NCBI GenBank assembly: GCA_965207445.1
Contig: CBDBLX010000002.1
Coordinates: 1,399,849 to 1,463,848, forward strand
DNA length: 64,000 nt
DNA from: Nitrosopumilus sp.
Lineage (GTDB): Archaea > Thermoproteota > Nitrososphaeria > Nitrososphaerales > Nitrosopumilaceae
Direction of reading: 5' to 3'
The notes under the pieces were generated by a model. The model did no database searches. It worked only from the letters and a program-made list of their open reading frames with translations, and was not told the origin of the DNA. How positions within the stretch are numbered: position 1 is the first letter of the stretch; each line of letters opens with the position of its first letter. Made by a program: the position numbers and the translations under genes. Below are positions 1-64,000 of the stretch, in pieces.

Positions 1-699
1 GCGAATACTCATCAGTCCATCTATGTATTGTAGATGGGTTTACAATGATCTCATCCATTGCAAACTGCACACATACTTTTTCTGGAGACATTTTGGTTGC
101 CATTATGGTGGACAGCTCACTTGCTATTACGAATGCATCAAAATACCACCACCCCCTCCTTGAACCCTTCCATGCTAGAGAATGTAGGGCCACATTTGTG
201 GCACTGTATCGCATTACAGATCTTTTTCTCTTGCACTTGCGCTCTCCCCATCCTACCACATCTTTGGATCTGCATTTTGGATACTGACATCTCAATTTTT
301 TGCGCTTAATCTGTATCCTTTTTCTACGCCCGCACCACCACTCTTTGTCTAAGAGCTTGTATACGAGCCCCCCACCATCACACATGCTTGCATATCTTTT
401 TTCCACCTGCACTGGACTAACACTGATATCTCATTCCAAGTGAACTAAGAGACACCGCATACAATAGACCTTGCACAGTTTGCTATACGACTGTCCATTT
501 AATCGAGCTCAGTGTAGTTATAGCACCTGCAATGCATGCAATCTGAATGCCTGCCCCTCCTAATTGCATCAATCTGAGCATTGGAGCATCTCTGCTTGCC
601 AGACTTTGGGTTGTCATTTTCTACTATGTTTTTGATCTTGGTTGGGTAGTTTCGTCTACCACCTTTTCTTCCTGAACTATTTTTTGTTTCATTATACAT
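1..699 (-). pseudogene. Frameshifted transposase remnant (Zn-ribbon + HTH, IS1/IS6-like archaeal DDE type), runs off the window start
   Basis: Stitched minus-strand frames read RKCKRKRSVMRY / CHKCGPTFSSMEGFK / FDAFVIASELSTIM..SPEKVCVQF..IVNPSTIHRWTDEYS, i.e. a CxxC ribbon followed by an HTH; several frameshifts and stops. Confidence 0.55.
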
Positions 700-781
700 A
701 TATCACCAATTGGACATATAAGCATGTGTGTGCGTAATCCGATGTCAGTGACGTTATAACGTTGTACTGAGAACAACAAAC

Positions 782-955
782 ATGACTAAATGGGCTACCA
801 ATGCCACGGAATTCCAAGTATCCATAACCCACAATGTGAAAAGGGGTACTAGTTACTCGTACATTCCAAAGCCGGTCCTTGCCAAACTTGGTAACCCGGA
901 GGGTTTGAAGTTTATCATACGTGGCGACAAAATACTAGTTACGTGTCCGGATTGA
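782..955 (+). CDS. Small AbrB/MazE-like protein (57 aa), not in the ORF track
   Basis: ATG782-TGA955: MTKWATNATEFQVSITHNVKRGTSYSYIPKPVLAKLGNPEGLKFIIRGDKILVTCPD; a decayed paralogue lies near 39460-39580. Confidence 0.65.
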   Translation: MTKWATNATEFQVSITHNVKRGTSYSYIPKPVLAKLGNPEGLKFIIRGDKILVTCPD

Positions 956-1016
956 CTGCAACGGTTCAAATCTGTATTAATTGCCACCAACCGCGTTTGC
1001 AGGAGAATCTATATCT

Positions 1017-1240
1017 ATGTTGGTGCTTAATAAAGAATCTCTGATTTTTGTGTGTTTTTTGGATGTTTGTGCATAGCATACGCTAGGGGGGTTGTTTTCC
1101 AGAGGATAAAGCGGACATGTATCTATGCGGGCATCGGTTCCCAGTATCATTCTTCATCCATTCATCAAGATCTCTATGCAATTAATTTCTCGGGCATCGG
1201 TTCCCATATATACTACGCACAATTCCTTGACCATAATTTT
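1017..1240 (-). ncRNA. Putative IS110 bridge/seek RNA in the downstream non-coding end
   Basis: Identical 16-mer CGGGCATCGGTTCCCA at 1128-1143 and 1191-1206; the adjacent 8-mer TATCTATG (1120-1127) equals the element-end sequence 1012-1019. Confidence 0.5.
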
Positions 1241-2467
1241 TCACTCTTTTTTTCTTGGTAGTCTTTGTTTTGCCATTTTGGTCGTGCTCTTTTTTCCCTC
1301 TTCTACACACGCCCAAAAACCAATATCTTTTTTCAACATCCAAAATACAATCCTGACCATCTTGGCAGCCGCTGCAACTTTTGCCTTTGAGCCTCCACGT
1401 TTTTGTACCAGTCGTTCGTAAAATGTACTGATTGGAGTCACTTTATTGCTTCTTTTTGCCCACGTGACGTGCGTGAGTGCTGCCTCTGATAACAAATGTC
1501 GTACAGTTGAATTGCCTTCTTTTGTAATACGTCCATGCTTTATGGTTTCTGCAGAGTTTCTCACAGATGGTACGATTCCAAAGTATGCTGCGAGTTTGTC
1601 TGGATTGGGAAATCTGGATATATCATCAATTGCAGATGCTAGTGCAAGAGCCGTGACGTTTCCAATACCGGGGCATGTTTTGAGCAAATCTGCCATATGA
1701 TACCTGTCTACCTCTTTTTTCATACGGGTGTTACAGTCTGCAATATCCTCATCAAGGTTGAAAATTGTTCTCAAATACATCTCAATTCGCCAGTCATCAA
1801 GGCCGTGTAGTCTGCTTACAAATGCATTTGAAAAGGGCGCTGCCTTGATCTTGATTCCCTCTTGTAGCAGTATGCCATGTATGAGATTTTTGTACCGTGT
1901 CCTACTCTGAACTATTGCACTCCTGCATCTGACAAGGTGTTTTACTTTGATTATATCATCTCCTGGTACGTGACTTGCTACAATGTAACCTCCACGCAAA
2001 AGGTCTGCTAGTATTAATGCATCTACCTTGTCAGTCTTCTTTTTTGATGTTGCAATCACCTTTGTTGATCTGGGATTGGATAAGATTACATCCAGATTTA
2101 ATTTCTCCTTGAGAAATTTGTACATCCCATACCATACAGAGGATGATTCAATCACATACTTTGCACCGTCTGGAAATTTGGCAAACTTTTTTTCCACAAC
2201 CTTGTAATCACATTCTATCTTTTCATTTTCTAAAACTGTTCCATCAGATTGCATGATAGCAACCTGCATGAATTTTTTGTGAAGATCAATTCCGACAAAA
2301 TACTCTTCAGGTGTCTTTGTCGATTTCTTTTTCTTCTTTTTCGTCACAGGGCTTGTAACTGTCTTCATATGTACACTTTTTTTACCCCTAATCTGTTTGT
2401 TTGCATTTTTGGCTTTGTTATGGTTGGCATCATCTAACCTACTAGATCTGTGTTTCTTTTTTTCCAC
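1241..2467 (-). CDS. IS110-family transposase/recombinase, apparently intact
   Basis: DEDD RuvC-like motifs FVGIDLHKK, VIESS, KTDKVDA; C-terminal PGIG...AAYFGIVPSVRNSA...KEGN; Lys-rich N-terminal extension. Confidence 0.95.
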   Translation of the reverse strand: MEKKKHRSSRLDDANHNKAKNANKQIRGKKSVHMKTVTSPVTKKKKKKSTKTPEEYFVGIDLHKKFMQVAIMQSDGTVLENEKIECDYKVVEKKFAKFPDGAKYVIESSSVWYGMYKFLKEKLNLDVILSNPRSTKVIATSKKKTDKVDALILADLLRGGYIVASHVPGDDIIKVKHLVRCRSAIVQSRTRYKNLIHGILLQEGIKIKAAPFSNAFVSRLHGLDDWRIEMYLRTIFNLDEDIADCNTRMKKEVDRYHMADLLKTCPGIGNVTALALASAIDDISRFPNPDKLAAYFGIVPSVRNSAETIKHGRITKEGNSTVRHLLSEAALTHVTWAKRSNKVTPISTFYERLVQKRGGSKAKVAAAAKMVRIVFWMLKKDIGFWACVEEGKKSTTKMAKQRLPRKKE

Positions 2468-2488
2468 ATATGATTAATTCCCAGTCAT

Positions 2489-4051
2489 GTGATTGCAAAG
2501 TATGTTTTTAAACCCATACTACAAGTCACGTTCATGATACAGTCCATAAACACCGTCTTTGAAAGATGTACGGCCACTAGTGCAATATATCTGCCTTCAG
2601 CAGGTACCCTCGCTTACTTGGATGGACATCCATTTTTGGCATGGTGTATGTGTCATGCTGCTGAAGAAGAAAAACAAGAGGCAAGGCCTGACAGTGTACG
2701 AGAGATACTCGCAGAGGCCGGCATAAAGCACGAAGCTGCTGTGGTACGGAATGATTACGGTGAGGCCGCCGTGGTGCCAATCACTTATGATACACCTGAA
2801 AAAGGATTCAAGTTGTTATTAGAAGCAGCTTTTGATGGTATTGACGTAATATCACAGGTGCCGCTTATGTATAGCCCGTGTGGGTTTTATGGCATACCGG
2901 ACATACTTGAAAGACACGATAATGAACCTAGCGCATTTGGGGACTGGCATTATGTGGTAAAGGAGATAAAGTCTGCAAAAAAATTCAAGGATACTCATTA
3001 TCTACAGGCCGCCTATTATACGCGGGCACTCGGACTCATACAAGAATACATGCCACCGAACTTCCTCTTGACAGATGGCACAGGTGAGACACACAAGATA
3101 CCATTTACAAAATACGAGAAATTACTTGATGAAGTGATATCAAGATATATGGTCATTAGAGATGGCTCCGTAAAGCCGGCCGCTACATATGGACAGTGCA
3201 ATAATACCGAGTGGGAGGATTACTGCAACAGGCTTGCAGTCGAAGCCGGCGACATCTCATTGTTGTCAGGTGTTGGTGATGGCGCGTTGCGGGGCTTGAT
3301 GATAAACGCGGGTGTTACAACGATAACTGATGTCTCAACAAAAAGTACATCAGAGTTATGTGATATACGTGGAATAGGATCTAAAAAGGCCGCCTCATTA
3401 AAGGCGCATGCCCAAGCCATCATATCAAATAAAGTAGTTTATAAGGATAAACCCTTACAGTTCCCTCAGGCCGATAATGTGGCATATCTTGACTTTGAAG
3501 GTTTTTTCCCGGCAATGATGCCGCTTGAAATGAAAGACGGTACTAAAATAATAGAACCCATTTGGATGATCGGGATGGTCATAGAGGACGAATTCAAATA
3601 CTATTTTGCAGGCGACCCATACGGCAATACCGTGGAAAAACCCGTCCAAAATATGATGGATATATTTCTAAATGATCTCCCCGAAAACAGCATAATTTAC
3701 CACTGGGGTAATTATGACCGCGCGTCTATGAAGCGCCTCTTGCAGGAGTATAGGTCTGACAGACTTGATGTCCTTGATTCTATACATGACATGCGTAAGA
3801 TCATAACTGCATCGTATGCACTACCTACTTACAGCAATGGTATCAAAGAGGTATCAAAATGGTGTGGTTTTGACTTTGCTTTCAAGCATCCTGACGCTGA
3901 CGCAGGCAATGTAAACACAGTATGGATGGGACTGATGGATGGCTCCATTAAGGATGTTGATACGGCGCTCGGTCCCATACTAGAGTATAATGAGGCCGAC
4001 TGCAGGATGCTCGAATGTGTGCATGAGAAATTTAAAAATATGAAAGAGTGA
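2489..4051 (+). CDS. TM0106-family RecB-like nuclease (PD-(D/E)XK + HhH + RNase H-like domain); native 5' end interrupted by IS110
   Basis: GIPDILER..VKEIKSAK..HYLQAAYY; HhH IRGIGSKKA; YLDFEG, YHWGNYD, YSNGIKEV, YNEADC. Confidence 0.85.
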   Translation: MIAKYVFKPILQVTFMIQSINTVFERCTATSAIYLPSAGTLAYLDGHPFLAWCMCHAAEEEKQEARPDSVREILAEAGIKHEAAVVRNDYGEAAVVPITYDTPEKGFKLLLEAAFDGIDVISQVPLMYSPCGFYGIPDILERHDNEPSAFGDWHYVVKEIKSAKKFKDTHYLQAAYYTRALGLIQEYMPPNFLLTDGTGETHKIPFTKYEKLLDEVISRYMVIRDGSVKPAATYGQCNNTEWEDYCNRLAVEAGDISLLSGVGDGALRGLMINAGVTTITDVSTKSTSELCDIRGIGSKKAASLKAHAQAIISNKVVYKDKPLQFPQADNVAYLDFEGFFPAMMPLEMKDGTKIIEPIWMIGMVIEDEFKYYFAGDPYGNTVEKPVQNMMDIFLNDLPENSIIYHWGNYDRASMKRLLQEYRSDRLDVLDSIHDMRKIITASYALPTYSNGIKEVSKWCGFDFAFKHPDADAGNVNTVWMGLMDGSIKDVDTALGPILEYNEADCRMLECVHEKFKNMKE

Positions 4052-4112
4052 AACATATAGTCACATTCATGATACATACACTTACACGGACTGTGCCCAT
4101 ATTCACCTGCAA

Positions 4113-4325
4113 CTATACCATACTCTTGAGTCTGTATCTTGCGCCTAGTTGCCACCTGCAACTTTTCAGTCTTTCCACACGGGACTGCCGGTCCCGATTC
4201 TGCGCTTGTCTACCGTCATCAGGCACGACTCCGGTCACAGACTTGCCGCTTGCTTTTGATAACTCTTTGAGATCCTTAATCTCATGATCAAAGACCTTAA
4301 TCGTATATGACTTTCTTGCGGTCAT
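4113..4325 (-). CDS. Small ribbon-helix-helix (CopG-like) protein, possibly decayed
   Basis: N-terminus KSYTIKV..EIKDLKELSKASGKSV fits the RHH pattern. Confidence 0.35.
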   Translation of the reverse strand: MTARKSYTIKVFDHEIKDLKELSKASGKSVTGVVPDDGRQAQNRDRQSRVERLKSCRWQLGARYRLKSMV

Positions 4326-4477
4326 GTTTGGTGCTGTGGGCGGATACTTATCAACTTGGATATTTGTAAATCAAGCATGTAATTACATGGACAACGTATG
4401 GCGTGTATATAACAGATGAAAAGATCATTTGAAATATACAATACAGATACAAATCAAACACGACGATAACAATATGA

Positions 4478-5146
4478 TTATAAAATAATTACCCAAAAAC
4501 GCACCAACAATACAAGCAACAAAGTAGCAAGCAACACAGGTACAACTGGCGCTGCTACCATCACCATCGTTCCCACTTGTCCGGGTTCATACTCCCAATT
4601 ATTATTATTATGTTGATGATCAAAGGGAGTTTTAAACAAGTAATAGTTACCATTTTGGTCCTCAATTGTAATGACATGCCTCTCCCATATGCGTCTATTA
4701 TGTGTCAAGAAAAATAACACAAACATGTACAAAAAATTACAAATGCGATTACCACTAAAACTACGAGTCTCAAAGTTATGGCACATCCCTGATAATTTCC
4801 AATGTATATTCAACACAACATTATAAGATACAACTAGTATACCAGTTAATAATATAGAGCCCAATATGACAATGCATGCCAAATATTGTACATCAAATGC
4901 AGATGGCAGTACTAGTGAAATCATCAGCATTATAATGGCATCTCCTGATGCCATTGCCTTTATACGATATAGGACAAACACAAGTGTAATTCCAATAAAC
5001 ATTGTAAGAACTTCTTCAAGTATGATACCATATGTGACATATTCCCATACTATGATACTCTGAGCAATGATTGCCACAATGATATAGTGACGGTCTCTGC
5101 CACATATGGTGCGATATGCAATATCTGTGCAAGAGTTTACACTCAA
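4478..5146 (-). CDS. A24 prepilin/preflagellin peptidase (FlaK/PibD-like)
   Basis: Multi-TM protein with N-terminal TD..YR, a GxGD-like motif MASGDAII, and a C-terminal VMVAAPVVPVLL resembling the archaeal A24 tail. Confidence 0.7.
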   Translation of the reverse strand: MSVNSCTDIAYRTICGRDRHYIIVAIIAQSIIVWEYVTYGIILEEVLTMFIGITLVFVLYRIKAMASGDAIIMLMISLVLPSAFDVQYLACIVILGSILLTGILVVSYNVVLNIHWKLSGMCHNFETRSFSGNRICNFLYMFVLFFLTHNRRIWERHVITIEDQNGNYYLFKTPFDHQHNNNNWEYEPGQVGTMVMVAAPVVPVLLATLLLVLLVRFWVIIL

Positions 5147-5212
5147 TATGATTAAAATAATTGATAGGCGTAAATATTCTGATAATGATACAACGTCTAG
5201 TGTTATGGTTTG

Positions 5213-5938
5213 TCACCTTGCAGTATCAATAATTTTTTCACGTATCTCTGGCAATGACAACTGATGTTCTTGCTCTATTGTGAGTGTGGGTTGATACGAC
5301 TGTAGCAATATATCGCGTATCATATTACAGCGCTGCTCTACCCACACACTTTGCATGATCAATGAATTGTGCATGTGCTGTAATCTATTCAAGTCACAGT
5401 ATATGACATATTTGGTCGTACCCAACAACAAACCCTTTTTGCACAATATGTGGAGTATCTTTCCTACGTACGATGTATTCATCATAGGCCAATCCTCAAA
5501 AAAATTGTATATTGTCTCTTTTGGTAGTTTTGTGTTGTTGGTGTTATGATGATGATGATGGCTTACTTTGGATAGATTGTATATACTCCATACATCATGA
5601 TATACTTTTGCCAATATACATAATCCTGAAAAAGATATGCCAATCTCATTTGATAAAATAAACCCCAGACCGGCTACTGTTGGGTATGGTAAATTATAAT
5701 CCATGTTGTACTTGTACAGACCCCTACTAACAACTGCAAACAGATGATTATCATCATCACATTGATCAAGTGTATTGTTAGAGTCACGTCTCACAATCCC
5801 ATCACTGATCATATCACGTACAAGACATTGTGTAGTCTTTCCACCACATACAGCATTTATCAATTGAGAGGTAATTTTTCTGCGATAATATATCAGTCTC
5901 TTTATATTTTTGACTCTATTGTCATACTCTATGTTCAT
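5213..5938 (-). CDS. Hypothetical protein, possible winged-HTH domains
   Basis: 241-aa ORF overlapping the upstream gene by 4 nt; segments such as YVGKILHILCKKGLL. Confidence 0.55.
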   Translation of the reverse strand: MNIEYDNRVKNIKRLIYYRRKITSQLINAVCGGKTTQCLVRDMISDGIVRRDSNNTLDQCDDDNHLFAVVSRGLYKYNMDYNLPYPTVAGLGFILSNEIGISFSGLCILAKVYHDVWSIYNLSKVSHHHHHNTNNTKLPKETIYNFFEDWPMMNTSYVGKILHILCKKGLLLGTTKYVIYCDLNRLQHMHNSLIMQSVWVEQRCNMIRDILLQSYQPTLTIEQEHQLSLPEIREKIIDTAR

Positions 5939-7203
5939 TTGAAAAATATCACCCCACGTGCATTTTGATGTTTTTTTGTAAACTGTTGTAAATCAGCAGG
6001 ATTAGCAAATGTTGTCATTTTTATATCACTTGCAGAGATATGAGTATCAAATACACTTACACCCGTAGTGTGAGCTGCTGCAGATAGTCCTAGCCACTCT
6101 TCTGCTGCTTGTGGCATCATGTATGGTGATGATGCACCAATATCATCTAATTTGATGATATGTTGGTTGTAGTCATCTGTGAGTTTTGATACACGTTTTG
6201 CTTTGGGGTCGATGATATATGCCGGATGTGTCTTTGTTTTTGGAATTATGATAACGTTGCCTGGAATATTTTTGAGTATCGACTTTGATTGTTCTATGGT
6301 CTTTTTTGTAATCTTTTCACCATCAGGGCATATTATGTTCGCCTCGTATTTTTTATCTGTTGTGTTTTGATCTAAATTATTTATATGGTCATCATTATAA
6401 TCAATGGTGTTTTTGATATTTTTGTTTGTGTTGCATGTATCTTTCTCTTTTTTATAATCTGCCTCATCATATGCAACATCATTTATTATAATTTTGATTT
6501 CACCAGGTGTTGGCCATGTAAATCTAGCATCTGTTATGGTTCTATTTTTTGTCATTTGTGAAATCTTTTTTGCAATTGTGCTTTGATCTTTTGATTTTGA
6601 TATTATGTGTGGTATGTAATATGGCAATACAAACTGCGATAATCTATCTGCTAAATGCTCGCATAACTCTGTTAATATCTCTATAACATCATCAGATATT
6701 GGCAATGTGAGGAATTTTGCATTGATAGTATTGTCAATTTGTAATAGTTTGGTGTAATTTTCATCTGGTGTTACATGTGACTGTTTTAGATATTTGACAA
6801 CTTTATCCAATTTTAGTGGGTTAAATCCACTAGGTCTTTGATTGTACTGGACGTGTTTTATTATATAGTCATGTATTGTATTGTATGATTCAATTTGAGA
6901 TTTTAGACAGAAGGGTTTTTTGTTATGTGTTGTTGTTGCTGCTGCTGCTGCTGCTGCTTTTAGTGCACCCAAGTATATGTTGGTTCCTTCTAATAAATAG
7001 TAGTGTTGATTTTCTTCAGATTGTAATATCTGGGCAACTTTGATGAGTGGTAGTTTGTCTTTATTACCTTCTTTTATTATATTTTCATATAAATTAATCT
7101 GTTTTTTTATTGGGATTGTGACATCTAGTGAATGCCGTACAATATGATTGATGGGGATACAATCGATGCGCGGTGGTGGCAGTAAGATAGTTTTTTTCAT
7201 CAT
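5935..7203 (-). CDS. ParB/sulfiredoxin-like N-terminal domain protein
   Basis: IPINHI...LPLIKV..HYYLLEGTNIYLGALKAA resembles ParB box II, with a degenerate GxxR; 4-nt overlap with the TFB-like gene. Confidence 0.5.
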   Translation of the reverse strand: MMKKTILLPPPRIDCIPINHIVRHSLDVTIPIKKQINLYENIIKEGNKDKLPLIKVAQILQSEENQHYYLLEGTNIYLGALKAAAAAAATTTHNKKPFCLKSQIESYNTIHDYIIKHVQYNQRPSGFNPLKLDKVVKYLKQSHVTPDENYTKLLQIDNTINAKFLTLPISDDVIEILTELCEHLADRLSQFVLPYYIPHIISKSKDQSTIAKKISQMTKNRTITDARFTWPTPGEIKIIINDVAYDEADYKKEKDTCNTNKNIKNTIDYNDDHINNLDQNTTDKKYEANIICPDGEKITKKTIEQSKSILKNIPGNVIIIPKTKTHPAYIIDPKAKRVSKLTDDYNQHIIKLDDIGASSPYMMPQAAEEWLGLSAAAHTTGVSVFDTHISASDIKMTTFANPADLQQFTKKHQNARGVIFFK

Positions 7204-8000
7204 GCTAATTTGCCCCTTTGGTCATAATTGATAATATTTTTACCACATGATGTGATTCCACACTGCTCTTTTGCCAATTTTATTGCAAGTTTTACTGCAT
7301 GTGCTGATGAGTAGTTTTGCAATGTAGGTATGATTGATTTTGCATTGTTTGCAACCTCATTTACAATATGCTCAGGGTAATTGTTATGCAGTGTCGCAAT
7401 CTCACTATTTAAGATGAAACTGGCATTATTATTATGATGATGATTGGTAAGACTAGGAACCATGTCCAAAAACCCAATCTTTTTTATGATCATGTTACCA
7501 TTTTTATCTAAATAAGATGATGCTTCCATTGACACTTTGAGATAATTATAAACTCGCTTTACATTTAGATTCATACGTATTGCATCATGTAATTTTTGTT
7601 CGTTGATTGGGTGTCCATGTGCTCTACATACCACGTAAAATACTAGTACCAGTATTTTGGCTTTGGTCATTTTTAGATTGGCACGTAGTTTTTGATACCA
7701 CTTCCAGATGTCTCGTGATGTAATGCTGGTAATGTATAGTTTTTCTGTAATGTTGCTAATAACTGCTAAATCAGGATTCTGCTCACAAATAAAGCGATTC
7801 CCATATAATTTGGGATCATTTTTGCTCCCTAGTGTTTGCATCAAGTACAGGTTAATCTGATTTTCACCATGAACAATCATATTTTGGGTATGTTCTTTGA
7901 CTATACCACACATACGGCATACAATCTCACCGTCATTTGTTATGATTTCATGTTTAATGTCATGTTTACATTCCATTTGACTCACCCTCTGCTTTTGCAA
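7200..8000 (-). CDS. Transcription initiation factor IIB (TFB)-like protein
   Basis: N-terminal Zn ribbon CKH..IITNDGEIVCRMCGIV, then cyclin-like helices (ISNITEKLYI...LVFYVVCRAHGHPI). Confidence 0.7.
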   Translation of the reverse strand: MQKQRVSQMECKHDIKHEIITNDGEIVCRMCGIVKEHTQNMIVHGENQINLYLMQTLGSKNDPKLYGNRFICEQNPDLAVISNITEKLYITSITSRDIWKWYQKLRANLKMTKAKILVLVFYVVCRAHGHPINEQKLHDAIRMNLNVKRVYNYLKVSMEASSYLDKNGNMIIKKIGFLDMVPSLTNHHHNNNASFILNSEIATLHNNYPEHIVNEVANNAKSIIPTLQNYSSAHAVKLAIKLAKEQCGITSCGKNIINYDQRGKLA

Positions 8001-8149
8001 AAATGCAATTCATACAATACTCTGAATTATGCTCTATATAACATTTATGATAAATTTAGTATAAATAATTTTATTATTGTTTGATAAATTTGTTAAGAAT
8101 ATATAGTACATGAATGATAATATTACTATTATTATAGTAATGGTGATGT

Positions 8150-8788
8150 ATGGTGAAATCTCAACGAAAACTACAACATAGAGTAAAGCGGGGTTATGAT
8201 TACTTTGTGGTATCAATACCTAGTGAGATGGTCAAGTGTATGAGTTATGATGATGGTAAATGTAAAAAGTATGATGTAGAGTTGGAATTAAAATCGGATA
8301 ATTCAGTTGTAATGGGTATTGTAAAACCATCACCATCATCACCATCAGCACTACAGCCACCATCACCATCATCACCATCAAATGTTAAAACATCTGATAA
8401 GTCAGGGTGCAATAAAATGATGGTAGATACTAGTGCAGATACACCTATCACTAGTACACAAAGATTAGAATCTAACACATGTGCCAGTGCAACCACTGCT
8501 GATGTTATATCTGATGCACCCATTTTGCATATTAATACACCTACTACTGTAATATCAAATGAGCATGTCGCATCTGTAAATTTTGTTGAAAAACAAAATG
8601 ATATGAAATCACATGATTGTGAGTCAAAGAATATGGTAGATGGTGTAAAGACAGATGGTGTAAAGACAGATGGTGTAAAATCTGATAAGATTAAAAATAA
8701 TCTAGAAACTGATAAAACTATATTAAATAATATAATAAGTGATAAATACACTGTAACCATTTATGGGGACAATGATGATGTTGATTGA
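8150..8788 (+). CDS. AbrB/MazE-like N-terminal domain protein with a low-complexity tail
   Basis: RKLQHRVKRGYDYFVVSIPSEMVK..DVELEL; divergent from the TFB operon; DGVKT repeats. Confidence 0.6.
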   Translation: MVKSQRKLQHRVKRGYDYFVVSIPSEMVKCMSYDDGKCKKYDVELELKSDNSVVMGIVKPSPSSPSALQPPSPSSPSNVKTSDKSGCNKMMVDTSADTPITSTQRLESNTCASATTADVISDAPILHINTPTTVISNEHVASVNFVEKQNDMKSHDCESKNMVDGVKTDGVKTDGVKSDKIKNNLETDKTILNNIISDKYTVTIYGDNDDVD

Positions 8789-8846
8789 TAGTCTTCTTCT
8801 CCCATCATATCTAAGGAGTGTACACATCTCACTATAATCATCATCA

Positions 8847-8925
8847 GTAACAGTTCAATTTATTTTAAAACTTAGGTACAGATTCATTGCCTATATCTGG
8901 CACAGACATGAGGTTGAACGGTTAC
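8847..8925. mobile_element. MITE family A (~80 bp, IS66-type TIRs)
   Basis: GTAACAGTTCAA...TTGAACGGTTAC; interior similar to the copies at 20424 and 50902. Confidence 0.75.
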
Positions 8926-9029
8926 ATGTCTTGCATGTACGACTACTATTGATATTTTTTGTAGTACTACTGTACGGTCTATGGATAATGATAAGATGTG
9001 AGGATCTTCATCGAGGTGAGCTGACAAGT

Positions 9030-9192
9030 GGAAAATTATTCACAATGGATTATTCATGGATTCAATTGTCGGATTAATCAGAAGACTGCTTCGGCGGGAA
9101 TTAGAGCACGGTGGTTCCTTGCCATTGTAAATCTGCCGCACTGTATAATCAAAAATAAGATCATTAAAATTGAACACATTACAAACTACTGA
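9030..9192 (+). mobile_element. Isolated right end of the ISH3-like element
   Basis: Closely similar to ~42797-42960, including the TIR CACATTACAAACTACTG. Confidence 0.75.
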
Positions 9193-9310
9193 CATGTAGA
9201 AAAGGAAGATCAACGGCAAGGGACTCTGGGTGGCAGGACATTAAATGGTGTGCCTTAGACACGGTACTGTAAAAGAACGGCAGGGTTTTGGATGCAAAAG
9301 AGCATAAGAG

Positions 9311-12127
9311 ATGAATTTAAAAATCAATAATTTGACAATATATGATAGTATGAAAAGACATGATATGTTTGTTCCCGAAGCACTAGCAAAGCTTTCTGAG
9401 ACTGTCAAGTATGATGATGAGCAAATAACTGCTGCAAAGGAATGGATCAGTAAGATAAAACAAAGAGCACTAGTCAAAGAAGAAGATCATTATGATGAAT
9501 TTCGAGAAAATGTTCTTGTTAGAATTTTAAGGTATGATCGCAAAAAAATAATTACATCTGCATCTAAATCCGGTAGAGAACCTGACTTTACTTTTGGAAG
9601 TATGGAACTCTGTGTAGAGGTCAAAGGACAAGATACTGACTTACTTAAACCGCAGGGCAGAAAGTATGCTGAATATAAAACCCCCATGTTACAGGCCACA
9701 TTATACAAGGGTCAAGGTTACAAGAATGCATTTTGTACAAATTACAAGGACTATTTATTGATAGGTGAGAATAGTCGTCGGCATATGTTTAATTTTATGG
9801 ATATTGAATGTGATGGCGGTAAAATCAATACTCAAAAATTGCAAGAATTTTTGTATCTATTTTCACAGGAACATCTTATTGAGAAACAGAGCTCAAATAG
9901 GCTCGTTACAGAAACTATCATGTTCAATAGAGATATTACCAAAAAATTTTACGACTTGTTTGATCAAACGCGTAAACTATTAATCAAAGACATATCAAAA
10001 AATGGAGCGATCTCACAATCCGAGGCCATGTTGCATGCACAGACAATACTAAATCGACTAGTATTCATATTGTTTGTTGAGGGTAGAGAGATGGTGGGAG
10101 ATAAATGCCTATTTAGAAATCAAACACTAAATGTGTTGAAAAACCATCCCACATCAAAATCTAGGGGTGTCTGGGACATGATAAAAAACAGACTGTTTGT
10201 GTATTTCAATGAAGGTAATGGTGATCTTGATATATCTGCATTTAATGGAGGATTGTTTGATTCTGAAATACCTGAAAATGTATGGTTTGCAGATATTGAT
10301 CAAAGCATTACACGAACGACTATTCAAAAAGATGATGCAGAGTTAGAAGAAATTCTCAAAAAATATGCTGTGAATCCAATAATAATAAACATGATTGAGA
10401 TGGCAAGGTATGACTTTGCAGATAAACTTGGACCCAATTTACTAGGCAACATATTTGAAAAATCAATGTCTGCTCTTGAAAATGCAGGTATTGAAGGTGA
10501 TCTGTTGCGCAAAAATACAGGTGCATATTATACACTTGAAAATGTCACATCATACATATGTAGAAATACCATAATACCATACTTGAGTAAAAGTGGGGAT
10601 GCAAAAACCGTTGAAACTCTCATAAAAGAATACACAGATGAATATGACATTGAAACCCTTGAAAAAAAACTAGAATATTTACGCATACTTGATCCGGCGT
10701 GTGGCTCTGGTGCGTTTTTGACAAAGACAGTTGATATATTATTAGAAATACATCATCAGATACACGAATATAAAAAAATTCGTGATTTATTTCAGAACAA
10801 AAATGGTGCGTCACTAGATGCGTGGTTGCAAGAAGAGATGAGTCAAAAGATCATAGAGCGAAATCTTTTTGGTTTTGATCTTAATGCCAAGGCAGTTGAG
10901 ATAGCCAAACTTTCACTCTTTTTGAAGATTGCCTCAAAAGGAAATAGATTGCCTGATTTGTCATCATATATTGTAGATGGAAATACACTAAATGTCACGA
11001 TTTTAGACTATGATAATGAGAAATTTCTTGAAATAAAGACGCATGGTGGCTTTGATATTATAGTTGGTAATCCTCCGTATGTAGAAGCATCAAAAATAAA
11101 GTATGTGCCAACCATATCTAAAACAAAAACATGTGGAAATACCTTTGCATACTTTTTTGAAAAGGGTTTTAGTATGTTAAAACCAGGTGGCAGACTTGGC
11201 TATATTGTACCGGTTTCAAGTGTATCGACTCCGCGCATGGTACCACTCCAAAAATTCCTTGTAGAGCAAAGTACAGAATTAAAAATAAGCAATTATGATG
11301 ACCGACCAGGAAAGTTATTTGAAGGATTGGAGCATTGCAGATCGTCTATAATATTATGTAAAAAAAAGAAGACACATACAAATGATAACGATTGCAAAAT
11401 ATACACAACAGGCTATAAAAGATGGCATACAAAAGACGTTGGAGGTCTTTTCAAAAATCTACACTACATTAACCATAATGAAAAAACAGATACTTGTATA
11501 CCAAAATTAGGTGATGAGATCGAGTTATCAATATTTAGAAAAATATTCAAACATGATAATAATAATAATAATAATAAAAGTACACATGATCTCAAAAGTA
11601 AACAAGTGATATATCATAACGCTCCACAATATTGGATACGTGGAATGAATTTTACGCCTCTTTTTTCTAGAAACGGAAAACGTGAGACTTCTAGTCATGA
11701 CAAGTTGCTTTTAGTTAAAGATGATGATGAGTCCACCATAATGACCGGACTACTCAACAGTTCATTATTTTATTGGTTTTTCATAAAGACGTCAAATTGT
11801 AGAGATTTAGGGCAAAAAATAATAGATGATTTTCCACTTTATGGAAAATGGAGTAAATCTGAATTGAAAGTAATACGGACACTTGTCAGTGACCTTATGA
11901 AAGATTATAAGAAAAATTCACTCAAAATAACGACTGTTAACAAACGTACAGGTATACAAGAAAAGGAAACATTTTTTGCAAAAAAGAGCAAGCACATAAT
12001 AGATAAAATAGATGATGTATTTGCAGCCCATTACAAACTGAGCGATGAAGAGAACTATTACATAAAAAACTTTGATCTTGATTTTAGAATGCAAGAACAA
12101 ACTGATATAAATTATATGGTTAAATAA
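9311..12127 (+). CDS. Type IIG (Eco57I/TaqI-like) restriction-modification enzyme, N6-adenine MTase fused to endonuclease
   Basis: EPDF..VEVKG nuclease motif, TNY, FNGGLF, GAYYT, ILDPACGSGAFL, FDIIVGNPPY, LLNSSLF. Confidence 0.9.
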   Translation: MNLKINNLTIYDSMKRHDMFVPEALAKLSETVKYDDEQITAAKEWISKIKQRALVKEEDHYDEFRENVLVRILRYDRKKIITSASKSGREPDFTFGSMELCVEVKGQDTDLLKPQGRKYAEYKTPMLQATLYKGQGYKNAFCTNYKDYLLIGENSRRHMFNFMDIECDGGKINTQKLQEFLYLFSQEHLIEKQSSNRLVTETIMFNRDITKKFYDLFDQTRKLLIKDISKNGAISQSEAMLHAQTILNRLVFILFVEGREMVGDKCLFRNQTLNVLKNHPTSKSRGVWDMIKNRLFVYFNEGNGDLDISAFNGGLFDSEIPENVWFADIDQSITRTTIQKDDAELEEILKKYAVNPIIINMIEMARYDFADKLGPNLLGNIFEKSMSALENAGIEGDLLRKNTGAYYTLENVTSYICRNTIIPYLSKSGDAKTVETLIKEYTDEYDIETLEKKLEYLRILDPACGSGAFLTKTVDILLEIHHQIHEYKKIRDLFQNKNGASLDAWLQEEMSQKIIERNLFGFDLNAKAVEIAKLSLFLKIASKGNRLPDLSSYIVDGNTLNVTILDYDNEKFLEIKTHGGFDIIVGNPPYVEASKIKYVPTISKTKTCGNTFAYFFEKGFSMLKPGGRLGYIVPVSSVSTPRMVPLQKFLVEQSTELKISNYDDRPGKLFEGLEHCRSSIILCKKKKTHTNDNDCKIYTTGYKRWHTKDVGGLFKNLHYINHNEKTDTCIPKLGDEIELSIFRKIFKHDNNNNNNKSTHDLKSKQVIYHNAPQYWIRGMNFTPLFSRNGKRETSSHDKLLLVKDDDESTIMTGLLNSSLFYWFFIKTSNCRDLGQKIIDDFPLYGKWSKSELKVIRTLVSDLMKDYKKNSLKITTVNKRTGIQEKETFFAKKSKHIIDKIDDVFAAHYKLSDEENYYIKNFDLDFRMQEQTDINYMVK

Positions 12128-12235
12128 ATTCAATGTGTTATTATAATTTCTGGTATATGAAATAATACGTTATTTATTTATACATATAATAATATGTCAT
12201 TGGAAACAGAAATATCTATTATGTTAGAAATTATG

Positions 12236-12327
12236 ATGGTGTTGGAAATATGGTGTTGGAAATATGGTGTTGGAAATATGGTGTTGGAAATATGGTGTTG
12301 GAAATATGGTGTTGGAAATATGGTGTT
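12236..12327. repeat. Tandem repeat, 14-bp unit ATGGTGTTGGAAAT x6.6
   Basis: Read directly; no spacers. Confidence 0.95.
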
Positions 12328-12553
12328 AGGAGTGACAGATTAAATGACATTAGAGTAAATTGTTACTAAATCAACAATACATGTGCATCTTTTTGGCCAA
12401 AATGTATCTTTGGGTACACTATATGCATATACTTATTAAATGTGTGAAATGGCCTTTGTGCATTGTGTAATGTTGTATGATATTGGATGATATTATATGT
12501 TAATGTATGACTAAATATAACACCACCACACATTGTATCGCCACATAGTAAGA

Positions 12554-13357
12554 TTATACCTTGTATGGCCACTTTTTCTTGTAATACCATGCATATACTG
12601 CTGCCATGGCCTCACAATCAAATCGGTTATACTCTAGCATCTTCTCTAAGCTGACTTTATCACCTGTTTTCACATACCTGTTCCACAGATTACCACACTC
12701 AACTGCAGAGACCTCTGTATCATCATACTTGTAATATCCACAATAGTCTGCTACCACTTTTATCGAGTATGATGAGAGAGGTAGTATGCATGCTTTTTTA
12801 AATGCAGGCAACATATTATGTAGGCAGTCAAGATATCCACAGTTCATACGTCGCAGATTTACAGCATCATAAGAACTCCAATGATAAATGGTGTGACAGT
12901 TTGGCATGTTCTCTTTGATGAATTTATTGTACATTTTGGCAAGCTTTTGCTCTGTATTGTTGTATAGTGGGACGTATCTATGTGTACTATTGTCATCGGG
13001 TTTATACAGTATACCGATCAAAAATACATCTTGGTGAAATGACATACTTTCAATATCTAGATATGCACACCCCTCTGACAATACATTTGGCATAAAGATG
13101 GGATTATTAGTTAGAATGCTTTGTGCCTGTGTTGCACGCCCAGACTTTGAGTGAGCCAACTCTAAAAGTGAGTGTATTCCTTGAGCGCGGAGTTTTTGCT
13201 CTGCATTATATCCAATACCTGGCATCAAGTTTAGGCTTCTTTTTTTGGGTGGTAGTAGTGCAGGTAGATTATTTCTTTTGGGTTTATGTTTGTGGGTATG
13301 TTTATTATTTTTGTTGTTGTCATTTGTTAGTTTTTTTCTATTATTCTTTGTTGACAT
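12554..13357 (-). CDS. HhH + RNase H-like (YprB/TM0106 C-terminal) protein
   Basis: MPGIGYNAEQKLRAQGI, YLDIES, YHWSSYD, SYSIKVVA, YNRFDC; paralogue of the C-half of 2489..4051. Confidence 0.8.
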   Translation of the reverse strand: MSTKNNRKKLTNDNNKNNKHTHKHKPKRNNLPALLPPKKRSLNLMPGIGYNAEQKLRAQGIHSLLELAHSKSGRATQAQSILTNNPIFMPNVLSEGCAYLDIESMSFHQDVFLIGILYKPDDNSTHRYVPLYNNTEQKLAKMYNKFIKENMPNCHTIYHWSSYDAVNLRRMNCGYLDCLHNMLPAFKKACILPLSSYSIKVVADYCGYYKYDDTEVSAVECGNLWNRYVKTGDKVSLEKMLEYNRFDCEAMAAVYAWYYKKKWPYKV

Positions 13358-13413
13358 TTGACTTGCCTTTATTTTATTATCGCGTGTGTCATATAATTTT
13401 ACTCTATTATCTA

Positions 13414-13501
13414 ACGTGTTGCATAACTCGTAAATTTATACTCCTCCGGGGTCGTGGCCATGTGGTCTGAGCCGCGCAACCTACGTTACACGATTCGAAG
13501 C
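13414..13501 (+). mobile_element. MITE family B, truncated copy
   Basis: ACGTGTTGCATAACTC end; matches the 5' half of 53488-53675 and the reverse of 38685-38874. Confidence 0.8.
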
Positions 13502-13615
13502 CATAATAATTTCATTAAAGATCCGATAGTTTTCTAATATTTTGTATTCATAATATATGTTCAACTTTGAGATGAATATCAATCAAAATATCAGATCTTT
13601 AATCATATCAGTATG
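13502..13615 (+). mobile_element. MITE family C (~115 bp)
   Basis: Imperfect TIRs with core ATTAAAGATC(C/T)GATA; near-identical inverted copy at 55145-55261. Confidence 0.8.
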
Positions 13616-13711
13616 CATGACTGTGTGCGTTCTAGGCAAGCATTTAACTAGTCATATATTTGTGAATCAGGTATATAATTCCCCTTTTTAATTAAAGGAA
13701 CAAAAGATGAT

Positions 13712-16700
13712 GTGAAAACAAGTATTATGTGCAGTAGTGGAAAATATATTATTTTATTATTTTTTATGGTTTCATTGGTATTTTTTGTTCTAGTACATTA
13801 TGTACAAGCGGTGAATGCTCAAGAGCAGGAACAACAACTGCCATATTATGAAAATGACTTGCAGATACACATACCACACAAAATGATAGTTGGAGAGACC
13901 TATTATGGCATTATAGTGTCAAAGACGCCTGCATATGTGTCAGATGTAATTACTGCTACTAGTAGTATACAATCCACTGCTGCTATTACAACAACAACAA
14001 CAGATGCAACTGCCATAGAACCACTATCACTCATAGACACAACATTAGAGCATTTCTGGTCCATCATATTTGGGGAAAATCATACACAAGAGTCTACTAT
14101 AGTAACACCAACGCCCCAACAACAACAACAATCATCATCATCACAGCAAAAAGGCAGAATCATACATCTAGCCTTTAATCATGAGACGGGTTCTAATCCA
14201 CCTATCAAAATTCTATCCTCTCACAACAACACAGTAATTTTACCATATGGCATGAACCATGCTATATTCAAGTTTCAAGCATTACGTGATGGTATAACAA
14301 CAGTGCATGCATCTTATGATGGCCGCATCACCCACACTACAAGTACTATACACTCTTTGAATACAGGACCAAAAACACTTGATCTAATACTACCTGGAAA
14401 CACAACTAGTACTAGTAATCTTAATGCCATTATAATGATCAAAGATGGCAATAACTATCCTACTACTAGCAACAAGGATATCAAAGTCCGCATTATACCT
14501 ACAAATTTGATAGAGACACCAAATGAAATCATAATAACAGCAGGACAGACCCACACAGTTTTCCCCATTGTGGTGCAAAGTACGGGGCAAATCAATGTTG
14601 TAAGTGAAGGGCTGATATCAGATACAGAAAATATCGCATATGAAACAGACAAAATAACTGTGAAATTGGGCATAGCACCAAATGTGGCACTAGTGGGTGG
14701 TACTGTACAGTATGTTGTGTGGCTAGAGCGCAATGGCGTGCCATTTTACCCTCCACATACCATCAAAGGGGAACTTCAAACCACAAATACAGATGCTGTA
14801 CGATTTACACCATATGCACCACCTCACAAAAATGACAATAACTTTGAGTTTACAATGTATGATGGTATTGCCACTGGTGTATTGTATGCTGCAGGTGGTG
14901 TGGGGGTTGTAGGCAATAGTATGGAATCACCACACTACACATCTGATAATTTTGCAACCATAACTGCCATAATACCTGAATATGGTGTTGCATATGATAA
15001 TGTCTGTGTTGGTAGTATGGGTTCTATTCAGACAAATATAGAAAAAACAGAGTTAGAAAATTATCATTATAATAATAATAATGAAAATGAAAATGAAAAT
15101 ACCAAAAACAATAATTTAACAAATCCCGATCATAACACAAACCCCACCCACAACCCAATCCCCATAACAGCATCACGTCTCATAGCACAAGGCAATTCTA
15201 CTGGATGCACTGACAATCTAGAATCAATAAATGATTTAACAACTGAACTATTTTACCAAAGTACAATTTCACAAAATGATCAAGGAGATAATAACTCAAA
15301 TGAAGAGAGCAAAAACATACAGAATATTATTTTAAATGCTATAGATCCAACAACAAATCTAGTAAAATTATGGTTGTATCCAGATGATACTAGTTTTAGT
15401 ACATATGCAATAGTGGGATTTTACAATCACAAAGAAACAGAGTATTTTGTGTCATATGTGCAAGATAATCAAAGAGTAGATATAACATCAAAGGTAATTT
15501 TGGAGACACCTACAAAATTAGTAAATCAGTATATTACAGCCTCATCTAATAACAAGGCAAATAATAATAATAATAACAACAATAATAACAATGACGGTGA
15601 ATTAACATTCCAATCCACACATGTGGTACAACCTACAGTATATACAAACATGTATACATTTCCTATTTTATCTGGACATGAAGGCTCACATGATATCAGT
15701 ATAACTACACAAGGAAGTACTGCAACTGACACACTTAGAGTAATAGCACCACATCAGACACAATACAAATTACAAGTTCAAACCATACCCATAGCACTAG
15801 AAGAGCAAAGTATAGAGCAGCAGCCATTAGCATTCATTACAATAACTGATTCAGCTGACCGCATACTAGACATTAAAGAAGAGTTTGGAGTTGATCGTAT
15901 TATACATACGATATTTTCAGACAGTAGAACTCCCAAAAATACCATAATTAATCAAATATACAATACGGGAATATTATATGATGATAATGATGATGATAGT
16001 ATTACTGAACCCATTGTATTGACATCAACACTAGAAGGCACACCTGGAGCTGTAAAACCTGCAATATATGAAATGACACCTATAGGTATACCTGTCGCAG
16101 TTGATATGTTCATGCCCCATACAGTACATATCGGCGAGATATTTCCCATTACAGTACATCTTGTAGACACATATGATACTCCTATTTTGCGTATGAATAC
16201 AACGACGCTACCGCCTACGGGGTTGAACTTTATGTATGAAAATGGATTTGGTATGTTGATCGATGGTGTTGCCTCAAATATGCATAAAGATGAACCAATT
16301 AATCCTGCAGAGCAACAACAGATTATCAGCATACTACATGAACAAGGCGGCTCTACTACCAGTATGATCAGAGGATTTCTCAATCCATCTGATTATAACA
16401 TATTTGGTGTTCCCAATGTTGTATCTGCAGGTGATTCATTTGAGTTTCAAGTCGCAGCATCGAGTTTTGTAATCTCAAACTCATATGGTAATGAGGATCA
16501 AAAAGATATCAAAATAACATATGATCAAAATGGCGATATTGTAGATGCATATTTTTCTCATGATGATGATTATAATGATTATGATGGTAACGCATACAGT
16601 AATAATGCAATCCCAATACCTGCCCACATCCCACAATCATATGAAATAATCAATCACAATACAGCATGGGACTATACGCAAATATCACCTGGCAAGTTCA

Positions 16701-17551
16701 ACATTACAGCACATGAACTAGGCAATCACAATATTACAATGCGCATCAATATTATGGGATATGAGTCACAGACCATTGTAATACCATTTAGTGCCAAAAT
16801 GTCAGTGCCAATTATAGTCAAAGCAGTTTCAGCAGATGGTAGTGTAGAATTAGAGGCTGACTTTGATATCATAACTTCTTCTTCTACTACTACTATCATA
16901 CCAATTAATAATACAAAAACACCTTTTAGCACTATTTTTACGCAACCAGATAATTATGAATTTGTATTCAAACCAAACCTAGATCATGGGTATGCTTTAA
17001 CAGATATACAATTTACAGACGGTGGCATACTAGTAAATGATAATACTATCCATATCAGACCATCTGATAACCAAATTACCATAATAGCAACGTATGAAAA
17101 CAGAGTATATGTTAATGTGATAGGTGGGCATGGAACAGGGACATATCAATATGGTGAAACTATCATATTACAAGCAACACCTGCAGATGTAATACCATTT
17201 ATCATGCCAACAAAATTAGCCTATTGGGATGGTGCCCCCGGCGGGTTTCAAACAGATGAGCAGATACACATAATAGCTGATCGTGATATGAATATTTTTG
17301 CCATATATGAGCCAGACTATACGCGGATACTATATGCAGTGATTATAGGTATGGTGGTAGTGGGTGTTATGATATTACGTAGGTTTGGCTCTCGTATTAT
17401 GTATCAGATCGGCGAGTTATCAGAGTATGTTAAAGAGAGAAAGACTAACGATTATGATGATGAAGAAGGAGGAGGAGAAGGAGGAGGAGAAACCAAAGAA
17501 GAATATTATGACAACACCACAAGTATAATCGACAAAAAATACACACATTGA
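13712..17551 (+). CDS. Large secreted, C-terminally membrane-anchored surface protein (putative adhesin)
   Basis: Signal peptide, beta-rich body, VNVIGGHGTGTYQYGETIILQATP (InlB-B/Flg_new-like repeat), C-terminal TM; directly upstream of the TadC-like gene. Confidence 0.75.
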   Translation: MKTSIMCSSGKYIILLFFMVSLVFFVLVHYVQAVNAQEQEQQLPYYENDLQIHIPHKMIVGETYYGIIVSKTPAYVSDVITATSSIQSTAAITTTTTDATAIEPLSLIDTTLEHFWSIIFGENHTQESTIVTPTPQQQQQSSSSQQKGRIIHLAFNHETGSNPPIKILSSHNNTVILPYGMNHAIFKFQALRDGITTVHASYDGRITHTTSTIHSLNTGPKTLDLILPGNTTSTSNLNAIIMIKDGNNYPTTSNKDIKVRIIPTNLIETPNEIIITAGQTHTVFPIVVQSTGQINVVSEGLISDTENIAYETDKITVKLGIAPNVALVGGTVQYVVWLERNGVPFYPPHTIKGELQTTNTDAVRFTPYAPPHKNDNNFEFTMYDGIATGVLYAAGGVGVVGNSMESPHYTSDNFATITAIIPEYGVAYDNVCVGSMGSIQTNIEKTELENYHYNNNNENENENTKNNNLTNPDHNTNPTHNPIPITASRLIAQGNSTGCTDNLESINDLTTELFYQSTISQNDQGDNNSNEESKNIQNIILNAIDPTTNLVKLWLYPDDTSFSTYAIVGFYNHKETEYFVSYVQDNQRVDITSKVILETPTKLVNQYITASSNNKANNNNNNNNNNNDGELTFQSTHVVQPTVYTNMYTFPILSGHEGSHDISITTQGSTATDTLRVIAPHQTQYKLQVQTIPIALEEQSIEQQPLAFITITDSADRILDIKEEFGVDRIIHTIFSDSRTPKNTIINQIYNTGILYDDNDDDSITEPIVLTSTLEGTPGAVKPAIYEMTPIGIPVAVDMFMPHTVHIGEIFPITVHLVDTYDTPILRMNTTTLPPTGLNFMYENGFGMLIDGVASNMHKDEPINPAEQQQIISILHEQGGSTTSMIRGFLNPSDYNIFGVPNVVSAGDSFEFQVAASSFVISNSYGNEDQKDIKITYDQNGDIVDAYFSHDDDYNDYDGNAYSNNAIPIPAHIPQSYEIINHNTAWDYTQISPGKFNITAHELGNHNITMRINIMGYESQTIVIPFSAKMSVPIIVKAVSADGSVELEADFDIITSSSTTTIIPINNTKTPFSTIFTQPDNYEFVFKPNLDHGYALTDIQFTDGGILVNDNTIHIRPSDNQITIIATYENRVYVNVIGGHGTGTYQYGETIILQATPADVIPFIMPTKLAYWDGAPGGFQTDEQIHIIADRDMNIFAIYEPDYTRILYAVIIGMVVVGVMILRRFGSRIMYQIGELSEYVKERKTNDYDDEEGGGEGGGETKEEYYDNTTSIIDKKYTH

Positions 17552-17580
17552 TGCTGAAAAAAAAAATAAAGTGATTTGCC

Positions 17581-19698
17581 ATGAAATTTTTCTCAAATGT
17601 ATTACCAAAGAACAAAAAATATGTGACTAGTCAAAAGTCTACAAATAATAATAAAAATAAAAATAAAAATAAAGTCAAAAAGAACACCGTACCAACATCT
17701 GCAACAACTACAACCACCACAACCATAACAACAACAAAAAAGAGATCAAGAAACATCACAACAGTCGTAAAACCCACAAAAAAAGAAAAGTTGGTACATA
17801 CACCACTCATTAAAAAAGTCTACACATATTTTTTACGCGAATACACAAAAGATATTCCACTAGCAGGCATATCAGCATCCCCCAGACATACAGCTACAAT
17901 ATCAACTGTAAATACAATTTTGCTAATTCCTATCAGTGCCATATGTGTAATATGTGGAACACAATTCATTTTACCTCTTATATTATCAAATATGATACAA
18001 CCTACACTACAACACATTCTCACACCATTCATTGCAATTTTACTCATAGTTATAATACCAACATCATACTATTTCTCAAAATTACATGGATTAAGAGATT
18101 ATATCAAAAGGCGCAAAAAATCAGTTGATGGTGAGATATTCTTCTTTACAGTATATTGTGATGTTGTGGAGAAGACTGGTAAAGGATTACGAGGTGCATT
18201 TGAAATGTTAAGATTAGAAGGAATGTCCGATGATCCCTATACAAACACAAATAGCAAAAAAAGTACCCATAATCATCTCTTTCCCTCAATGTACAAAGAA
18301 GCCTGTATAATACACAGAGAGATTCAAGTATTCTCAAAGAGTTTCATAGACATTATACGGCACACGAGTAGTATACATCCATCTAATAATTTCAAAGACT
18401 TTTTACGCGGCTATATCATATCCCAAGAATCAGGTGGTACGGGTGCTAGTATATATCTGCAAGAAAAACTCAGAGAGTATCATAATGCAGCACAGCGCAA
18501 ACTAGACAGTTATGGTAATACATCTGAGATGCTAGCAACAGTAGGGTCTTTTGGCCTAGTGATGTTTCCAATATTTATTGTCGTAGGTGGGATAATTATA
18601 CCGCCTGCCACTTTATTGTTTGTATGTGTGTTTGGTATAATTGTGATACCAATTATGATCATATTTTTAATTAGAATGGCTCAAAAGATGAATCCCATAC
18701 AGACGCCTAAAATTAAACTGCCATTATTGCCTATAGTGGCAGCAGTGGTTGTGGGTATGGGGTTGTTTGTTTTATCCATTTTGTTGGCAGATATGATGCA
18801 ATTATCTACTATAGGTTCGGATATTGTAGTTGTTGATGATGGTAGTGGTGGTAGTGGTAGTGGTGGTAGTGGTAGTGGTGGTAGTGGTAATGACAATGAT
18901 GGTAATATAACAACACCCCTTTTTTCATCCTATTGGGAAATCATTGTCATACCTCTAATATTATGGTCCATCATAAATTACTCATTTACAAAACATCAAC
19001 TATATGGAATGTCAAAACTAGAAAAATCCATACCAGATTTCATACGTGATATTAACCAAAAGACAAAGTCAAATCCCTCATTTTATGCTGCATTCACATC
19101 CATAGAATCAGCATCACCATACACAAAGCAATTTAATCACATGTTACATATGATAAAATCTCAATTGTTATTGGGTGCCAATATGGCAAATGTGCTATCC
19201 AAAGTTCATACTAATAGTTGGCTGTGCAATTGCACAATGCGTCTACTATCATATGCTGTTCGTACTGGCTCTGTTACACCTGCTGTACTGGATCGTTTGA
19301 GTATGTTTGTATCTCACTATTTGGAGTCTCGCAAAAACCTCGCAGAAAAGACTGCAACACCGTTAATGACAGGATATATGGGCTCTATAATTGTAGTAAT
19401 GATGATTTTAATGATACCAATGGCTAATTTTGATGTATCGTTTGGTACTGGGTTGAATCCATCAAATACAGGAGAGGACATCATATTAAATAACACAGGT
19501 GGCTTTGACCCGCATCATATGTTAAGTGAGCTCAATATGATTTTGGTAATAATAGGGGCATTTTGTAGTATGGTGTTAATAGCACAGATCAGATATGGCA
19601 CCATACTACATAGTATGCATACGGGTATACTGCTTGCTATAATTACGGCTATATTTTACTATGATAGGTATGCAGGTGGTGTAACAGTGGGTGGGTAA
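17581..19698 (+). CDS. Type II secretion/type IV pilus platform protein (TadC/FlaJ/GspF-like, two domains)
   Basis: Two T2SSF-like units (HPSNNFKDFLRGYI; LEKSIPDFIRDI...AVRTGS) separated by TM bundles. Confidence 0.8.
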   Translation: MKFFSNVLPKNKKYVTSQKSTNNNKNKNKNKVKKNTVPTSATTTTTTTITTTKKRSRNITTVVKPTKKEKLVHTPLIKKVYTYFLREYTKDIPLAGISASPRHTATISTVNTILLIPISAICVICGTQFILPLILSNMIQPTLQHILTPFIAILLIVIIPTSYYFSKLHGLRDYIKRRKKSVDGEIFFFTVYCDVVEKTGKGLRGAFEMLRLEGMSDDPYTNTNSKKSTHNHLFPSMYKEACIIHREIQVFSKSFIDIIRHTSSIHPSNNFKDFLRGYIISQESGGTGASIYLQEKLREYHNAAQRKLDSYGNTSEMLATVGSFGLVMFPIFIVVGGIIIPPATLLFVCVFGIIVIPIMIIFLIRMAQKMNPIQTPKIKLPLLPIVAAVVVGMGLFVLSILLADMMQLSTIGSDIVVVDDGSGGSGSGGSGSGGSGNDNDGNITTPLFSSYWEIIVIPLILWSIINYSFTKHQLYGMSKLEKSIPDFIRDINQKTKSNPSFYAAFTSIESASPYTKQFNHMLHMIKSQLLLGANMANVLSKVHTNSWLCNCTMRLLSYAVRTGSVTPAVLDRLSMFVSHYLESRKNLAEKTATPLMTGYMGSIIVVMMILMIPMANFDVSFGTGLNPSNTGEDIILNNTGGFDPHHMLSELNMILVIIGAFCSMVLIAQIRYGTILHSMHTGILLAIITAIFYYDRYAGGVTVGG

Positions 19699-19777
19699 AA
19701 GTTGTGTCTTAGATGTGATAGGTAACAAAGTTATAAAGAAAAAATTTTGCTTTTATATATATTAGAAATTGAGTGTA

Positions 19778-20356
19778 ATGGAAAATAAAACATCCAATAA
19801 TACCAAAACAACAACTGCATCAGTAACGACAACACAGCAACAGCAACAGCAACAACCCACAAAAAAGAATCCACAAAGACAAGCCATATCTGGCATGATC
19901 GTCACAATCATACTGATAGGTATCGTAGTATCAGTAGGTGGCATACTAGCAACTACAACTACAGATTTGGTCTCAACGGGGTTAGTTCTAGAGACTGTAG
20001 AGGTGAAACGACTAGTTATACAGAATACGCAGAATAGTTCATTTGTATCTGCAATGATAAAAAACAATGGAAATACTGATCTAAAAGGTGCATTCATAAC
20101 AATTCAAAAAGACGATGGTAATTGTGTGCCTGGATATGGTAATAGTAGTACAAACTGTGGAGATGCAGACAATACAATACACTTTGGTAAAAATTCCGAT
20201 AACGCAAATGCAATAACTCAATCAGGAGAATCTACTACAATAAACGCCCAGCTTGCAGAACGTCTTCCCATAGGCAAAAAAGTCATAGTTACGATACAAG
20301 CTGATGTTGTTGGTGGTGGGCAATATCTCACTACAAAGTTAGTATCACCGCAGTAA
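19778..20356 (+). CDS. Archaeal type IV pilin
   Basis: Class III signal peptide RQA|ISGMIVTIILIGIVVSVGG; IKNNGNTDL motif. Confidence 0.8.
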   Translation: MENKTSNNTKTTTASVTTTQQQQQQQPTKKNPQRQAISGMIVTIILIGIVVSVGGILATTTTDLVSTGLVLETVEVKRLVIQNTQNSSFVSAMIKNNGNTDLKGAFITIQKDDGNCVPGYGNSSTNCGDADNTIHFGKNSDNANAITQSGESTTINAQLAERLPIGKKVIVTIQADVVGGGQYLTTKLVSPQ

Positions 20357-20423
20357 AAATAATCCATTTTTCTTTCTTTCTTTTTTTATTTATCCATATA
20401 TTATCTTTTATACACATGTATCT

Positions 20424-20504
20424 GTAACCGTTCAACCCCCGTGCTTGCACTAGATGTCAAGTGACGAGTCAGTACCTAAATTTTGGAAGGGGTTGAACGG
20501 TTAC
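20424..20504. mobile_element. MITE family A (81 bp)
   Basis: Perfect 16-bp TIR GTAACCGTTCAACCCC / GGGGTTGAACGGTTAC. Confidence 0.9.
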
Positions 20505-21166
20505 GACCCGTCTTTGCAGCATCCGCTAGGCCCAGAGGCACAACATCCTCAAAACCCCGCCATAAGAGGCAAAGTATCCGTAAACGTTGAAGACGTGGCA
20601 AGTTTTTTGATCTTGCAAAAAAAGAGGCAAAGACTACATCTGAAGGCGAGTTTACAAAGGTCATGTCTATGCTAGCAGATAATATACACCCGTTGATTCT
20701 GGGTGCCGTTAACAGATCTAGGAACGAGATCCGTTTCTTGGCAAAGACACTGCTAAAGCAACATCTGAATGACGCGCAAAGAATCGAATCCATTGTAAAC
20801 ACCCTTGTGGAGGAGCGGTTCTCCCACAGTTACCTGATGGGAAGAAAAGAGGCAAAGGACATACAACTTAACATAATCGACGTGCCTGCATCACTGACTG
20901 CAGGCATAATGAGCCTGTATCACGAGTATGCTCAGGCGCTACAGCTTGATGTCCCGTACAATGCTGAGACGGCACTGAGAACAGATACTGAAAAGACGAT
21001 TACACTGAACCATTCTTTGATCGAGAGTGAGCACATGACCCACACCTACTCTACAACCATCAGACTCAGTCGCGTGCAAATTGACGACTCGCAGACGGGC
21101 ATTCCAATGAGAACTATCAAGTCAGAGTCAATCAAAGAAGAGTGGCTACAAAACAACAATGTTTGA
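20505..21166 (+). pseudogene. 5'-truncated, frameshifted SDH-family (ClpP-class) serine protease
   Basis: DPSL..VSVNVEDVASF then, in another frame, IHPLILGAVNRS..HSYLMGRKEA; N-terminus lost at the MITE. Confidence 0.65.
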
Positions 21167-21616
21167 GATCTGATTATAAGATGCTTTATATAGAATTTTA
21201 TATATATACTATTAGACTTGACTGACAAAGCACATGAGAAAAATTATTCACACGAGAAACTTGATGGTGTCTTTGATTCAATGCCTGTCTTCAAAGAAAC
21301 CACTTCGGGGTTGGCATCTGCATCTCAGCTTGTGGACTCTACTGCAGACATAAAGTTTGTCTCTGACACGACTGATGCATCATATCTGCCGAATCCCACT
21401 CGTGACTAGCGCCCGTTTGAATCACATGAATCTAGAATCCTGTTCTACTGTTTACTACGCATTCCCGCCGCGGTAGGATCTAATCTACGTTCATGCGGAA
21501 TCTTTGTTCAAAATGTTTCACATAATGCAGTTCGTTGTTGGTTAGATCATAGTGTTTTGCCACGATGTAATCAATATGATCAATAATTTTCTTACAAAAT
21601 ATCTTATTTGTCTTAA

Positions 21617-21768
21617 TGTATGAACCAATCTTCCTGACTTATATGATCATTCAAAAATAACTCCTCACAAATGTATCATATGTACGATATTTAATATATA
21701 GATAAGAATATTACTATATACAAGTATATAATTTATTATTATGTCCAATGAGCTTGGTTTACACGAAA
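21617..21768 (+). repeat. Repeat family D (MITE-like, ~155 bp)
   Basis: TGAACCAATC...AAAATAACTCCT...GAGCTTGGTTTACAC; similar to the copies at 24071, 55280 (reverse) and 60537. Confidence 0.6.
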
Positions 21769-22209
21769 AAGTCGCTGCCACATGACTTTTTAATATAATT
21801 ATGTTATTGTAAAACTTGCCCCATATTATGCCATTTTTGTACCACCCACACACTCTCTACCTTTGACACTACTAACACAATATACACAAACTGGCCGTGC
21901 CGCCACCATCCAATCCGATGTTTTTGCCTTGAACAACGTGACGCTGCATGTTACCTGCATGGCCACCATATCACATACCATAACGCCTGTCCGATATCTA
22001 TCTAAACTGCAGCATAAGTGAGTGAGAGTTGTGGGGAGTGGGCAAGGGTGAACGCTTGCAACCCAAAGACACAAGGCAAAATCAAAAAAGCAAAATTGCA
22101 GCATTTGAAAGCTAAAGAGTGTCTTGCAAAAGAAAAGATAAACAAGATCGTCAGAAATTATTATTAGAAGAATAATTTTATGATCAATATACAAGCCTCA
22201 TATTACATT

Positions 22210-23874
22210 TTATTTTTTTGAGATATTCATATAATATTGATGTATCGTATCGTGTATTTTATCAATGTCTGTGATGTTATGGTCTATGATATACTGCAAT
22301 GTATTCATTCTATCTGTAAGATTAGATTTGACATCTGTTATACCTAACATTAATTTCATGTCTTGGGATAATTTCTGACTCTTTGCAATTACAGTGTCAA
22401 TATCATCAGGCAATAACTGATTTGAGGCATTATCATAATAGAAAATATCAGTTAACTGATTCTCATCTTTGATGATATTACCAGTATTGTCATACTTTTT
22501 GTTATTCTCAGTAATGGCAGTGAGTTTACGCTGCCTTTTTCCATCATGCAAAATCCAGGACATGTGTAAAATGTATGTTAAAAGAGATGTTTGGGACTTT
22601 GATAGTGATATGGGTTCTGCCTCTAGTCTAGTTATGGCATGCTCTGCATTTGTTGCATGGAATGAACACATACACCCAGAACCAGATGCTGCTGCTTGAA
22701 ATAGACCGTCTGCTTCCTTTCCTAGTATTTCACCTACTACAACAAAGTCGGGTCTAAAGCGCAATGATAATTTGCATAAATCAAACACATCAAAGTTCAC
22801 CATATTAGTATTACCAGCATTTAGTGACGAATTTATTGTAGTTTGATGTCGGCTCACATACTGGTGCGGCAACCGTAATTCCAAGACATCCTCGATAGTG
22901 TAATAATGCCAGTTTGGATTTGACATTGTAAAAATGGCATTTATCATTGTAGTTTTGCCTGCAGATGGAGCTCCTATTATCAGACCGAATCCACGCAGGT
23001 CCATTATACACCACAAATATGCAGCTGCCAAAGTTGAAAGTATGCCACTAGATAATAAATGATATATGGTAATATAAGATGTTGATGGTTTTCTAATTGA
23101 TATTGTGGGAGAGTCTGGTGTAATTTTACGATTGCCAGTAAATGTGTATCGCTCACCATACTCACCAGAAAACGATGTCATTGGTCGTGTATCATTGGGT
23201 GGCTCACCGTGTCGTTGTGATACACGCTGTATTAGTTGCTCCATGTCTGATTCGCACTGAAATTGCACGTTTGTTCTCAAAAGTGTGTGTTGAGGATGGT
23301 TCTTGTGAACTATTGCAACAGGTCGATTCCAGTATATACATAGTATGTCTTCAATATTAGGATCTTTCATGAAAACATCTAGTTCTGCTAGTCCCAAGAT
23401 ATTTCGCATCATATAATATTCAATTGACTCTTTTTCCATTTTCCACACATCAAAGTCAGATGTGCCTTTTGATTCTGCCTCTAATGTACGACGTAATAGA
23501 TTCATGATATTGTCGCGTTCTATGATATTGTCATATGTGAAAGAGTGGTGTATGTTAGTCATAAGTCGGTCGTATGCACGTCTAGCATTTAGTGAGAGAG
23601 GAGGCTCTCTTATGATGTATTGACCATCTGATGTTATGTATACGTGGGCGTTACCTCTATTAGATAGTGTTTTGTTGTTTGCAGTACTGCCACTGCCGCC
23701 GCCACCACCACCGTGTACATGTGAGGCATTTACCAAATATTCCTCTACAATATCATAGTTGGTAATATCAGCATCAAATCTACATATTGGATAGGTTATC
23801 TTTTTTCTTTCGCGTTCTATCGTTTTTCTTTTTTGTTGTTGTTGTTGTTGTTTTTGGTTATTTTGTTTCATCAT
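22210..23874 (-). CDS. Type II/IV secretion ATPase (TadA/VirB11/FlaI family)
   Basis: DPNIEDI, ISIRK, Walker A GAPSAGKTT, TIEDVLEL, SLRFRPDFVVVGEILG, SFHA. Confidence 0.92.
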   Translation of the reverse strand: MMKQNNQKQQQQQQKRKTIERERKKITYPICRFDADITNYDIVEEYLVNASHVHGGGGGGSGSTANNKTLSNRGNAHVYITSDGQYIIREPPLSLNARRAYDRLMTNIHHSFTYDNIIERDNIMNLLRRTLEAESKGTSDFDVWKMEKESIEYYMMRNILGLAELDVFMKDPNIEDILCIYWNRPVAIVHKNHPQHTLLRTNVQFQCESDMEQLIQRVSQRHGEPPNDTRPMTSFSGEYGERYTFTGNRKITPDSPTISIRKPSTSYITIYHLLSSGILSTLAAAYLWCIMDLRGFGLIIGAPSAGKTTMINAIFTMSNPNWHYYTIEDVLELRLPHQYVSRHQTTINSSLNAGNTNMVNFDVFDLCKLSLRFRPDFVVVGEILGKEADGLFQAAASGSGCMCSFHATNAEHAITRLEAEPISLSKSQTSLLTYILHMSWILHDGKRQRKLTAITENNKKYDNTGNIIKDENQLTDIFYYDNASNQLLPDDIDTVIAKSQKLSQDMKLMLGITDVKSNLTDRMNTLQYIIDHNITDIDKIHDTIHQYYMNISKK

Positions 23875-24070
23875 ATCACACTAAACCTTTTTGATCATAG
23901 TGCAAGGACACAACTGCAATCCCCACAAATTTACATTACACAACACATTCCAAATATTACTATAATGCCAATATGCATTGTCATAAACTACACGATCATA
24001 CCTGTCACTACTACAATACACCATACTTTCATAATCTATTATAATTTAAAAATACAAAAAACTAAAATGT

Positions 24071-24224
24071 TGTGTGAACCAAGCTCCATGACAGATGCAC
24101 TCATTTGAAAATAACTCCTAGCCAAATGCATTGCATGCACAATATTCAATATACAGACAAAAATGTGATCAAACACAAGTGTGTAATTTTATTATTGCAT
24201 CTAAAAATCTCGATTCACACAAAA
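24071..24224 (+). repeat. Repeat family D copy
   Basis: TGTGTGAACCAAGCTC...AAAATAACTCCTAGC...ATTCACACAAAA. Confidence 0.6.
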
Positions 24225-24295
24225 TATTTGATTTGCATCTTGGTAAGTACATATGACTGGCATTGTGACTGGTATATATGAATAATCGTGAGTGT

Positions 24296-24375
24296 TCACA
24301 TCTACTGAATGGTTCTTTATATGTAGTTGATCACATCTACTGAATGGTTCTTTATATGTAGTTGATCACATCTAC
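24296..24375. repeat. 35-bp tandem duplication x2.3 abutting the IS1595 TIR
   Basis: TCACATCTACTGAATGGTTCTTTATATGTAGTTGA repeated. Confidence 0.9.
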
Positions 24376-24455
24376 GGGGATTATATACAAAAGTATTCTA
24401 GGTAGTGTCCAGCACAGCTTACACACCATTATCCTGTTGCTTTGACCACATATGC

Positions 24456-27338
24456 CTACTTTATAATCTCAGATACCACACTGTCAATATTTTGGCTGAC
24501 TCCATCATCCCTTAGTGCCTGTTTAATTTTGTTATATGTTGGATCAGGTATGCCGGATGCTACTTGTTCGGCATGTTTAGCATAGTTTACAAGCTTTACA
24601 TGATTTGGATTTTTTTCATTGAAACGTGGAATTGGAATTTCATGCCAAAAATATGTGTGAAAGTCTCGGTCAGATTTTCTTGTTTGTTGAAAACGGTCAT
24701 GTAAATAGTCGGCATTTAGGATGCCCACTAGAAAAAGTGATTCCGACATAGATCTAGTACGTACTAGGTAAAGATTATCAGTGCACAGCATTGGTTTAAT
24801 TTGTCTTGCTGCATATAGATTGGCTCCGGACTTGTTATATAATACCAAATGTTTATTGAAGGGGAATTGATTACTCAAAGCATTGTTGAAATTAAGACGT
24901 TCCTCCAAAGTTTTTGGCGTGGTGGTACCAGTTCCACAATGTGCAGAATAAATGTCGGATACATGTCGCCACCATTTTTCATTATTACGATTTTTTAAGA
25001 ATGCACCATTATTATCTATGGGGAGTATTACATTGTATGGAGTACCAACTACAAAAGGATACAACCCATTCTTATTTGATAATACATCATGCATCCAAAT
25101 TTTTGGCACCCCATCGTTTACTTCAAATGTCATACCTCTCCATACCCCTTGAACACTATGTTTCGTAGTACCGTATATTCGGTTTTCATATTTTTTTGTA
25201 TTTTCTAAAATTACCAAACAATGTGGCACGATTGTAGCTCCTTGATGTGCTATTGGTTTTTTGTCTTCAAACCATTCAGATTTTTTTATTTTATATTGTT
25301 TTATAGAAATAAATTTAGATTTTTGATTTAACGTGTCCCAACTTTCAGACGGATTCGGTGTTCCTTCACCATCATTCATAACTAATCTCTGCGGTTTTTG
25401 TCTAGACATACCAAACATATTAACACATGCCTTGGAATGTTCGGGAAATGCTAAATCTCCCAGATCATATACTACTGGAGCCTTTGTCTGCTCGACATAT
25501 TTTATCCAGTTACCACCCTTCATGGCCGCATCAGGTAGCACCCAGCCGGATATCATATCTTCTAGGCCGTATATTTTCTGGCATTGAAGGACAAACAAAG
25601 ATGCAATGTTAAAGCCTGTTGCATTCTTACCACCTGACCATAGATCAAGTTTCTTTGCAAGTTGAATCGTTTCATTCTTACGCGCCTCATCTTGAATACT
25701 AGACATGCGTACCCATGGCGGATTTGCCACTATTCTCGATACGCTCTGCTTTAAAAGATAAACACCTGCATAATTTATCACATACCATGCCCATATGTCA
25801 TTGCCTTCTTTTCTGCATACATTTGTCAGCACGTTAAACGCCTTGTGTAGTACCTCTCGCCTTGATTCTTCCTTGATGTCATCATCGACTCGTGCCGGAA
25901 AAGCTCTGCCGTGTACTGCTGCTTTTACAAACTGATGCATTTTTGCATCAAAATTCTTTGATTGTATAAATTCAAGTGGCATGCGTATCTCGGTGCCTTC
26001 TCTTGACGTTATCTTGAAGATGTGGCTTTCCAACTCGTCTATCCTTTGCTGTTCGTCATCATCTACATTGCGGGTAATTTGTAGTGAATCACCTTGGTAC
26101 ACGTGTAATGGAGCACCGGGTTTGTCCGGCAGTGCGCGAAGTATATTGGCCTTTGCCATTGCGACTGCCACTGGATGTATGTCAATGCCATATATCATCT
26201 GTACTATCATATCCGTAAGATCACGATCAGTCATGGTTGCATCAATCACTGGTTTTGAATTTATGATGCGTCTTACTGCATGATAAAGAAACGTACCAGA
26301 ACCACATGCAGGATCCATAATACCACCAAGACTTTTGTTTGCGTTGTGATCATTTCCTGATCGTACCCAACTCTCAATATACTCATCATCTATCACATCC
26401 ATGCATAGTTTTTCAGCAAGCCAGTCTGGCGTATAATATTCACCATAGATGTGCCTGTCTTTTTTATCGACAAGCCCCATGTATATGGCACGCAGTGTAT
26501 CAGCAGTGGTTTGTTTCCAATTACGTTCTTTGATTAAAGCATCCACATATGAAAACCCGTCTGTGTCCTTGGCCCATGATGCAAACCCATATCTGATTTC
26601 AGCACTTCCGTACATTTCCGATATTTTAGTTGATATCACTATAAGCAGTGTATGTAACACAAATAACTCATCCTTATGGCCGCCATCAGGCTGGTTCCCT
26701 GATATCTTGAGTTGTCTGTACCACAATTCACGTTGTGTTATGACATCCCTTACATCCTTTTTCTTTTCATATGTATCTGTTAGTATCTCAAGAGATTCCT
26801 TGAACATGTCAGTGGGATCTTCAGGCGCCCATTCTTTTCCCACCTTTCTGTCCACTAGGAGTTTTTTGAGCATGTGTATGTTTGTCGAGTCTAAACGTCT
26901 GCCTTTCCATTCTGTAAGTGTCTTGAGTCCGGTATCTGTCAGTTCGAAAATATACCATATTTGACTGTCAGTAACTATCCCAAGCCATGGTAAATCCATG
27001 TCATCTTCTGACGTGTCAAGCCCTCTGATTTCATTTGGTTTTTCTGCATTGATGTATCTACCAACCTGGTCAAGTGGTGTCTCGCCTGGACGTGAGCCGT
27101 ATGCTTGATTATATGGCTGTGCATGTCCCTTTTGTTTTACTTCAATCATAACACGTCTGTTTGGAAGATAGATATCTGCTGGCCCTTCATTTGTTTGGTA
27201 TTCTACACGTACCATTGGAGCACCTACAGAATAAAGCCAGTCGCGAATGTTGGCTCGACGCGTTTCCTCATTATCGCTTACAGGGTGTAATAGGCGCCAT
27301 TCGGGTGTGTTCCTGTCACTGTTCTTTACAGAGGCCAT
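24456..27338 (-). CDS. Type IIG restriction-modification enzyme (N6-adenine MTase + PD-(D/E)XK nuclease)
   Basis: PADI..IEVKQ, GIVTDS, GEYYTPDWLA, MDPACGSGTFL, VANPPW, GILNA. Confidence 0.9.
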   Translation of the reverse strand: MASVKNSDRNTPEWRLLHPVSDNEETRRANIRDWLYSVGAPMVRVEYQTNEGPADIYLPNRRVMIEVKQKGHAQPYNQAYGSRPGETPLDQVGRYINAEKPNEIRGLDTSEDDMDLPWLGIVTDSQIWYIFELTDTGLKTLTEWKGRRLDSTNIHMLKKLLVDRKVGKEWAPEDPTDMFKESLEILTDTYEKKKDVRDVITQRELWYRQLKISGNQPDGGHKDELFVLHTLLIVISTKISEMYGSAEIRYGFASWAKDTDGFSYVDALIKERNWKQTTADTLRAIYMGLVDKKDRHIYGEYYTPDWLAEKLCMDVIDDEYIESWVRSGNDHNANKSLGGIMDPACGSGTFLYHAVRRIINSKPVIDATMTDRDLTDMIVQMIYGIDIHPVAVAMAKANILRALPDKPGAPLHVYQGDSLQITRNVDDDEQQRIDELESHIFKITSREGTEIRMPLEFIQSKNFDAKMHQFVKAAVHGRAFPARVDDDIKEESRREVLHKAFNVLTNVCRKEGNDIWAWYVINYAGVYLLKQSVSRIVANPPWVRMSSIQDEARKNETIQLAKKLDLWSGGKNATGFNIASLFVLQCQKIYGLEDMISGWVLPDAAMKGGNWIKYVEQTKAPVVYDLGDLAFPEHSKACVNMFGMSRQKPQRLVMNDGEGTPNPSESWDTLNQKSKFISIKQYKIKKSEWFEDKKPIAHQGATIVPHCLVILENTKKYENRIYGTTKHSVQGVWRGMTFEVNDGVPKIWMHDVLSNKNGLYPFVVGTPYNVILPIDNNGAFLKNRNNEKWWRHVSDIYSAHCGTGTTTPKTLEERLNFNNALSNQFPFNKHLVLYNKSGANLYAARQIKPMLCTDNLYLVRTRSMSESLFLVGILNADYLHDRFQQTRKSDRDFHTYFWHEIPIPRFNEKNPNHVKLVNYAKHAEQVASGIPDPTYNKIKQALRDDGVSQNIDSVVSEIIK

Positions 27339-27460
27339 GACAACAACCTCCTTTTCTTTTTTTGTTTTTGTGCAGTTACACTACATATAAAATATCGTTT
27401 GTCAAAAACATCTTTACAGTTAACTTTACATTTGCAAAAACAAAGCCCCCAATGTCGAGG

Positions 27461-27504
27461 GTACTTCTCTGTTACTTCTCTGTTACTTCTCTGTTACTTC
27501 TCTG
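27461..27504. repeat. 11-bp tandem repeat GTTACTTCTCT x~4
   Basis: Read directly, between the transposase and the RM gene. Confidence 0.85.
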
Positions 27505-27519
27505 TAATATTATTGACAT

Positions 27520-28467
27520 TCATACAACACCTCCATCAAGCATACTAGGAGTTATGAGCGTCTTATGCGTAAGCCTCGATCCGACCATGCTCTCGGCCAT
27601 TGTCCCCATCATATCTATCATGTCCATGTTCCTAATGTTGTACCGTCCTGCGAATTCATTAACGTATCGGTACAAGTGATCCTCTGAGATGTGGTGATAT
27701 ACACCGGCATACCCGCGCTTCATCGTGGACCAGAAAGATTACATGCCATTTGTATGAACATGTCCCCTTACATACTCTCCCACGGAGTGGTTGACGGATT
27801 CGTGATTCAACAGTCCGGTGTATGACGAGTTCTCATCTGTGTATTTCTTGTTGTCCTTGTCGACGTGCCTGTCGATGAAGTCAGTGAGTCTTGCCTTTGT
27901 GGTCTCCGGTACGAACTTGGCAGTTATCTTGTTGGTCATGCGATCCTTGGCCCCGACTACGGCAGTCTTCTTCTTGGTGCCCCTCTTGTCGGCGTGGCGG
28001 TTCATGTCGGAGTCGCCGAAGAACGCTTCGTCGATCTCGGCCGGACCCGTCATGCCGTCCACACCCACCAGATTTTTCCACAATTCGCGGAAGCGGTGTA
28101 TCATAAACCATGCGCCCTTCTGCGTCATGCCAAAGTCACGGTGGATATTCATTGGCAATACACCCTTGAGGTTGATGGCAACCAGATACGTGCCTATGGC
28201 CCACTTGCGGTATGAAATCTTGGGAGATTCCATGACCGTACCCCTCTTGACTGAAAAGTACGATCTGCATCCGTGATAATAATACGGCATGATCAGATGA
28301 CTTGCTTTTATGGTATCAGGGTTGTTGTATGTGGGACATCTGCGCCCGTCCTTTCATATCCTTTATTCGAACCACTGTTCGGCAGTCTTGTTGTCAGGGA
28401 ACATCTCAAACAACCTAATCAGCAGGATGCCCTTCCTGAAGTGCTTGCCCGGCGTATTCTGGCTCAT
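27520..28467 (-). pseudogene. IS1595-family transposase, disrupted
   Basis: MSQNTPGKHFRKG..FPDNKTAEQWFE*; AEIDEAFFG, YTDE, VNHSVGEYVRGHVHTNG*, KRGYAGVYHHISEDHLYRYVNEF. Confidence 0.9.
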
Positions 28468-28639
28468 GGTATTCTACTGCACCACTCGATACAAAGACTA
28501 CTTTTATATATAATCCCGGTGTTTTGTATCGTGCATTTAATTATCTCCATTTACAAGGTATGGACAGTCTCATCTATTTATTCTCATAAATTGTAAAAGT
28601 CATTAAAAATGAAGACAACGTCAGGTATACAGAATAACA

Positions 28640-31600
28640 CTAGACGGTAATCTTTTTGATCTGTTTGTATGCCACACATGATAGTATTAATCCCATTATT
28701 ACTAGTGATATTAACCACCATCTAGGCTCATCTAATTTCTTTGGGGCATATGGTTTTAGTGGTTCGACGTATGCATGTGCCTCACCGCCCCATTCATTAT
28801 ACAATATGATGTGTAATGTTTGATTCAGAGTAGGTGGGTTTCGCTGGGGTGGTGGTTGCTGCGACTGTGGCGTATGTTTTACATCATTACCCTCATCTTT
28901 TTGCACTAAAAGCGACAATGATGCAGTAGGTATGATACATAGATTATCATTATTATTGGAAAAACAGTAGGGTATTGTCACATTGTTAATTTCCACTCTT
29001 TTAACCATCCCAAAATTATATGGTTGTGAAATGATAAGACTACCAACATGTGTCTCTACTATGGCAATATTATCAGTTCTAGCATTTATGGTTATATTCT
29101 CTAGACCTCCAAAATTATAATATTCAGAGTTGTATGTGTGTATAGTATCATTAATTGATATGTGACGTGTGATTGGAGAAGGTAAAGATAGTCCTAGATG
29201 GTATGGTAGGCCTAATCGAAATGATTCAAGGTCATTTTTTGCATAAAGTTGTACTAGTGTTTGAATGTCATTTATCTCCGAGAGTGTGCGATTATAGTGA
29301 TAAGTGGTATCAATTATGATTTGAGGTTGTGAGGTTGTTGTATTATGATGTGGGGTAATGTTGTCAGTAGATGTAGATGAAGAAAAAAAGAACGTAAAAA
29401 ATGATGAAAGGGAGGTATCATTGGTGAAAATCGAACTCCATGGAATATTTTTTTGTCCACGTTTTTTGTTTTCATTTTTGTTATTGTTGGTATTGTTATT
29501 GTTGGTATCATCTAAATTATTACCATATTGCACATCATCATCATCATCACCATCTTGCAAAGATGGTTGGGATGTATCATTGTAAAATGCACTCATCTGT
29601 TTTTTGTGCGCCTCTATTATATCAGATGATATTGTAAAGTCAGCAAACTGCAGACTGGTTCGCAATATTGTAGTATTTAGTACACCATAACTATTCCACT
29701 CTTGTTGCATATCATATGTATCATCTAGTATCGCATTGGTGATTATGGTATTGTTTTTTGTATCGTGCATAATCTTGTCATGAATATATGATGAGAGATA
29801 TTCTACATTATCATTATTGCCACGATTACCTACAATGGCAGCATCAATATTACCAGATGTACTAGTATTACCAGATGTACTAGTATTACCATATTGCATA
29901 GTAGTAAAATTATACGGTTCGACTTTCAATCCCAACAAGTCTGCTGTTTGTATCGTGCCGTTCTGGTCAATTGATGTAATAATGATTTGTTTGGTAAATG
30001 GTGCATCTACATAGCGCATTATAGTCTTGTATAGATGTGTCTGTGCTAAACCTGCAAAATCATAACTATATGCATCAACTACACTAGTGATATTTTCATA
30101 TCTAGTGCCACCTGGCGGATGAGGTATAATGCTGCGATCATTATAGTTTATTGTATTGTTATTAAAAACATCAAAAGATGTTAAATTAAACAAAGAATTG
30201 AATCTCGGCAAGCTCTGTATATTTGGCAACCCTGTAGTAATATTTTGCAAAAATCTATTAGGTGCAATGTTGTTAATAGTGCTATTATTTGTCAGGGGAT
30301 TTTCATTATTGCCAAATATGTGACCGTCATTGAGAAATGTGTCGTTTAGACCAGTATTCCTAATCATATTAGCATGATCTAATATTGTAATGTTTGGTGT
30401 ATAATTTCTAGTTGTAAGATTTTTGTACCCAAAGACATAATCAGATATTGGCCACTCTAATAGTGCCACACCGTATCCTTGTTGTATGAACATTATACTA
30501 TTAGCATAATTTGTGTAAGAGAGGGCTGAAGAACTATTATTATTACTATGACCATATAATATAATATTACGCGCTTCATCTAATCGAGGTTTCTCTGCAG
30601 TGATAAAATCAATCTGATTGCCATAGTAATAGTCATAGGCAGTATTTGTCGTCTGCCAACTGTTGATATATGAGCGGCGTTCGGGCCACAAGATTTTATC
30701 TTTGTGTATGATAGTGTTAATATCATTGCCATTATTATCATTGATTTGATATCGCCTATTATTGTTATCACTGGTATGATCATTATATATTATAGTCGCA
30801 ACCTGATGTGTAGTTGATGGGACTATTATGGTCTGATTTATACTAGTACCATTAGATAATATTGTTTCAACAATTTTCGTTTTGGTTGTATGAGGCCACA
30901 ACTCATCTTGCCAACTGCCCATATATTTCATAATAATTCCACGTCGATTGTCATAACTATACTTGTGGCCATCTGCCAATACTGGATACGAATATGCAAT
31001 CTCATATACCGGATTGTACGCTACAATTGTAGCATTGGTTGTGCCATTACCATATGCCACATCTCGATTGATATTGTAGGCAGTCATATTATATGTAAAA
31101 TCATACAAACCATATGCAAAGTTATTTGTCGCATTGTATATGGTCATTCCATCACCATTACCATATGTGAGGAATTCGGTGTGCCATGTCTGTGGATATT
31201 GTAATTGAGTTTTATGTGTACAAGGAAATGTTTCTGTAGTGTTGATGCAATGAAAATGATCCTCTATTGGTAAAATTGTATTATTATGATGTATTGTAAA
31301 ATTAATGTGCTTGTACCTTTCATCTTTCCACTTCCATGATGGTTCATGATAAACATAAACAGGGTCATTATGATAATAGGTGCCATCTTTATTTTTAGCC
31401 TCATATTTACCATCATGTTTACCATCATGTTTACCAGTATGGTGATACATTGGGGGTTTTGTTAATATGACATGTAAAGAGGGATCTTGTATCAGAGGTG
31501 CAAAATTCTTGGTTGTAGTCTTTATGGCTTTGATCGGCGTCCCACCTGCCTGATGATATGGTGTTAGATATGTGCCCTTTAGTGTAAAATCAAATACTAT

Positions 31601-32707
31601 AGTATCTTTGCCATTTATGGTTAGAGTGTTGGGGTATGCATTTCCCTTTTTTTCATCTATTATAACATTACATGTATCAGGTGCTACCACATACGACGAA
31701 TTATCAATATTGGGTGGAATGTCATTTACATTTATTCCTCTAGATGCAAGTTCATCATACAAACAGACCCTTTGAGTATGAGGTCTTATCTCTACTGTAC
31801 CATATATGCACCCTGAATCAGCTTGTAATCTATCAGTATGACACATCATATTGACGCGCTCATCAAATTGCCTCTTACTATTAGAGTCTGCATATGATTC
31901 AAACTCTTTTTGTGATATTGTACTATTACCTTTGACTAGTTGCCATACATACGTGGGCCGATTCAGTATATCCTTGTCACTACGCACATTAGAATCATAT
32001 ATAATATGAGGTAAACTGTTTATTTTACTCATATCACATAATGGTGGGTTTTGTGTCCTATGTGATAGTGCCTTCCAATCATTTGTTATCCAGACATCTG
32101 TACTTGCAGCAGTACCATATCCCTTGGCTGCGCGTCGCTCTACATTTGTGATCTCACCTTTTTTTGATAAAAATGGCTTTTCATACACCTCATAGTGATG
32201 ATAAAACAAGTATGCGCAGTTTTGCCATGTGCAGTGATGTCTGCATGTGTCTTGAGGTATTCGTTGCATCAAATAGTAATGGTTAGTCTTTGTCAAATCA
32301 ACAGTCAATTCATTGCTATTATGATGAATTGTGGTTTTTCTAATAGGAGGCATGATACCGGTATTTTCATTATATTCGCCTCTATACACGGCACTATAAT
32401 TCAAATTTAGATTGCTAGTCTCTATAATAGGCGTATGCAAAGAACACGAACCGGGATCAGTAATATCTGAATATCGTATCAGATAGTAATAACCATCTCC
32501 AGGATAATACGTACCATCAGGATTCTGCCTTGATTCATTTAAATATGTAATAGGATAACGTTCAGTCTTTATTGAAAAAAGACATTTTGTAGCACTGTGG
32601 TCAGCATGTGCCATATCAATAATGATATGAATTTCAAATATGATTATGAATAATAAAATGATAATAATAATAATAGTTGCAATACCCCCAATAGTGTAAA
32701 GATGCAC
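28640..32707 (-). CDS. Large secreted, membrane-anchored protein (putative adhesin/mating-pair protein)
   Basis: N-terminal hydrophobic signal, repeated N(P/K)DGTYY motif, Cys-rich segments, C-terminal TM plus basic tail. Confidence 0.7.
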   Translation of the reverse strand: MHLYTIGGIATIIIIIILLFIIIFEIHIIIDMAHADHSATKCLFSIKTERYPITYLNESRQNPDGTYYPGDGYYYLIRYSDITDPGSCSLHTPIIETSNLNLNYSAVYRGEYNENTGIMPPIRKTTIHHNSNELTVDLTKTNHYYLMQRIPQDTCRHHCTWQNCAYLFYHHYEVYEKPFLSKKGEITNVERRAAKGYGTAASTDVWITNDWKALSHRTQNPPLCDMSKINSLPHIIYDSNVRSDKDILNRPTYVWQLVKGNSTISQKEFESYADSNSKRQFDERVNMMCHTDRLQADSGCIYGTVEIRPHTQRVCLYDELASRGINVNDIPPNIDNSSYVVAPDTCNVIIDEKKGNAYPNTLTINGKDTIVFDFTLKGTYLTPYHQAGGTPIKAIKTTTKNFAPLIQDPSLHVILTKPPMYHHTGKHDGKHDGKYEAKNKDGTYYHNDPVYVYHEPSWKWKDERYKHINFTIHHNNTILPIEDHFHCINTTETFPCTHKTQLQYPQTWHTEFLTYGNGDGMTIYNATNNFAYGLYDFTYNMTAYNINRDVAYGNGTTNATIVAYNPVYEIAYSYPVLADGHKYSYDNRRGIIMKYMGSWQDELWPHTTKTKIVETILSNGTSINQTIIVPSTTHQVATIIYNDHTSDNNNRRYQINDNNGNDINTIIHKDKILWPERRSYINSWQTTNTAYDYYYGNQIDFITAEKPRLDEARNIILYGHSNNNSSSALSYTNYANSIMFIQQGYGVALLEWPISDYVFGYKNLTTRNYTPNITILDHANMIRNTGLNDTFLNDGHIFGNNENPLTNNSTINNIAPNRFLQNITTGLPNIQSLPRFNSLFNLTSFDVFNNNTINYNDRSIIPHPPGGTRYENITSVVDAYSYDFAGLAQTHLYKTIMRYVDAPFTKQIIITSIDQNGTIQTADLLGLKVEPYNFTTMQYGNTSTSGNTSTSGNIDAAIVGNRGNNDNVEYLSSYIHDKIMHDTKNNTIITNAILDDTYDMQQEWNSYGVLNTTILRTSLQFADFTISSDIIEAHKKQMSAFYNDTSQPSLQDGDDDDDVQYGNNLDDTNNNNTNNNKNENKKRGQKNIPWSSIFTNDTSLSSFFTFFFSSSTSTDNITPHHNTTTSQPQIIIDTTYHYNRTLSEINDIQTLVQLYAKNDLESFRLGLPYHLGLSLPSPITRHISINDTIHTYNSEYYNFGGLENITINARTDNIAIVETHVGSLIISQPYNFGMVKRVEINNVTIPYCFSNNNDNLCIIPTASLSLLVQKDEGNDVKHTPQSQQPPPQRNPPTLNQTLHIILYNEWGGEAHAYVEPLKPYAPKKLDEPRWWLISLVIMGLILSCVAYKQIKKITV

Positions 32708-32912
32708 ATTTACAATATTTGAAATGCTAAAAAGATGAAAAAATGAACCGATGTTTCATTTGTATATAATGTATCTTTGCCAAGCCATCATACAACAAAG
32801 TAATAAAAAATCAATTATATGATTTGTATATAATTTGGATATAATTTGGATATAATAAATAAACAAAAAATAAAACAGAATAAATAAGAACAAGTATTTT
32901 CAAATCATTTAT

Positions 32913-33251
32913 TTAATTATTTTTTGTTCTCAAAGTATCGACCATAACGTGAGTATATTCACCGGCTCCCTCTATTTTGAGTTCTACTGTTTTACCGATC
33001 CATTGTGCAGTATCCTCCCCAAATATTTGTATGAGGGCATTACGACTCTTGTTGTTCAGAGACCAGTTCTTGGGGTCATCTGAGCGTTGTCCACCATATT
33101 CTATTCCTAGTGAGATTTTTTCAACCTCTTTACCATTCTGATCAAACTTTACATATTCACCTTCACTGGTGATAGTTATGGCAGTAATTCGGTTTTCTTG
33201 CACAAACTTGGCAGTAAGATGATTTCGCATTGGTACAGGTTTTACAAGCAT
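32913..33251 (-). CDS. Phage/plasmid-type small protein, probable OB-fold ssDNA-binding
   Basis: WSLNNKSRNALIQIFGEDTAQWIGKTVEL motif; strong SD GGAGGAGGTGA upstream. Confidence 0.6.
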   Translation of the reverse strand: MLVKPVPMRNHLTAKFVQENRITAITITSEGEYVKFDQNGKEVEKISLGIEYGGQRSDDPKNWSLNNKSRNALIQIFGEDTAQWIGKTVELKIEGAGEYTHVMVDTLRTKNN

Positions 33252-33411
33252 GTGTTTCTTTCACCTCCTCCGACTGTAGTCCCCGCCGGCAAGCTCTTGT
33301 TTACAACATAACAAGCCAAATGTGAGATTGTACTTGCGTTTTTTTCTAGTATTGTTTTGGATGTACGCCATACATAATGTAGTATTTGAGAGTACAGTGA
33401 TCGTATCATCA

Positions 33412-33579
33412 TTATGGCTTGACCTCTTTATTTTTTTTGATATTGTCTAATTTGTCACGCAAAGCCAAATCTGTGAATTGTGTAATGTTTGTTATAGTGT
33501 TATCAACTTCCAAATATGATTCTATTTTCTTTATTAGAGCAGTACGTACAGCCACAGTACGCCATAATCTTTCACTCAT
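33412..33579 (-). CDS. Ribbon-helix-helix regulator (55 aa), not in the ORF track
   Basis: MSERLWRTVAVRTALIKKIESYLEVDNTITNITQFTDLALRDKLDNIKKNKEVKP. Confidence 0.65.
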   Translation of the reverse strand: MSERLWRTVAVRTALIKKIESYLEVDNTITNITQFTDLALRDKLDNIKKNKEVKP

Positions 33580-33639
33580 ACAAGATACTAGTGAATATTA
33601 TAAAAGGCAAAGATGAGTGTATGTTGAATTTTTACTAGT

Positions 33640-34083
33640 ATGATAATAATGAGTTTGAGAATCATGACATCTAGACGTCAGTTATGCTATTTGTGCGATG
33701 AAATTACCACCACACAAGTCATGAGGCTTAAAAATTCCTCTACAATTACATACATGCAAAAAGACGATGTCATGATATTTTATATCAAAATAGCAAATAT
33801 AGATACAAAAAAGACGACACTAGATGTAAAAAAGATAGCAGGTGAGTTGGAGATTACAACAGATATGATAAGATGTATGATAGATGAGAATAAATCCCTC
33901 TTTGAGATACGACGTTCAGACATTAGACTGATAGAACAGGTCAAGTCAAATACCATTTTGGTTAACTTTTTTTATTATTATGATGGGTGTGATGGTGATT
34001 TGCACTGGGGCAAGCAAGGTGCACTTACACAAATTCTCATAGAGTCTGATCACTGTCAATCCATTATCAAGGCACTAGTGTAA
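33640..34083 (+). CDS. Hypothetical protein
   Basis: 147-aa ORF divergent from the RHH gene. Confidence 0.45.
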   Translation: MIIMSLRIMTSRRQLCYLCDEITTTQVMRLKNSSTITYMQKDDVMIFYIKIANIDTKKTTLDVKKIAGELEITTDMIRCMIDENKSLFEIRRSDIRLIEQVKSNTILVNFFYYYDGCDGDLHWGKQGALTQILIESDHCQSIIKALV

Positions 34084-34404
34084 AGTCAGATTAATCATAA
34101 AAAATAGTTCAAAGAAAATATTGTACAAGAGTATTTTATCAATTCAAATATTTGATTTGACGTATCTCAAACAACAACAACAAAAATAAATGTATATGAT
34201 TATATGCTATGTACAATATCAAGACAAGTCACATGATCGGATGTAAATACATATCAGTACTATTATTACCACCAGTACTATATTACCACCACAATCATTA
34301 CCACTGCCACCATCATCAATATTATTCAACATAAACAGCAAAGAGATAATTCCTTTTTAAAAAAGAATTATCTCTAAATTTTTCTTTATATGTATAAATA
34401 ACTG

Positions 34405-34830
34405 TTATGTGTGACCAAACCAAAACGCTTTGTTATTCTGCGTAACTATTGTAATTGATGTACCACTGTCACTACAAGTAATACGGCTAATTTTCCCAAT
34501 TAATAGTGGTGCTGAAAATATCTCATCATTTAATTTACAGGTACGTTTTGATTCAATACCATTTATGAATATTTTATCAACTACAATATCATGATTGCCA
34601 ATATTGATAACATCTATGATAGTGTTGTTATCATGTGTGATAATCGCAGGTGATGTGGTAATAATCTCTATTAGTTTGAGATCTTCTTGTGTCTGTATTT
34701 TTAACGTGTTGATTTTATCTTGCTGTGATAGTGTAAATGTAGAGACATCATCTATCATTGTATCATATATAACAACAAAAAATACACCAACCACACCAAA
34801 CAGTAATAGAAATTGTATAATTTGATTCAT
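34405..34830 (-). CDS. Pilin/archaellin-like protein
   Basis: Hydrophobic N-helix (MNQIIQFLLLFGVVGVFFVVIY), then VINIGNHDIVVDKIFING; start overlaps the upstream stop. Confidence 0.65.
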   Translation of the reverse strand: MNQIIQFLLLFGVVGVFFVVIYDTMIDDVSTFTLSQQDKINTLKIQTQEDLKLIEIITTSPAIITHDNNTIIDVINIGNHDIVVDKIFINGIESKRTCKLNDEIFSAPLLIGKISRITCSDSGTSITIVTQNNKAFWFGHT

Positions 34831-35366
34831 TATACTGCCTCACAAAATGTACTTTGTGTATCTTTGATTGCTTGGACAAGTATGATTGATTTAGGTGATA
34901 TTGTAATTGTTGCAGGTAGTGTATTTTTTGGTGTTATTATGGTATTTTGTTGCGGCTCAATTTTACTGCCAACACCACTAGATAATTCAAAGAGAGTCGA
35001 GGTTTTAGATGTCTGCATAATAGAGCTTCCATTTACATGCATGATATCATAATAATCAATTATAGTATACCCTGTATTTTTTATCTCAATATGTGTCCAG
35101 TATGTATCTTTATACACTAAATGTGATTTTATATTTACAGTACATTGTATATTAGATAGTAATTGTGTTTGATGTGAATCAAACCATGCATAGAGAATGG
35201 ATGTAGTTATAATGACAATACTGATCAATACTAGTACTTCGATATACCCCGATACTGCCAGTCTGGGTTTGTGTTTTGAGTTTTGTTTTGCGTTTTGTCT
35301 GCACTCAAAATGAAATAATTTATCGATAATTTTTTTGCCAAAAATTTTACCACATATGAGAGTCAT
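34830..35366 (-). CDS. Archaeal type IV pilin
   Basis: Class III signal RLA|VSGYIEVLVLISIVII; IEIKNTG; 4-nt overlap with the VirB4 stop. Confidence 0.7.
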   Translation of the reverse strand: MTLICGKIFGKKIIDKLFHFECRQNAKQNSKHKPRLAVSGYIEVLVLISIVIITTSILYAWFDSHQTQLLSNIQCTVNIKSHLVYKDTYWTHIEIKNTGYTIIDYYDIMHVNGSSIMQTSKTSTLFELSSGVGSKIEPQQNTIITPKNTLPATITISPKSIILVQAIKDTQSTFCEAV

Positions 35367-37546
35367 TCTTTTTCAGCCTTTGTGTTGAAATAGTACTTGG
35401 TCTCTTGTTCTGTAGCCTCAAACTTGAGATATATCGCATTATCACTAGTTTGTAATAATCCATTGCCAGCACGAAAGTTAGTTACAAGTTCGATCTCAGA
35501 GTCAGTCAAGTCTAATGCCTTACCCGTAGCTAGTGCTGCTGATTGAGACATTTGCATTATAATTTTAGTATCAAATAATTCGGTTAGTTTAGAGTCACTG
35601 TCATCTAATGCGCGGTCCAAATCGCCGAACTGTTGTGTTGATAATGCAAAAATTAACGAACGCTTGCGCCCTTGTCTTGCAATATCGCCTATCTTTTTTA
35701 TTGACTGTTTGAGTTTTGTCATACGCCATGCCTCATCTAGCAATATGAACTTCCATTGTTTGGCAGGTAAAAGATTAACACGCTGCCATGCATACGCCAA
35801 TACTAATAATATTAAGAGTCCTTCGTATTCCTGACCATCTGTATGTTTTAGTGATATTATGATATGATCTGAGAATTGAGATATGTTCTCAGTGCAACCG
35901 TTTCCACTGTTTTCATTATGACTAGTATTATTATGACTAGTATCATTATGACTAGTATCATTACCCCCACTACTATCATTACACTCACAGGGCGGCAAAA
36001 ATACCTTTGATATACTACCCTCTACCAAATCACGCATGTACTTTTTTGCCTCTTGGCTACTCTTCTCATACAACTGAGTAATTGTGCTAACATTGTCACA
36101 TATTGCACGCCACTCACGTCGTACATGATTAGGTGCACTAGTTGCAACACCCACCAAATCTGCTGCCTCTACTTTGGTATCAAATAATACAAACGGATCC
36201 AATCCATATCTGTTGCCAGGTTTTATCTCTATAGCATCCAAGCCAAAATATGAGGCGTGCTCTATATATTCACCCTGAGGGTCTATTATAATACACATTG
36301 TATTGGGACGCTTTTCTAAAAACCGTTTTAGTATGATTTTATTTGTAAATGATTTGCCACTTCCAGTAGTACCTGCAGTGAATATGTTGTGATTCTTTCG
36401 CAGATTTACATCATATATAACAGGTCCTCTAGTATCCCTATTCATACCCAAAGGAATACCATTTGGAGCTTCAAGCATATCCGCAGATGAGAATGGGTAT
36501 AATATGTGTAAACTTTCTATTCCACCCAACCATGATGCACCATCACCATTGCACAGATCCGATTGTATACCAAATGATGTAGTGTATCGGATATTCATGG
36601 CATTGCAATTTCTCCGGACGGTTTTGTGTAAATCGTATAGTTCTTTTTTTGATAGAGCAAATATTGATGCTGTAATGATGAATGTGAATGTACTGGTATT
36701 TCCTAGTTCAAGTTCTTGTTTGATTGCCAATATATCTTTCATCTTTTTTTGCACATCTGCCTTTGTGGATTTTATGCCACTGTACAGTAATTCACGATGC
36801 TGCATCTTACGTAGTGCTACATCTGGTCTGATGGGTGTGATGTGTATCTGTATGCGATGAAATGTACTAAATACGTGATGTATCCATGCAGGTGGCAATA
36901 TAGTAGGTGCGCCATATATGGTGTAATTACGACCATATAATTTGGTGCCATTTATGGTACATGTATAATCACGCATATACTCTTTTTGAACTTTGATCTG
37001 TTGATGTGGCTCATCTATAGTATAGTTGAATCCTAGTCGTTCTAGAGTATCATCTAAAGGATCTATTGAATCTAGCATTACACGTGTTATCTCCATCTTT
37101 TTTTGTATAGTTTCATTTACATTATCACCATCACTTCCATATGAAACCATAATTGGTACACGTTCTAGCGTGATTGTAGCAGTATTCTCTAGCATCTTTA
37201 ATAATTCAAAGAAATCTGAGAGTTTGCGTTTTTGTCGCTCAACTGACAAAACCAAAAAGTTACTAGGGGAGATTGAATAAGAGTGATTATATTTTAACTT
37301 TTGAGTGGTGTTTTGGAAAAACATTCTAGCAAAATTATTATTGTTTTTAGTAGTGAGTGTGTTTTGGCCCACAGACAGATCCTCAAATAATTTTGCTTTG
37401 TGGTGTTTTTTAGCATGTGATTTCATGTTATTGTTCTGGTTATCGTTTCTGGGGTTGTTTTGGGGGTTGTTTTGGTTATTGTGGTGCTTGTTAACACTAT
37501 ACTTTTTGTCCTTTTTTTTTATCTTGCCTAATTTTCCAAATACCAC
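35363..37546 (-). CDS. VirB4/CedB-like (HerA/FtsK superfamily) ATPase
   Basis: GIPLGMN..PVIYD..NHNIFTAGTTGSGKS, IIDPQGEY, ILLDEAW, ARQGRKR..STQQ, GNGLL. Confidence 0.88.
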   Translation of the reverse strand: MVFGKLGKIKKKDKKYSVNKHHNNQNNPQNNPRNDNQNNNMKSHAKKHHKAKLFEDLSVGQNTLTTKNNNNFARMFFQNTTQKLKYNHSYSISPSNFLVLSVERQKRKLSDFFELLKMLENTATITLERVPIMVSYGSDGDNVNETIQKKMEITRVMLDSIDPLDDTLERLGFNYTIDEPHQQIKVQKEYMRDYTCTINGTKLYGRNYTIYGAPTILPPAWIHHVFSTFHRIQIHITPIRPDVALRKMQHRELLYSGIKSTKADVQKKMKDILAIKQELELGNTSTFTFIITASIFALSKKELYDLHKTVRRNCNAMNIRYTTSFGIQSDLCNGDGASWLGGIESLHILYPFSSADMLEAPNGIPLGMNRDTRGPVIYDVNLRKNHNIFTAGTTGSGKSFTNKIILKRFLEKRPNTMCIIIDPQGEYIEHASYFGLDAIEIKPGNRYGLDPFVLFDTKVEAADLVGVATSAPNHVRREWRAICDNVSTITQLYEKSSQEAKKYMRDLVEGSISKVFLPPCECNDSSGGNDTSHNDTSHNNTSHNENSGNGCTENISQFSDHIIISLKHTDGQEYEGLLILLVLAYAWQRVNLLPAKQWKFILLDEAWRMTKLKQSIKKIGDIARQGRKRSLIFALSTQQFGDLDRALDDSDSKLTELFDTKIIMQMSQSAALATGKALDLTDSEIELVTNFRAGNGLLQTSDNAIYLKFEATEQETKYYFNTKAEKE

Positions 37547-37558
37547 ATAATCAAATAC

Positions 37559-38098
37559 TCAACGACATTTAAGCCCAAAGTTGCGTGTTTGAATGAATCT
37601 ATATGTGCGTATAAATCCAGATATGTGGATCATGGCGCATATTGTTGCAATAATGCCAAACAGTGCAAGATTCCACACATAGGGCCATATCACATAAGGA
37701 ATAAAGTAAATTATACAAAACTCAATTGATAATGTTATCAATATAATAAGAGTTGATATAGTATATTTTGAAAAATGTTCATCTCTAAATAACTGGCATC
37801 TTAAAATATATCTCTGAGTGTATCGTATGATATATTTATTTACATAACGTAGTATAGGTGATTTTTCATGCATTGATATATGATGTCCACCACGTATAAC
37901 AGTATATGATACATCCAATACACTTGTAGCAAACCAAAGTATCACCATTATAAAATACCACATATCATACAATGTATGATCAACATTTTGCTCAACAATA
38001 TTGAGATACCAACTTATCAAAGCAATCGTCAAAAAAATTACAACGAGGACATCTTTATCATAATAATAAGAAGAAGAAAAAAGGGTGATGTTGGGCAT
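37559..38098 (-). CDS. Multi-pass membrane protein in the VirB4 operon
   Basis: About 4 TM segments, LDVSYT..EKSP motif; start overlaps the upstream stop. Confidence 0.65.
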   Translation of the reverse strand: MPNITLFSSSYYYDKDVLVVIFLTIALISWYLNIVEQNVDHTLYDMWYFIMVILWFATSVLDVSYTVIRGGHHISMHEKSPILRYVNKYIIRYTQRYILRCQLFRDEHFSKYTISTLIILITLSIEFCIIYFIPYVIWPYVWNLALFGIIATICAMIHISGFIRTYRFIQTRNFGLKCR

Positions 38099-38397
38099 TA
38101 GTATCTAATCCCAATTATTATCAACATGATGAAACCAATCACAGCTACTACTATCATAACATAACCTAGTGCTTCTAGTACTGCATCTCTGATCTCACTT
38201 GGCTCATCACAGTCAGGAGTGATTCCTGCAGTCTGATTGTTGAGATCTTCTTCAGTGCACAAATTACTAAGATCAACACCAGTTGTTTCTGAGATGATCA
38301 TAGGAGCTAATGTTCCCAATATTATCAATATTGCAACGCCCATTATTCCACTTCTCAGTTTCTTCATATCTTCTGGTCCTTTTTCTGAAAGTGCCAT
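38098..38397 (-). CDS. Two-TM VirB2/TrbC/CedA1-like conjugative pilin candidate
   Basis: 99 aa from ATG38397, two hydrophobic helices; first gene of the VirB4 operon, with a TATA-like TTTTATTATA about 20-30 nt upstream. Confidence 0.55.
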   Translation of the reverse strand: MALSEKGPEDMKKLRSGIMGVAILIILGTLAPMIISETTGVDLSNLCTEEDLNNQTAGITPDCDEPSEIRDAVLEALGYVMIVVAVIGFIMLIIIGIRY

Positions 38398-38684
38398 AGT
38401 AACACACAAAACAATATAATAAAAGGTAATTTTTTTAGTTGTAAAATAGATGTGAATTTAAATAATTCATAATGATTTGTTTAGAAATACATTGTTAGCA
38501 TGTTATGCAAACATTTGGTCTAGAGCGTATTTCTCATAATTGCAGGGTAGCAGATAAAATTGATAAATTACATTTTCTCAGATAGACACGAGCAGATTAT
38601 ACAACAAATCAACTAGACCAAAAATATTTTTGCGTTAATTGTGTATAATCAAACCTACCCCAAATAAAGGTACAGTGTTTGATA

Positions 38685-38874
38685 GTGTGTTGCATAACTC
38701 GATGCGCATCCTGTAGGACGACACCGTTGCAATATGATTCAGCAGGCTTGCAGGTATTCTTGTCCAGTTTACAGAGCATTTGAGTGGCTTTGAATCGTGT
38801 AACGTAGGTTGCGCAGCTCAGACCACATGGCCACGACCCCAGAGGAGTATAAATTTACGAATTATGCAACATGC
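38685..38874 (-). mobile_element. MITE family B (190 bp)
   Basis: TIR GTGTGTTGCATAA / TTATGCAACATGC, TA on both sides; inverted copy of 53488-53675. Confidence 0.85.
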
Positions 38875-38985
38875 TAGTGTTTGATGCAGAGTTAGATCGG
38901 TATTTTTTAAAGTACCACAAAGTTAAAGGTGAAAATTTGTCTTTTTTGGGAAGAATAGGATCATGTACGTCTAAATTTTGAATTT

Positions 38986-39354
38986 TTAGTTGGTGGTTTG
39001 TGACTTTCTTTTTGATACTTGACGCGTAGTACGTTTTGAGTCAGTGTTTTCTTTTATCATAGTAGACTGTGTTTTTAGTACATCAAGCAAGTCAGATTGC
39101 ACACCAAGCATACTATTTGTCAAGGCCTCAAGTTCTTGTATATACACATCATAATGATGGGTCATCTTTGAGAGTATCGAATCTCTTGCAGACAAATATT
39201 CGTTCATACGCAACATATTGGTAGAATCAACTATTTGTGTCACTGGGGATGGTGGTGGGCCAAGTTTGTCTAGTTGCATTCTCAAATCCGATATAATATC
39301 CCGAAGATCACTCATATGCATGCTTTCGAGTCGAGATTCTAAATCATGTGTCAA
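38986..39354 (-). CDS. Coiled-coil hypothetical protein, probably host core
   Basis: 122-aa helical ORF resembling conserved Nitrosopumilaceae hypotheticals. Confidence 0.6.
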   Translation of the reverse strand: MTHDLESRLESMHMSDLRDIISDLRMQLDKLGPPPSPVTQIVDSTNMLRMNEYLSARDSILSKMTHHYDVYIQELEALTNSMLGVQSDLLDVLKTQSTMIKENTDSKRTTRQVSKRKSQTTN

Positions 39355-39459
39355 TGTAATAACAAGACATTGCTTGAATTAAAGATTTGCCACACATGTA
39401 GTTCTCTAGAAAACGCGACTGATGGGACTGTAGTTGGTTTTTGAAGAATCTGGGAAAAG

Positions 39460-39580
39460 TCACTCTTGACTAGGATCTTATCACCATCTATGAGAAATTA
39501 AGGCCTCTTTGAGTATTCCAATCTTTGCAAGAATTGGTTTTGGGATGTATGAGAAGCTAGAACCCATCACCGGCACGTAT
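39460..39580 (-). pseudogene. Decayed copy of the AbrB-like gene at 782-955
   Basis: Reads SFSYIPKPILAKIG../..LIDGDKILVKSD with a frameshift. Confidence 0.55.
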
Positions 39581-39642
39581 ACGTATTGCACATAAGGTTA
39601 CATCAAAGATAGAGAACACGTGTACGCATATCGATCGGTGTC

Positions 39643-41107
<1,465 letters not shown>

Positions 41108-41166
41108 TTAACTAGTAAACTAGTATAATAGGTATCTATATATAAGAACTATGTATAAGCAATAGT

Positions 41167-41511
41167 ATGGCAACAACCACTGATGAATGTAATCAAATCG
41201 TAGATGCAAAAGTCAGTCAATTAACGAGCCAAATAGATATAGAGTTTGATAATCTAAATAGGAAAATAGACAATAACCATTTTGCACTCAAAACTGACAT
41301 AATCAGTGTAAAGACAATACTAGGTGATAAAATCGATGAAGTCGACAAAAAACTTGGTGATAAAATCGATGAAGTCGACAAAAAACTTGGTGATAAAATC
41401 GATGAAGTCGACAAAAAACTTGGTGATAAAATCGATGAAGTCGACAAAAAACTTGGTGATAAAATCGATGAAGTCATGGACATTCTACGAGGCTTACAAG
41501 GTAATAATTAA
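41167..41511 (+). CDS. Coiled-coil protein with an 11-aa tandem repeat (LGDKIDEVDKK x~4.7; 33-bp unit)
   Basis: Perfect nucleotide repeats at ~41323-41475. Confidence 0.7.
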   Translation: MATTTDECNQIVDAKVSQLTSQIDIEFDNLNRKIDNNHFALKTDIISVKTILGDKIDEVDKKLGDKIDEVDKKLGDKIDEVDKKLGDKIDEVDKKLGDKIDEVMDILRGLQGNN

Positions 41512-41570
41512 GTCAGATATTTTCTGACTGTATTCGTTTTTTCTTTCTACTAAAAGCATGACGTACACAT

Positions 41571-42960
41571 CAATAGTTCGCAATGTGTTTTATATGATTT
41601 TATTTGAATAATCTACAATGTCGTTAAACGTTGATGATTATACTTGATCAGATCAAATAGAAAGTATAATATATGGGAATATTTTAGTACCTTTTATTGA
41701 CTATGAAAAATTAGATACTAGAACATCAATATGAATTAGGACAAGTAAATTATAAAGTTTTACGAAAACGATTTGACGATCTCAGACTAGACATATCAAC
41801 CAGATATAACAGCAAGTATTGCGTGGATGATTATCTTGGTACACTTGCCACCATGGCACTTGACAACATGTGTGTAAATGCAGCAACACACAAAAGAAAA
41901 CGCAATGAGGTTAACTATTTTAGAAAAAGCGAGCGCATAAACATACCATCTGAAAATACTATGCTCAAATGCCTAAAAAGTGCAGATCTAGAGAAAGTAA
42001 AACAATGGAGTGACGAGAACGTCAAAACAATGCTCAAGAATGCCAAAAAACACAACATACTCAAAAAAGGCAAGCACTATTGCAATTGATATGACCGGAT
42101 GGGAATATTATGGCAAGGCACTCAAACCTGAGATGCTAAAAACAAAGCCCAAAAATGGTACTGCGAGATTTCATTCATTTATGACAGCACAAATGGTAAA
42201 TCAAGCCAAGGTAACATACCTTTGTTTGCACATCGTGTGACCAATAAGGATAAAATGGTCACAGTCATGTGTAAAATCATCGAAAAATTAATTCGAGAGG
42301 ATGCACGTCCGGAACTTGGCCTCTTTGATCGGGGTTTTTACAATGTTGCATGTATAGATGAACTTTTGCGCTTGCGCCTGTCTTTCATAATGCCGGCAAT
42401 TAAAAATGAGCGCATATAAAAATACATTTTAAAAGTTCACAGCAAAAAGAGAAAAACTGCATCAGTCATTGAGATGCATGATAAAAACAAAAAAGTAGCA
42501 AGTTTACATTACTTGTCATCAAAAAAAATAATGCCAAAGAAACTGATAAAACAGTCGATCAGTATGTAGCATTTGCCACAAATATGAAAATCACTAGCAA
42601 AAGCAAACTCATCAAAACCATCCGAGACCTGTGCAAGCGCTAGATAATAAAGACTGGATATATGGTGATAAAAAACACCACTCCAAAGACAACTAGCAAC
42701 GCCTTGCAGCTTTGATTACTGTTGATATTTTTTGGAATGTTATTATATGGTTTATGAGTAATGGCAAGGTACGAAAATTACTACGGACTTGTAGATGAAA
42801 AATTATTCACAATGGATGCGTTTGTAGATTCAATTGCCGAATCAATCAGAAGACTGCTTCGGTGGGAATTAGAGCACGATGATTCCTTGTCATTGTAAAT
42901 CTGCCGCAATGCATAATCAAAAATAAGATCATTAAAAATTGAGCACATTGTAAACTACGG
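41571..42960 (+). mobile_element. Decayed ISH3/IS4-type element
   Basis: Fragments IAIDMTGWEYYG, LFDRGFY, FIMPAIKN; 17-bp imperfect TIRs CAATAGTTCGCAATGTG / CACATTGTAAACTACGG; ACAT flanks both sides. Confidence 0.8.
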
Positions 42961-43345
42961 ACATGTGAAATACATCCACCAATAATGGCAAACACCAAGC
43001 AATCTACTGAAGACAGTATACGTCCGTAACTGTCAAAGTATGATTGCAAAGAATTCTACGTTTTCATGAGGGCTCTACGTTGCCGCATGACATGTCACAA
43101 TACGACCAAATAACAAAAATTTGCCCATCTATATGGCCAACTTACCTGTGCATCATCTAGTCTCAACACCTAAAGTTTGACATCATATCAATTGCTAAAA
43201 TTTACATGACTCATAATTTGGATTATCATACACATCATATTACATCTAGATATAATCAATTCTGGATTATCCTCTGTGATAACATTAATTGACCCGTGCA
43301 GGCGTGCCTATTTATGATCATTAATAATTAGACCTGAACGGTTAC
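42961..43345 (+). repeat. Second copy of the IS66 right end (direct repeat of ~40727-41102)
   Basis: Near-identical over ~380 bp; ends in an intact TIR TGAACGGTTAC. Confidence 0.85.
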
Positions 43346-43392
43346 GCTGCATTGATAAGTAAAATTATAATACACATAGGATTATTTTACCC

Positions 43393-43581
43393 ATGGCAAG
43401 AACACCGAGCAACTTGACAAAGGTGTCGGGGTCCAAGCCCGAAACCACGTCAGTCAGAACGACCACACCAGTCCACATAGCGTCCAAACTAGGAGTGGAT
43501 GTGGATGATACACTAGAGTGGGACATAGACAAGATAGATGGTAGGTGGATCGCCGTGTTCAGTAATGGAGAATCTATGTAA
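43393..43581 (+). CDS. AbrB/MazE-like small regulator coupled to the methylase
   Basis: SVRTTTPVHIASKLGVDVDDTLEWDI; TAATG overlap with the next gene. Confidence 0.7.
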   Translation: MARTPSNLTKVSGSKPETTSVRTTTPVHIASKLGVDVDDTLEWDIDKIDGRWIAVFSNGESM

Positions 43582-44477
43582 TGACAGATTCAGTTAAAAC
43601 TGACACTTTTCCACACAAATCAACTATGCTCCAGTACGTGCAGGTGCCAAAGGTGCCACCGATCAAGATACAAGGGATCAAAAGAAAACTCGTGCCCTTT
43701 ATAATGAACAACATCAACTGGACGGACAAAGGCAGGTGGATCGAGCCGTTTTTGGGTTCGGGGATCGTCATGTTCAACGCATCCCCACAGACGGCCGCGG
43801 CCTCCGACCACAACCCGCACATCATAGAGATGTACACAGGAATACAAAACGGACAGATAACCCCCGCCTCCGTCAGGGACTTTCTGGTCAGGGAGGGCGG
43901 CAGGCTGAGCGAATACGGCGAGCAGTACTATTACGAGGTCCGGGACAGATTCAACTCAGTCCAAGACCCGCTTGATTTTCTCTTTCTGAACAGGTCGTGC
44001 TTCAACGGATTGATACGGTTCAACTCAAAGGGAAGGTTCAACACCCCGTTCTGCCGTAAGCCCAACAGATTCAGCAAAGCATACGTCACCAAGATAGTCA
44101 ACCAGGTCAGGTGGCTGGACGACCTGCTTGCAAACGGCGGCAAACAATGGACTTTTGAGGCGCTGGACTGGAAGGACGCCCTGACGGATATAAAAGACGA
44201 CGATTTTCTGTATCTTGATCCCCCGTACGCAGGACGGCACACAAACTACTACGACGTGTGGGATGAGTCCGACCTGAGCGACCTTGCAAATTTTCTGAAA
44301 TCCGGCAATGTAAAGTTCGCCCTTTCAATATGGTATGAGAACAAGTACAGGCGTAACGACGACGTTGAAAAGTATTTTTCAGGATTTACCATAAGAAAGC
44401 ACGAGCACTTTTATCATCTCGGCTCCACTGAGAGCCTCAGAAACAGTATGACTGAAGCATTGATAATGCGGTTATAG
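43581..44477 (+). CDS. Dam/D12-class DNA adenine methyltransferase, M.EcoRV-like
   Basis: PPIKIQGIKRKL, WIEPFLGSG, NRSCFNGLIRFN, YLDPPY, HFYHLGSTESLRNSMTEALI. Confidence 0.92.
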   Translation: MTDSVKTDTFPHKSTMLQYVQVPKVPPIKIQGIKRKLVPFIMNNINWTDKGRWIEPFLGSGIVMFNASPQTAAASDHNPHIIEMYTGIQNGQITPASVRDFLVREGGRLSEYGEQYYYEVRDRFNSVQDPLDFLFLNRSCFNGLIRFNSKGRFNTPFCRKPNRFSKAYVTKIVNQVRWLDDLLANGGKQWTFEALDWKDALTDIKDDDFLYLDPPYAGRHTNYYDVWDESDLSDLANFLKSGNVKFALSIWYENKYRRNDDVEKYFSGFTIRKHEHFYHLGSTESLRNSMTEALIMRL

Positions 44478-44735
44478 TCCACGTCCGCGCCTCAGATGCT
44501 TCAACGAATAATCCCTCCAGAACGTCTCAAATTCCGCATTACTGGCAAACTCACTGTCCCGGTTCATCAACCTTTTCAGTGAATTGATTCCACCTGTGTT
44601 TGCCGTATCTCCCGAACCCGAAACCCTCCCCGCGAACTGCCACTTTTGGCCCACGCACACGGCCTTGATGTCCACAATTTCCTCAGTGGGCCTGTCCGGG
44701 TACCATTCATAGATCACCGCAATCATCCTCATCAT
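44472..44735 (-). pseudogene. C-terminal remnant of an EcoRV-like restriction endonuclease
   Basis: KWQFAGRVSGSGDTANTGGI..F.SNAEFETFWRDY parallels the R.EcoRV C-terminus; catalytic N-half missing; convergent with the methylase. Confidence 0.7.
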
Positions 44736-44821
44736 AACTGCCAATGTAATTAACAAAATTGACGAGTCAAGTAATAAAAAAATAATAATAAAATAAAAAA
44801 AAAATAAAAAGAAATGCACGT

Positions 44822-45271
44822 CTAGTTTAACTTAAAGTTAAAGATCGACATCCAAGACTTTATTATATCACGGTTTAAATTTGCAAAAGACTTTACATTG
44901 TCATTAAAGGTCTTTATGTTCTGCTGAGCCGCATCAATATTCATCAGTACGATCTGATTATTAATTGATGATGCTTTTGCCATGTCATCTGCAGTATCCT
45001 GTATTGCACGTACAGTAGTATCAGATACATTTGTAGGAATACCTGAATTTCGTGTAGTGTCTTTTTGGAACTCTAATACAGAATTTGTAACACTTTCAGA
45101 TGCTTGCAGGTACTCTTGCTGTATGTTAGTTATTGCCTGATGATACTGTGGTACAGACTGTCTGACATTGTTGAAGAACTTTTCTGTATTTTGCTTGTAT
45201 AGTGAAAATGCGTCTTTTGATTGTGACAATGTACTCTTTGGTTGGTTGTTTGAATTATTACCAGTTGTCAT
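44822..45271 (-). CDS. Phasin (PhaP)-like amphipathic helical protein
   Basis: Q/N-rich helical 149 aa directly after the PhaR-like gene; SD GGAGGTGA. Confidence 0.5.
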   Translation of the reverse strand: MTTGNNSNNQPKSTLSQSKDAFSLYKQNTEKFFNNVRQSVPQYHQAITNIQQEYLQASESVTNSVLEFQKDTTRNSGIPTNVSDTTVRAIQDTADDMAKASSINNQIVLMNIDAAQQNIKTFNDNVKSFANLNRDIIKSWMSIFNFKLN

Positions 45272-45709
45272 TTACTCTTTCACCTCCTTTTTCTTCCGAT
45301 TTGGAATAGGCAGTACTATCACCTGTACAAGGTCACCCTCCCCAATACCAAGTGCATTGCGCTCAGCTTCAGGTATTGATATGCGTCCATTACTTCCAAT
45401 GGTAGTTTTGTATGCGCCCCAATTTGCAACAAATGGTATCATAGTGTTTTGACCCATTCCGATCAAAGCATCCATGCCACGACTCTGCATAGAAGAGACA
45501 TTCTCCATCAGTTTAGACTGGGCGTTTTGTGCATTTTCTGTAATGGTGCGCAGTGTTCCAAGTGGGTTAAAGGCGTCAGGTTTCTGATCACCTGTAGAGG
45601 CCATCAATGTGCCAAAGTTCTTTACAAACTCTGCTTGTGCCTGACCACTCTTTTGTATCCAATCCTGAAACATCCGTGTAGGATCATACTGGTTTCTATT
45701 ACCACTCAT
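45272..45709 (-). CDS. AbrB-domain regulator, haloarchaeal PhaR-like
   Basis: C-terminal YKTTIGSNGRISIPEAERNALGIGEGDLVQVIVLP; Q-rich N-terminus. Confidence 0.7.
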   Translation of the reverse strand: MSGNRNQYDPTRMFQDWIQKSGQAQAEFVKNFGTLMASTGDQKPDAFNPLGTLRTITENAQNAQSKLMENVSSMQSRGMDALIGMGQNTMIPFVANWGAYKTTIGSNGRISIPEAERNALGIGEGDLVQVIVLPIPNRKKKEVKE

Positions 45710-45914
45710 AGGTTATAAAAGGAAACAGTTGTATATATACCAACCGAAAATTATAGACAAGGGGGTATACTTCAAGGCCAGCGCCATGAGGTATATACGA
45801 AGAGTGTGTAAAGGAGGCGTGTAAGCAGGCCGGCAAGCCGGTGGACACGTTTGGATACGGCTTCATGGGTGGCATCGGAGAGCTTCTAGAAAGGATCAAG
45901 AGGGCCCGCGAATC

Positions 45915-46637
45915 ATGACGGCCGCCTCTGAGATGTGCGCCGCAGTTCACCGGGCGCTTGAATGCCTCCCGCTGACAAGGTGGTACCCGTTTGACATTGA
46001 CGGCATGCCGGATGCCGGGGTGTACTTTTTCTACGAGGACGGTGAGTCGTGGGGACACGGCGACGGAGGAAAGAAGCCCAGGATAGTCAGAGTCAGAACG
46101 CACAGGAAAAACAACTTCCGCTCCAGAATGCGCGACCATTACATTCCGGATTCGAAAAGTATGAACCTTGACGCGCGCAAGTCGCCGCCCCATGACAGGA
46201 GCATATTTCGAAAAAATCTCGGTAGGGCCATACTGAACAAAGAGTGCAACCCCTACCTTGAAGTATTGAATATTGACTTTACCACCAGAGAGGCGCAGAT
46301 GAAGAAATCACACCTCCGGAACGTGGAAGAAGATGCCAAGGGTCAAGGGAGAGGCTACCCAGCTTTTGAGGGAAAGATTCTCGCTCCGGTTCGTCATGCT
46401 GGATGGAGAGAAGAAGAGGAGGATGGACATCGAGTCTAAGATAATCGGGACGACGGGTGCCCCTGCTGCAAGAGCTCCGCAGGCTGACTAGGCCTGCACT
46501 CACCCGTGGACAAGATCATGGAGGGCTACATGTGGGTTACGCAGCACTTGGAATCAGACGGACTTGGCGCGGCCGACATGTCCGTGCTCTCCGAGGCCGT
46601 GAATAGGACGGCAGAGTGGATGAAGAGGTCGGCGTAG
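45915..46637 (+). pseudogene. GIY-YIG-like nuclease gene, frameshifted, in a GC-rich patch
   Basis: GVYFFYE..PRIVRVRTH..FRSRMRDHY..RSIFRKNLGRAIL; continuation broken after ~46330. Confidence 0.5.
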
Positions 46638-47047
46638 CGCGTCCCGAACGCGACTGTATTTGATGTTGTCGTCACCCCGAACATCGGCCGCTACTCGAGC
46701 TCAAGCCGCATCCCAAAGTCAGCACTTGCCAAGCTTGGGAATTTGGACCACATCCACTTTACCATATCAGTCGACAGCATCAGACACGGGCCGATTGAAT
46801 GTGCGGCATCCTGCTGCATGGTCAAAACGGGCTGAAAAACCTGCCAACTGCGTCTGCAACAGCACCCGCCTCTCAAACTCTTAAATTGTAGGCAGACATA
46901 AGAGACACATGAACCATGCAAAGAACAGTATAGACGCCCCAGATCAGCCTAGCAAGGCCTTGGATGATTCGAGGGCGCTGACAGGTAGCCAAGACGCGCC
47001 TATCATCGACGATCCCCGTATCACCCAGTCCAAGGGACGTTCCAACG

Positions 47048-47758
47048 CTAGCTAGGCGATTTGAACCCAAACTTTTCTTCCAAATGGGTCATCATGAGCG
47101 GAATTTCATCCAGTAACCGCCTTTCGTATTTGTCTAAGAGTACATAATATTGCATCGTGGCTCTCGAAATCTTTCCATCTCTGCCCCTATTTTCTATGGT
47201 CAGCCTCAGATAATGATTGTGGTTTTTAATCATGTTGAATATGTCTCGTGTCTTCTGGTGTAACTCAGAATCGAGAAATTTTATTCCGCCCGAAAAGAAG
47301 GCTGTCGTATATGTCGTGGTTAAGAAATCTGTTTGTAAATGTAAGGGTTTTGCCGTTGAATTCCACATCAAACAGCTTTTGGGAATGTGTCGCCTTTTAT
47401 GGCGGACAAAGTATCGAATAGTTCTCCGTACAGATTTTTTGACGTGCGCTCCCTTTCTAGCACTTTTGTCATCTTCCTTTCCTTTTCCATGGTTTCGGCC
47501 ATCATCTTCCTTTCCCGTTCCCTTTTCCATCTCCCTCTCATTTTCCCTTTTATTTTGTTTTACAAAATAGGCAATGGGTACGCCAACCAGTGAGAGAATG
47601 GTCACTATGGACGCCCACTTGCCCAGGATCTCACCTTGCCACATGTACGGCCAAAAGAAAACCGAGACAAGTACAACGAAAGACACCACAATGATCGCGC
47701 ATATCCATCGATTCGCGCTGTTGTGGTTTTTCACAATTTGGTATGCAGGTGATACCAT
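47048..47758 (-). CDS. Hypothetical membrane protein, possibly decayed
   Basis: Two N-terminal TM helices followed by a helical domain. Confidence 0.45.
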   Translation of the reverse strand: MVSPAYQIVKNHNSANRWICAIIVVSFVVLVSVFFWPYMWQGEILGKWASIVTILSLVGVPIAYFVKQNKRENEREMEKGTGKEDDGRNHGKGKEDDKSARKGAHVKKSVRRTIRYFVRHKRRHIPKSCLMWNSTAKPLHLQTDFLTTTYTTAFFSGGIKFLDSELHQKTRDIFNMIKNHNHYLRLTIENRGRDGKISRATMQYYVLLDKYERRLLDEIPLMMTHLEEKFGFKSPS

Positions 47759-48175
47759 TTTACGGTTGTAAATAGATCCGAAATATGTATGAACAAAAGC
47801 AAACTCGAGTCTAGTTATGTGTAATAATTAAAACAGTGATCTGAGAGTTTTTAATTTTTTATGTCCATTTATTGCCCTTGATTCATCAATATTTGTCAGT
47901 AGAATTTTTGATTCTTTATTTGAAACATTATATGCATCATAGAGAGAGCCCCGACACCACATTTTTTGACATTTTACTTTTCAAAGAATATGATAAATCC
48001 GAATTGCTGAGAATTCATATGTAAAGATGTCTGTTAAAAATTATCGCATGTAATTTTTTTCGTTGTGTCAGAATTTATGAACGCCGCTATACAAAATGTC
48101 AATGTATGGTCCCAATTATACTTGATGATTTAATCTATACATATAAATGATGAAATTTTTCTGATGGTATACAAG

Positions 48176-48967
48176 TCATGATGAGATGAAATCAACCACA
48201 CGTTTGACAAAGATTTCAGGTTTTTGGTAATATGGGGCATGACCACATCCATCCATACTAAAGAGAGTGCTATTTCGGATAGCAGAAGTAAAGTATCCGG
48301 CATATCGTATTGGAATTACGGGATCGTCAGAACCCCATACCAACAACGTAGGATGATCAATGGAGTGTAGTATAGAGTCTGTTAAATATGAATTTTTAAG
48401 ATTTAATGTTGTTGATAAAAATGACATTTTTGCATTCGGTAATTTCATGCGTTTGATAAAACTATTAATTGTATATTCATCAGGTTTTTCATCTGATCCA
48501 TCCATCGCCTGAAATGCAATAGATGTAGTTTGAACAGTCGGATACATGGCAGCCATCACATATGAATCAAGTGCAGGTGTGGATGATTTCATAACACCTG
48601 CAGGTGAGGCAAGTATTAGTTTGGATATGGTTGCAGGGTGGGAAAAAGTATACTCTGTAGCAATCTGTCCACCAAGTGATGCACCTACAAGAAATATGCG
48701 TTGATGACATATGGTACGTATAAATTGTTCTAAAAATGTGGTAAAGAGTTCAATGGTGTAATCAACGGATGGTTTGTCACTATACCCAAATCCGATCAAG
48801 TCAGGTATAACAACTCGAAAGTGTTTTTCAAATAGTGGTCCTGCTTTTGACCACCGCTCAGCTGACCCACCAAGTCCATGAAGTAGTACAATTGTACCAT
48901 TTTTAGGGTCACCGCCCTCTAGGTAACGTATACGATTCCCATTCATGTGTATAAAGTGCGTCTCCAT
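48176..48967 (-). CDS. Alpha/beta fold hydrolase
   Basis: LLHGLGG, PDLIGFGYS, GASLGG nucleophile elbow, WGSDD, GCGH. Confidence 0.93.
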   Translation of the reverse strand: METHFIHMNGNRIRYLEGGDPKNGTIVLLHGLGGSAERWSKAGPLFEKHFRVVIPDLIGFGYSDKPSVDYTIELFTTFLEQFIRTICHQRIFLVGASLGGQIATEYTFSHPATISKLILASPAGVMKSSTPALDSYVMAAMYPTVQTTSIAFQAMDGSDEKPDEYTINSFIKRMKLPNAKMSFLSTTLNLKNSYLTDSILHSIDHPTLLVWGSDDPVIPIRYAGYFTSAIRNSTLFSMDGCGHAPYYQKPEIFVKRVVDFISS

Positions 48968-49371
48968 CTTTTGAGCATTGACATATAGTATTGATAAGTT
49001 TTATGAGCATGTCAAGTGGTAGATGGTTAGTGTGATTGTTAGATATGTTTGATCACATCATATTTTGCTACAGTTGCTCAACTCTCACAACAATTGTAAA
49101 AAGAATTTTGTAATGTGTGGTTGATTCATTTTGTGCCTAATCTTAATGAATCATGTAATGCTCATTTTTTATAATTACCATACGCAGATATCACCCAACT
49201 ATCAAACAATGCCAAGACGTTATGAATAATTTTACCACAATATCATTATAATGTCACCGCCGCACCATTATCATTAAACCGATTGTCACACTCAAGCATC
49301 GTCGTATCTTTTCATCTTTTTGATTATATTGCAAAAAAAAAATAGAGTGAAATAGTCACACATTATACGCA

Positions 49372-49833
49372 TTACATTATTTTATGCTTGTCAAAATACT
49401 TTTGATGGTACTCTTCTGCACGATAAAAGTTTTCAGCAGGTATTATGCCAGTTACTATTGGTCTATCTCCATATCTTCTAGACTGTGCAATTGTATTCTT
49501 TGATTTTTCAGCTGCATCTTTTTGTTCTTGTGTGTGGTAAAACACAGCAGATCTGTACTGGGTACCAACATCAGGACCTTGTCTATTCAAAGTAGTTGGA
49601 TCATGATTGTTCCAAAATATATTTAAAAGATCATCATATGATACAACCTGAGGATCATACTCTACCTCCACTGCTTCAGCATGTCCCGTTTTATCAGTAC
49701 AGACATCCTCATATGTTGGGTTTTGAGTATTCCCCCCAGTGTATCCAACTGCAGTAGATTTCACACCAGTAGTATTTGCAAAGATATGCTCAACGTGCCA
49801 AAAGCAACCCGCACCAAATGTGGCTTTTTCCAT
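49372..49833 (-). CDS. msrA: Peptide-methionine (S)-S-oxide reductase
   Basis: [30 protein letters not shown]. Confidence 0.98.
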
Positions 49834-50391
49834 GTTTGGTGTATTTATAGCACCATTAAAAATATAACCATAAGAGCCAAGTGATACTTTACGTTAATTG
49901 CAGATAGTCAAAAAATATAGACTTTCTGTAGGGAGATGAATGTGAATTGAGGATATATGTATATTCAATTCTAAAATTGGTCAGTTTCAAGTAGAAAAAT
50001 ACACAAGAGTTAGAACGCAGTGATGCAGGATTAAATGTATACGACATGATACCTCATTAATTGATAAAAATAAGATCAAAGTGTGTACAAAAATATTACT
50101 AATTGTAAATTTAAACCCGCATCAGATATGCACACAAGATATTATTTGTACCAAAAAATTTACCATACTAGTAAGTTCAACTCTATACAGACATCAGACA
50201 TTGCAGTGAATCTGTGCCTAATTTGAGAATGGGTTGTACGCAGATATACCTGTATACCTATCTAGAAGAGGATGATGGTAAAATGCTTGTAAAACAATAA
50301 CCAGTCATTATCTCCAATCATATACAAGGATTAGATTTATGTTAAATTATATCTAACACGTAATGTCTCAAGTAGGCTCAAAAACTCACAA

Positions 50392-50853
50392 TTAATGCAA
50401 AAGACCCCTATTGTGTTCTAATCTATTTGCATGTACATCTTCTGGCTTTGATGATGGTGGGATATGAACATTCTTAAAATAGTCAATTTTTGGCCCATAT
50501 TTTTCTATAATTTCATCTTGTAGCTGTTCTATTTTTTCCATCATATTATATTCTTTGTTTATGCTTGAAGTACATTTCTTTAATGCACGGATAAGTTGTT
50601 TTCTTATATTTATATGATCTTGTATATATAGTTCTTCATCTTTTTTGTATAGTTCTTCATATTTTTTATCTTTTTTTTCTAGTTCTACATATTTTTTGCG
50701 TAGTTCTTCATTTTTTTTGTGTAGTTCTGCACGTTTTTTGCATAGTTCATCATATATACTCAGTTCTTGTCTAAATTGCTGAAGTAGATTTATAAATTCC
50801 ATTTTTAATTCGATATATTCATCATCTACTTTATCGAGTCTTTTTTGTTTCAT
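50392..50853 (-). CDS. K/E-rich coiled-coil hypothetical protein
   Basis: Heptad-like EELxKK repeats. Confidence 0.55.
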   Translation of the reverse strand: MKQKRLDKVDDEYIELKMEFINLLQQFRQELSIYDELCKKRAELHKKNEELRKKYVELEKKDKKYEELYKKDEELYIQDHINIRKQLIRALKKCTSSINKEYNMMEKIEQLQDEIIEKYGPKIDYFKNVHIPPSSKPEDVHANRLEHNRGLLH

Positions 50854-50901
50854 AATGTGGGTAAAATATTTGATTATAAAAATATATTTATTATTTTAAA
50901 T

Positions 50902-50979
50902 GTAACCGTTCAATTTATTCTCAAGTTTAGACACAGATTCATAGCCTAACTTTGTGCAGATGTAAGGCTGAACGGTTAC
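50902..50979. mobile_element. MITE family A (78 bp)
   Basis: TIR GTAACCGTTCA / TGAACGGTTAC; interior similar to 8847-8925. Confidence 0.85.
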
Positions 50980-51075
50980 TATGACGTGCGCTAAATTTGA
51001 CTAGAAGTTATTTTTAAATAAATGTATAAATCAGAGTGTGTAGTTAACACCACGAATCATTGACAATCAACAAGA

Positions 51076-51636
51076 CTATTGATACGTCAGAGTACGTGTT
51101 GCTTTTTTGTACCTGTATATGGCAAGTCCACAAAATCCAAATATTATTGCCAACCCCATGTATGCCAAATACTGACTATACACGATCAATACAGCAGACA
51201 CGCCTGCTCCAAACACACTAGGGAGCAAAGACAATACGTACAACCACCACCCACAACACCCTAAAGGAACCAAAGAAAAGAATGAAAAAAACGACGTCAT
51301 AGCAGTAATGCCAGGAGTAGTAGAGTTTGCAGTACGTTTCTCAGATGCAATCTTGGTGTTATTGTGCACCATACATACAAGTGATTTACTCTTCTCAGAT
51401 ATGTACACTTGCAATCCAACACCAAACCCCATTCCAACAATTACAATATAGTTCATCTCAAAGGCAGCACGTACAGCAACACTTGCCGAAAGGGCAGGCG
51501 TAGTTATAATTACAATTATTAAATATATGATTATAGTTATGATGCCAAATAAAATAGAGCGTACCAGGGGCTTTTTGGCATTAAAGGTAAGCATTACAAA
51601 CATCACCAAGACATTACCACATCTAACATAACACAA
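51076..51636 (-). CDS. Membrane protein with a GCCG motif (start uncertain)
   Basis: About 4 TM helices; VPLGCCGWW. Confidence 0.7.
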   Translation of the reverse strand: MCYVRCGNVLVMFVMLTFNAKKPLVRSILFGIITIIIYLIIVIITTPALSASVAVRAAFEMNYIVIVGMGFGVGLQVYISEKSKSLVCMVHNNTKIASEKRTANSTTPGITAMTSFFSFFSLVPLGCCGWWLYVLSLLPSVFGAGVSAVLIVYSQYLAYMGLAIIFGFCGLAIYRYKKATRTLTYQ

Positions 51637-51738
51637 ATGTAATTATCAATACCATGTTTAAAGTTGTCAGAAATCATTACAAACACCATCACATTTTATT
51701 ATCCATATTTTATCATTCAAATATTACACGACCAATCA

Positions 51739-52962
51739 TCATGGTGGCACATACACCAATGTGTCAGGATAAAACGCCACCCATTCAAACCAAAACCCAG
51801 GATTTAGTGCGATACGTTGCAGTTGCTGTCCTTTCATTGCACCAGATACAGCAACACCATCATAATTCCACTCAGAGTTTGTACTAGTATCTGTAAAAAA
51901 TCCAGGTTTGTCAGATCTTGTAAACTCTAGTGTGGTATTATCATATGTCATCCTCTCAAATCCGCGTGTGTTGTCATCAGAAAAAGATACCAGTAATATT
52001 GGATAAGTGTCATTATTGTTACTATTATTATTATTATTATTAGTAACAACAACATCATCATTAATTAATCCAAACAATTCCACATCAGATTGTAAATACG
52101 CCTTGTGTACATTGTTATGTTTCAACCCCATTATGACCTCTTTTGGATGCATAACATTGTCAGTATTTTCTACTGGAAATATTATGCTCAAATCAGTATA
52201 GTAATTCCCATATGGATCAACATTATATGCACGTATATGTCCAGTATCTGTTGTAAGTATTTTGGTATCTGGATATAGTAGTTTCCAGTCACCCCAGCGG
52301 ATAAGATCAAACGGTACAAGTTCGAGTTGTCTGCCGGCAAGTTCTCCCTTTATGGCACTACCTAATGCCTGACTCCAATAGGTGTTGGTCAGTCGATCAT
52401 ACATAACCAAATTACTATTGTATAGTTTACCTGATGTGCCAAATTCTACTGTCGTCCCATCTAAAACACGACTAAACACTTGACTGGTATAACATAATGG
52501 ACAATACGTGACGGCTACAGGGGCGCCACCTACCACATCATTTACTATTTCATGCCAGACCAATATGGATAATGGATATGCACGAGAGTCATCACCCACA
52601 CGCAGCCCCAACACTACATCAGAGTCAGATATGCCATGAGAGTCATATGCAGTAGTGAATTTTGGATCATCAATTGATGGAATTCCATCAGGAGGTGGTC
52701 CACCCCCAATGATGCGATTTAATGGTACGGTGTGCTTTATTCCATCAGATATCATTATGTTCTCAGATATTGCCACATTATTAGATAATATTACATCATT
52801 AGAATTTATGCTCATGTTAGAATCTGATAGGACAGAGTCATCAATAATGTCAAGATTGGACTCTGTGATAATAGGGTCTAGCGTACCATAATATGCTAAA
52901 AGTACAATTACAATTGCTGTAGAACCTATAACACCTGTCAAAATTTTTGAGTTCAAATTCAA
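51739..52962 (-). CDS. DUF3179 domain protein
   Basis: GGPPPDGIPSIDDP, RAYP..WHEIVND, TYCPLC, GTSGKLYNSNLVMYDR, FWFEWVAFYP. Confidence 0.9.
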   Translation of the reverse strand: MNLNSKILTGVIGSTAIVIVLLAYYGTLDPIITESNLDIIDDSVLSDSNMSINSNDVILSNNVAISENIMISDGIKHTVPLNRIIGGGPPPDGIPSIDDPKFTTAYDSHGISDSDVVLGLRVGDDSRAYPLSILVWHEIVNDVVGGAPVAVTYCPLCYTSQVFSRVLDGTTVEFGTSGKLYNSNLVMYDRLTNTYWSQALGSAIKGELAGRQLELVPFDLIRWGDWKLLYPDTKILTTDTGHIRAYNVDPYGNYYTDLSIIFPVENTDNVMHPKEVIMGLKHNNVHKAYLQSDVELFGLINDDVVVTNNNNNNSNNNDTYPILLVSFSDDNTRGFERMTYDNTTLEFTRSDKPGFFTDTSTNSEWNYDGVAVSGAMKGQQLQRIALNPGFWFEWVAFYPDTLVYVPP

Positions 52963-53057
52963 AAAAAGTTGCCATTATAAAATATTAAAGATTTATTCCA
53001 ATTCGTGTTTTTGTGTTGTTTGTCATGGGGTGTGATAGTGATGTTCATGCAAATAAA

Positions 53058-53459
53058 TCATGTTGATGTTTTGAATAATTCTACGACCTTTTTTGCCAAC
53101 TTTTCAATATTTGCAGTAGGTTCAGCAGATATTAAAAGTAGCACACGTGTTATCGGAAATGGAAAACTGATCAACACTGCCTTGTCACGTCTAGCTGCAA
53201 GATAGTTTATTGGCCCCAGACTATCATCATACTCTTTTCGAATAGATGCCTTTGAGACAAACTCCAAAAATGCCTGTAGACGTGTCTCATCGTTTTCATG
53301 AGGTGTGATTCCTTTTTTGAACCCACCTGCAATTAGATTGCCATTGGTATCAATTATACCTGCAAATCGAATCTCATCATGTACAAGTAGTTGATCGCAC
53401 TTTAAAGAGTACAAGTTAAGGGTAGGATCCACACTAGTCACACATATCTTATCATACAT
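53058..53459 (-). CDS. Thaumarchaeal roadblock-like (DUF6659-type) protein
   Basis: IRFAGIID..GNLIAGGFK..RKEYDDSLGPINY..RRDK. Confidence 0.75.
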   Translation of the reverse strand: MYDKICVTSVDPTLNLYSLKCDQLLVHDEIRFAGIIDTNGNLIAGGFKKGITPHENDETRLQAFLEFVSKASIRKEYDDSLGPINYLAARRDKAVLISFPFPITRVLLLISAEPTANIEKLAKKVVELFKTST

Positions 53460-53487
53460 CTACGATAAAAACTTAAAGTATATGGTA

Positions 53488-53675
53488 GCGTGTTGCATAA
53501 TTCATAAATTTATACTCCTCTGGGGTCGTGTCCATGGGATGAGCCGCGCAACCTACATTACACGATTCAAAGCCACTCAAATGCTCTATAAACTGGACAG
53601 AAATACCTGCAAGCCTGCCGAGTCATATTGCAACGGTGTCGTCTTACAAGATGCGCATCGAATTATGCAACACGC
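53488..53675 (+). mobile_element. MITE family B (188 bp)
   Basis: Perfect 16-bp TIR GCGTGTTGCATAATTC / GAATTATGCAACACGC. Confidence 0.9.
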
Positions 53676-53950
53676 CACACACTTTTTTTTGCATTATATC
53701 ACAATTTCAGTGATTTATGATATAGTAATGTGTGTCCATACCTAGCCCACATGGTATAGAGAGTGGTGGAGAGGGGAGTGGACACGTTACCGCATTGCAG
53801 ATTTGGATCGCAGAGATGCTGCAAATGATGACAACACTACACCACCCACACCTCACAAGACAATGAGTTGACATGTTACTCTCAAACAGGGTTTCTAGTA
53901 CAAAAAAGGACACAATGGTATTCACAAGACAATAAGTTGACTTTTTACTC

Positions 53951-55036
53951 TCAAACAGAGCATCGTATAATGGCATAGTCAATTATACCCGAATCAGATG
54001 CTTTTTTCATCTTTCTCATAGATTTTATGATAACAGATTTCATATACAAAGGATATTGCATCTCTGTGATTAAACGGTTTATCTGTGTCTGGTTGTTTGT
54101 ATAATAGTTAGCAAGTGGTCCATACACATTCTTGCCAATAAGTTTCTCATTACATATCTTAAACCCACTATTTTGAATTGCTTTGTGTATGTGTTTTAAT
54201 GTATAATGTTCAGAGGCCCAAGTAAAGTTCAATATTCCAAGTCGTGTAAATGCCAAAAAGTCTTTGAGAATTATTGGAATGGCAATTATCAGCACACCAT
54301 TGTCAGTCAGAACTCTTTTTGATTCTACAATAAAGTTCTCAAATGGGTTAAAGTGTTGTGCAGATTCTAGTGCAACAACATAGTCAACACAATCAGATGC
54401 AAAAGGTAACATGGTAGCAGTTGCATTTGTCACATTACTGTTGTTGTTATTGTTGCGGTTGTAGTTGTTATTACTATTACTATTATTATTGCTAGTACTG
54501 TTATTATTGCTAGTACTGTTATTATTACTAGTGCTGTTATTATTGCTAGTGCTGTTATTATTGCCAGTACTATTACTGCCACTATTGTTGTTGTTATTAT
54601 TATTATTATTATGACAGGTGTTACAATGTATATCAAATAAATGATCAATGTCATTATAATTACGTGTAGATTTAATATTTTTTGTATAAATGTTGGATTT
54701 TACTGCATAGTATAGTTGCTTGTAACTAATATTTACACAATGAATATCCATATTTGGATAAAGTGATTTCCAATACATTGCAGGTGAGCAGAATCCACTT
54801 CCAACATCCAATACAGTATATTTAGAATTAGAGAAATCTGCAATATTTGCAATTATACGACACATGTTCTTTTGTGCAAGTGCAGGGGTATCATGAGAGT
54901 CATCCCAATATCCAAAATTAAGCATCGTATCATTTGTGATATTACACATAAGAGGTGAAAATGTTTCATACATTGTTGTAATATCTTTTGGATTTTTACG
55001 CAATGACCACATTATAAAATCAGAGACACTCAACAT
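53951..55036 (-). CDS. Class I SAM-dependent methyltransferase with a long Asn/Ser insertion
   Basis: LNFGYW, VLDVGSG, ATMLPF..DYVVALESAQHF; in-frame (SNNNST)n/polyN insert. Confidence 0.88.
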   Translation of the reverse strand: MLSVSDFIMWSLRKNPKDITTMYETFSPLMCNITNDTMLNFGYWDDSHDTPALAQKNMCRIIANIADFSNSKYTVLDVGSGFCSPAMYWKSLYPNMDIHCVNISYKQLYYAVKSNIYTKNIKSTRNYNDIDHLFDIHCNTCHNNNNNNNNNSGSNSTGNNNSTSNNNSTSNNNSTSNNNSTSNNNSNSNNNYNRNNNNNSNVTNATATMLPFASDCVDYVVALESAQHFNPFENFIVESKRVLTDNGVLIIAIPIILKDFLAFTRLGILNFTWASEHYTLKHIHKAIQNSGFKICNEKLIGKNVYGPLANYYTNNQTQINRLITEMQYPLYMKSVIIKSMRKMKKASDSGIIDYAIIRCSV

Positions 55037-55144
55037 AATGGGTAAAAAAGATATGCAGATATTAAATATTCAGGCATCATCATATGATAAGTGGTACGAT
55101 GTATATAATGGTGGAACTAGCATCATTGAGATCTTTGGATTATA

Positions 55145-55261
55145 CATACGGATATGATTATTAAAGATCCGATATTTTGATTGATATTCATCTCAAAGTT
55201 GAGCACATATTATGAATACAAAATATTAGAAAACTATCGGATCTTTAATGAAACTATTATG
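55145..55261 (-). mobile_element. MITE family C
   Basis: Inverted near-identical copy of 13502-13615. Confidence 0.8.
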
Positions 55262-55599
55262 CAATACAAAATACACACATGTATTCGGTCACATATCTAT
55301 TTGTATATCAAATATCATACATGCGCTACATTTGACTAGAATTATTTACAAATGAGTGTATAAATTATAAAGTTTGGTTCACACTAACTGACATGTGTAT
55401 AGACTATATGTCATTTTATTGGATCCTTTGATTGGAAAATATACCATTTAATTTTTTGTGTAACAAAATAAAATGATCGTATCAATTTTAAAAATTAAAA
55501 AAAGATGAGAATTTGCCAAGTCGTGCAATATATGGTGGTTGGTGGCTGAGCATTTGCGATACTAGTATTAGTATATCGCGCATGATCTCTATGTAAGTG

Positions 55600-58580
<2,981 letters not shown>

Positions 58581-58743
58581 ACCGGCATATTCAGCCACAT
58601 ATTACACGACCATGCACGACATCACAGCAAGTATCTTTTTTGGGATCGGTTCGATACCCGCTCAGTCCTTGATACGTCACCTTGATGACGTACTGCAGAA
58701 GATCATGTACAAAATAACAACACATCAAACCTAACAAAATCTA

Positions 58744-60214
<1,471 letters not shown>

Positions 60215-60536
60215 CTGATTTTATGATGATTATTTTTTTATACAAAAGTACGCATGTGTACAAATGTATGATTTTAGTTTGGAATTGATGGTTGTTATTG
60301 CACATAATCTTCACATCTCAGATATTGACCACTTGATCAAATCCTCATCTCTGTATGCGAGACTGGAGGCCTATGAATCATAACGTGGCATGTTGCCACA
60401 CTTCATCACAGGCGCCGCCTATTGCGAATCGCATGTAAATATTTAATCATCATAAAAAGGATATAAACCATACGTGTGGCATAATATGATCTTACAAATA
60501 AGAGAAAAGATCCCAACGAAGACAAACAAAAAAAAA

Positions 60537-60693
60537 TTTGTGTAAACCAAGCTCTATGATTTACATAATCATTTAAAATAACTCTTAGCTAAATACATTG
60601 TATGTACGATATATGATAGATAAACAGGAATGTGACCAAACACAGATTGTAATTTTATTATTGCGTTCAAAGAGCTTGGTTTACATAAAAATT
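60537..60693 (+). repeat. Repeat family D, best-preserved copy with inverted ends
   Basis: TTTGTGTAAACCAAGCTC ... GAGCTTGGTTTACATAAA. Confidence 0.7.
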
Positions 60694-61118
60694 TTAAGCA
60701 CGCATTAACAGTGCCTTAGTTAACATCACTAGTTAGTTAAAGTAATTCACAAATCATATCTCAGAGCAAATGTGTTGTAGGATTGTGTGTGTGGTTAGAT
60801 TTTAAAAGATTATATTAAAATTTTAATTTTAAGAATAATTGATGCAAAAATATTAGAGATGTTTTTTGAGTGTGTTTTAATATAACAGAATGTATTTTGA
60901 TACAATTAATAAAGTAGATATATTAAAATGATGATATAATGTTAAAATAATTGAGCATTTGAAAATGACAAGGTATTGAAAATGACAAGGTATTGAAAAT
61001 TACAGTATCATAAATACAAAAAAATAACAATCAAATGATAAATCATATCATCATATGTATTTGATCAAAGCCGCGAGGTTCTCTAACTTTAAATACGCAT
61101 ATGGGCAGTTCAAACTAA

Positions 61119-61249
61119 TGACTCACACCGTAGAAATCTCAGATGTATGTTACAAGAGTATAGAACGACTAGCAAAATCAGAACTTAGGACAGTTCCTGA
61201 AGTTGTGGAAAAAGCGCTAAACAAAGCAGTGATACGCGCATTCGAGTAA
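61119..61249 (+). CDS. Small RHH-like protein (start approximate)
   Basis: MTHTVEISDVCYKSIERLAKSELRTVPEVVEKALNKAVIRAFE. Confidence 0.55.
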
Positions 61250-61279
61250 CGTTATATAGAGAGTAAACAATAGTTACGC

Positions 61280-61372
61280 ATGCCAAAAAAACAGACATGC
61301 GATGAATGTGGTACAGAGTATGTACCTGATGGCATACATATATCACCTATCTGCCCTAGTTGTCGAAAGTAA
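61280..61372 (+). CDS. 30-aa zinc-finger microprotein, not in the ORF track
   Basis: MPKKQTCDECGTEYVPDGIHISPICPSCRK (two CxxC). Confidence 0.6.
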   Translation: MPKKQTCDECGTEYVPDGIHISPICPSCRK

Positions 61373-61568
61373 ATTGCATTATATCATTCAGTTAGACATC
61401 TATTATTAATAATAATAATAATAAAAATTATTATTTATAAAAATGTGGCATTATATTCACACAAGAGTGTTATCTACAATGATTCAGAGTGTTTTGCAAG
61501 TATTCACTCTATTAGAATAAAATTTCATCATCAATATAGTTAAAATTGTCAATCATATCAAACACGGC

Positions 61569-62927
61569 ATGAACAACACAAAAGTGTATCAAAAAAAGAC
61601 ACCCACATCAGCAAAAATATTTACAGAGTCCAAAAAACTTCATATCAATGGTGTATCTCACAATATAAGATATTTCAAGCCATATCCATTTGTCACAAAA
61701 TCAGCATCAAATAGTACATTGATAGATGTTGATCAAAACACATACACAGATTATTGGATGGGTCATTGGAGTCTCATACTAGGACATAAATCCGAACATG
61801 TAACAAAAGCTTTACACGATCAGATAGAGTCTGGATGGATGTATGGCACAGTCAATGAACAGACAATGAAACTATCACAGATGATCAAAAACGCAGTACC
61901 CATAGCTGAGAAGACGAGATACACCACATCAGGTACAGAGGCCACAATGTATGCAACAAGGATTGCACGTGCACATACAAAAAGAGACATAATTGCAAAG
62001 ATAGATGGCGGATGGCACGGGTATGGAACGGACTTGCTAAAGAGCGTGAATTGGCCATTTGATATAGGAGAGAGTAATGGTATGATAGGGGACGAAAAGA
62101 TAATCTCTATTCCGTACAATGACTTGGATGAGTCGATCAAGATACTAGCCAGATACAAGGAGAGGTTGGCAGGAATTATCATAGAGCCATTGCTTGGAGG
62201 TGCAGGGTGCATACCTGCATCAAAAGAGTATCTTAAAGGAATGCAAGAGTTCATACATCATAATGATTCATTATTTATACTAGATGAAATCGTCACTGGA
62301 TTTAGATTCAAATATGGATGCATGTATGATACCATGTCACTTGAGCCAGACATTATAACACTAGGTAAGATAATCGGGGGCGGTATGCCAATTGGAGCCA
62401 TATGTGGCACAGACGAGATAATGTCAGATGTAAATACTGTAATGGTAGATGTAAATGATAATAATAATAATAATAAAGAAAAAACAGAAACAAAAAACAA
62501 AGATCACACCTACATAGGAGGCGGGACGTTTTCTGCAAATCCAATCTCAATGACAGCGGGAAGTGCCACATTGAATTACCTGAAAAATAACAAAACCACA
62601 TATGACAAAATTAATGCAATGGGGTCCAAGGCCAGAAAAGGACTATGTGACATATTTGGCAATACTGCAATTATAACTGGAATTGGATCTACATTTATGA
62701 CTCATTTCCTCCCAACTATTGAGAACAAAAAATATACACATATTTCAAATGCTAAACAGGCTGCAATGTGCAATCAAGAAGAGTTGTACAAGTATCACTT
62801 TAAATTAATTGCACAAGATGGCATATTCATACTGCCAGGTAAGATGAGTGCAATATCAAGTGCTCACACTAACTCAGACATTGAGCAATTGATATTAGCA
62901 TCAGAAGATTATGTACGCAGCACATAA
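61569..62927 (+). CDS. hemL: Glutamate-1-semialdehyde 2,1-aminomutase
   Basis: SGTEATM, GGWHG, DEIVTGFR, LGKIIGGGMPIGA, GGTFSANP. Confidence 0.9.
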   Translation: MNNTKVYQKKTPTSAKIFTESKKLHINGVSHNIRYFKPYPFVTKSASNSTLIDVDQNTYTDYWMGHWSLILGHKSEHVTKALHDQIESGWMYGTVNEQTMKLSQMIKNAVPIAEKTRYTTSGTEATMYATRIARAHTKRDIIAKIDGGWHGYGTDLLKSVNWPFDIGESNGMIGDEKIISIPYNDLDESIKILARYKERLAGIIIEPLLGGAGCIPASKEYLKGMQEFIHHNDSLFILDEIVTGFRFKYGCMYDTMSLEPDIITLGKIIGGGMPIGAICGTDEIMSDVNTVMVDVNDNNNNNKEKTETKNKDHTYIGGGTFSANPISMTAGSATLNYLKNNKTTYDKINAMGSKARKGLCDIFGNTAIITGIGSTFMTHFLPTIENKKYTHISNAKQAAMCNQEELYKYHFKLIAQDGIFILPGKMSAISSAHTNSDIEQLILASEDYVRST

Positions 62928-63012
62928 CACACCAAAATGACTTGACATAAGAATCGTGTTTTAATAGATTCACAGTGCTTTGCTTTATTACAGAGACAGT
63001 TTGAGTGATATT

Positions 63013-63094
63013 GCCGGGATAGCCAAGTGGTAAGGCGGCCGTCTCGAAAACGGCTACGTGAAAGCGTGCAGGGGTTCGAATCCCTTTCCCGGCG
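63013..63094 (+). tRNA. tRNA-Ser(CGA)
   Basis: Acceptor GCCGGGA/TCCCGGC, anticodon arm GCCGT-CTCGAAA-ACGGC, long variable arm, GGTTCGAATCC. Confidence 0.95.
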
Positions 63095-63116
63095 CCGTCA
63101 CCAATATTGCAAGATG

Positions 63117-63584
63117 CTAGTTTATAATATCAAACACATGTGTTTTAAGGTCAGATACATACCAAATGGTTTTGTATTCAGAGTTTCGCTTTGGTATGAC
63201 GTTAATTGCAATATGTGAAAAACGTTGTGTGGAATCAATAGAGCCATGAGTATGCAAAGAGTTAGCAGGAATATGAACAACATCACCTTGTGAAAGTTGT
63301 ATGGATTTTACGCGCTTTATTGCAAATGATCGTTTTGCAGATGAATTTTCATCTAGACGTTCATAGAGAACAATACTGCCGCATCCTGCAGTTGCAATTA
63401 GGATTTGATTGCCATTGTGACTGTGAAGTTTGGTGCGTGAGCCAGACTCAAAGTGTACATGATATATATCATTACCAACTGACTCTATAATATCAGATAT
63501 TGAACGCATCCAAGTCTTGCCAGTAAACCACTCAGAGTTTATGTTTCTTTTATTGCCCCTACCACGTATGTTTGCTTTCTTCAT
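63117..63584 (-). CDS. Cupin domain protein
   Basis: WFTG, FESGSRTKLHSH..QIL, GDVVHIPANSLHTHG, FSHIAI. Confidence 0.9.
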   Translation of the reverse strand: MKKANIRGRGNKRNINSEWFTGKTWMRSISDIIESVGNDIYHVHFESGSRTKLHSHNGNQILIATAGCGSIVLYERLDENSSAKRSFAIKRVKSIQLSQGDVVHIPANSLHTHGSIDSTQRFSHIAINVIPKRNSEYKTIWYVSDLKTHVFDIIN

Positions 63585-63943
63585 ATCATCTCAAGTAGTT
63601 TTTTCTTTTTAGTTTGGAATTCACGATCTGTAATTAACCCCTTTTCTTTTAATTCGCCTAATTTTTCAATCAATTCTAAATCAGCCATAGTATTGTGTTT
63701 TAGTTTTTTTGCAGATTTGATGCCACTATCAAGTGTCTCTTTTGCTCTTTTTTGAATTTTGATATTCTCCTTTGTTGCACGCTGACTTAGTTTTTTACCA
63801 GTTTTGGTTGCCTCTTTGGCAGACATTGTTCCAACCTCTACTGCTTCGGCAAGTACTGCATCTGCCTTTTTCACACCTTCTTGAACTGCCGCATCGGCTT
63901 TTTTTAAAAATTTACCAATGTATCCATTAGATTCGGATCCCAT
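63581..63943 (-). CDS. SHOCT domain protein
   Basis: C-terminal IEKLGELKEKGLITDREFQTKKKKLL. Confidence 0.85.
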   Translation of the reverse strand: MGSESNGYIGKFLKKADAAVQEGVKKADAVLAEAVEVGTMSAKEATKTGKKLSQRATKENIKIQKRAKETLDSGIKSAKKLKHNTMADLELIEKLGELKEKGLITDREFQTKKKKLLEMI

Positions 63944-63983
63944 GTAATTTTATAATATTGTGTATGTAATAATCTTTTCTACA

Positions 63984-64000
63984 GTAACCGTACAACCCCT
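63984..64000 (+). mobile_element. Start of another family A MITE or IS66 end at the window edge
   Basis: GTAACCGTACAACCCCT. Confidence 0.6.

Follow-up and report, generated by a model that had tools for sequence, protein, structure and literature searches.

A probable bridge RNA with target- and donor-binding loops downstream of an IS110-family recombinase in Nitrosopumilus

Described relatives and the recombinase

The systems most similar to the locus analysed in this work belong to the IS110 family. In the papers on IS621 (Durrant 2024, PMC11208160; Hiraizumi 2024, PMC11208158), a recombinase with DEDD and Ser catalytic residues is described together with an RNA made up of two pseudo-symmetric modules, each comprising a stem, a guide, a stem-loop and a second guide; target guides of ~9 nt and 4-5 nt, handshake dinucleotides, a promoter at the junction of the joined ends and a 2-nt core, in which one base varies and the other does not, complete the description. 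All these traits recur here, the junction promoter as a prediction. The account of the IS1111 group and its seekRNAs (ISEc11, ISKpn4, ISPa11; Siddiquee 2024, PMC11187229) contains further likenesses: a long downstream non-coding region and a short left end, a top-strand complement that precedes the bottom-strand match, sub-terminal inverted repeats, and the use of other mobile elements or repeats as targets. Finally, TIGR-Tas, as presented in PMC12045711, uses a comparable unit of a guide, a loop repeat starting with UG and a second guide, and the same paper describes bridge RNAs as a fusion of two TIGR-type units. According to PMC11208160, bridge RNAs are predicted in 85.7% of the IS110 and 93.0% of the IS1111 entries.

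The window, that is, the whole stretch of 64,000 nucleotides of Nitrosopumilus sp. DNA that was analysed, carries on the minus strand, at 1012..2476, what is very probably an IS110-family insertion sequence with an IS1111-like layout, having a very short left end and a guide RNA behind the gene. Unlike the RNA of IS621 as described in those papers, the one predicted here follows the gene and reads its substrates on the strand opposite to it; the core is TA, whereas that of IS621 is CT; the junction promoter would be of the archaeal TATA type instead of the sigma-70 type; and the protein is only distantly similar (E ~1.6e-7). With respect to the published IS1111 elements, the inverted repeat is 5-7 bp long with the start codon inside it (the IS1111 range being 7-17 bp), and the donor loop is simple, whereas many IS1111 RNAs contain multi-loops. 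The differences from TIGR-Tas concern the presence of two units only, without an array, and of a transposase instead of Tas, the match to NF052498 staying below its cut-off. Judging from these comparisons, the element is one that would work like IS621 with an IS1111-like layout.

The recombinase gene (1241..2467, minus strand) is an uninterrupted ORF of 408 codons from a GTG. Its product combines an N-terminal DEDD RuvC-like domain and a C-terminal Tnp domain with the catalytic Ser (PF01548 and PF02371), and scores 224 bits against NF033542 (cut-off 140) and 34.7 bits, below the cut-off of 100, against NF052498. The residues D61, E107, D146, D149 and S305 align with D11, E60, D102, D105 and S241 of IS621 and are invariant in 56 homologues; ISCro4 and IS621 are the only solved relatives (E ~1e-7). 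The recombinase is thus intact, as an earlier, sequence-only reading of this DNA had suggested, and the attribute "thaumarchaeal" that it used is reasonable, since the closest homologues belong to Nitrosopumilaceae/Nitrosopumilus. The protein carries a Lys-rich N-terminal extension (2368-2467) of 19-82 codons across homologues, whose frame is kept and in which short motifs recur.

Structure and guides of the predicted RNA

The core of the predicted RNA was located at 1104..1236 (minus strand) by folding and by the alignment of homologues. In unconstrained folding the minus-strand RNA of 1096-1236 takes a two-loop form. The putative target-binding module (1164..1231) is closed by the outer helices 1231-1225/1170-1164 and 1219-1216/1180-1177, with changes on both sides at 5/7 and 3/4 pairs, respectively, and surrounds a central hairpin at 1191..1206; the putative donor-binding module (1104..1159), the most conserved part of the downstream region, is closed by the helix 1159-1155/1108-1104 around a central hairpin at 1128..1143. 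The homologue set, for the most part from Nitrosopumilaceae, was derived from 163 loci, 147 of which gave matches reaching the C-terminus, for a total of 124 distinct downstream regions. A strict two-loop parse was passed by 94 of these; among the 30 that failed are seven distant elements (<35% identity), regions with longer hairpins, one deletion and contigs that are truncated. From 26 of the 28 family representatives (two short ones were left out), RNAalifold recovered the same helices as in the window, with 23 pairs, 14 of which show two-sided changes. Hence, the outer stem that the sequence-only reading had placed around each motif is present in both the unconstrained fold and the alignment, and the covariation among homologues that it had named as a check is observed. 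Paired cells amount to 95.8%, vs 86.2% in shuffled alignments (0/500 shuffles) and 30-44% in slid controls, a comparison that is biased in favour of the structure, which derives from the same alignment. Moreover, G-U pairs are retained on the strand of the gene, and a variable stem position of the target-loop hairpin forms a Watson-Crick pair in 28/28 families. Rfam gave no match over 900-2700 at E values up to 5. A heptamer resembling box C at ~1170-1164 was dropped because homologues do not conserve it.

The two central hairpins coincide with a pair of identical 16-mers, at 1128-1143 and 1191-1206; the sequence-only reading was right on both their identity and their 63-nt spacing, and 300 doublet shuffles of this 224-nt end gave no exact repeat longer than 10 nt. 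Twin identity as a rule of the family was rejected: the hairpins are identical in 5/28 families, and stable unlike hairpins occur in the L083 clade. Their sequence varies freely between families, and the distance between hairpins is 2.89 edits within an element vs 5.26 across elements (0/20000), an effect mostly at the clade level. On a protein tree of 26 rows (two frameshifted rows excluded), the within-clade test of the twins gave 296/40320 for an 8-member clade, weakening to 292/5040 without the window element and giving no signal without both families of this genome (290/720); outside that clade no signal of concerted evolution was found (44 vs 44.2; 13342/20000). We regard the evidence for a homogenisation of the twin hairpins as no more than suggestive, and the derived loop letters common to both local families as a hint of episodic hairpin copying. 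The 16-mers would act as a scaffold and not as guides, the same protein binding them in both dimers, and it is this binding of both modules by one protein that might account for the shared box letters. In TIGR-Tas, according to PMC12045711, the box motifs covary within a locus and are bound by one symmetric protein.

Each loop appears to contain two guides. In the donor loop, the 5' guide (1146..1150) is complementary to the left end of the element (2474-2470), and the 3' guide, with the core TA and a handshake dinucleotide (1118..1127), equals the right end; in particular, the 8-mer following the second motif (1127-1120) is identical to the right end plus core (1019-1012), so that the donor guide had been picked correctly from the sequence. 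Across homologues the 3' donor guide is identical to the right end in 33/33 distinct cases, which comprise three sequence variants, and the 5' donor guide is the exact complement of the first five left-end bases in 16/30 cases, with a mismatch, mostly a single one, in the other 14; moreover, this guide and the left end differ in concert between the two IS110 families of this genome.

In the target loop, the 9-nt 5' guide (1207..1215) is complementary to the core and the right flank, while the 6-nt 3' guide, followed by the core TA and the handshake AT (1181..1190), matches the left flank. The target guides follow the flanks across the family, in both halves beyond permutation, which is the outcome of a further check named in the sequence-only reading. 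Left flanks match the 3' target guide at 3.47/5 positions vs 1.36 when permuted (31 guides, 57 flanks; 0/20000), the matches by position being 54, 45, 38, 35 and 22 of 57, and 2/23 at the sixth. Right flanks match the 5' target guide at 5.13/7 vs 3.14 (38 guides, 83 flanks; 0/5000), the permutations using the same best-of-three registers and chimeric copies being kept in; the register varies (0 in 21 cases, +1 in 26, +2 in 11 and +3 in one), and 24 of the 83 right flanks match at less than 5/7 in any register. As for the two bases after the core, which are the handshake positions in PMC11208158, those of loop 1 equal the first two bases of the element in 28/35 cases, with little variation, and in the family of the window element both have changed from AC to AT; the handshake of the donor loop tracks the target (0.97 vs 0.61; 1/20000 permutations). 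All these permutation counts overstate independence, the homologues being related, above all for the donor guide with its few variants.

The covariation of the structure, together with that of the guides with the flanks beyond permutation, supports the reading of 1104-1236 as a bridge RNA with a target-binding and a donor-binding loop downstream of an IS110 recombinase, an interpretation in which we place high confidence. The donor/target-loop RNA proposed from the sequence alone is therefore retained in part: a two-loop RNA is predicted and the donor guide stands, whereas the target assignment does not, and each loop holds two guides instead of one.

Two other readings of the same data can be considered. 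According to the first, only the target module would work, as a short processed RNA of the seekRNA type, the donor module being dispensable or confined to a precursor. IS1111-type elements with 70-100-nt RNAs carrying target matches have indeed been reported in PMC11187229, and the size of either module in our locus is compatible with such a product; however, the conservation of the donor module, the covariation of guides with both element ends and the donor handshake that tracks the target make this reading improbable. Even less credit can be given to the second, in which the twin motifs would be binding sites at the DNA level, or else the product of a small neutral duplication, with end matches that are due to chance or are relics. 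This would agree with the folding stability of the whole 224 nt, which is not unusual (z-score -0.66), but not with the compensatory pairs and the G-U pairs that the strand of the gene retains, with guides changing with the flanks over 31-38 guide variants, or with a motif sequence that is free to vary between families; guide-flank and structural covariation largely refute it.

Ends, copies and targets

The same genome harbors a frameshifted second copy of the IS110 element, a truncated third one and a 39-bp scrap, as well as a sister IS110 family with two copies (57% protein identity). All copies part ways at TA 2476-2475 and TA 1013-1012, so that the 1465 bp of the window copy include both TA cores, one of them belonging to the target. 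The left end (2465..2476) comprises the core TA (2476-2475), the donor arm (2474-2470) and an inverted repeat arm (2470-2466) that overlaps the GTG start (2467-2465), the gap between core and GTG being 7 nt; the right end (1012..1020) comprises the core TA (1013-1012) and the other arm (1020-1016), and 227 nt of non-coding DNA lie behind the stop codon. The sub-terminal inverted repeat is perfect over 5 bp in the window copy and over 7 bp in the sister family. For the latter, ten exact empty sites, each with one TA, were found in the genome, vs 0.36 expected, and they prove its TA-bounded ends. As in other IS110 elements, terminal inverted repeats are absent, both junctions contain a short core, and the empty site (sister family, G377) has a single core. 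The window copy shows TA at both junctions and no target duplication, with host DNA representing the left target half at 2477..2482 and the original right target half reduced to two bases. A 520-codon ORF with an RNase_H_2 match and a weak helix-hairpin-helix match (2489-4051) adjoins the left end.

The empty sites of the sister family sit in repeats at the ends of an IS481-like element (G000:C2:664326-665652 and five further copies; best match NF033577, below cut-off), which are the target of that family and are interrupted in 2/6 copies. An orphan bridge RNA in decay and scraps of the ends, all of the sister family and lacking a recombinase gene, occur at G000:C2:1572299-1572494 (minus strand), 601104-601165, 944011-944184 and ~350134, and a repeat of ~81 bp occurs at G000:C2:1572531-1572611 and at well over 100 other sites of the genome. 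In other homologous loci (L132, L133, L112, L113 and L117), IS110 elements of two families are arranged in tandem or nested, the right end of one running into the left end of the other.

On the right, the window copy borders an IS6-like element (1..1009; 1.9 kb, starting before the window), which lies outside the IS110 element, is multi-copy in the genome and replaced all but two bases of the right target half. The window copy of this element is broken and without a target duplication, and contains a 57-codon ORF (782-955) without a Pfam match; the broken fragment gave no Pfam or NCBIfam match, and another copy matches PF13610 at 28.5 bits (cut-off 27). Among the 45 IS6-like ends listed, none has the lost right target half beside it.

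The sequence-only reading had drawn different boundaries, with an element reaching ~2590, a 7-bp core and a target guide reading 1003-1011; such a geometry finds its 7-bp string at 1010-1016 and 2586-2592 and a 7/9 match that is numerically right, but it retains practically no probability in view of the divergence of all other copies at 2476, the read depth back at the single-copy level beyond ~2486 and the identity of 1003-1009 as the end of the IS6-like repeat. The left end near 2590 is wrong because the copies diverge at 2476 and the empty sites of the sister family hold one TA; 2586-2592 is therefore a 7-bp look-alike, the core is TA (1012-1013, 2475-2476), and the circle junction that had been predicted from the former (CCAACAT-AGATATA-TTGCAC) falls with it. 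Similarly, the target match at 1003-1011 lies on the other strand and mostly within the terminal repeat of the IS6-like element ending at 1009; the neighbour of the first motif has its match instead in the left flank plus core (2482-2475). Among contigs assembled from four runs of one sample no end-joining contig was found, and such contigs cannot show that a circle is absent.

With the TA-bounded ends, the target of the window element can be approached from its own flanks. The left flank matches the guide at 4/6 positions (2482-2477), which is modest, and on the right the 5' target guide fits the four surviving bases (1013-1010); the right flank of the second copy matches at 5/9 only. A dispersed 21-nt motif, A/T-rich and partly palindromic, occurs at G000:C2:1547371 and at eight more sites (nine copies, against none or one in each of three Markov genomes), and the 5' target guide of the window copy matches 8/9 of its bases. 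The flanks and this guide point to the motif as the likely target. The attribution goes no further than likely because the guide-predicted 14-mer, rejected as a pointer in its own right, is not discriminating: it has 82 genomic sites within two substitutions vs 50-55 in Markov genomes, three of the 82 being the motif.

At the left junction the dinucleotide is TA in 78/78 sites, and at the right one, over 90 sites, it is TA in 75, TG in 10 and TT in 5. In genome G377 (L231-L260), where a repeat end represents the IS110 target, 178 matches to it are empty; most of them fall into two spacings, which agree with the TG and TT junctions of that genome. In G397 (L264-L309) many copies combine a near-identical scaffold with many different target guides.

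Proposed mechanism, possible remodelling and significance

What comparison among homologues establishes is the predicted fold with its four guides, the ends and core of the element, and the catalytic residues of the recombinase. On this basis, and by analogy with IS621, we propose the following scenario. Each RNA would consist of two similar modules (outer stem, guide, central hairpin, guide), the first base-pairing with the two target strands and the second with those of the joined ends, around a TA core. A recombinase tetramer would cut immediately 3' of the core, on the strand that runs antiparallel to the gene, with handshake pairs aiding the strand swap. A cut at this position might explain why the left junction is always TA and the right one keeps the core of the target; we infer that this asymmetry, in which one base varies and the other stays fixed, fits the chemistry of IS621.

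Circularisation would also bring a TATA-like box of the right end (1027..1034, minus strand) to a position 30 nt before the GTG of the left end, yielding a leaderless transcript of gene and RNA. In 58 right ends, positions -21..-14 from the core are occupied by a T/A-rich box, behind a purine tract, and in 52/55 homologous left ends a GTG lies in frame and reads through without a stop to the catalytic Asp, over an intervening length of 19-82 codons. In the host, TATA-like motifs peak at -29 before the start codons of 1035 long ORFs (18, 31 and 20 at -30, -29 and -28). These data suggest that the joined ends form a circle-junction promoter of the archaeal type; junction promoters are already known for the IS110 family, and leaderless GUG transcripts occur in archaea according to PMC4983044. 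A scan for sigma-70 promoters and terminators gave nothing above chance.

Several homologous copies have an irregular structure. Six loci of the relative genome G099 (L184, L188, L190, L192, L194 and L196) lack a transposase match; these copies have a normal right end and start at three different internal TAs in the DNA coding for the RNA. L184 keeps the whole target loop, with a 5' target guide complementary to its own flank at 9/9 positions, while in L194 host DNA occupies the position of the 5' guide. Given the short strings shared at the joints, slippage may have contributed to the G099 copies. Internal deletions at short shared strings are seen in L293 (G475), with the left end joined into the donor guide, and in L060, with the outer stem joined into hairpin 1; the right end of L099 carries a 110-nt tandem duplication, from the right-end core back to a TA just after hairpin 2.

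A more speculative extension, to which we assign a small though not trivial chance, is that this clade remodels its own guide gene, through hairpin copying, RNA-only copies and flank-derived guides, all driven from an archaeal TATA-type circle promoter. The recombinase (or conversion) might act on the guide DNA because the latter mimics the junctions. In this scenario, the recombinase, or conversion between the modules spaced by 63 nt, would overwrite one central hairpin with the sequence of the other, whence the perfect lineage-specific twins of both local families; mobile RNA-only copies starting from internal TAs would supply new guides in trans; and the exchange of flanking host DNA into the guide position would represent a natural route of reprogramming. 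Precedents for the G099 copies can be found in ISPpu9/Ssr9, for which PMC12288879 describes transposase-less RNA modules mobilised in trans, and in half-match recombination, for which a donor-arm match suffices as described in bioRxiv 10.64898/2026.08.31.748434; unlike the cases in these accounts, the G099 copies begin at several internal TAs inside the DNA coding for the RNA.

Archaeal IS110s were already known (bioRxiv 10.1101/2024.06.21.599552), and the window element is most likely a new archaeal member of the known bridge-RNA recombinases. The available text of PMC13343696 mentions IS110 a single time, and a literature search brought up, among its listed matches, none that deals with a bridge RNA of Nitrosopumilaceae; as stated in bioRxiv 10.64898/2026.10.21.760802, 181,180 IS110-adjacent sequences have been clustered, and the family of the window element may be included in those clusters. 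Work is under way to turn bridge recombinases into tools for programmable DNA insertion, and the ones that the papers cited here characterise are bacterial. This archaeal system is fully mapped, with a TA core and a compact, simple two-loop RNA (~135 nt, predicted), and its natural guides, which come in dozens of variants along with the corresponding targets, make tolerated mismatches and one-base register shifts visible. A promoter rebuilt at the circle junction would, as a prediction, serve archaeal TBP/TFB transcription. If the self-targeting reading were true, it would also bear on how such guides are reprogrammed in nature.

Follow-up and report, generated by a model that had tools for sequence, protein, structure and literature searches.

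Thaumarchaeal ICEs with pilus genes have been described as NitNCS1-E3, NitGar-E3 and NitVie-E3 (Krupovic et al., 2019; PMC6563490). Going by the gene rows of that survey, they share with the locus described here VirB4, VirD4, VirB6, TadC, a FlaI-type ATPase, a prepilin peptidase and pilins, as well as TFIIB directly upstream of ParB, a shuffled gene order and the lack of a recognised relaxase; the published VirB4 row is that of NitNCS1-E3, and the likeness of NitGar-E3 and NitVie-E3 rests on other rows. Present here are VirB4 together with VirD4, a VirB6-like protein, the pilus set, the TFIIB-ParB pair and a replication protein; the insertion site is unoccupied in relatives. Unlike those ICEs, the locus has neither an integrase nor a clear att site and does not lie at a tRNA gene, its genes are lengthened by low-complexity tracts, and a heavy load of IS and MITE copies lies between them.

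The elements NCAV2-E1 and NCAV2-E2 (ICE-1 and ICE-2; Abby et al., 2018; PMC5797428) resemble the locus, within the excerpts of that paper considered here, in VirB4, VirD4, VirB6 and a VirB2-like pilin, and ICE-1 also in a primase-SF3 helicase. Unlike it, they have no TadC or pilus ATPase among the rows listed (PMC6563490), and their att sites, of 21 and 24 bp, lie at tRNA genes (PMC5797428). ICE-2 is likewise without an integrase and was termed immobilised by its authors (PMC5797428), so that the same absence here weakens the word "active" and leaves the family assignment standing. Homologous VirD4/TraG proteins with the same nuclease-like domain occur in pNOB8, pARN4 and pAH1 of the Sulfolobales and in pT33-3 of Thermococcus; pNOB8 and pT33-3 also have a homologous VirB4, and a TFB is carried by some of these conjugative plasmids, as here. 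Unlike the locus, they are free plasmids. The Ups and Ced/Ted systems, too, pair a type IV pilus for contact with a VirB2/VirB4/VirB6-derived channel, but Ced is a chromosomal DNA-import system that relies on CedB/CedD (PMC9905601; bioRxiv 10.1101/2024.09.27.615246), whereas here VirB4 shares a single inserted locus with a replication protein and a VirD4 of plasmid type.

Because this architecture is already published, the pilus-plus-T4SS finding is in itself ordinary. The novelty for which a preliminary description of this DNA had left room did not hold up: as far as the rows of the survey go, thaumarchaeal ICEs have the same set of genes, with TFB and ParB paired and likewise no recognised relaxase (PMC6563490).

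The insertion and its gene set

The window, a stretch of 64,000 nucleotides, comes from contig C2 of an ammonia-oxidising archaeon (amoA, E = 1e-116) and contains the right part of a 92.8-kb insertion (C2:1346008-1438833) bounded by birA and a conserved gene of 122 aa (Table 1). These two flanking genes adjoin in 5/5 same-genus genomes, where the site is thus empty. The insertion may reflect more than one event, since some of its genes have chromosomal homologues elsewhere in relatives. The sole pilus ATPase, VirB4, VirD4 and VirB6 found on the contig all lie at this locus, a linkage far beyond chance.

Table 1. Features of the insertion and its right border; positions are those of the window, or of the contig where prefixed C2.
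Feature	Position	Strand	Remarks
Right 39 kb of insertion	1..38985	.	remainder left of window
A24 prepilin peptidase	4478-5146	-	E 4e-5, under Pfam cut-off
241-aa conserved protein	5213..5938	-	downstream of ParB; profile of 5 relatives E 5.5e-6; winged-helix-like by eye
ParB-like protein	5935-7203	-	homologue in genome G021, E 5e-25
Divergent TFB	7200-8000	-	directly upstream of ParB, overlapping; homologues E about 1e-28
Type IIG restriction-modification enzyme	9311..12127	+	cargo
Giant surface protein 1, 1279 aa	13712..17551	+	N-terminal signal, C-terminal anchor
TadC-type platform protein	17581-19698	+	T2SSF E 6e-9; UpsF/BasF E about 1e-27
Type IV pilin, UpsA-like	19769..20356	+	UpsA E 1e-7
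Pilus assembly ATPase	22210-23874	-	T2SSE E 5.7e-19; FlaI-type E 4e-62
Type IIG restriction-modification enzyme	24456..27338	-	cargo
Giant surface protein 2, 1355 aa	28640..32707	-	conserved cysteines, 39 N-glycosylation sequons, C-terminal anchor
112-aa protein	32913-33251	-	look-alikes are unnamed phage proteins
147-aa protein, no assigned function	33640..34083	+	homologues in 3/24 regions; adjoins pilins in closest relatives also
Pilin-like protein, BasA-like	34405..34830	-	BasA E 3e-4
Type IV pilin-like protein	34830..35366	-	profile of 22 relatives' pilins, E 1e-13
VirB4 ATPase	35363-37546	-	Walker A intact
Four-helix membrane protein	37559..38098	-	coupled to VirB2-like gene; profile of 9 relatives E 6e-9
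VirB2-like pilin (putative)	38098..38397	-	two hydrophobic helices; ATG start 38397, earlier extent to 38409
9-bp direct repeat	38975..38983	+	second copy 4 bp past birA stop, left junction
Conserved host gene, right border	38986..39354	-	birA neighbour in relatives
Possible minor pilin, 543 aa	C2:1379353-1380984	-	
242-aa conserved protein	C2:1381100-1381828	-	
Small regulator	C2:1383006-1383407	-	
Thermonuclease-like anchored protein	C2:1383429-1385000	-	
VirB3-like protein (putative)	C2:1385074-1386021	-	
VirB6-like channel protein	C2:1386154-1387833	-	
Conserved 488-aa protein	C2:1388382-1389848	+	
VirD4-type coupling ATPase	C2:1391506-1395342	-	winged helix and nuclease-like tail
Primase-SF3 helicase	C2:1396427-1398703	+	family matches chiefly in helicase part

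The TadA-type ATPase, TadC, three pilins, A24 peptidase, VirB4-like ATPase, VirB2-like pilin and two giant proteins of the preliminary description were all borne out at the positions it gave. The pilus ATPase is the only one of the type IV kind found in the genome; a second T2SSE match, at C2:1625206, was rejected as a pilus motor, since its N-terminal sequence and surroundings mark it as a PIN-domain ATPase. Both aspartates of the A24 peptidase are invariant in 6/6 aligned homologues, and its true start is probably earlier, since the frame stays open for 23 codons further upstream. The pilin gene that overlaps the VirB4 stop codon was detected only via the profile of relatives' pilins. The 543-aa protein was rejected as a c19 homologue, as profiles did not recover the match.

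For the VirB4-like ATPase, the top NCBIfam match is VirB4 CD1110 (E = 2e-22, against 3e-7 for CedB) and the top PDB match is the VirB4 structure 4ag5. The top four fold matches of the VirB6-like protein are all TrwI/VirB6 (E = 0.035-0.059, probability 1.0), and 2/18 of its homologues match TrbL weakly; its profile found no useful match among PDB sequences. The VirB2-like protein has a weak match to T4SS_pilin (E = 0.003), while the VirB3-like protein, conserved in 15/24 regions with two helices, is without a family match, and its profile found no solved structure at a useful E. These last two names are weak, putative labels.

Giant protein 1, with homologues in 10/24 regions and no match in PDB or Pfam, is likely an adhesin or mating-pair stabiliser. 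Giant protein 2 has homologues in 13/24 regions, some at loci without a pilus ATPase, and its profile found no match in PDB; each of the two proteins has a hydrophobic segment at both the N- and the C-terminus. The TFB and ParB-like protein of the window match no Pfam family themselves, and their earlier identification is upheld through homologues, 6/7 of which match TFIIB families (TFIIB or its Zn ribbon) for the former and 2/6 ParB_N for the latter. The OB fold once proposed for the 112-aa protein was not confirmed by Pfam, PHROG, NCBIfam (a weak TasA match, E = 0.007) or Atlas look-alikes, and only two relatives have the protein.

It had also been reported that no integrase, relaxase, VirD4 or VirB6 is recognisable, with the suggestion to inspect the upstream flank. 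Within the window this stands for all four. Just outside it, however, VirD4 and the VirB6-like gene lie 1-14 kb to the left, together with the primase-helicase. No integrase was found by the searches described below, and no relaxase of a described MOB family was recognised among the scanned ORFs, small ORFs and remote homologues being outside the reach of the scan. The situation that the preliminary description had set against its own proposal, a known ICE with relaxase and VirD4 just beyond the window, is thus largely what was found, VirD4 and VirB6 lying outside and the gene set being published, except that no relaxase was recognised.

The coupling ATPase and its nuclease-like tail

The C-terminus of VirD4 consists of a winged helix and a restriction-nuclease-like domain, an arrangement common to pNOB8, pARN4, pAH1 and pT33-3. 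A structural model of the tail matches the PaqCI nuclease over residues 165-279 (Z 9.8, rmsd 3.1, 111 residues), as a single row amid many winged-helix rows. The acidic motif comprises a D conserved in 80/84 rows and an E-x-E conserved in 87/90 and 87/91 rows; these acidic residues are invariant against three Sulfolobales TraG proteins, and a glutamate occupies the canonical lysine position of PD-(D/E)xK. The tail is accordingly modelled as a PD-(D/E)xK-type restriction-nuclease fold with a conserved acidic catalytic motif. A Pfam search of the tail returned no nuclease family, and the matches listed by Foldseek were taken up by winged helices. The tail is a candidate for the missing archaeal relaxase and may cut DNA. 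The wider proposal, that archaeal conjugation proceeds without a separate relaxase because the winged helix and nuclease of the coupling ATPase cut and load the DNA, is tentative, its chances falling somewhat short of even.

Among Atlas rows for the tail is Replic_Relax (score 0.83, 33% of members), noted as a lead only. Cluster c18 was rejected as the N-terminal half of VirD4, as profiles did not recover the match.

A probable stranded conjugative element and rival readings

The locus is probably a pilus-bearing thaumarchaeal ICE that has become stranded in the chromosome. In such an element, its own TFB would turn on the transfer genes, and the peptidase, TadC and pilus ATPase would assemble a type IV pilus from the three pilins; by analogy with Ups pili, this pilus and the giant anchored proteins may capture and hold a partner cell. 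VirB4, the VirB3-like and VirB6-like proteins and the VirB2-like pilin would, judging by their homologies, assemble into the mating channel, and the VirD4-type ATPase, with the domains recognised in it, would bind DNA by the winged helix, cut it by the nuclease-like tail and pump it out. In mobile relatives, an integrase would excise the element, and the primase-helicase and ParB would copy and partition it. The copy here is probably unable to excise by itself, since no integrase was found nearby, and any DNA transfer by it would start from the chromosome.

Searches for mobility functions bear on this directly. PF00589 gave one match, 0.9 Mb away, with no tyrosine integrase within about 0.4 Mb; the integrases of three relatives found no match in C2 1.34-1.47 Mb; and PF00239 (serine recombinase) gave 0 matches. 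Direct repeats at the junctions are 9 bp at most (a control gave 36/5000 random gene-end pairs), possibly an eroded att site or a target duplication, and comparing tRNA ends with the genome revealed, among the matches listed, no repeat on both sides of the locus. The longer repeats common to both flanks that were checked were rejected as att sites, being dispersed IS or MITE copies, and read-contig joints were rejected as excision, their sides being short and their positions in repeats. As no integrase was found nearby and the junctions share no direct repeat longer than 9 bp, the element is probably immobilised. It could still be mobile if an integrase acted from elsewhere or were too divergent to detect, which the completeness (96%) and contamination (5.5%) of the genome and the escape of divergent integrases from PF00589 allow; the transfer and replication set is complete, integrase-homologous pieces lie elsewhere (C2 204-205 kb, 643 kb, 898 kb and 2374-2378 kb) and the junction repeat is present. 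This reading is nevertheless very unlikely, given that no repeat of the att length published for ICE-1 and ICE-2 (21 and 24 bp, in the part of PMC5797428 drawn upon) was found at the junctions or, among the matches listed, from tRNA ends, and that read depth equals that of host genes in three runs of one sample, with neither excess nor deficit (read contigs were compared with window 27500-46000, a stretch without the element's left end; run X5 gave a small share of short pieces only and so has no bearing on habitat).

The same depth also suits a domesticated machine, a captured element retained for adhesion and chromosomal DNA exchange in the manner of Ups plus Ced, only export-driven. None of the 26 core reading frames is interrupted, none is shortened as far as homologues permit comparison, and none is overlapped by a repeated element, within an insertion of which repeated DNA makes up 21%; no pilus system other than theirs was found in the genome. 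Third-position GC of the element (0.288) differs little from that of the host core (0.309 +/- 0.036), 9/16 listed SNPs in its genes are silent with no stops, although this set is small and confined to table-listed SNPs, and in several genera VirB4 is present in every sampled genome or missing from just one (4/4, 4/4, 3/3, 9/10 and 4/5). Yet all five relatives have the site empty, the locus still has the primase-helicase and ParB that mark a self-replicating element, and homopolymer runs, at 12.8 per 1000 residues where host core proteins have 4.5, fit relaxed selection as well as long residence. Domestication of this single copy is an unlikely account of the locus. Similarly improbable is a young, export-type domestication parallel to Ced/Ted, in which the integrase was lost and the element kept intact as the only pilus and chromosome-exchange machine; that such an integrase-less element was kept by the host and also relies on relaxase-free cutting by VirD4 is, taken jointly, more doubtful still.

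The preliminary description had alternatively read the locus as Ced-like, and a true Ced/Ted-type import system linked to an Ups-like pilus would also be built of VirB4-, VirB6- and VirB2-like parts; TadC and one pilin even match the UpsF and UpsA models, at scores far under cut-off. That reading is scarcely credible here. The ATPase is VirB4-like rather than CedB, the CedB model reaching 29.7 bits against a cut-off of 700, with 0 matches in the genome search and higher scores for VirB4 models; a complete plasmid-type, export-type coupling protein is present; and the locus was inserted at a site that relatives have empty, with variable flanks and a primase-helicase, rather than being a conserved chromosomal one.

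Spread among relatives

Returning to the favoured reading, a stranded ICE, the closest named plasmid matches of the VirB4 and VirD4 are archaeal conjugative plasmids. VirB4 is patchily spread, being found in 75/260 family genomes and 10/44 in the genus; published for a handful of elements, this VirB4 is thereby extended to about three in ten of the family genomes sampled. An integrase lies within 60 kb of VirB4 at 10/51 places, three of them pilus-bearing; the 41/51 places without one suggest more integrase-free copies than a purely mobile family would lead one to expect. The mapped regions differ in flanks and gene order, and genome G129 has two copies. That one locus joins a type IV pilus with a T4SS-type channel, as first proposed, is supported by conservation of the pairing: the pilus ATPase lies within 4 kb of VirB4 at 24/51 places and within 30 kb at 32/51, though not at the remainder. 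In a quick tree of the pilus ATPase, a split with 99% support separates 18/18 VirB4-linked sequences from 10 unlinked ones, marking the ATPase as a group of its own that travels with VirB4.

Gene content of the element

The host, an ammonia-oxidising archaeon with a 2.6-Mb genome, carries an element of an already known kind. TadC, FlaI, a peptidase, VirB6 and VirD4 are listed for each of NitNCS1-E3, NitGar-E3 and NitVie-E3 (Krupovic et al., PMC6563490). The preliminary description had observed a pilus and T4SS locus, which is confirmed, and had interpreted it as an ICE or a domesticated Ced-like exchange system, which is partly supported. Pfam and NCBIfam matches bear out its pilus ATPase, TadC, A24 peptidase and VirB4, with weaker matches for the VirB2-like pilin and for two of its three pilins; the third is recognised by a profile of relatives' pilins. 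The proposed TFB and ParB-like protein have no direct family match and are identified through homologues, and the OB-fold label was not borne out. TFIIB is described close to many pilus loci (Makarova 2016, PMC4858521). None of the 26 core genes is interrupted by the IS elements, MITEs and two type IIG restriction-modification genes, which all lie between genes.

The remaining parts of the element lie left of the window; the helicase, the coupling ATPase, the two membrane proteins, the anchored protein and several conserved unknowns in the table are within 21 kb of it. VirD4 and VirB6 had been reported as unrecognisable and perhaps lying to the left; since a VirD4-type ATPase and a VirB6-like protein are located there, both are present. 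The VirB6-like assignment concerns the 559-aa membrane protein. Its model, built on an alignment of 18 sequences, has a mean pLDDT of 71, and its best four Foldseek matches are R388 TrwI/VirB6, all short of E 0.001. The Ced and Ted systems are described as chromosomal systems for DNA import that use CedB (PMC9905601; bioRxiv 10.1101/2024.09.27.615246). The CedB test fails both for the element's ATPase and in a search of the genome, which argues against the Ced-like reading.

Features of the element, its surroundings and related loci (C2, contig of the host genome carrying the window at positions 1399849-1463848; L numbers, stretches of C2 outside the window; G numbers, comparison genomes)
Feature	Coordinates	Remarks
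Primase-SF3 helicase	C2:1396427-1398703	Left of window
VirD4-type coupling ATPase, 1278 aa	C2:1391506-1395342	Left of window
Membrane protein, 559 aa	C2:1386154-1387833	Left of window
Two-helix membrane protein		Within 21 kb left of window
Anchored protein		Within 21 kb left of window; G066 homologue matches thermonuclease family
Several conserved unknowns		Within 21 kb left of window
Panacea (SocA-like) antitoxin	C2:1390637-1391119 (L041:12637-13119)	Adjoins VirD4
Large surface proteins with Ig, NHL and GSDH repeats	C2:1346659-1376474 (L039, L040)	2315, 895, 778, 1183 aa; left part of insertion
Two defence-type AAA ATPases	C2:1346659-1376474	One adjoins PIN-like gene
Two TM0106-family RecB-like nucleases	window 2489-4051, 12554-13357	Within insertion; homologue in G288 ~25 kb from that genome's own element
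Tandem array, 14-bp unit, ~7 copies	window 12236-12333	Between first restriction-modification gene and small nuclease; possible iteron or origin
SDH/ClpP-fold protease gene fragment	window 20663-21166	Between pilin and pilus ATPase; longer copy at C2:1642183
122-aa gene	window 38986-39354	Right border
Dam-like methyltransferase	window 43581-44819	Opposite short EcoRV-like endonuclease fragment; right of insertion
Archaeal 23S and 16S rRNA genes, tRNA-Ser(CGA)	window 55601-60214, 63013-63096	
Relics of related elements	C2:2373607-2404200 (L043, L044)	tRNA-Arg(TCT), then its 3' end repeated twice (2377272, 2385049); integrase and actin-like ATPase fragments; intact VirB2-like pilin paralogue 225 bp past second repeat, third copy truncated
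TBP-like gene at related loci, two other genera	G053:C1:1375400, G066:C1:642063	
Decaying copy, same genus	G021:C1:1458200-1484203	Pilus ATPase down to fragments
Decaying copy, same genus	G288:C2:1698000-1721800	Pilus ATPase split by IS
Decaying copy, same genus	G075:C1:1542600-1545100	VirB4, VirD4 truncated

The nuclease-like tail of VirD4

The architecture itself being already known, the value of the finding lies in a nuclease-like tail that is testable and in the question of domestication. In a predicted model of the last 279 residues of VirD4 (mean pLDDT 80), residues ~1069-1157 form a winged helix (Z ~11) and residues ~1164-1278 match the restriction nuclease PaqCI over 111 aligned residues (Z 9.8, rmsd 3.1). 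A search of 1.84 billion representatives returned 88 relatives; among 96 proteins pooled from this and one other search, the D and E-x-E positions hardly vary, and the ATPase is also present in 49 of the 51 with at least 450 aa. E-x-E variants of the restriction-nuclease fold exist, as in BamHI. Nucleases of this fold are not generally known to stay bound to the cut end, and thus the VirD4 tail would act unlike a bacterial relaxase.

The tail profile also matches TraG/VirD4 of all four plasmids tested (E 6e-31 to 3e-21), so that the Sulfolobales plasmids pARN4, pNOB8 and pAH1, together with pT33-3, have this domain in common with the element's VirD4. Two published VirD4 forms, of 425 and 445 aa by coordinates (PMC6563490), would by their length probably be too short for the tail and count against its being universal. 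No publication naming the domain appeared among those listed by a literature search covering few subscription papers.

Distribution and mobility among relatives

VirB4 matches occur in 8 of 40 relatives and in 75 of 260 family genomes, a tally that takes in the unpublished G215, G234 and G256, which enter no other result. Linkage was assessed in 39 VirB4-positive genomes of at most 20 contigs each (34 from the 260-genome search, five more from the 40-relative search), with 15 genomes lacking a VirB4 match as controls. At the 51 listed VirB4 places, which exclude 21 weak matches of the 260-genome search, a pilus-type ATPase lies at most 4 kb from VirB4 in 24 cases and at most 30 kb in 32. An integrase lies within 60 kb at 10 (counting integrases on the same contig as a VirB4 place and in its vicinity), and both occur at three.

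Pilus-type ATPases are also found in 8 of the 15 control genomes; six of seven sampled from three of these fall outside the group containing the VirB4-linked ATPases. That group, in a quick, unrooted tree, unites all 18 VirB4-linked ATPases (split 24 versus 10, SH-aLRT 99) and takes in six unlinked or distant ones. Pairwise distances of VirB4 and its linked ATPase are correlated (rho 0.76, 14 loci, 0 of 2000 permutations), which shared host ancestry alone could yield.

VirB4 proteins of the same genus are scattered across a FastTree phylogeny, and flanks and gene order vary among 24 mapped regions, as would be expected of a mobile family. A genome search for VirD4 recovered close relatives only (18 of 54); by mapping, VirD4 is present in 11 of the 24 regions. 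The pilus is an optional module, since at some loci (G068, G110) VirB4 and VirD4 occur together and a search for a pilus ATPase found none. Some of the loci compared could already be published, in which case they are not independent of Krupovic et al.

Borders and state of this copy

The border genes birA and the 122-aa gene are convergent neighbours in all five same-genus genomes tested and lie 92.8 kb apart here. The left 33 kb of the insertion, which carries surface proteins with Ig repeats, ATPases resembling defence proteins, and IS, may have arrived separately, because relatives have homologues of two of its right-edge genes at other chromosomal places. The search for att sites gave no long repeat. 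A 9-bp direct repeat is present at both junctions, with an equally long match in 36 of 5000 random gene-end pairs and a 30-base window picked post hoc. The earlier statement that no integrase is recognisable holds, and extends to the left flank: neither PF00589 nor three relatives' integrases as queries detected a tyrosine integrase near the locus, and a serine recombinase search found none. The copy is probably immobilised; ICE-2 is described as integrase-less and immobilised (Abby et al. 2018, PMC5797428).

The core genes keep open reading frames, with Walker A intact in both T4SS ATPases and both peptidase aspartates intact. The right part of the element is at host-gene depth (contigs of three runs, one sample), and 9 of 16 SNPs in element genes are silent with no stops, among 40 of 543 rows listed. 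These hints leave room for domestication of this copy, a less likely reading. In third-position GC the element lies near the host. Homopolymer runs reach 14.1 per 1000 residues in ten element families, while 20 of the 24 regions compared have at most 5.3; the corresponding values for core proteins of the host are 4.5 versus 1.5. At the sequence level, GC and runs point to long residence, with retention or relaxed selection.

Window-wide, Asn, Gln, Thr or Ser tracts are expanded in many proteins, housekeeping included, at ~3x the rate of relatives' homologues. IS and MITEs abound throughout the genome. Contig C1 (121 kb) may be an assembly duplicate of the region near the C2 start, since its tRNA-Gln, tRNA-Gly and other matches are repeated there.
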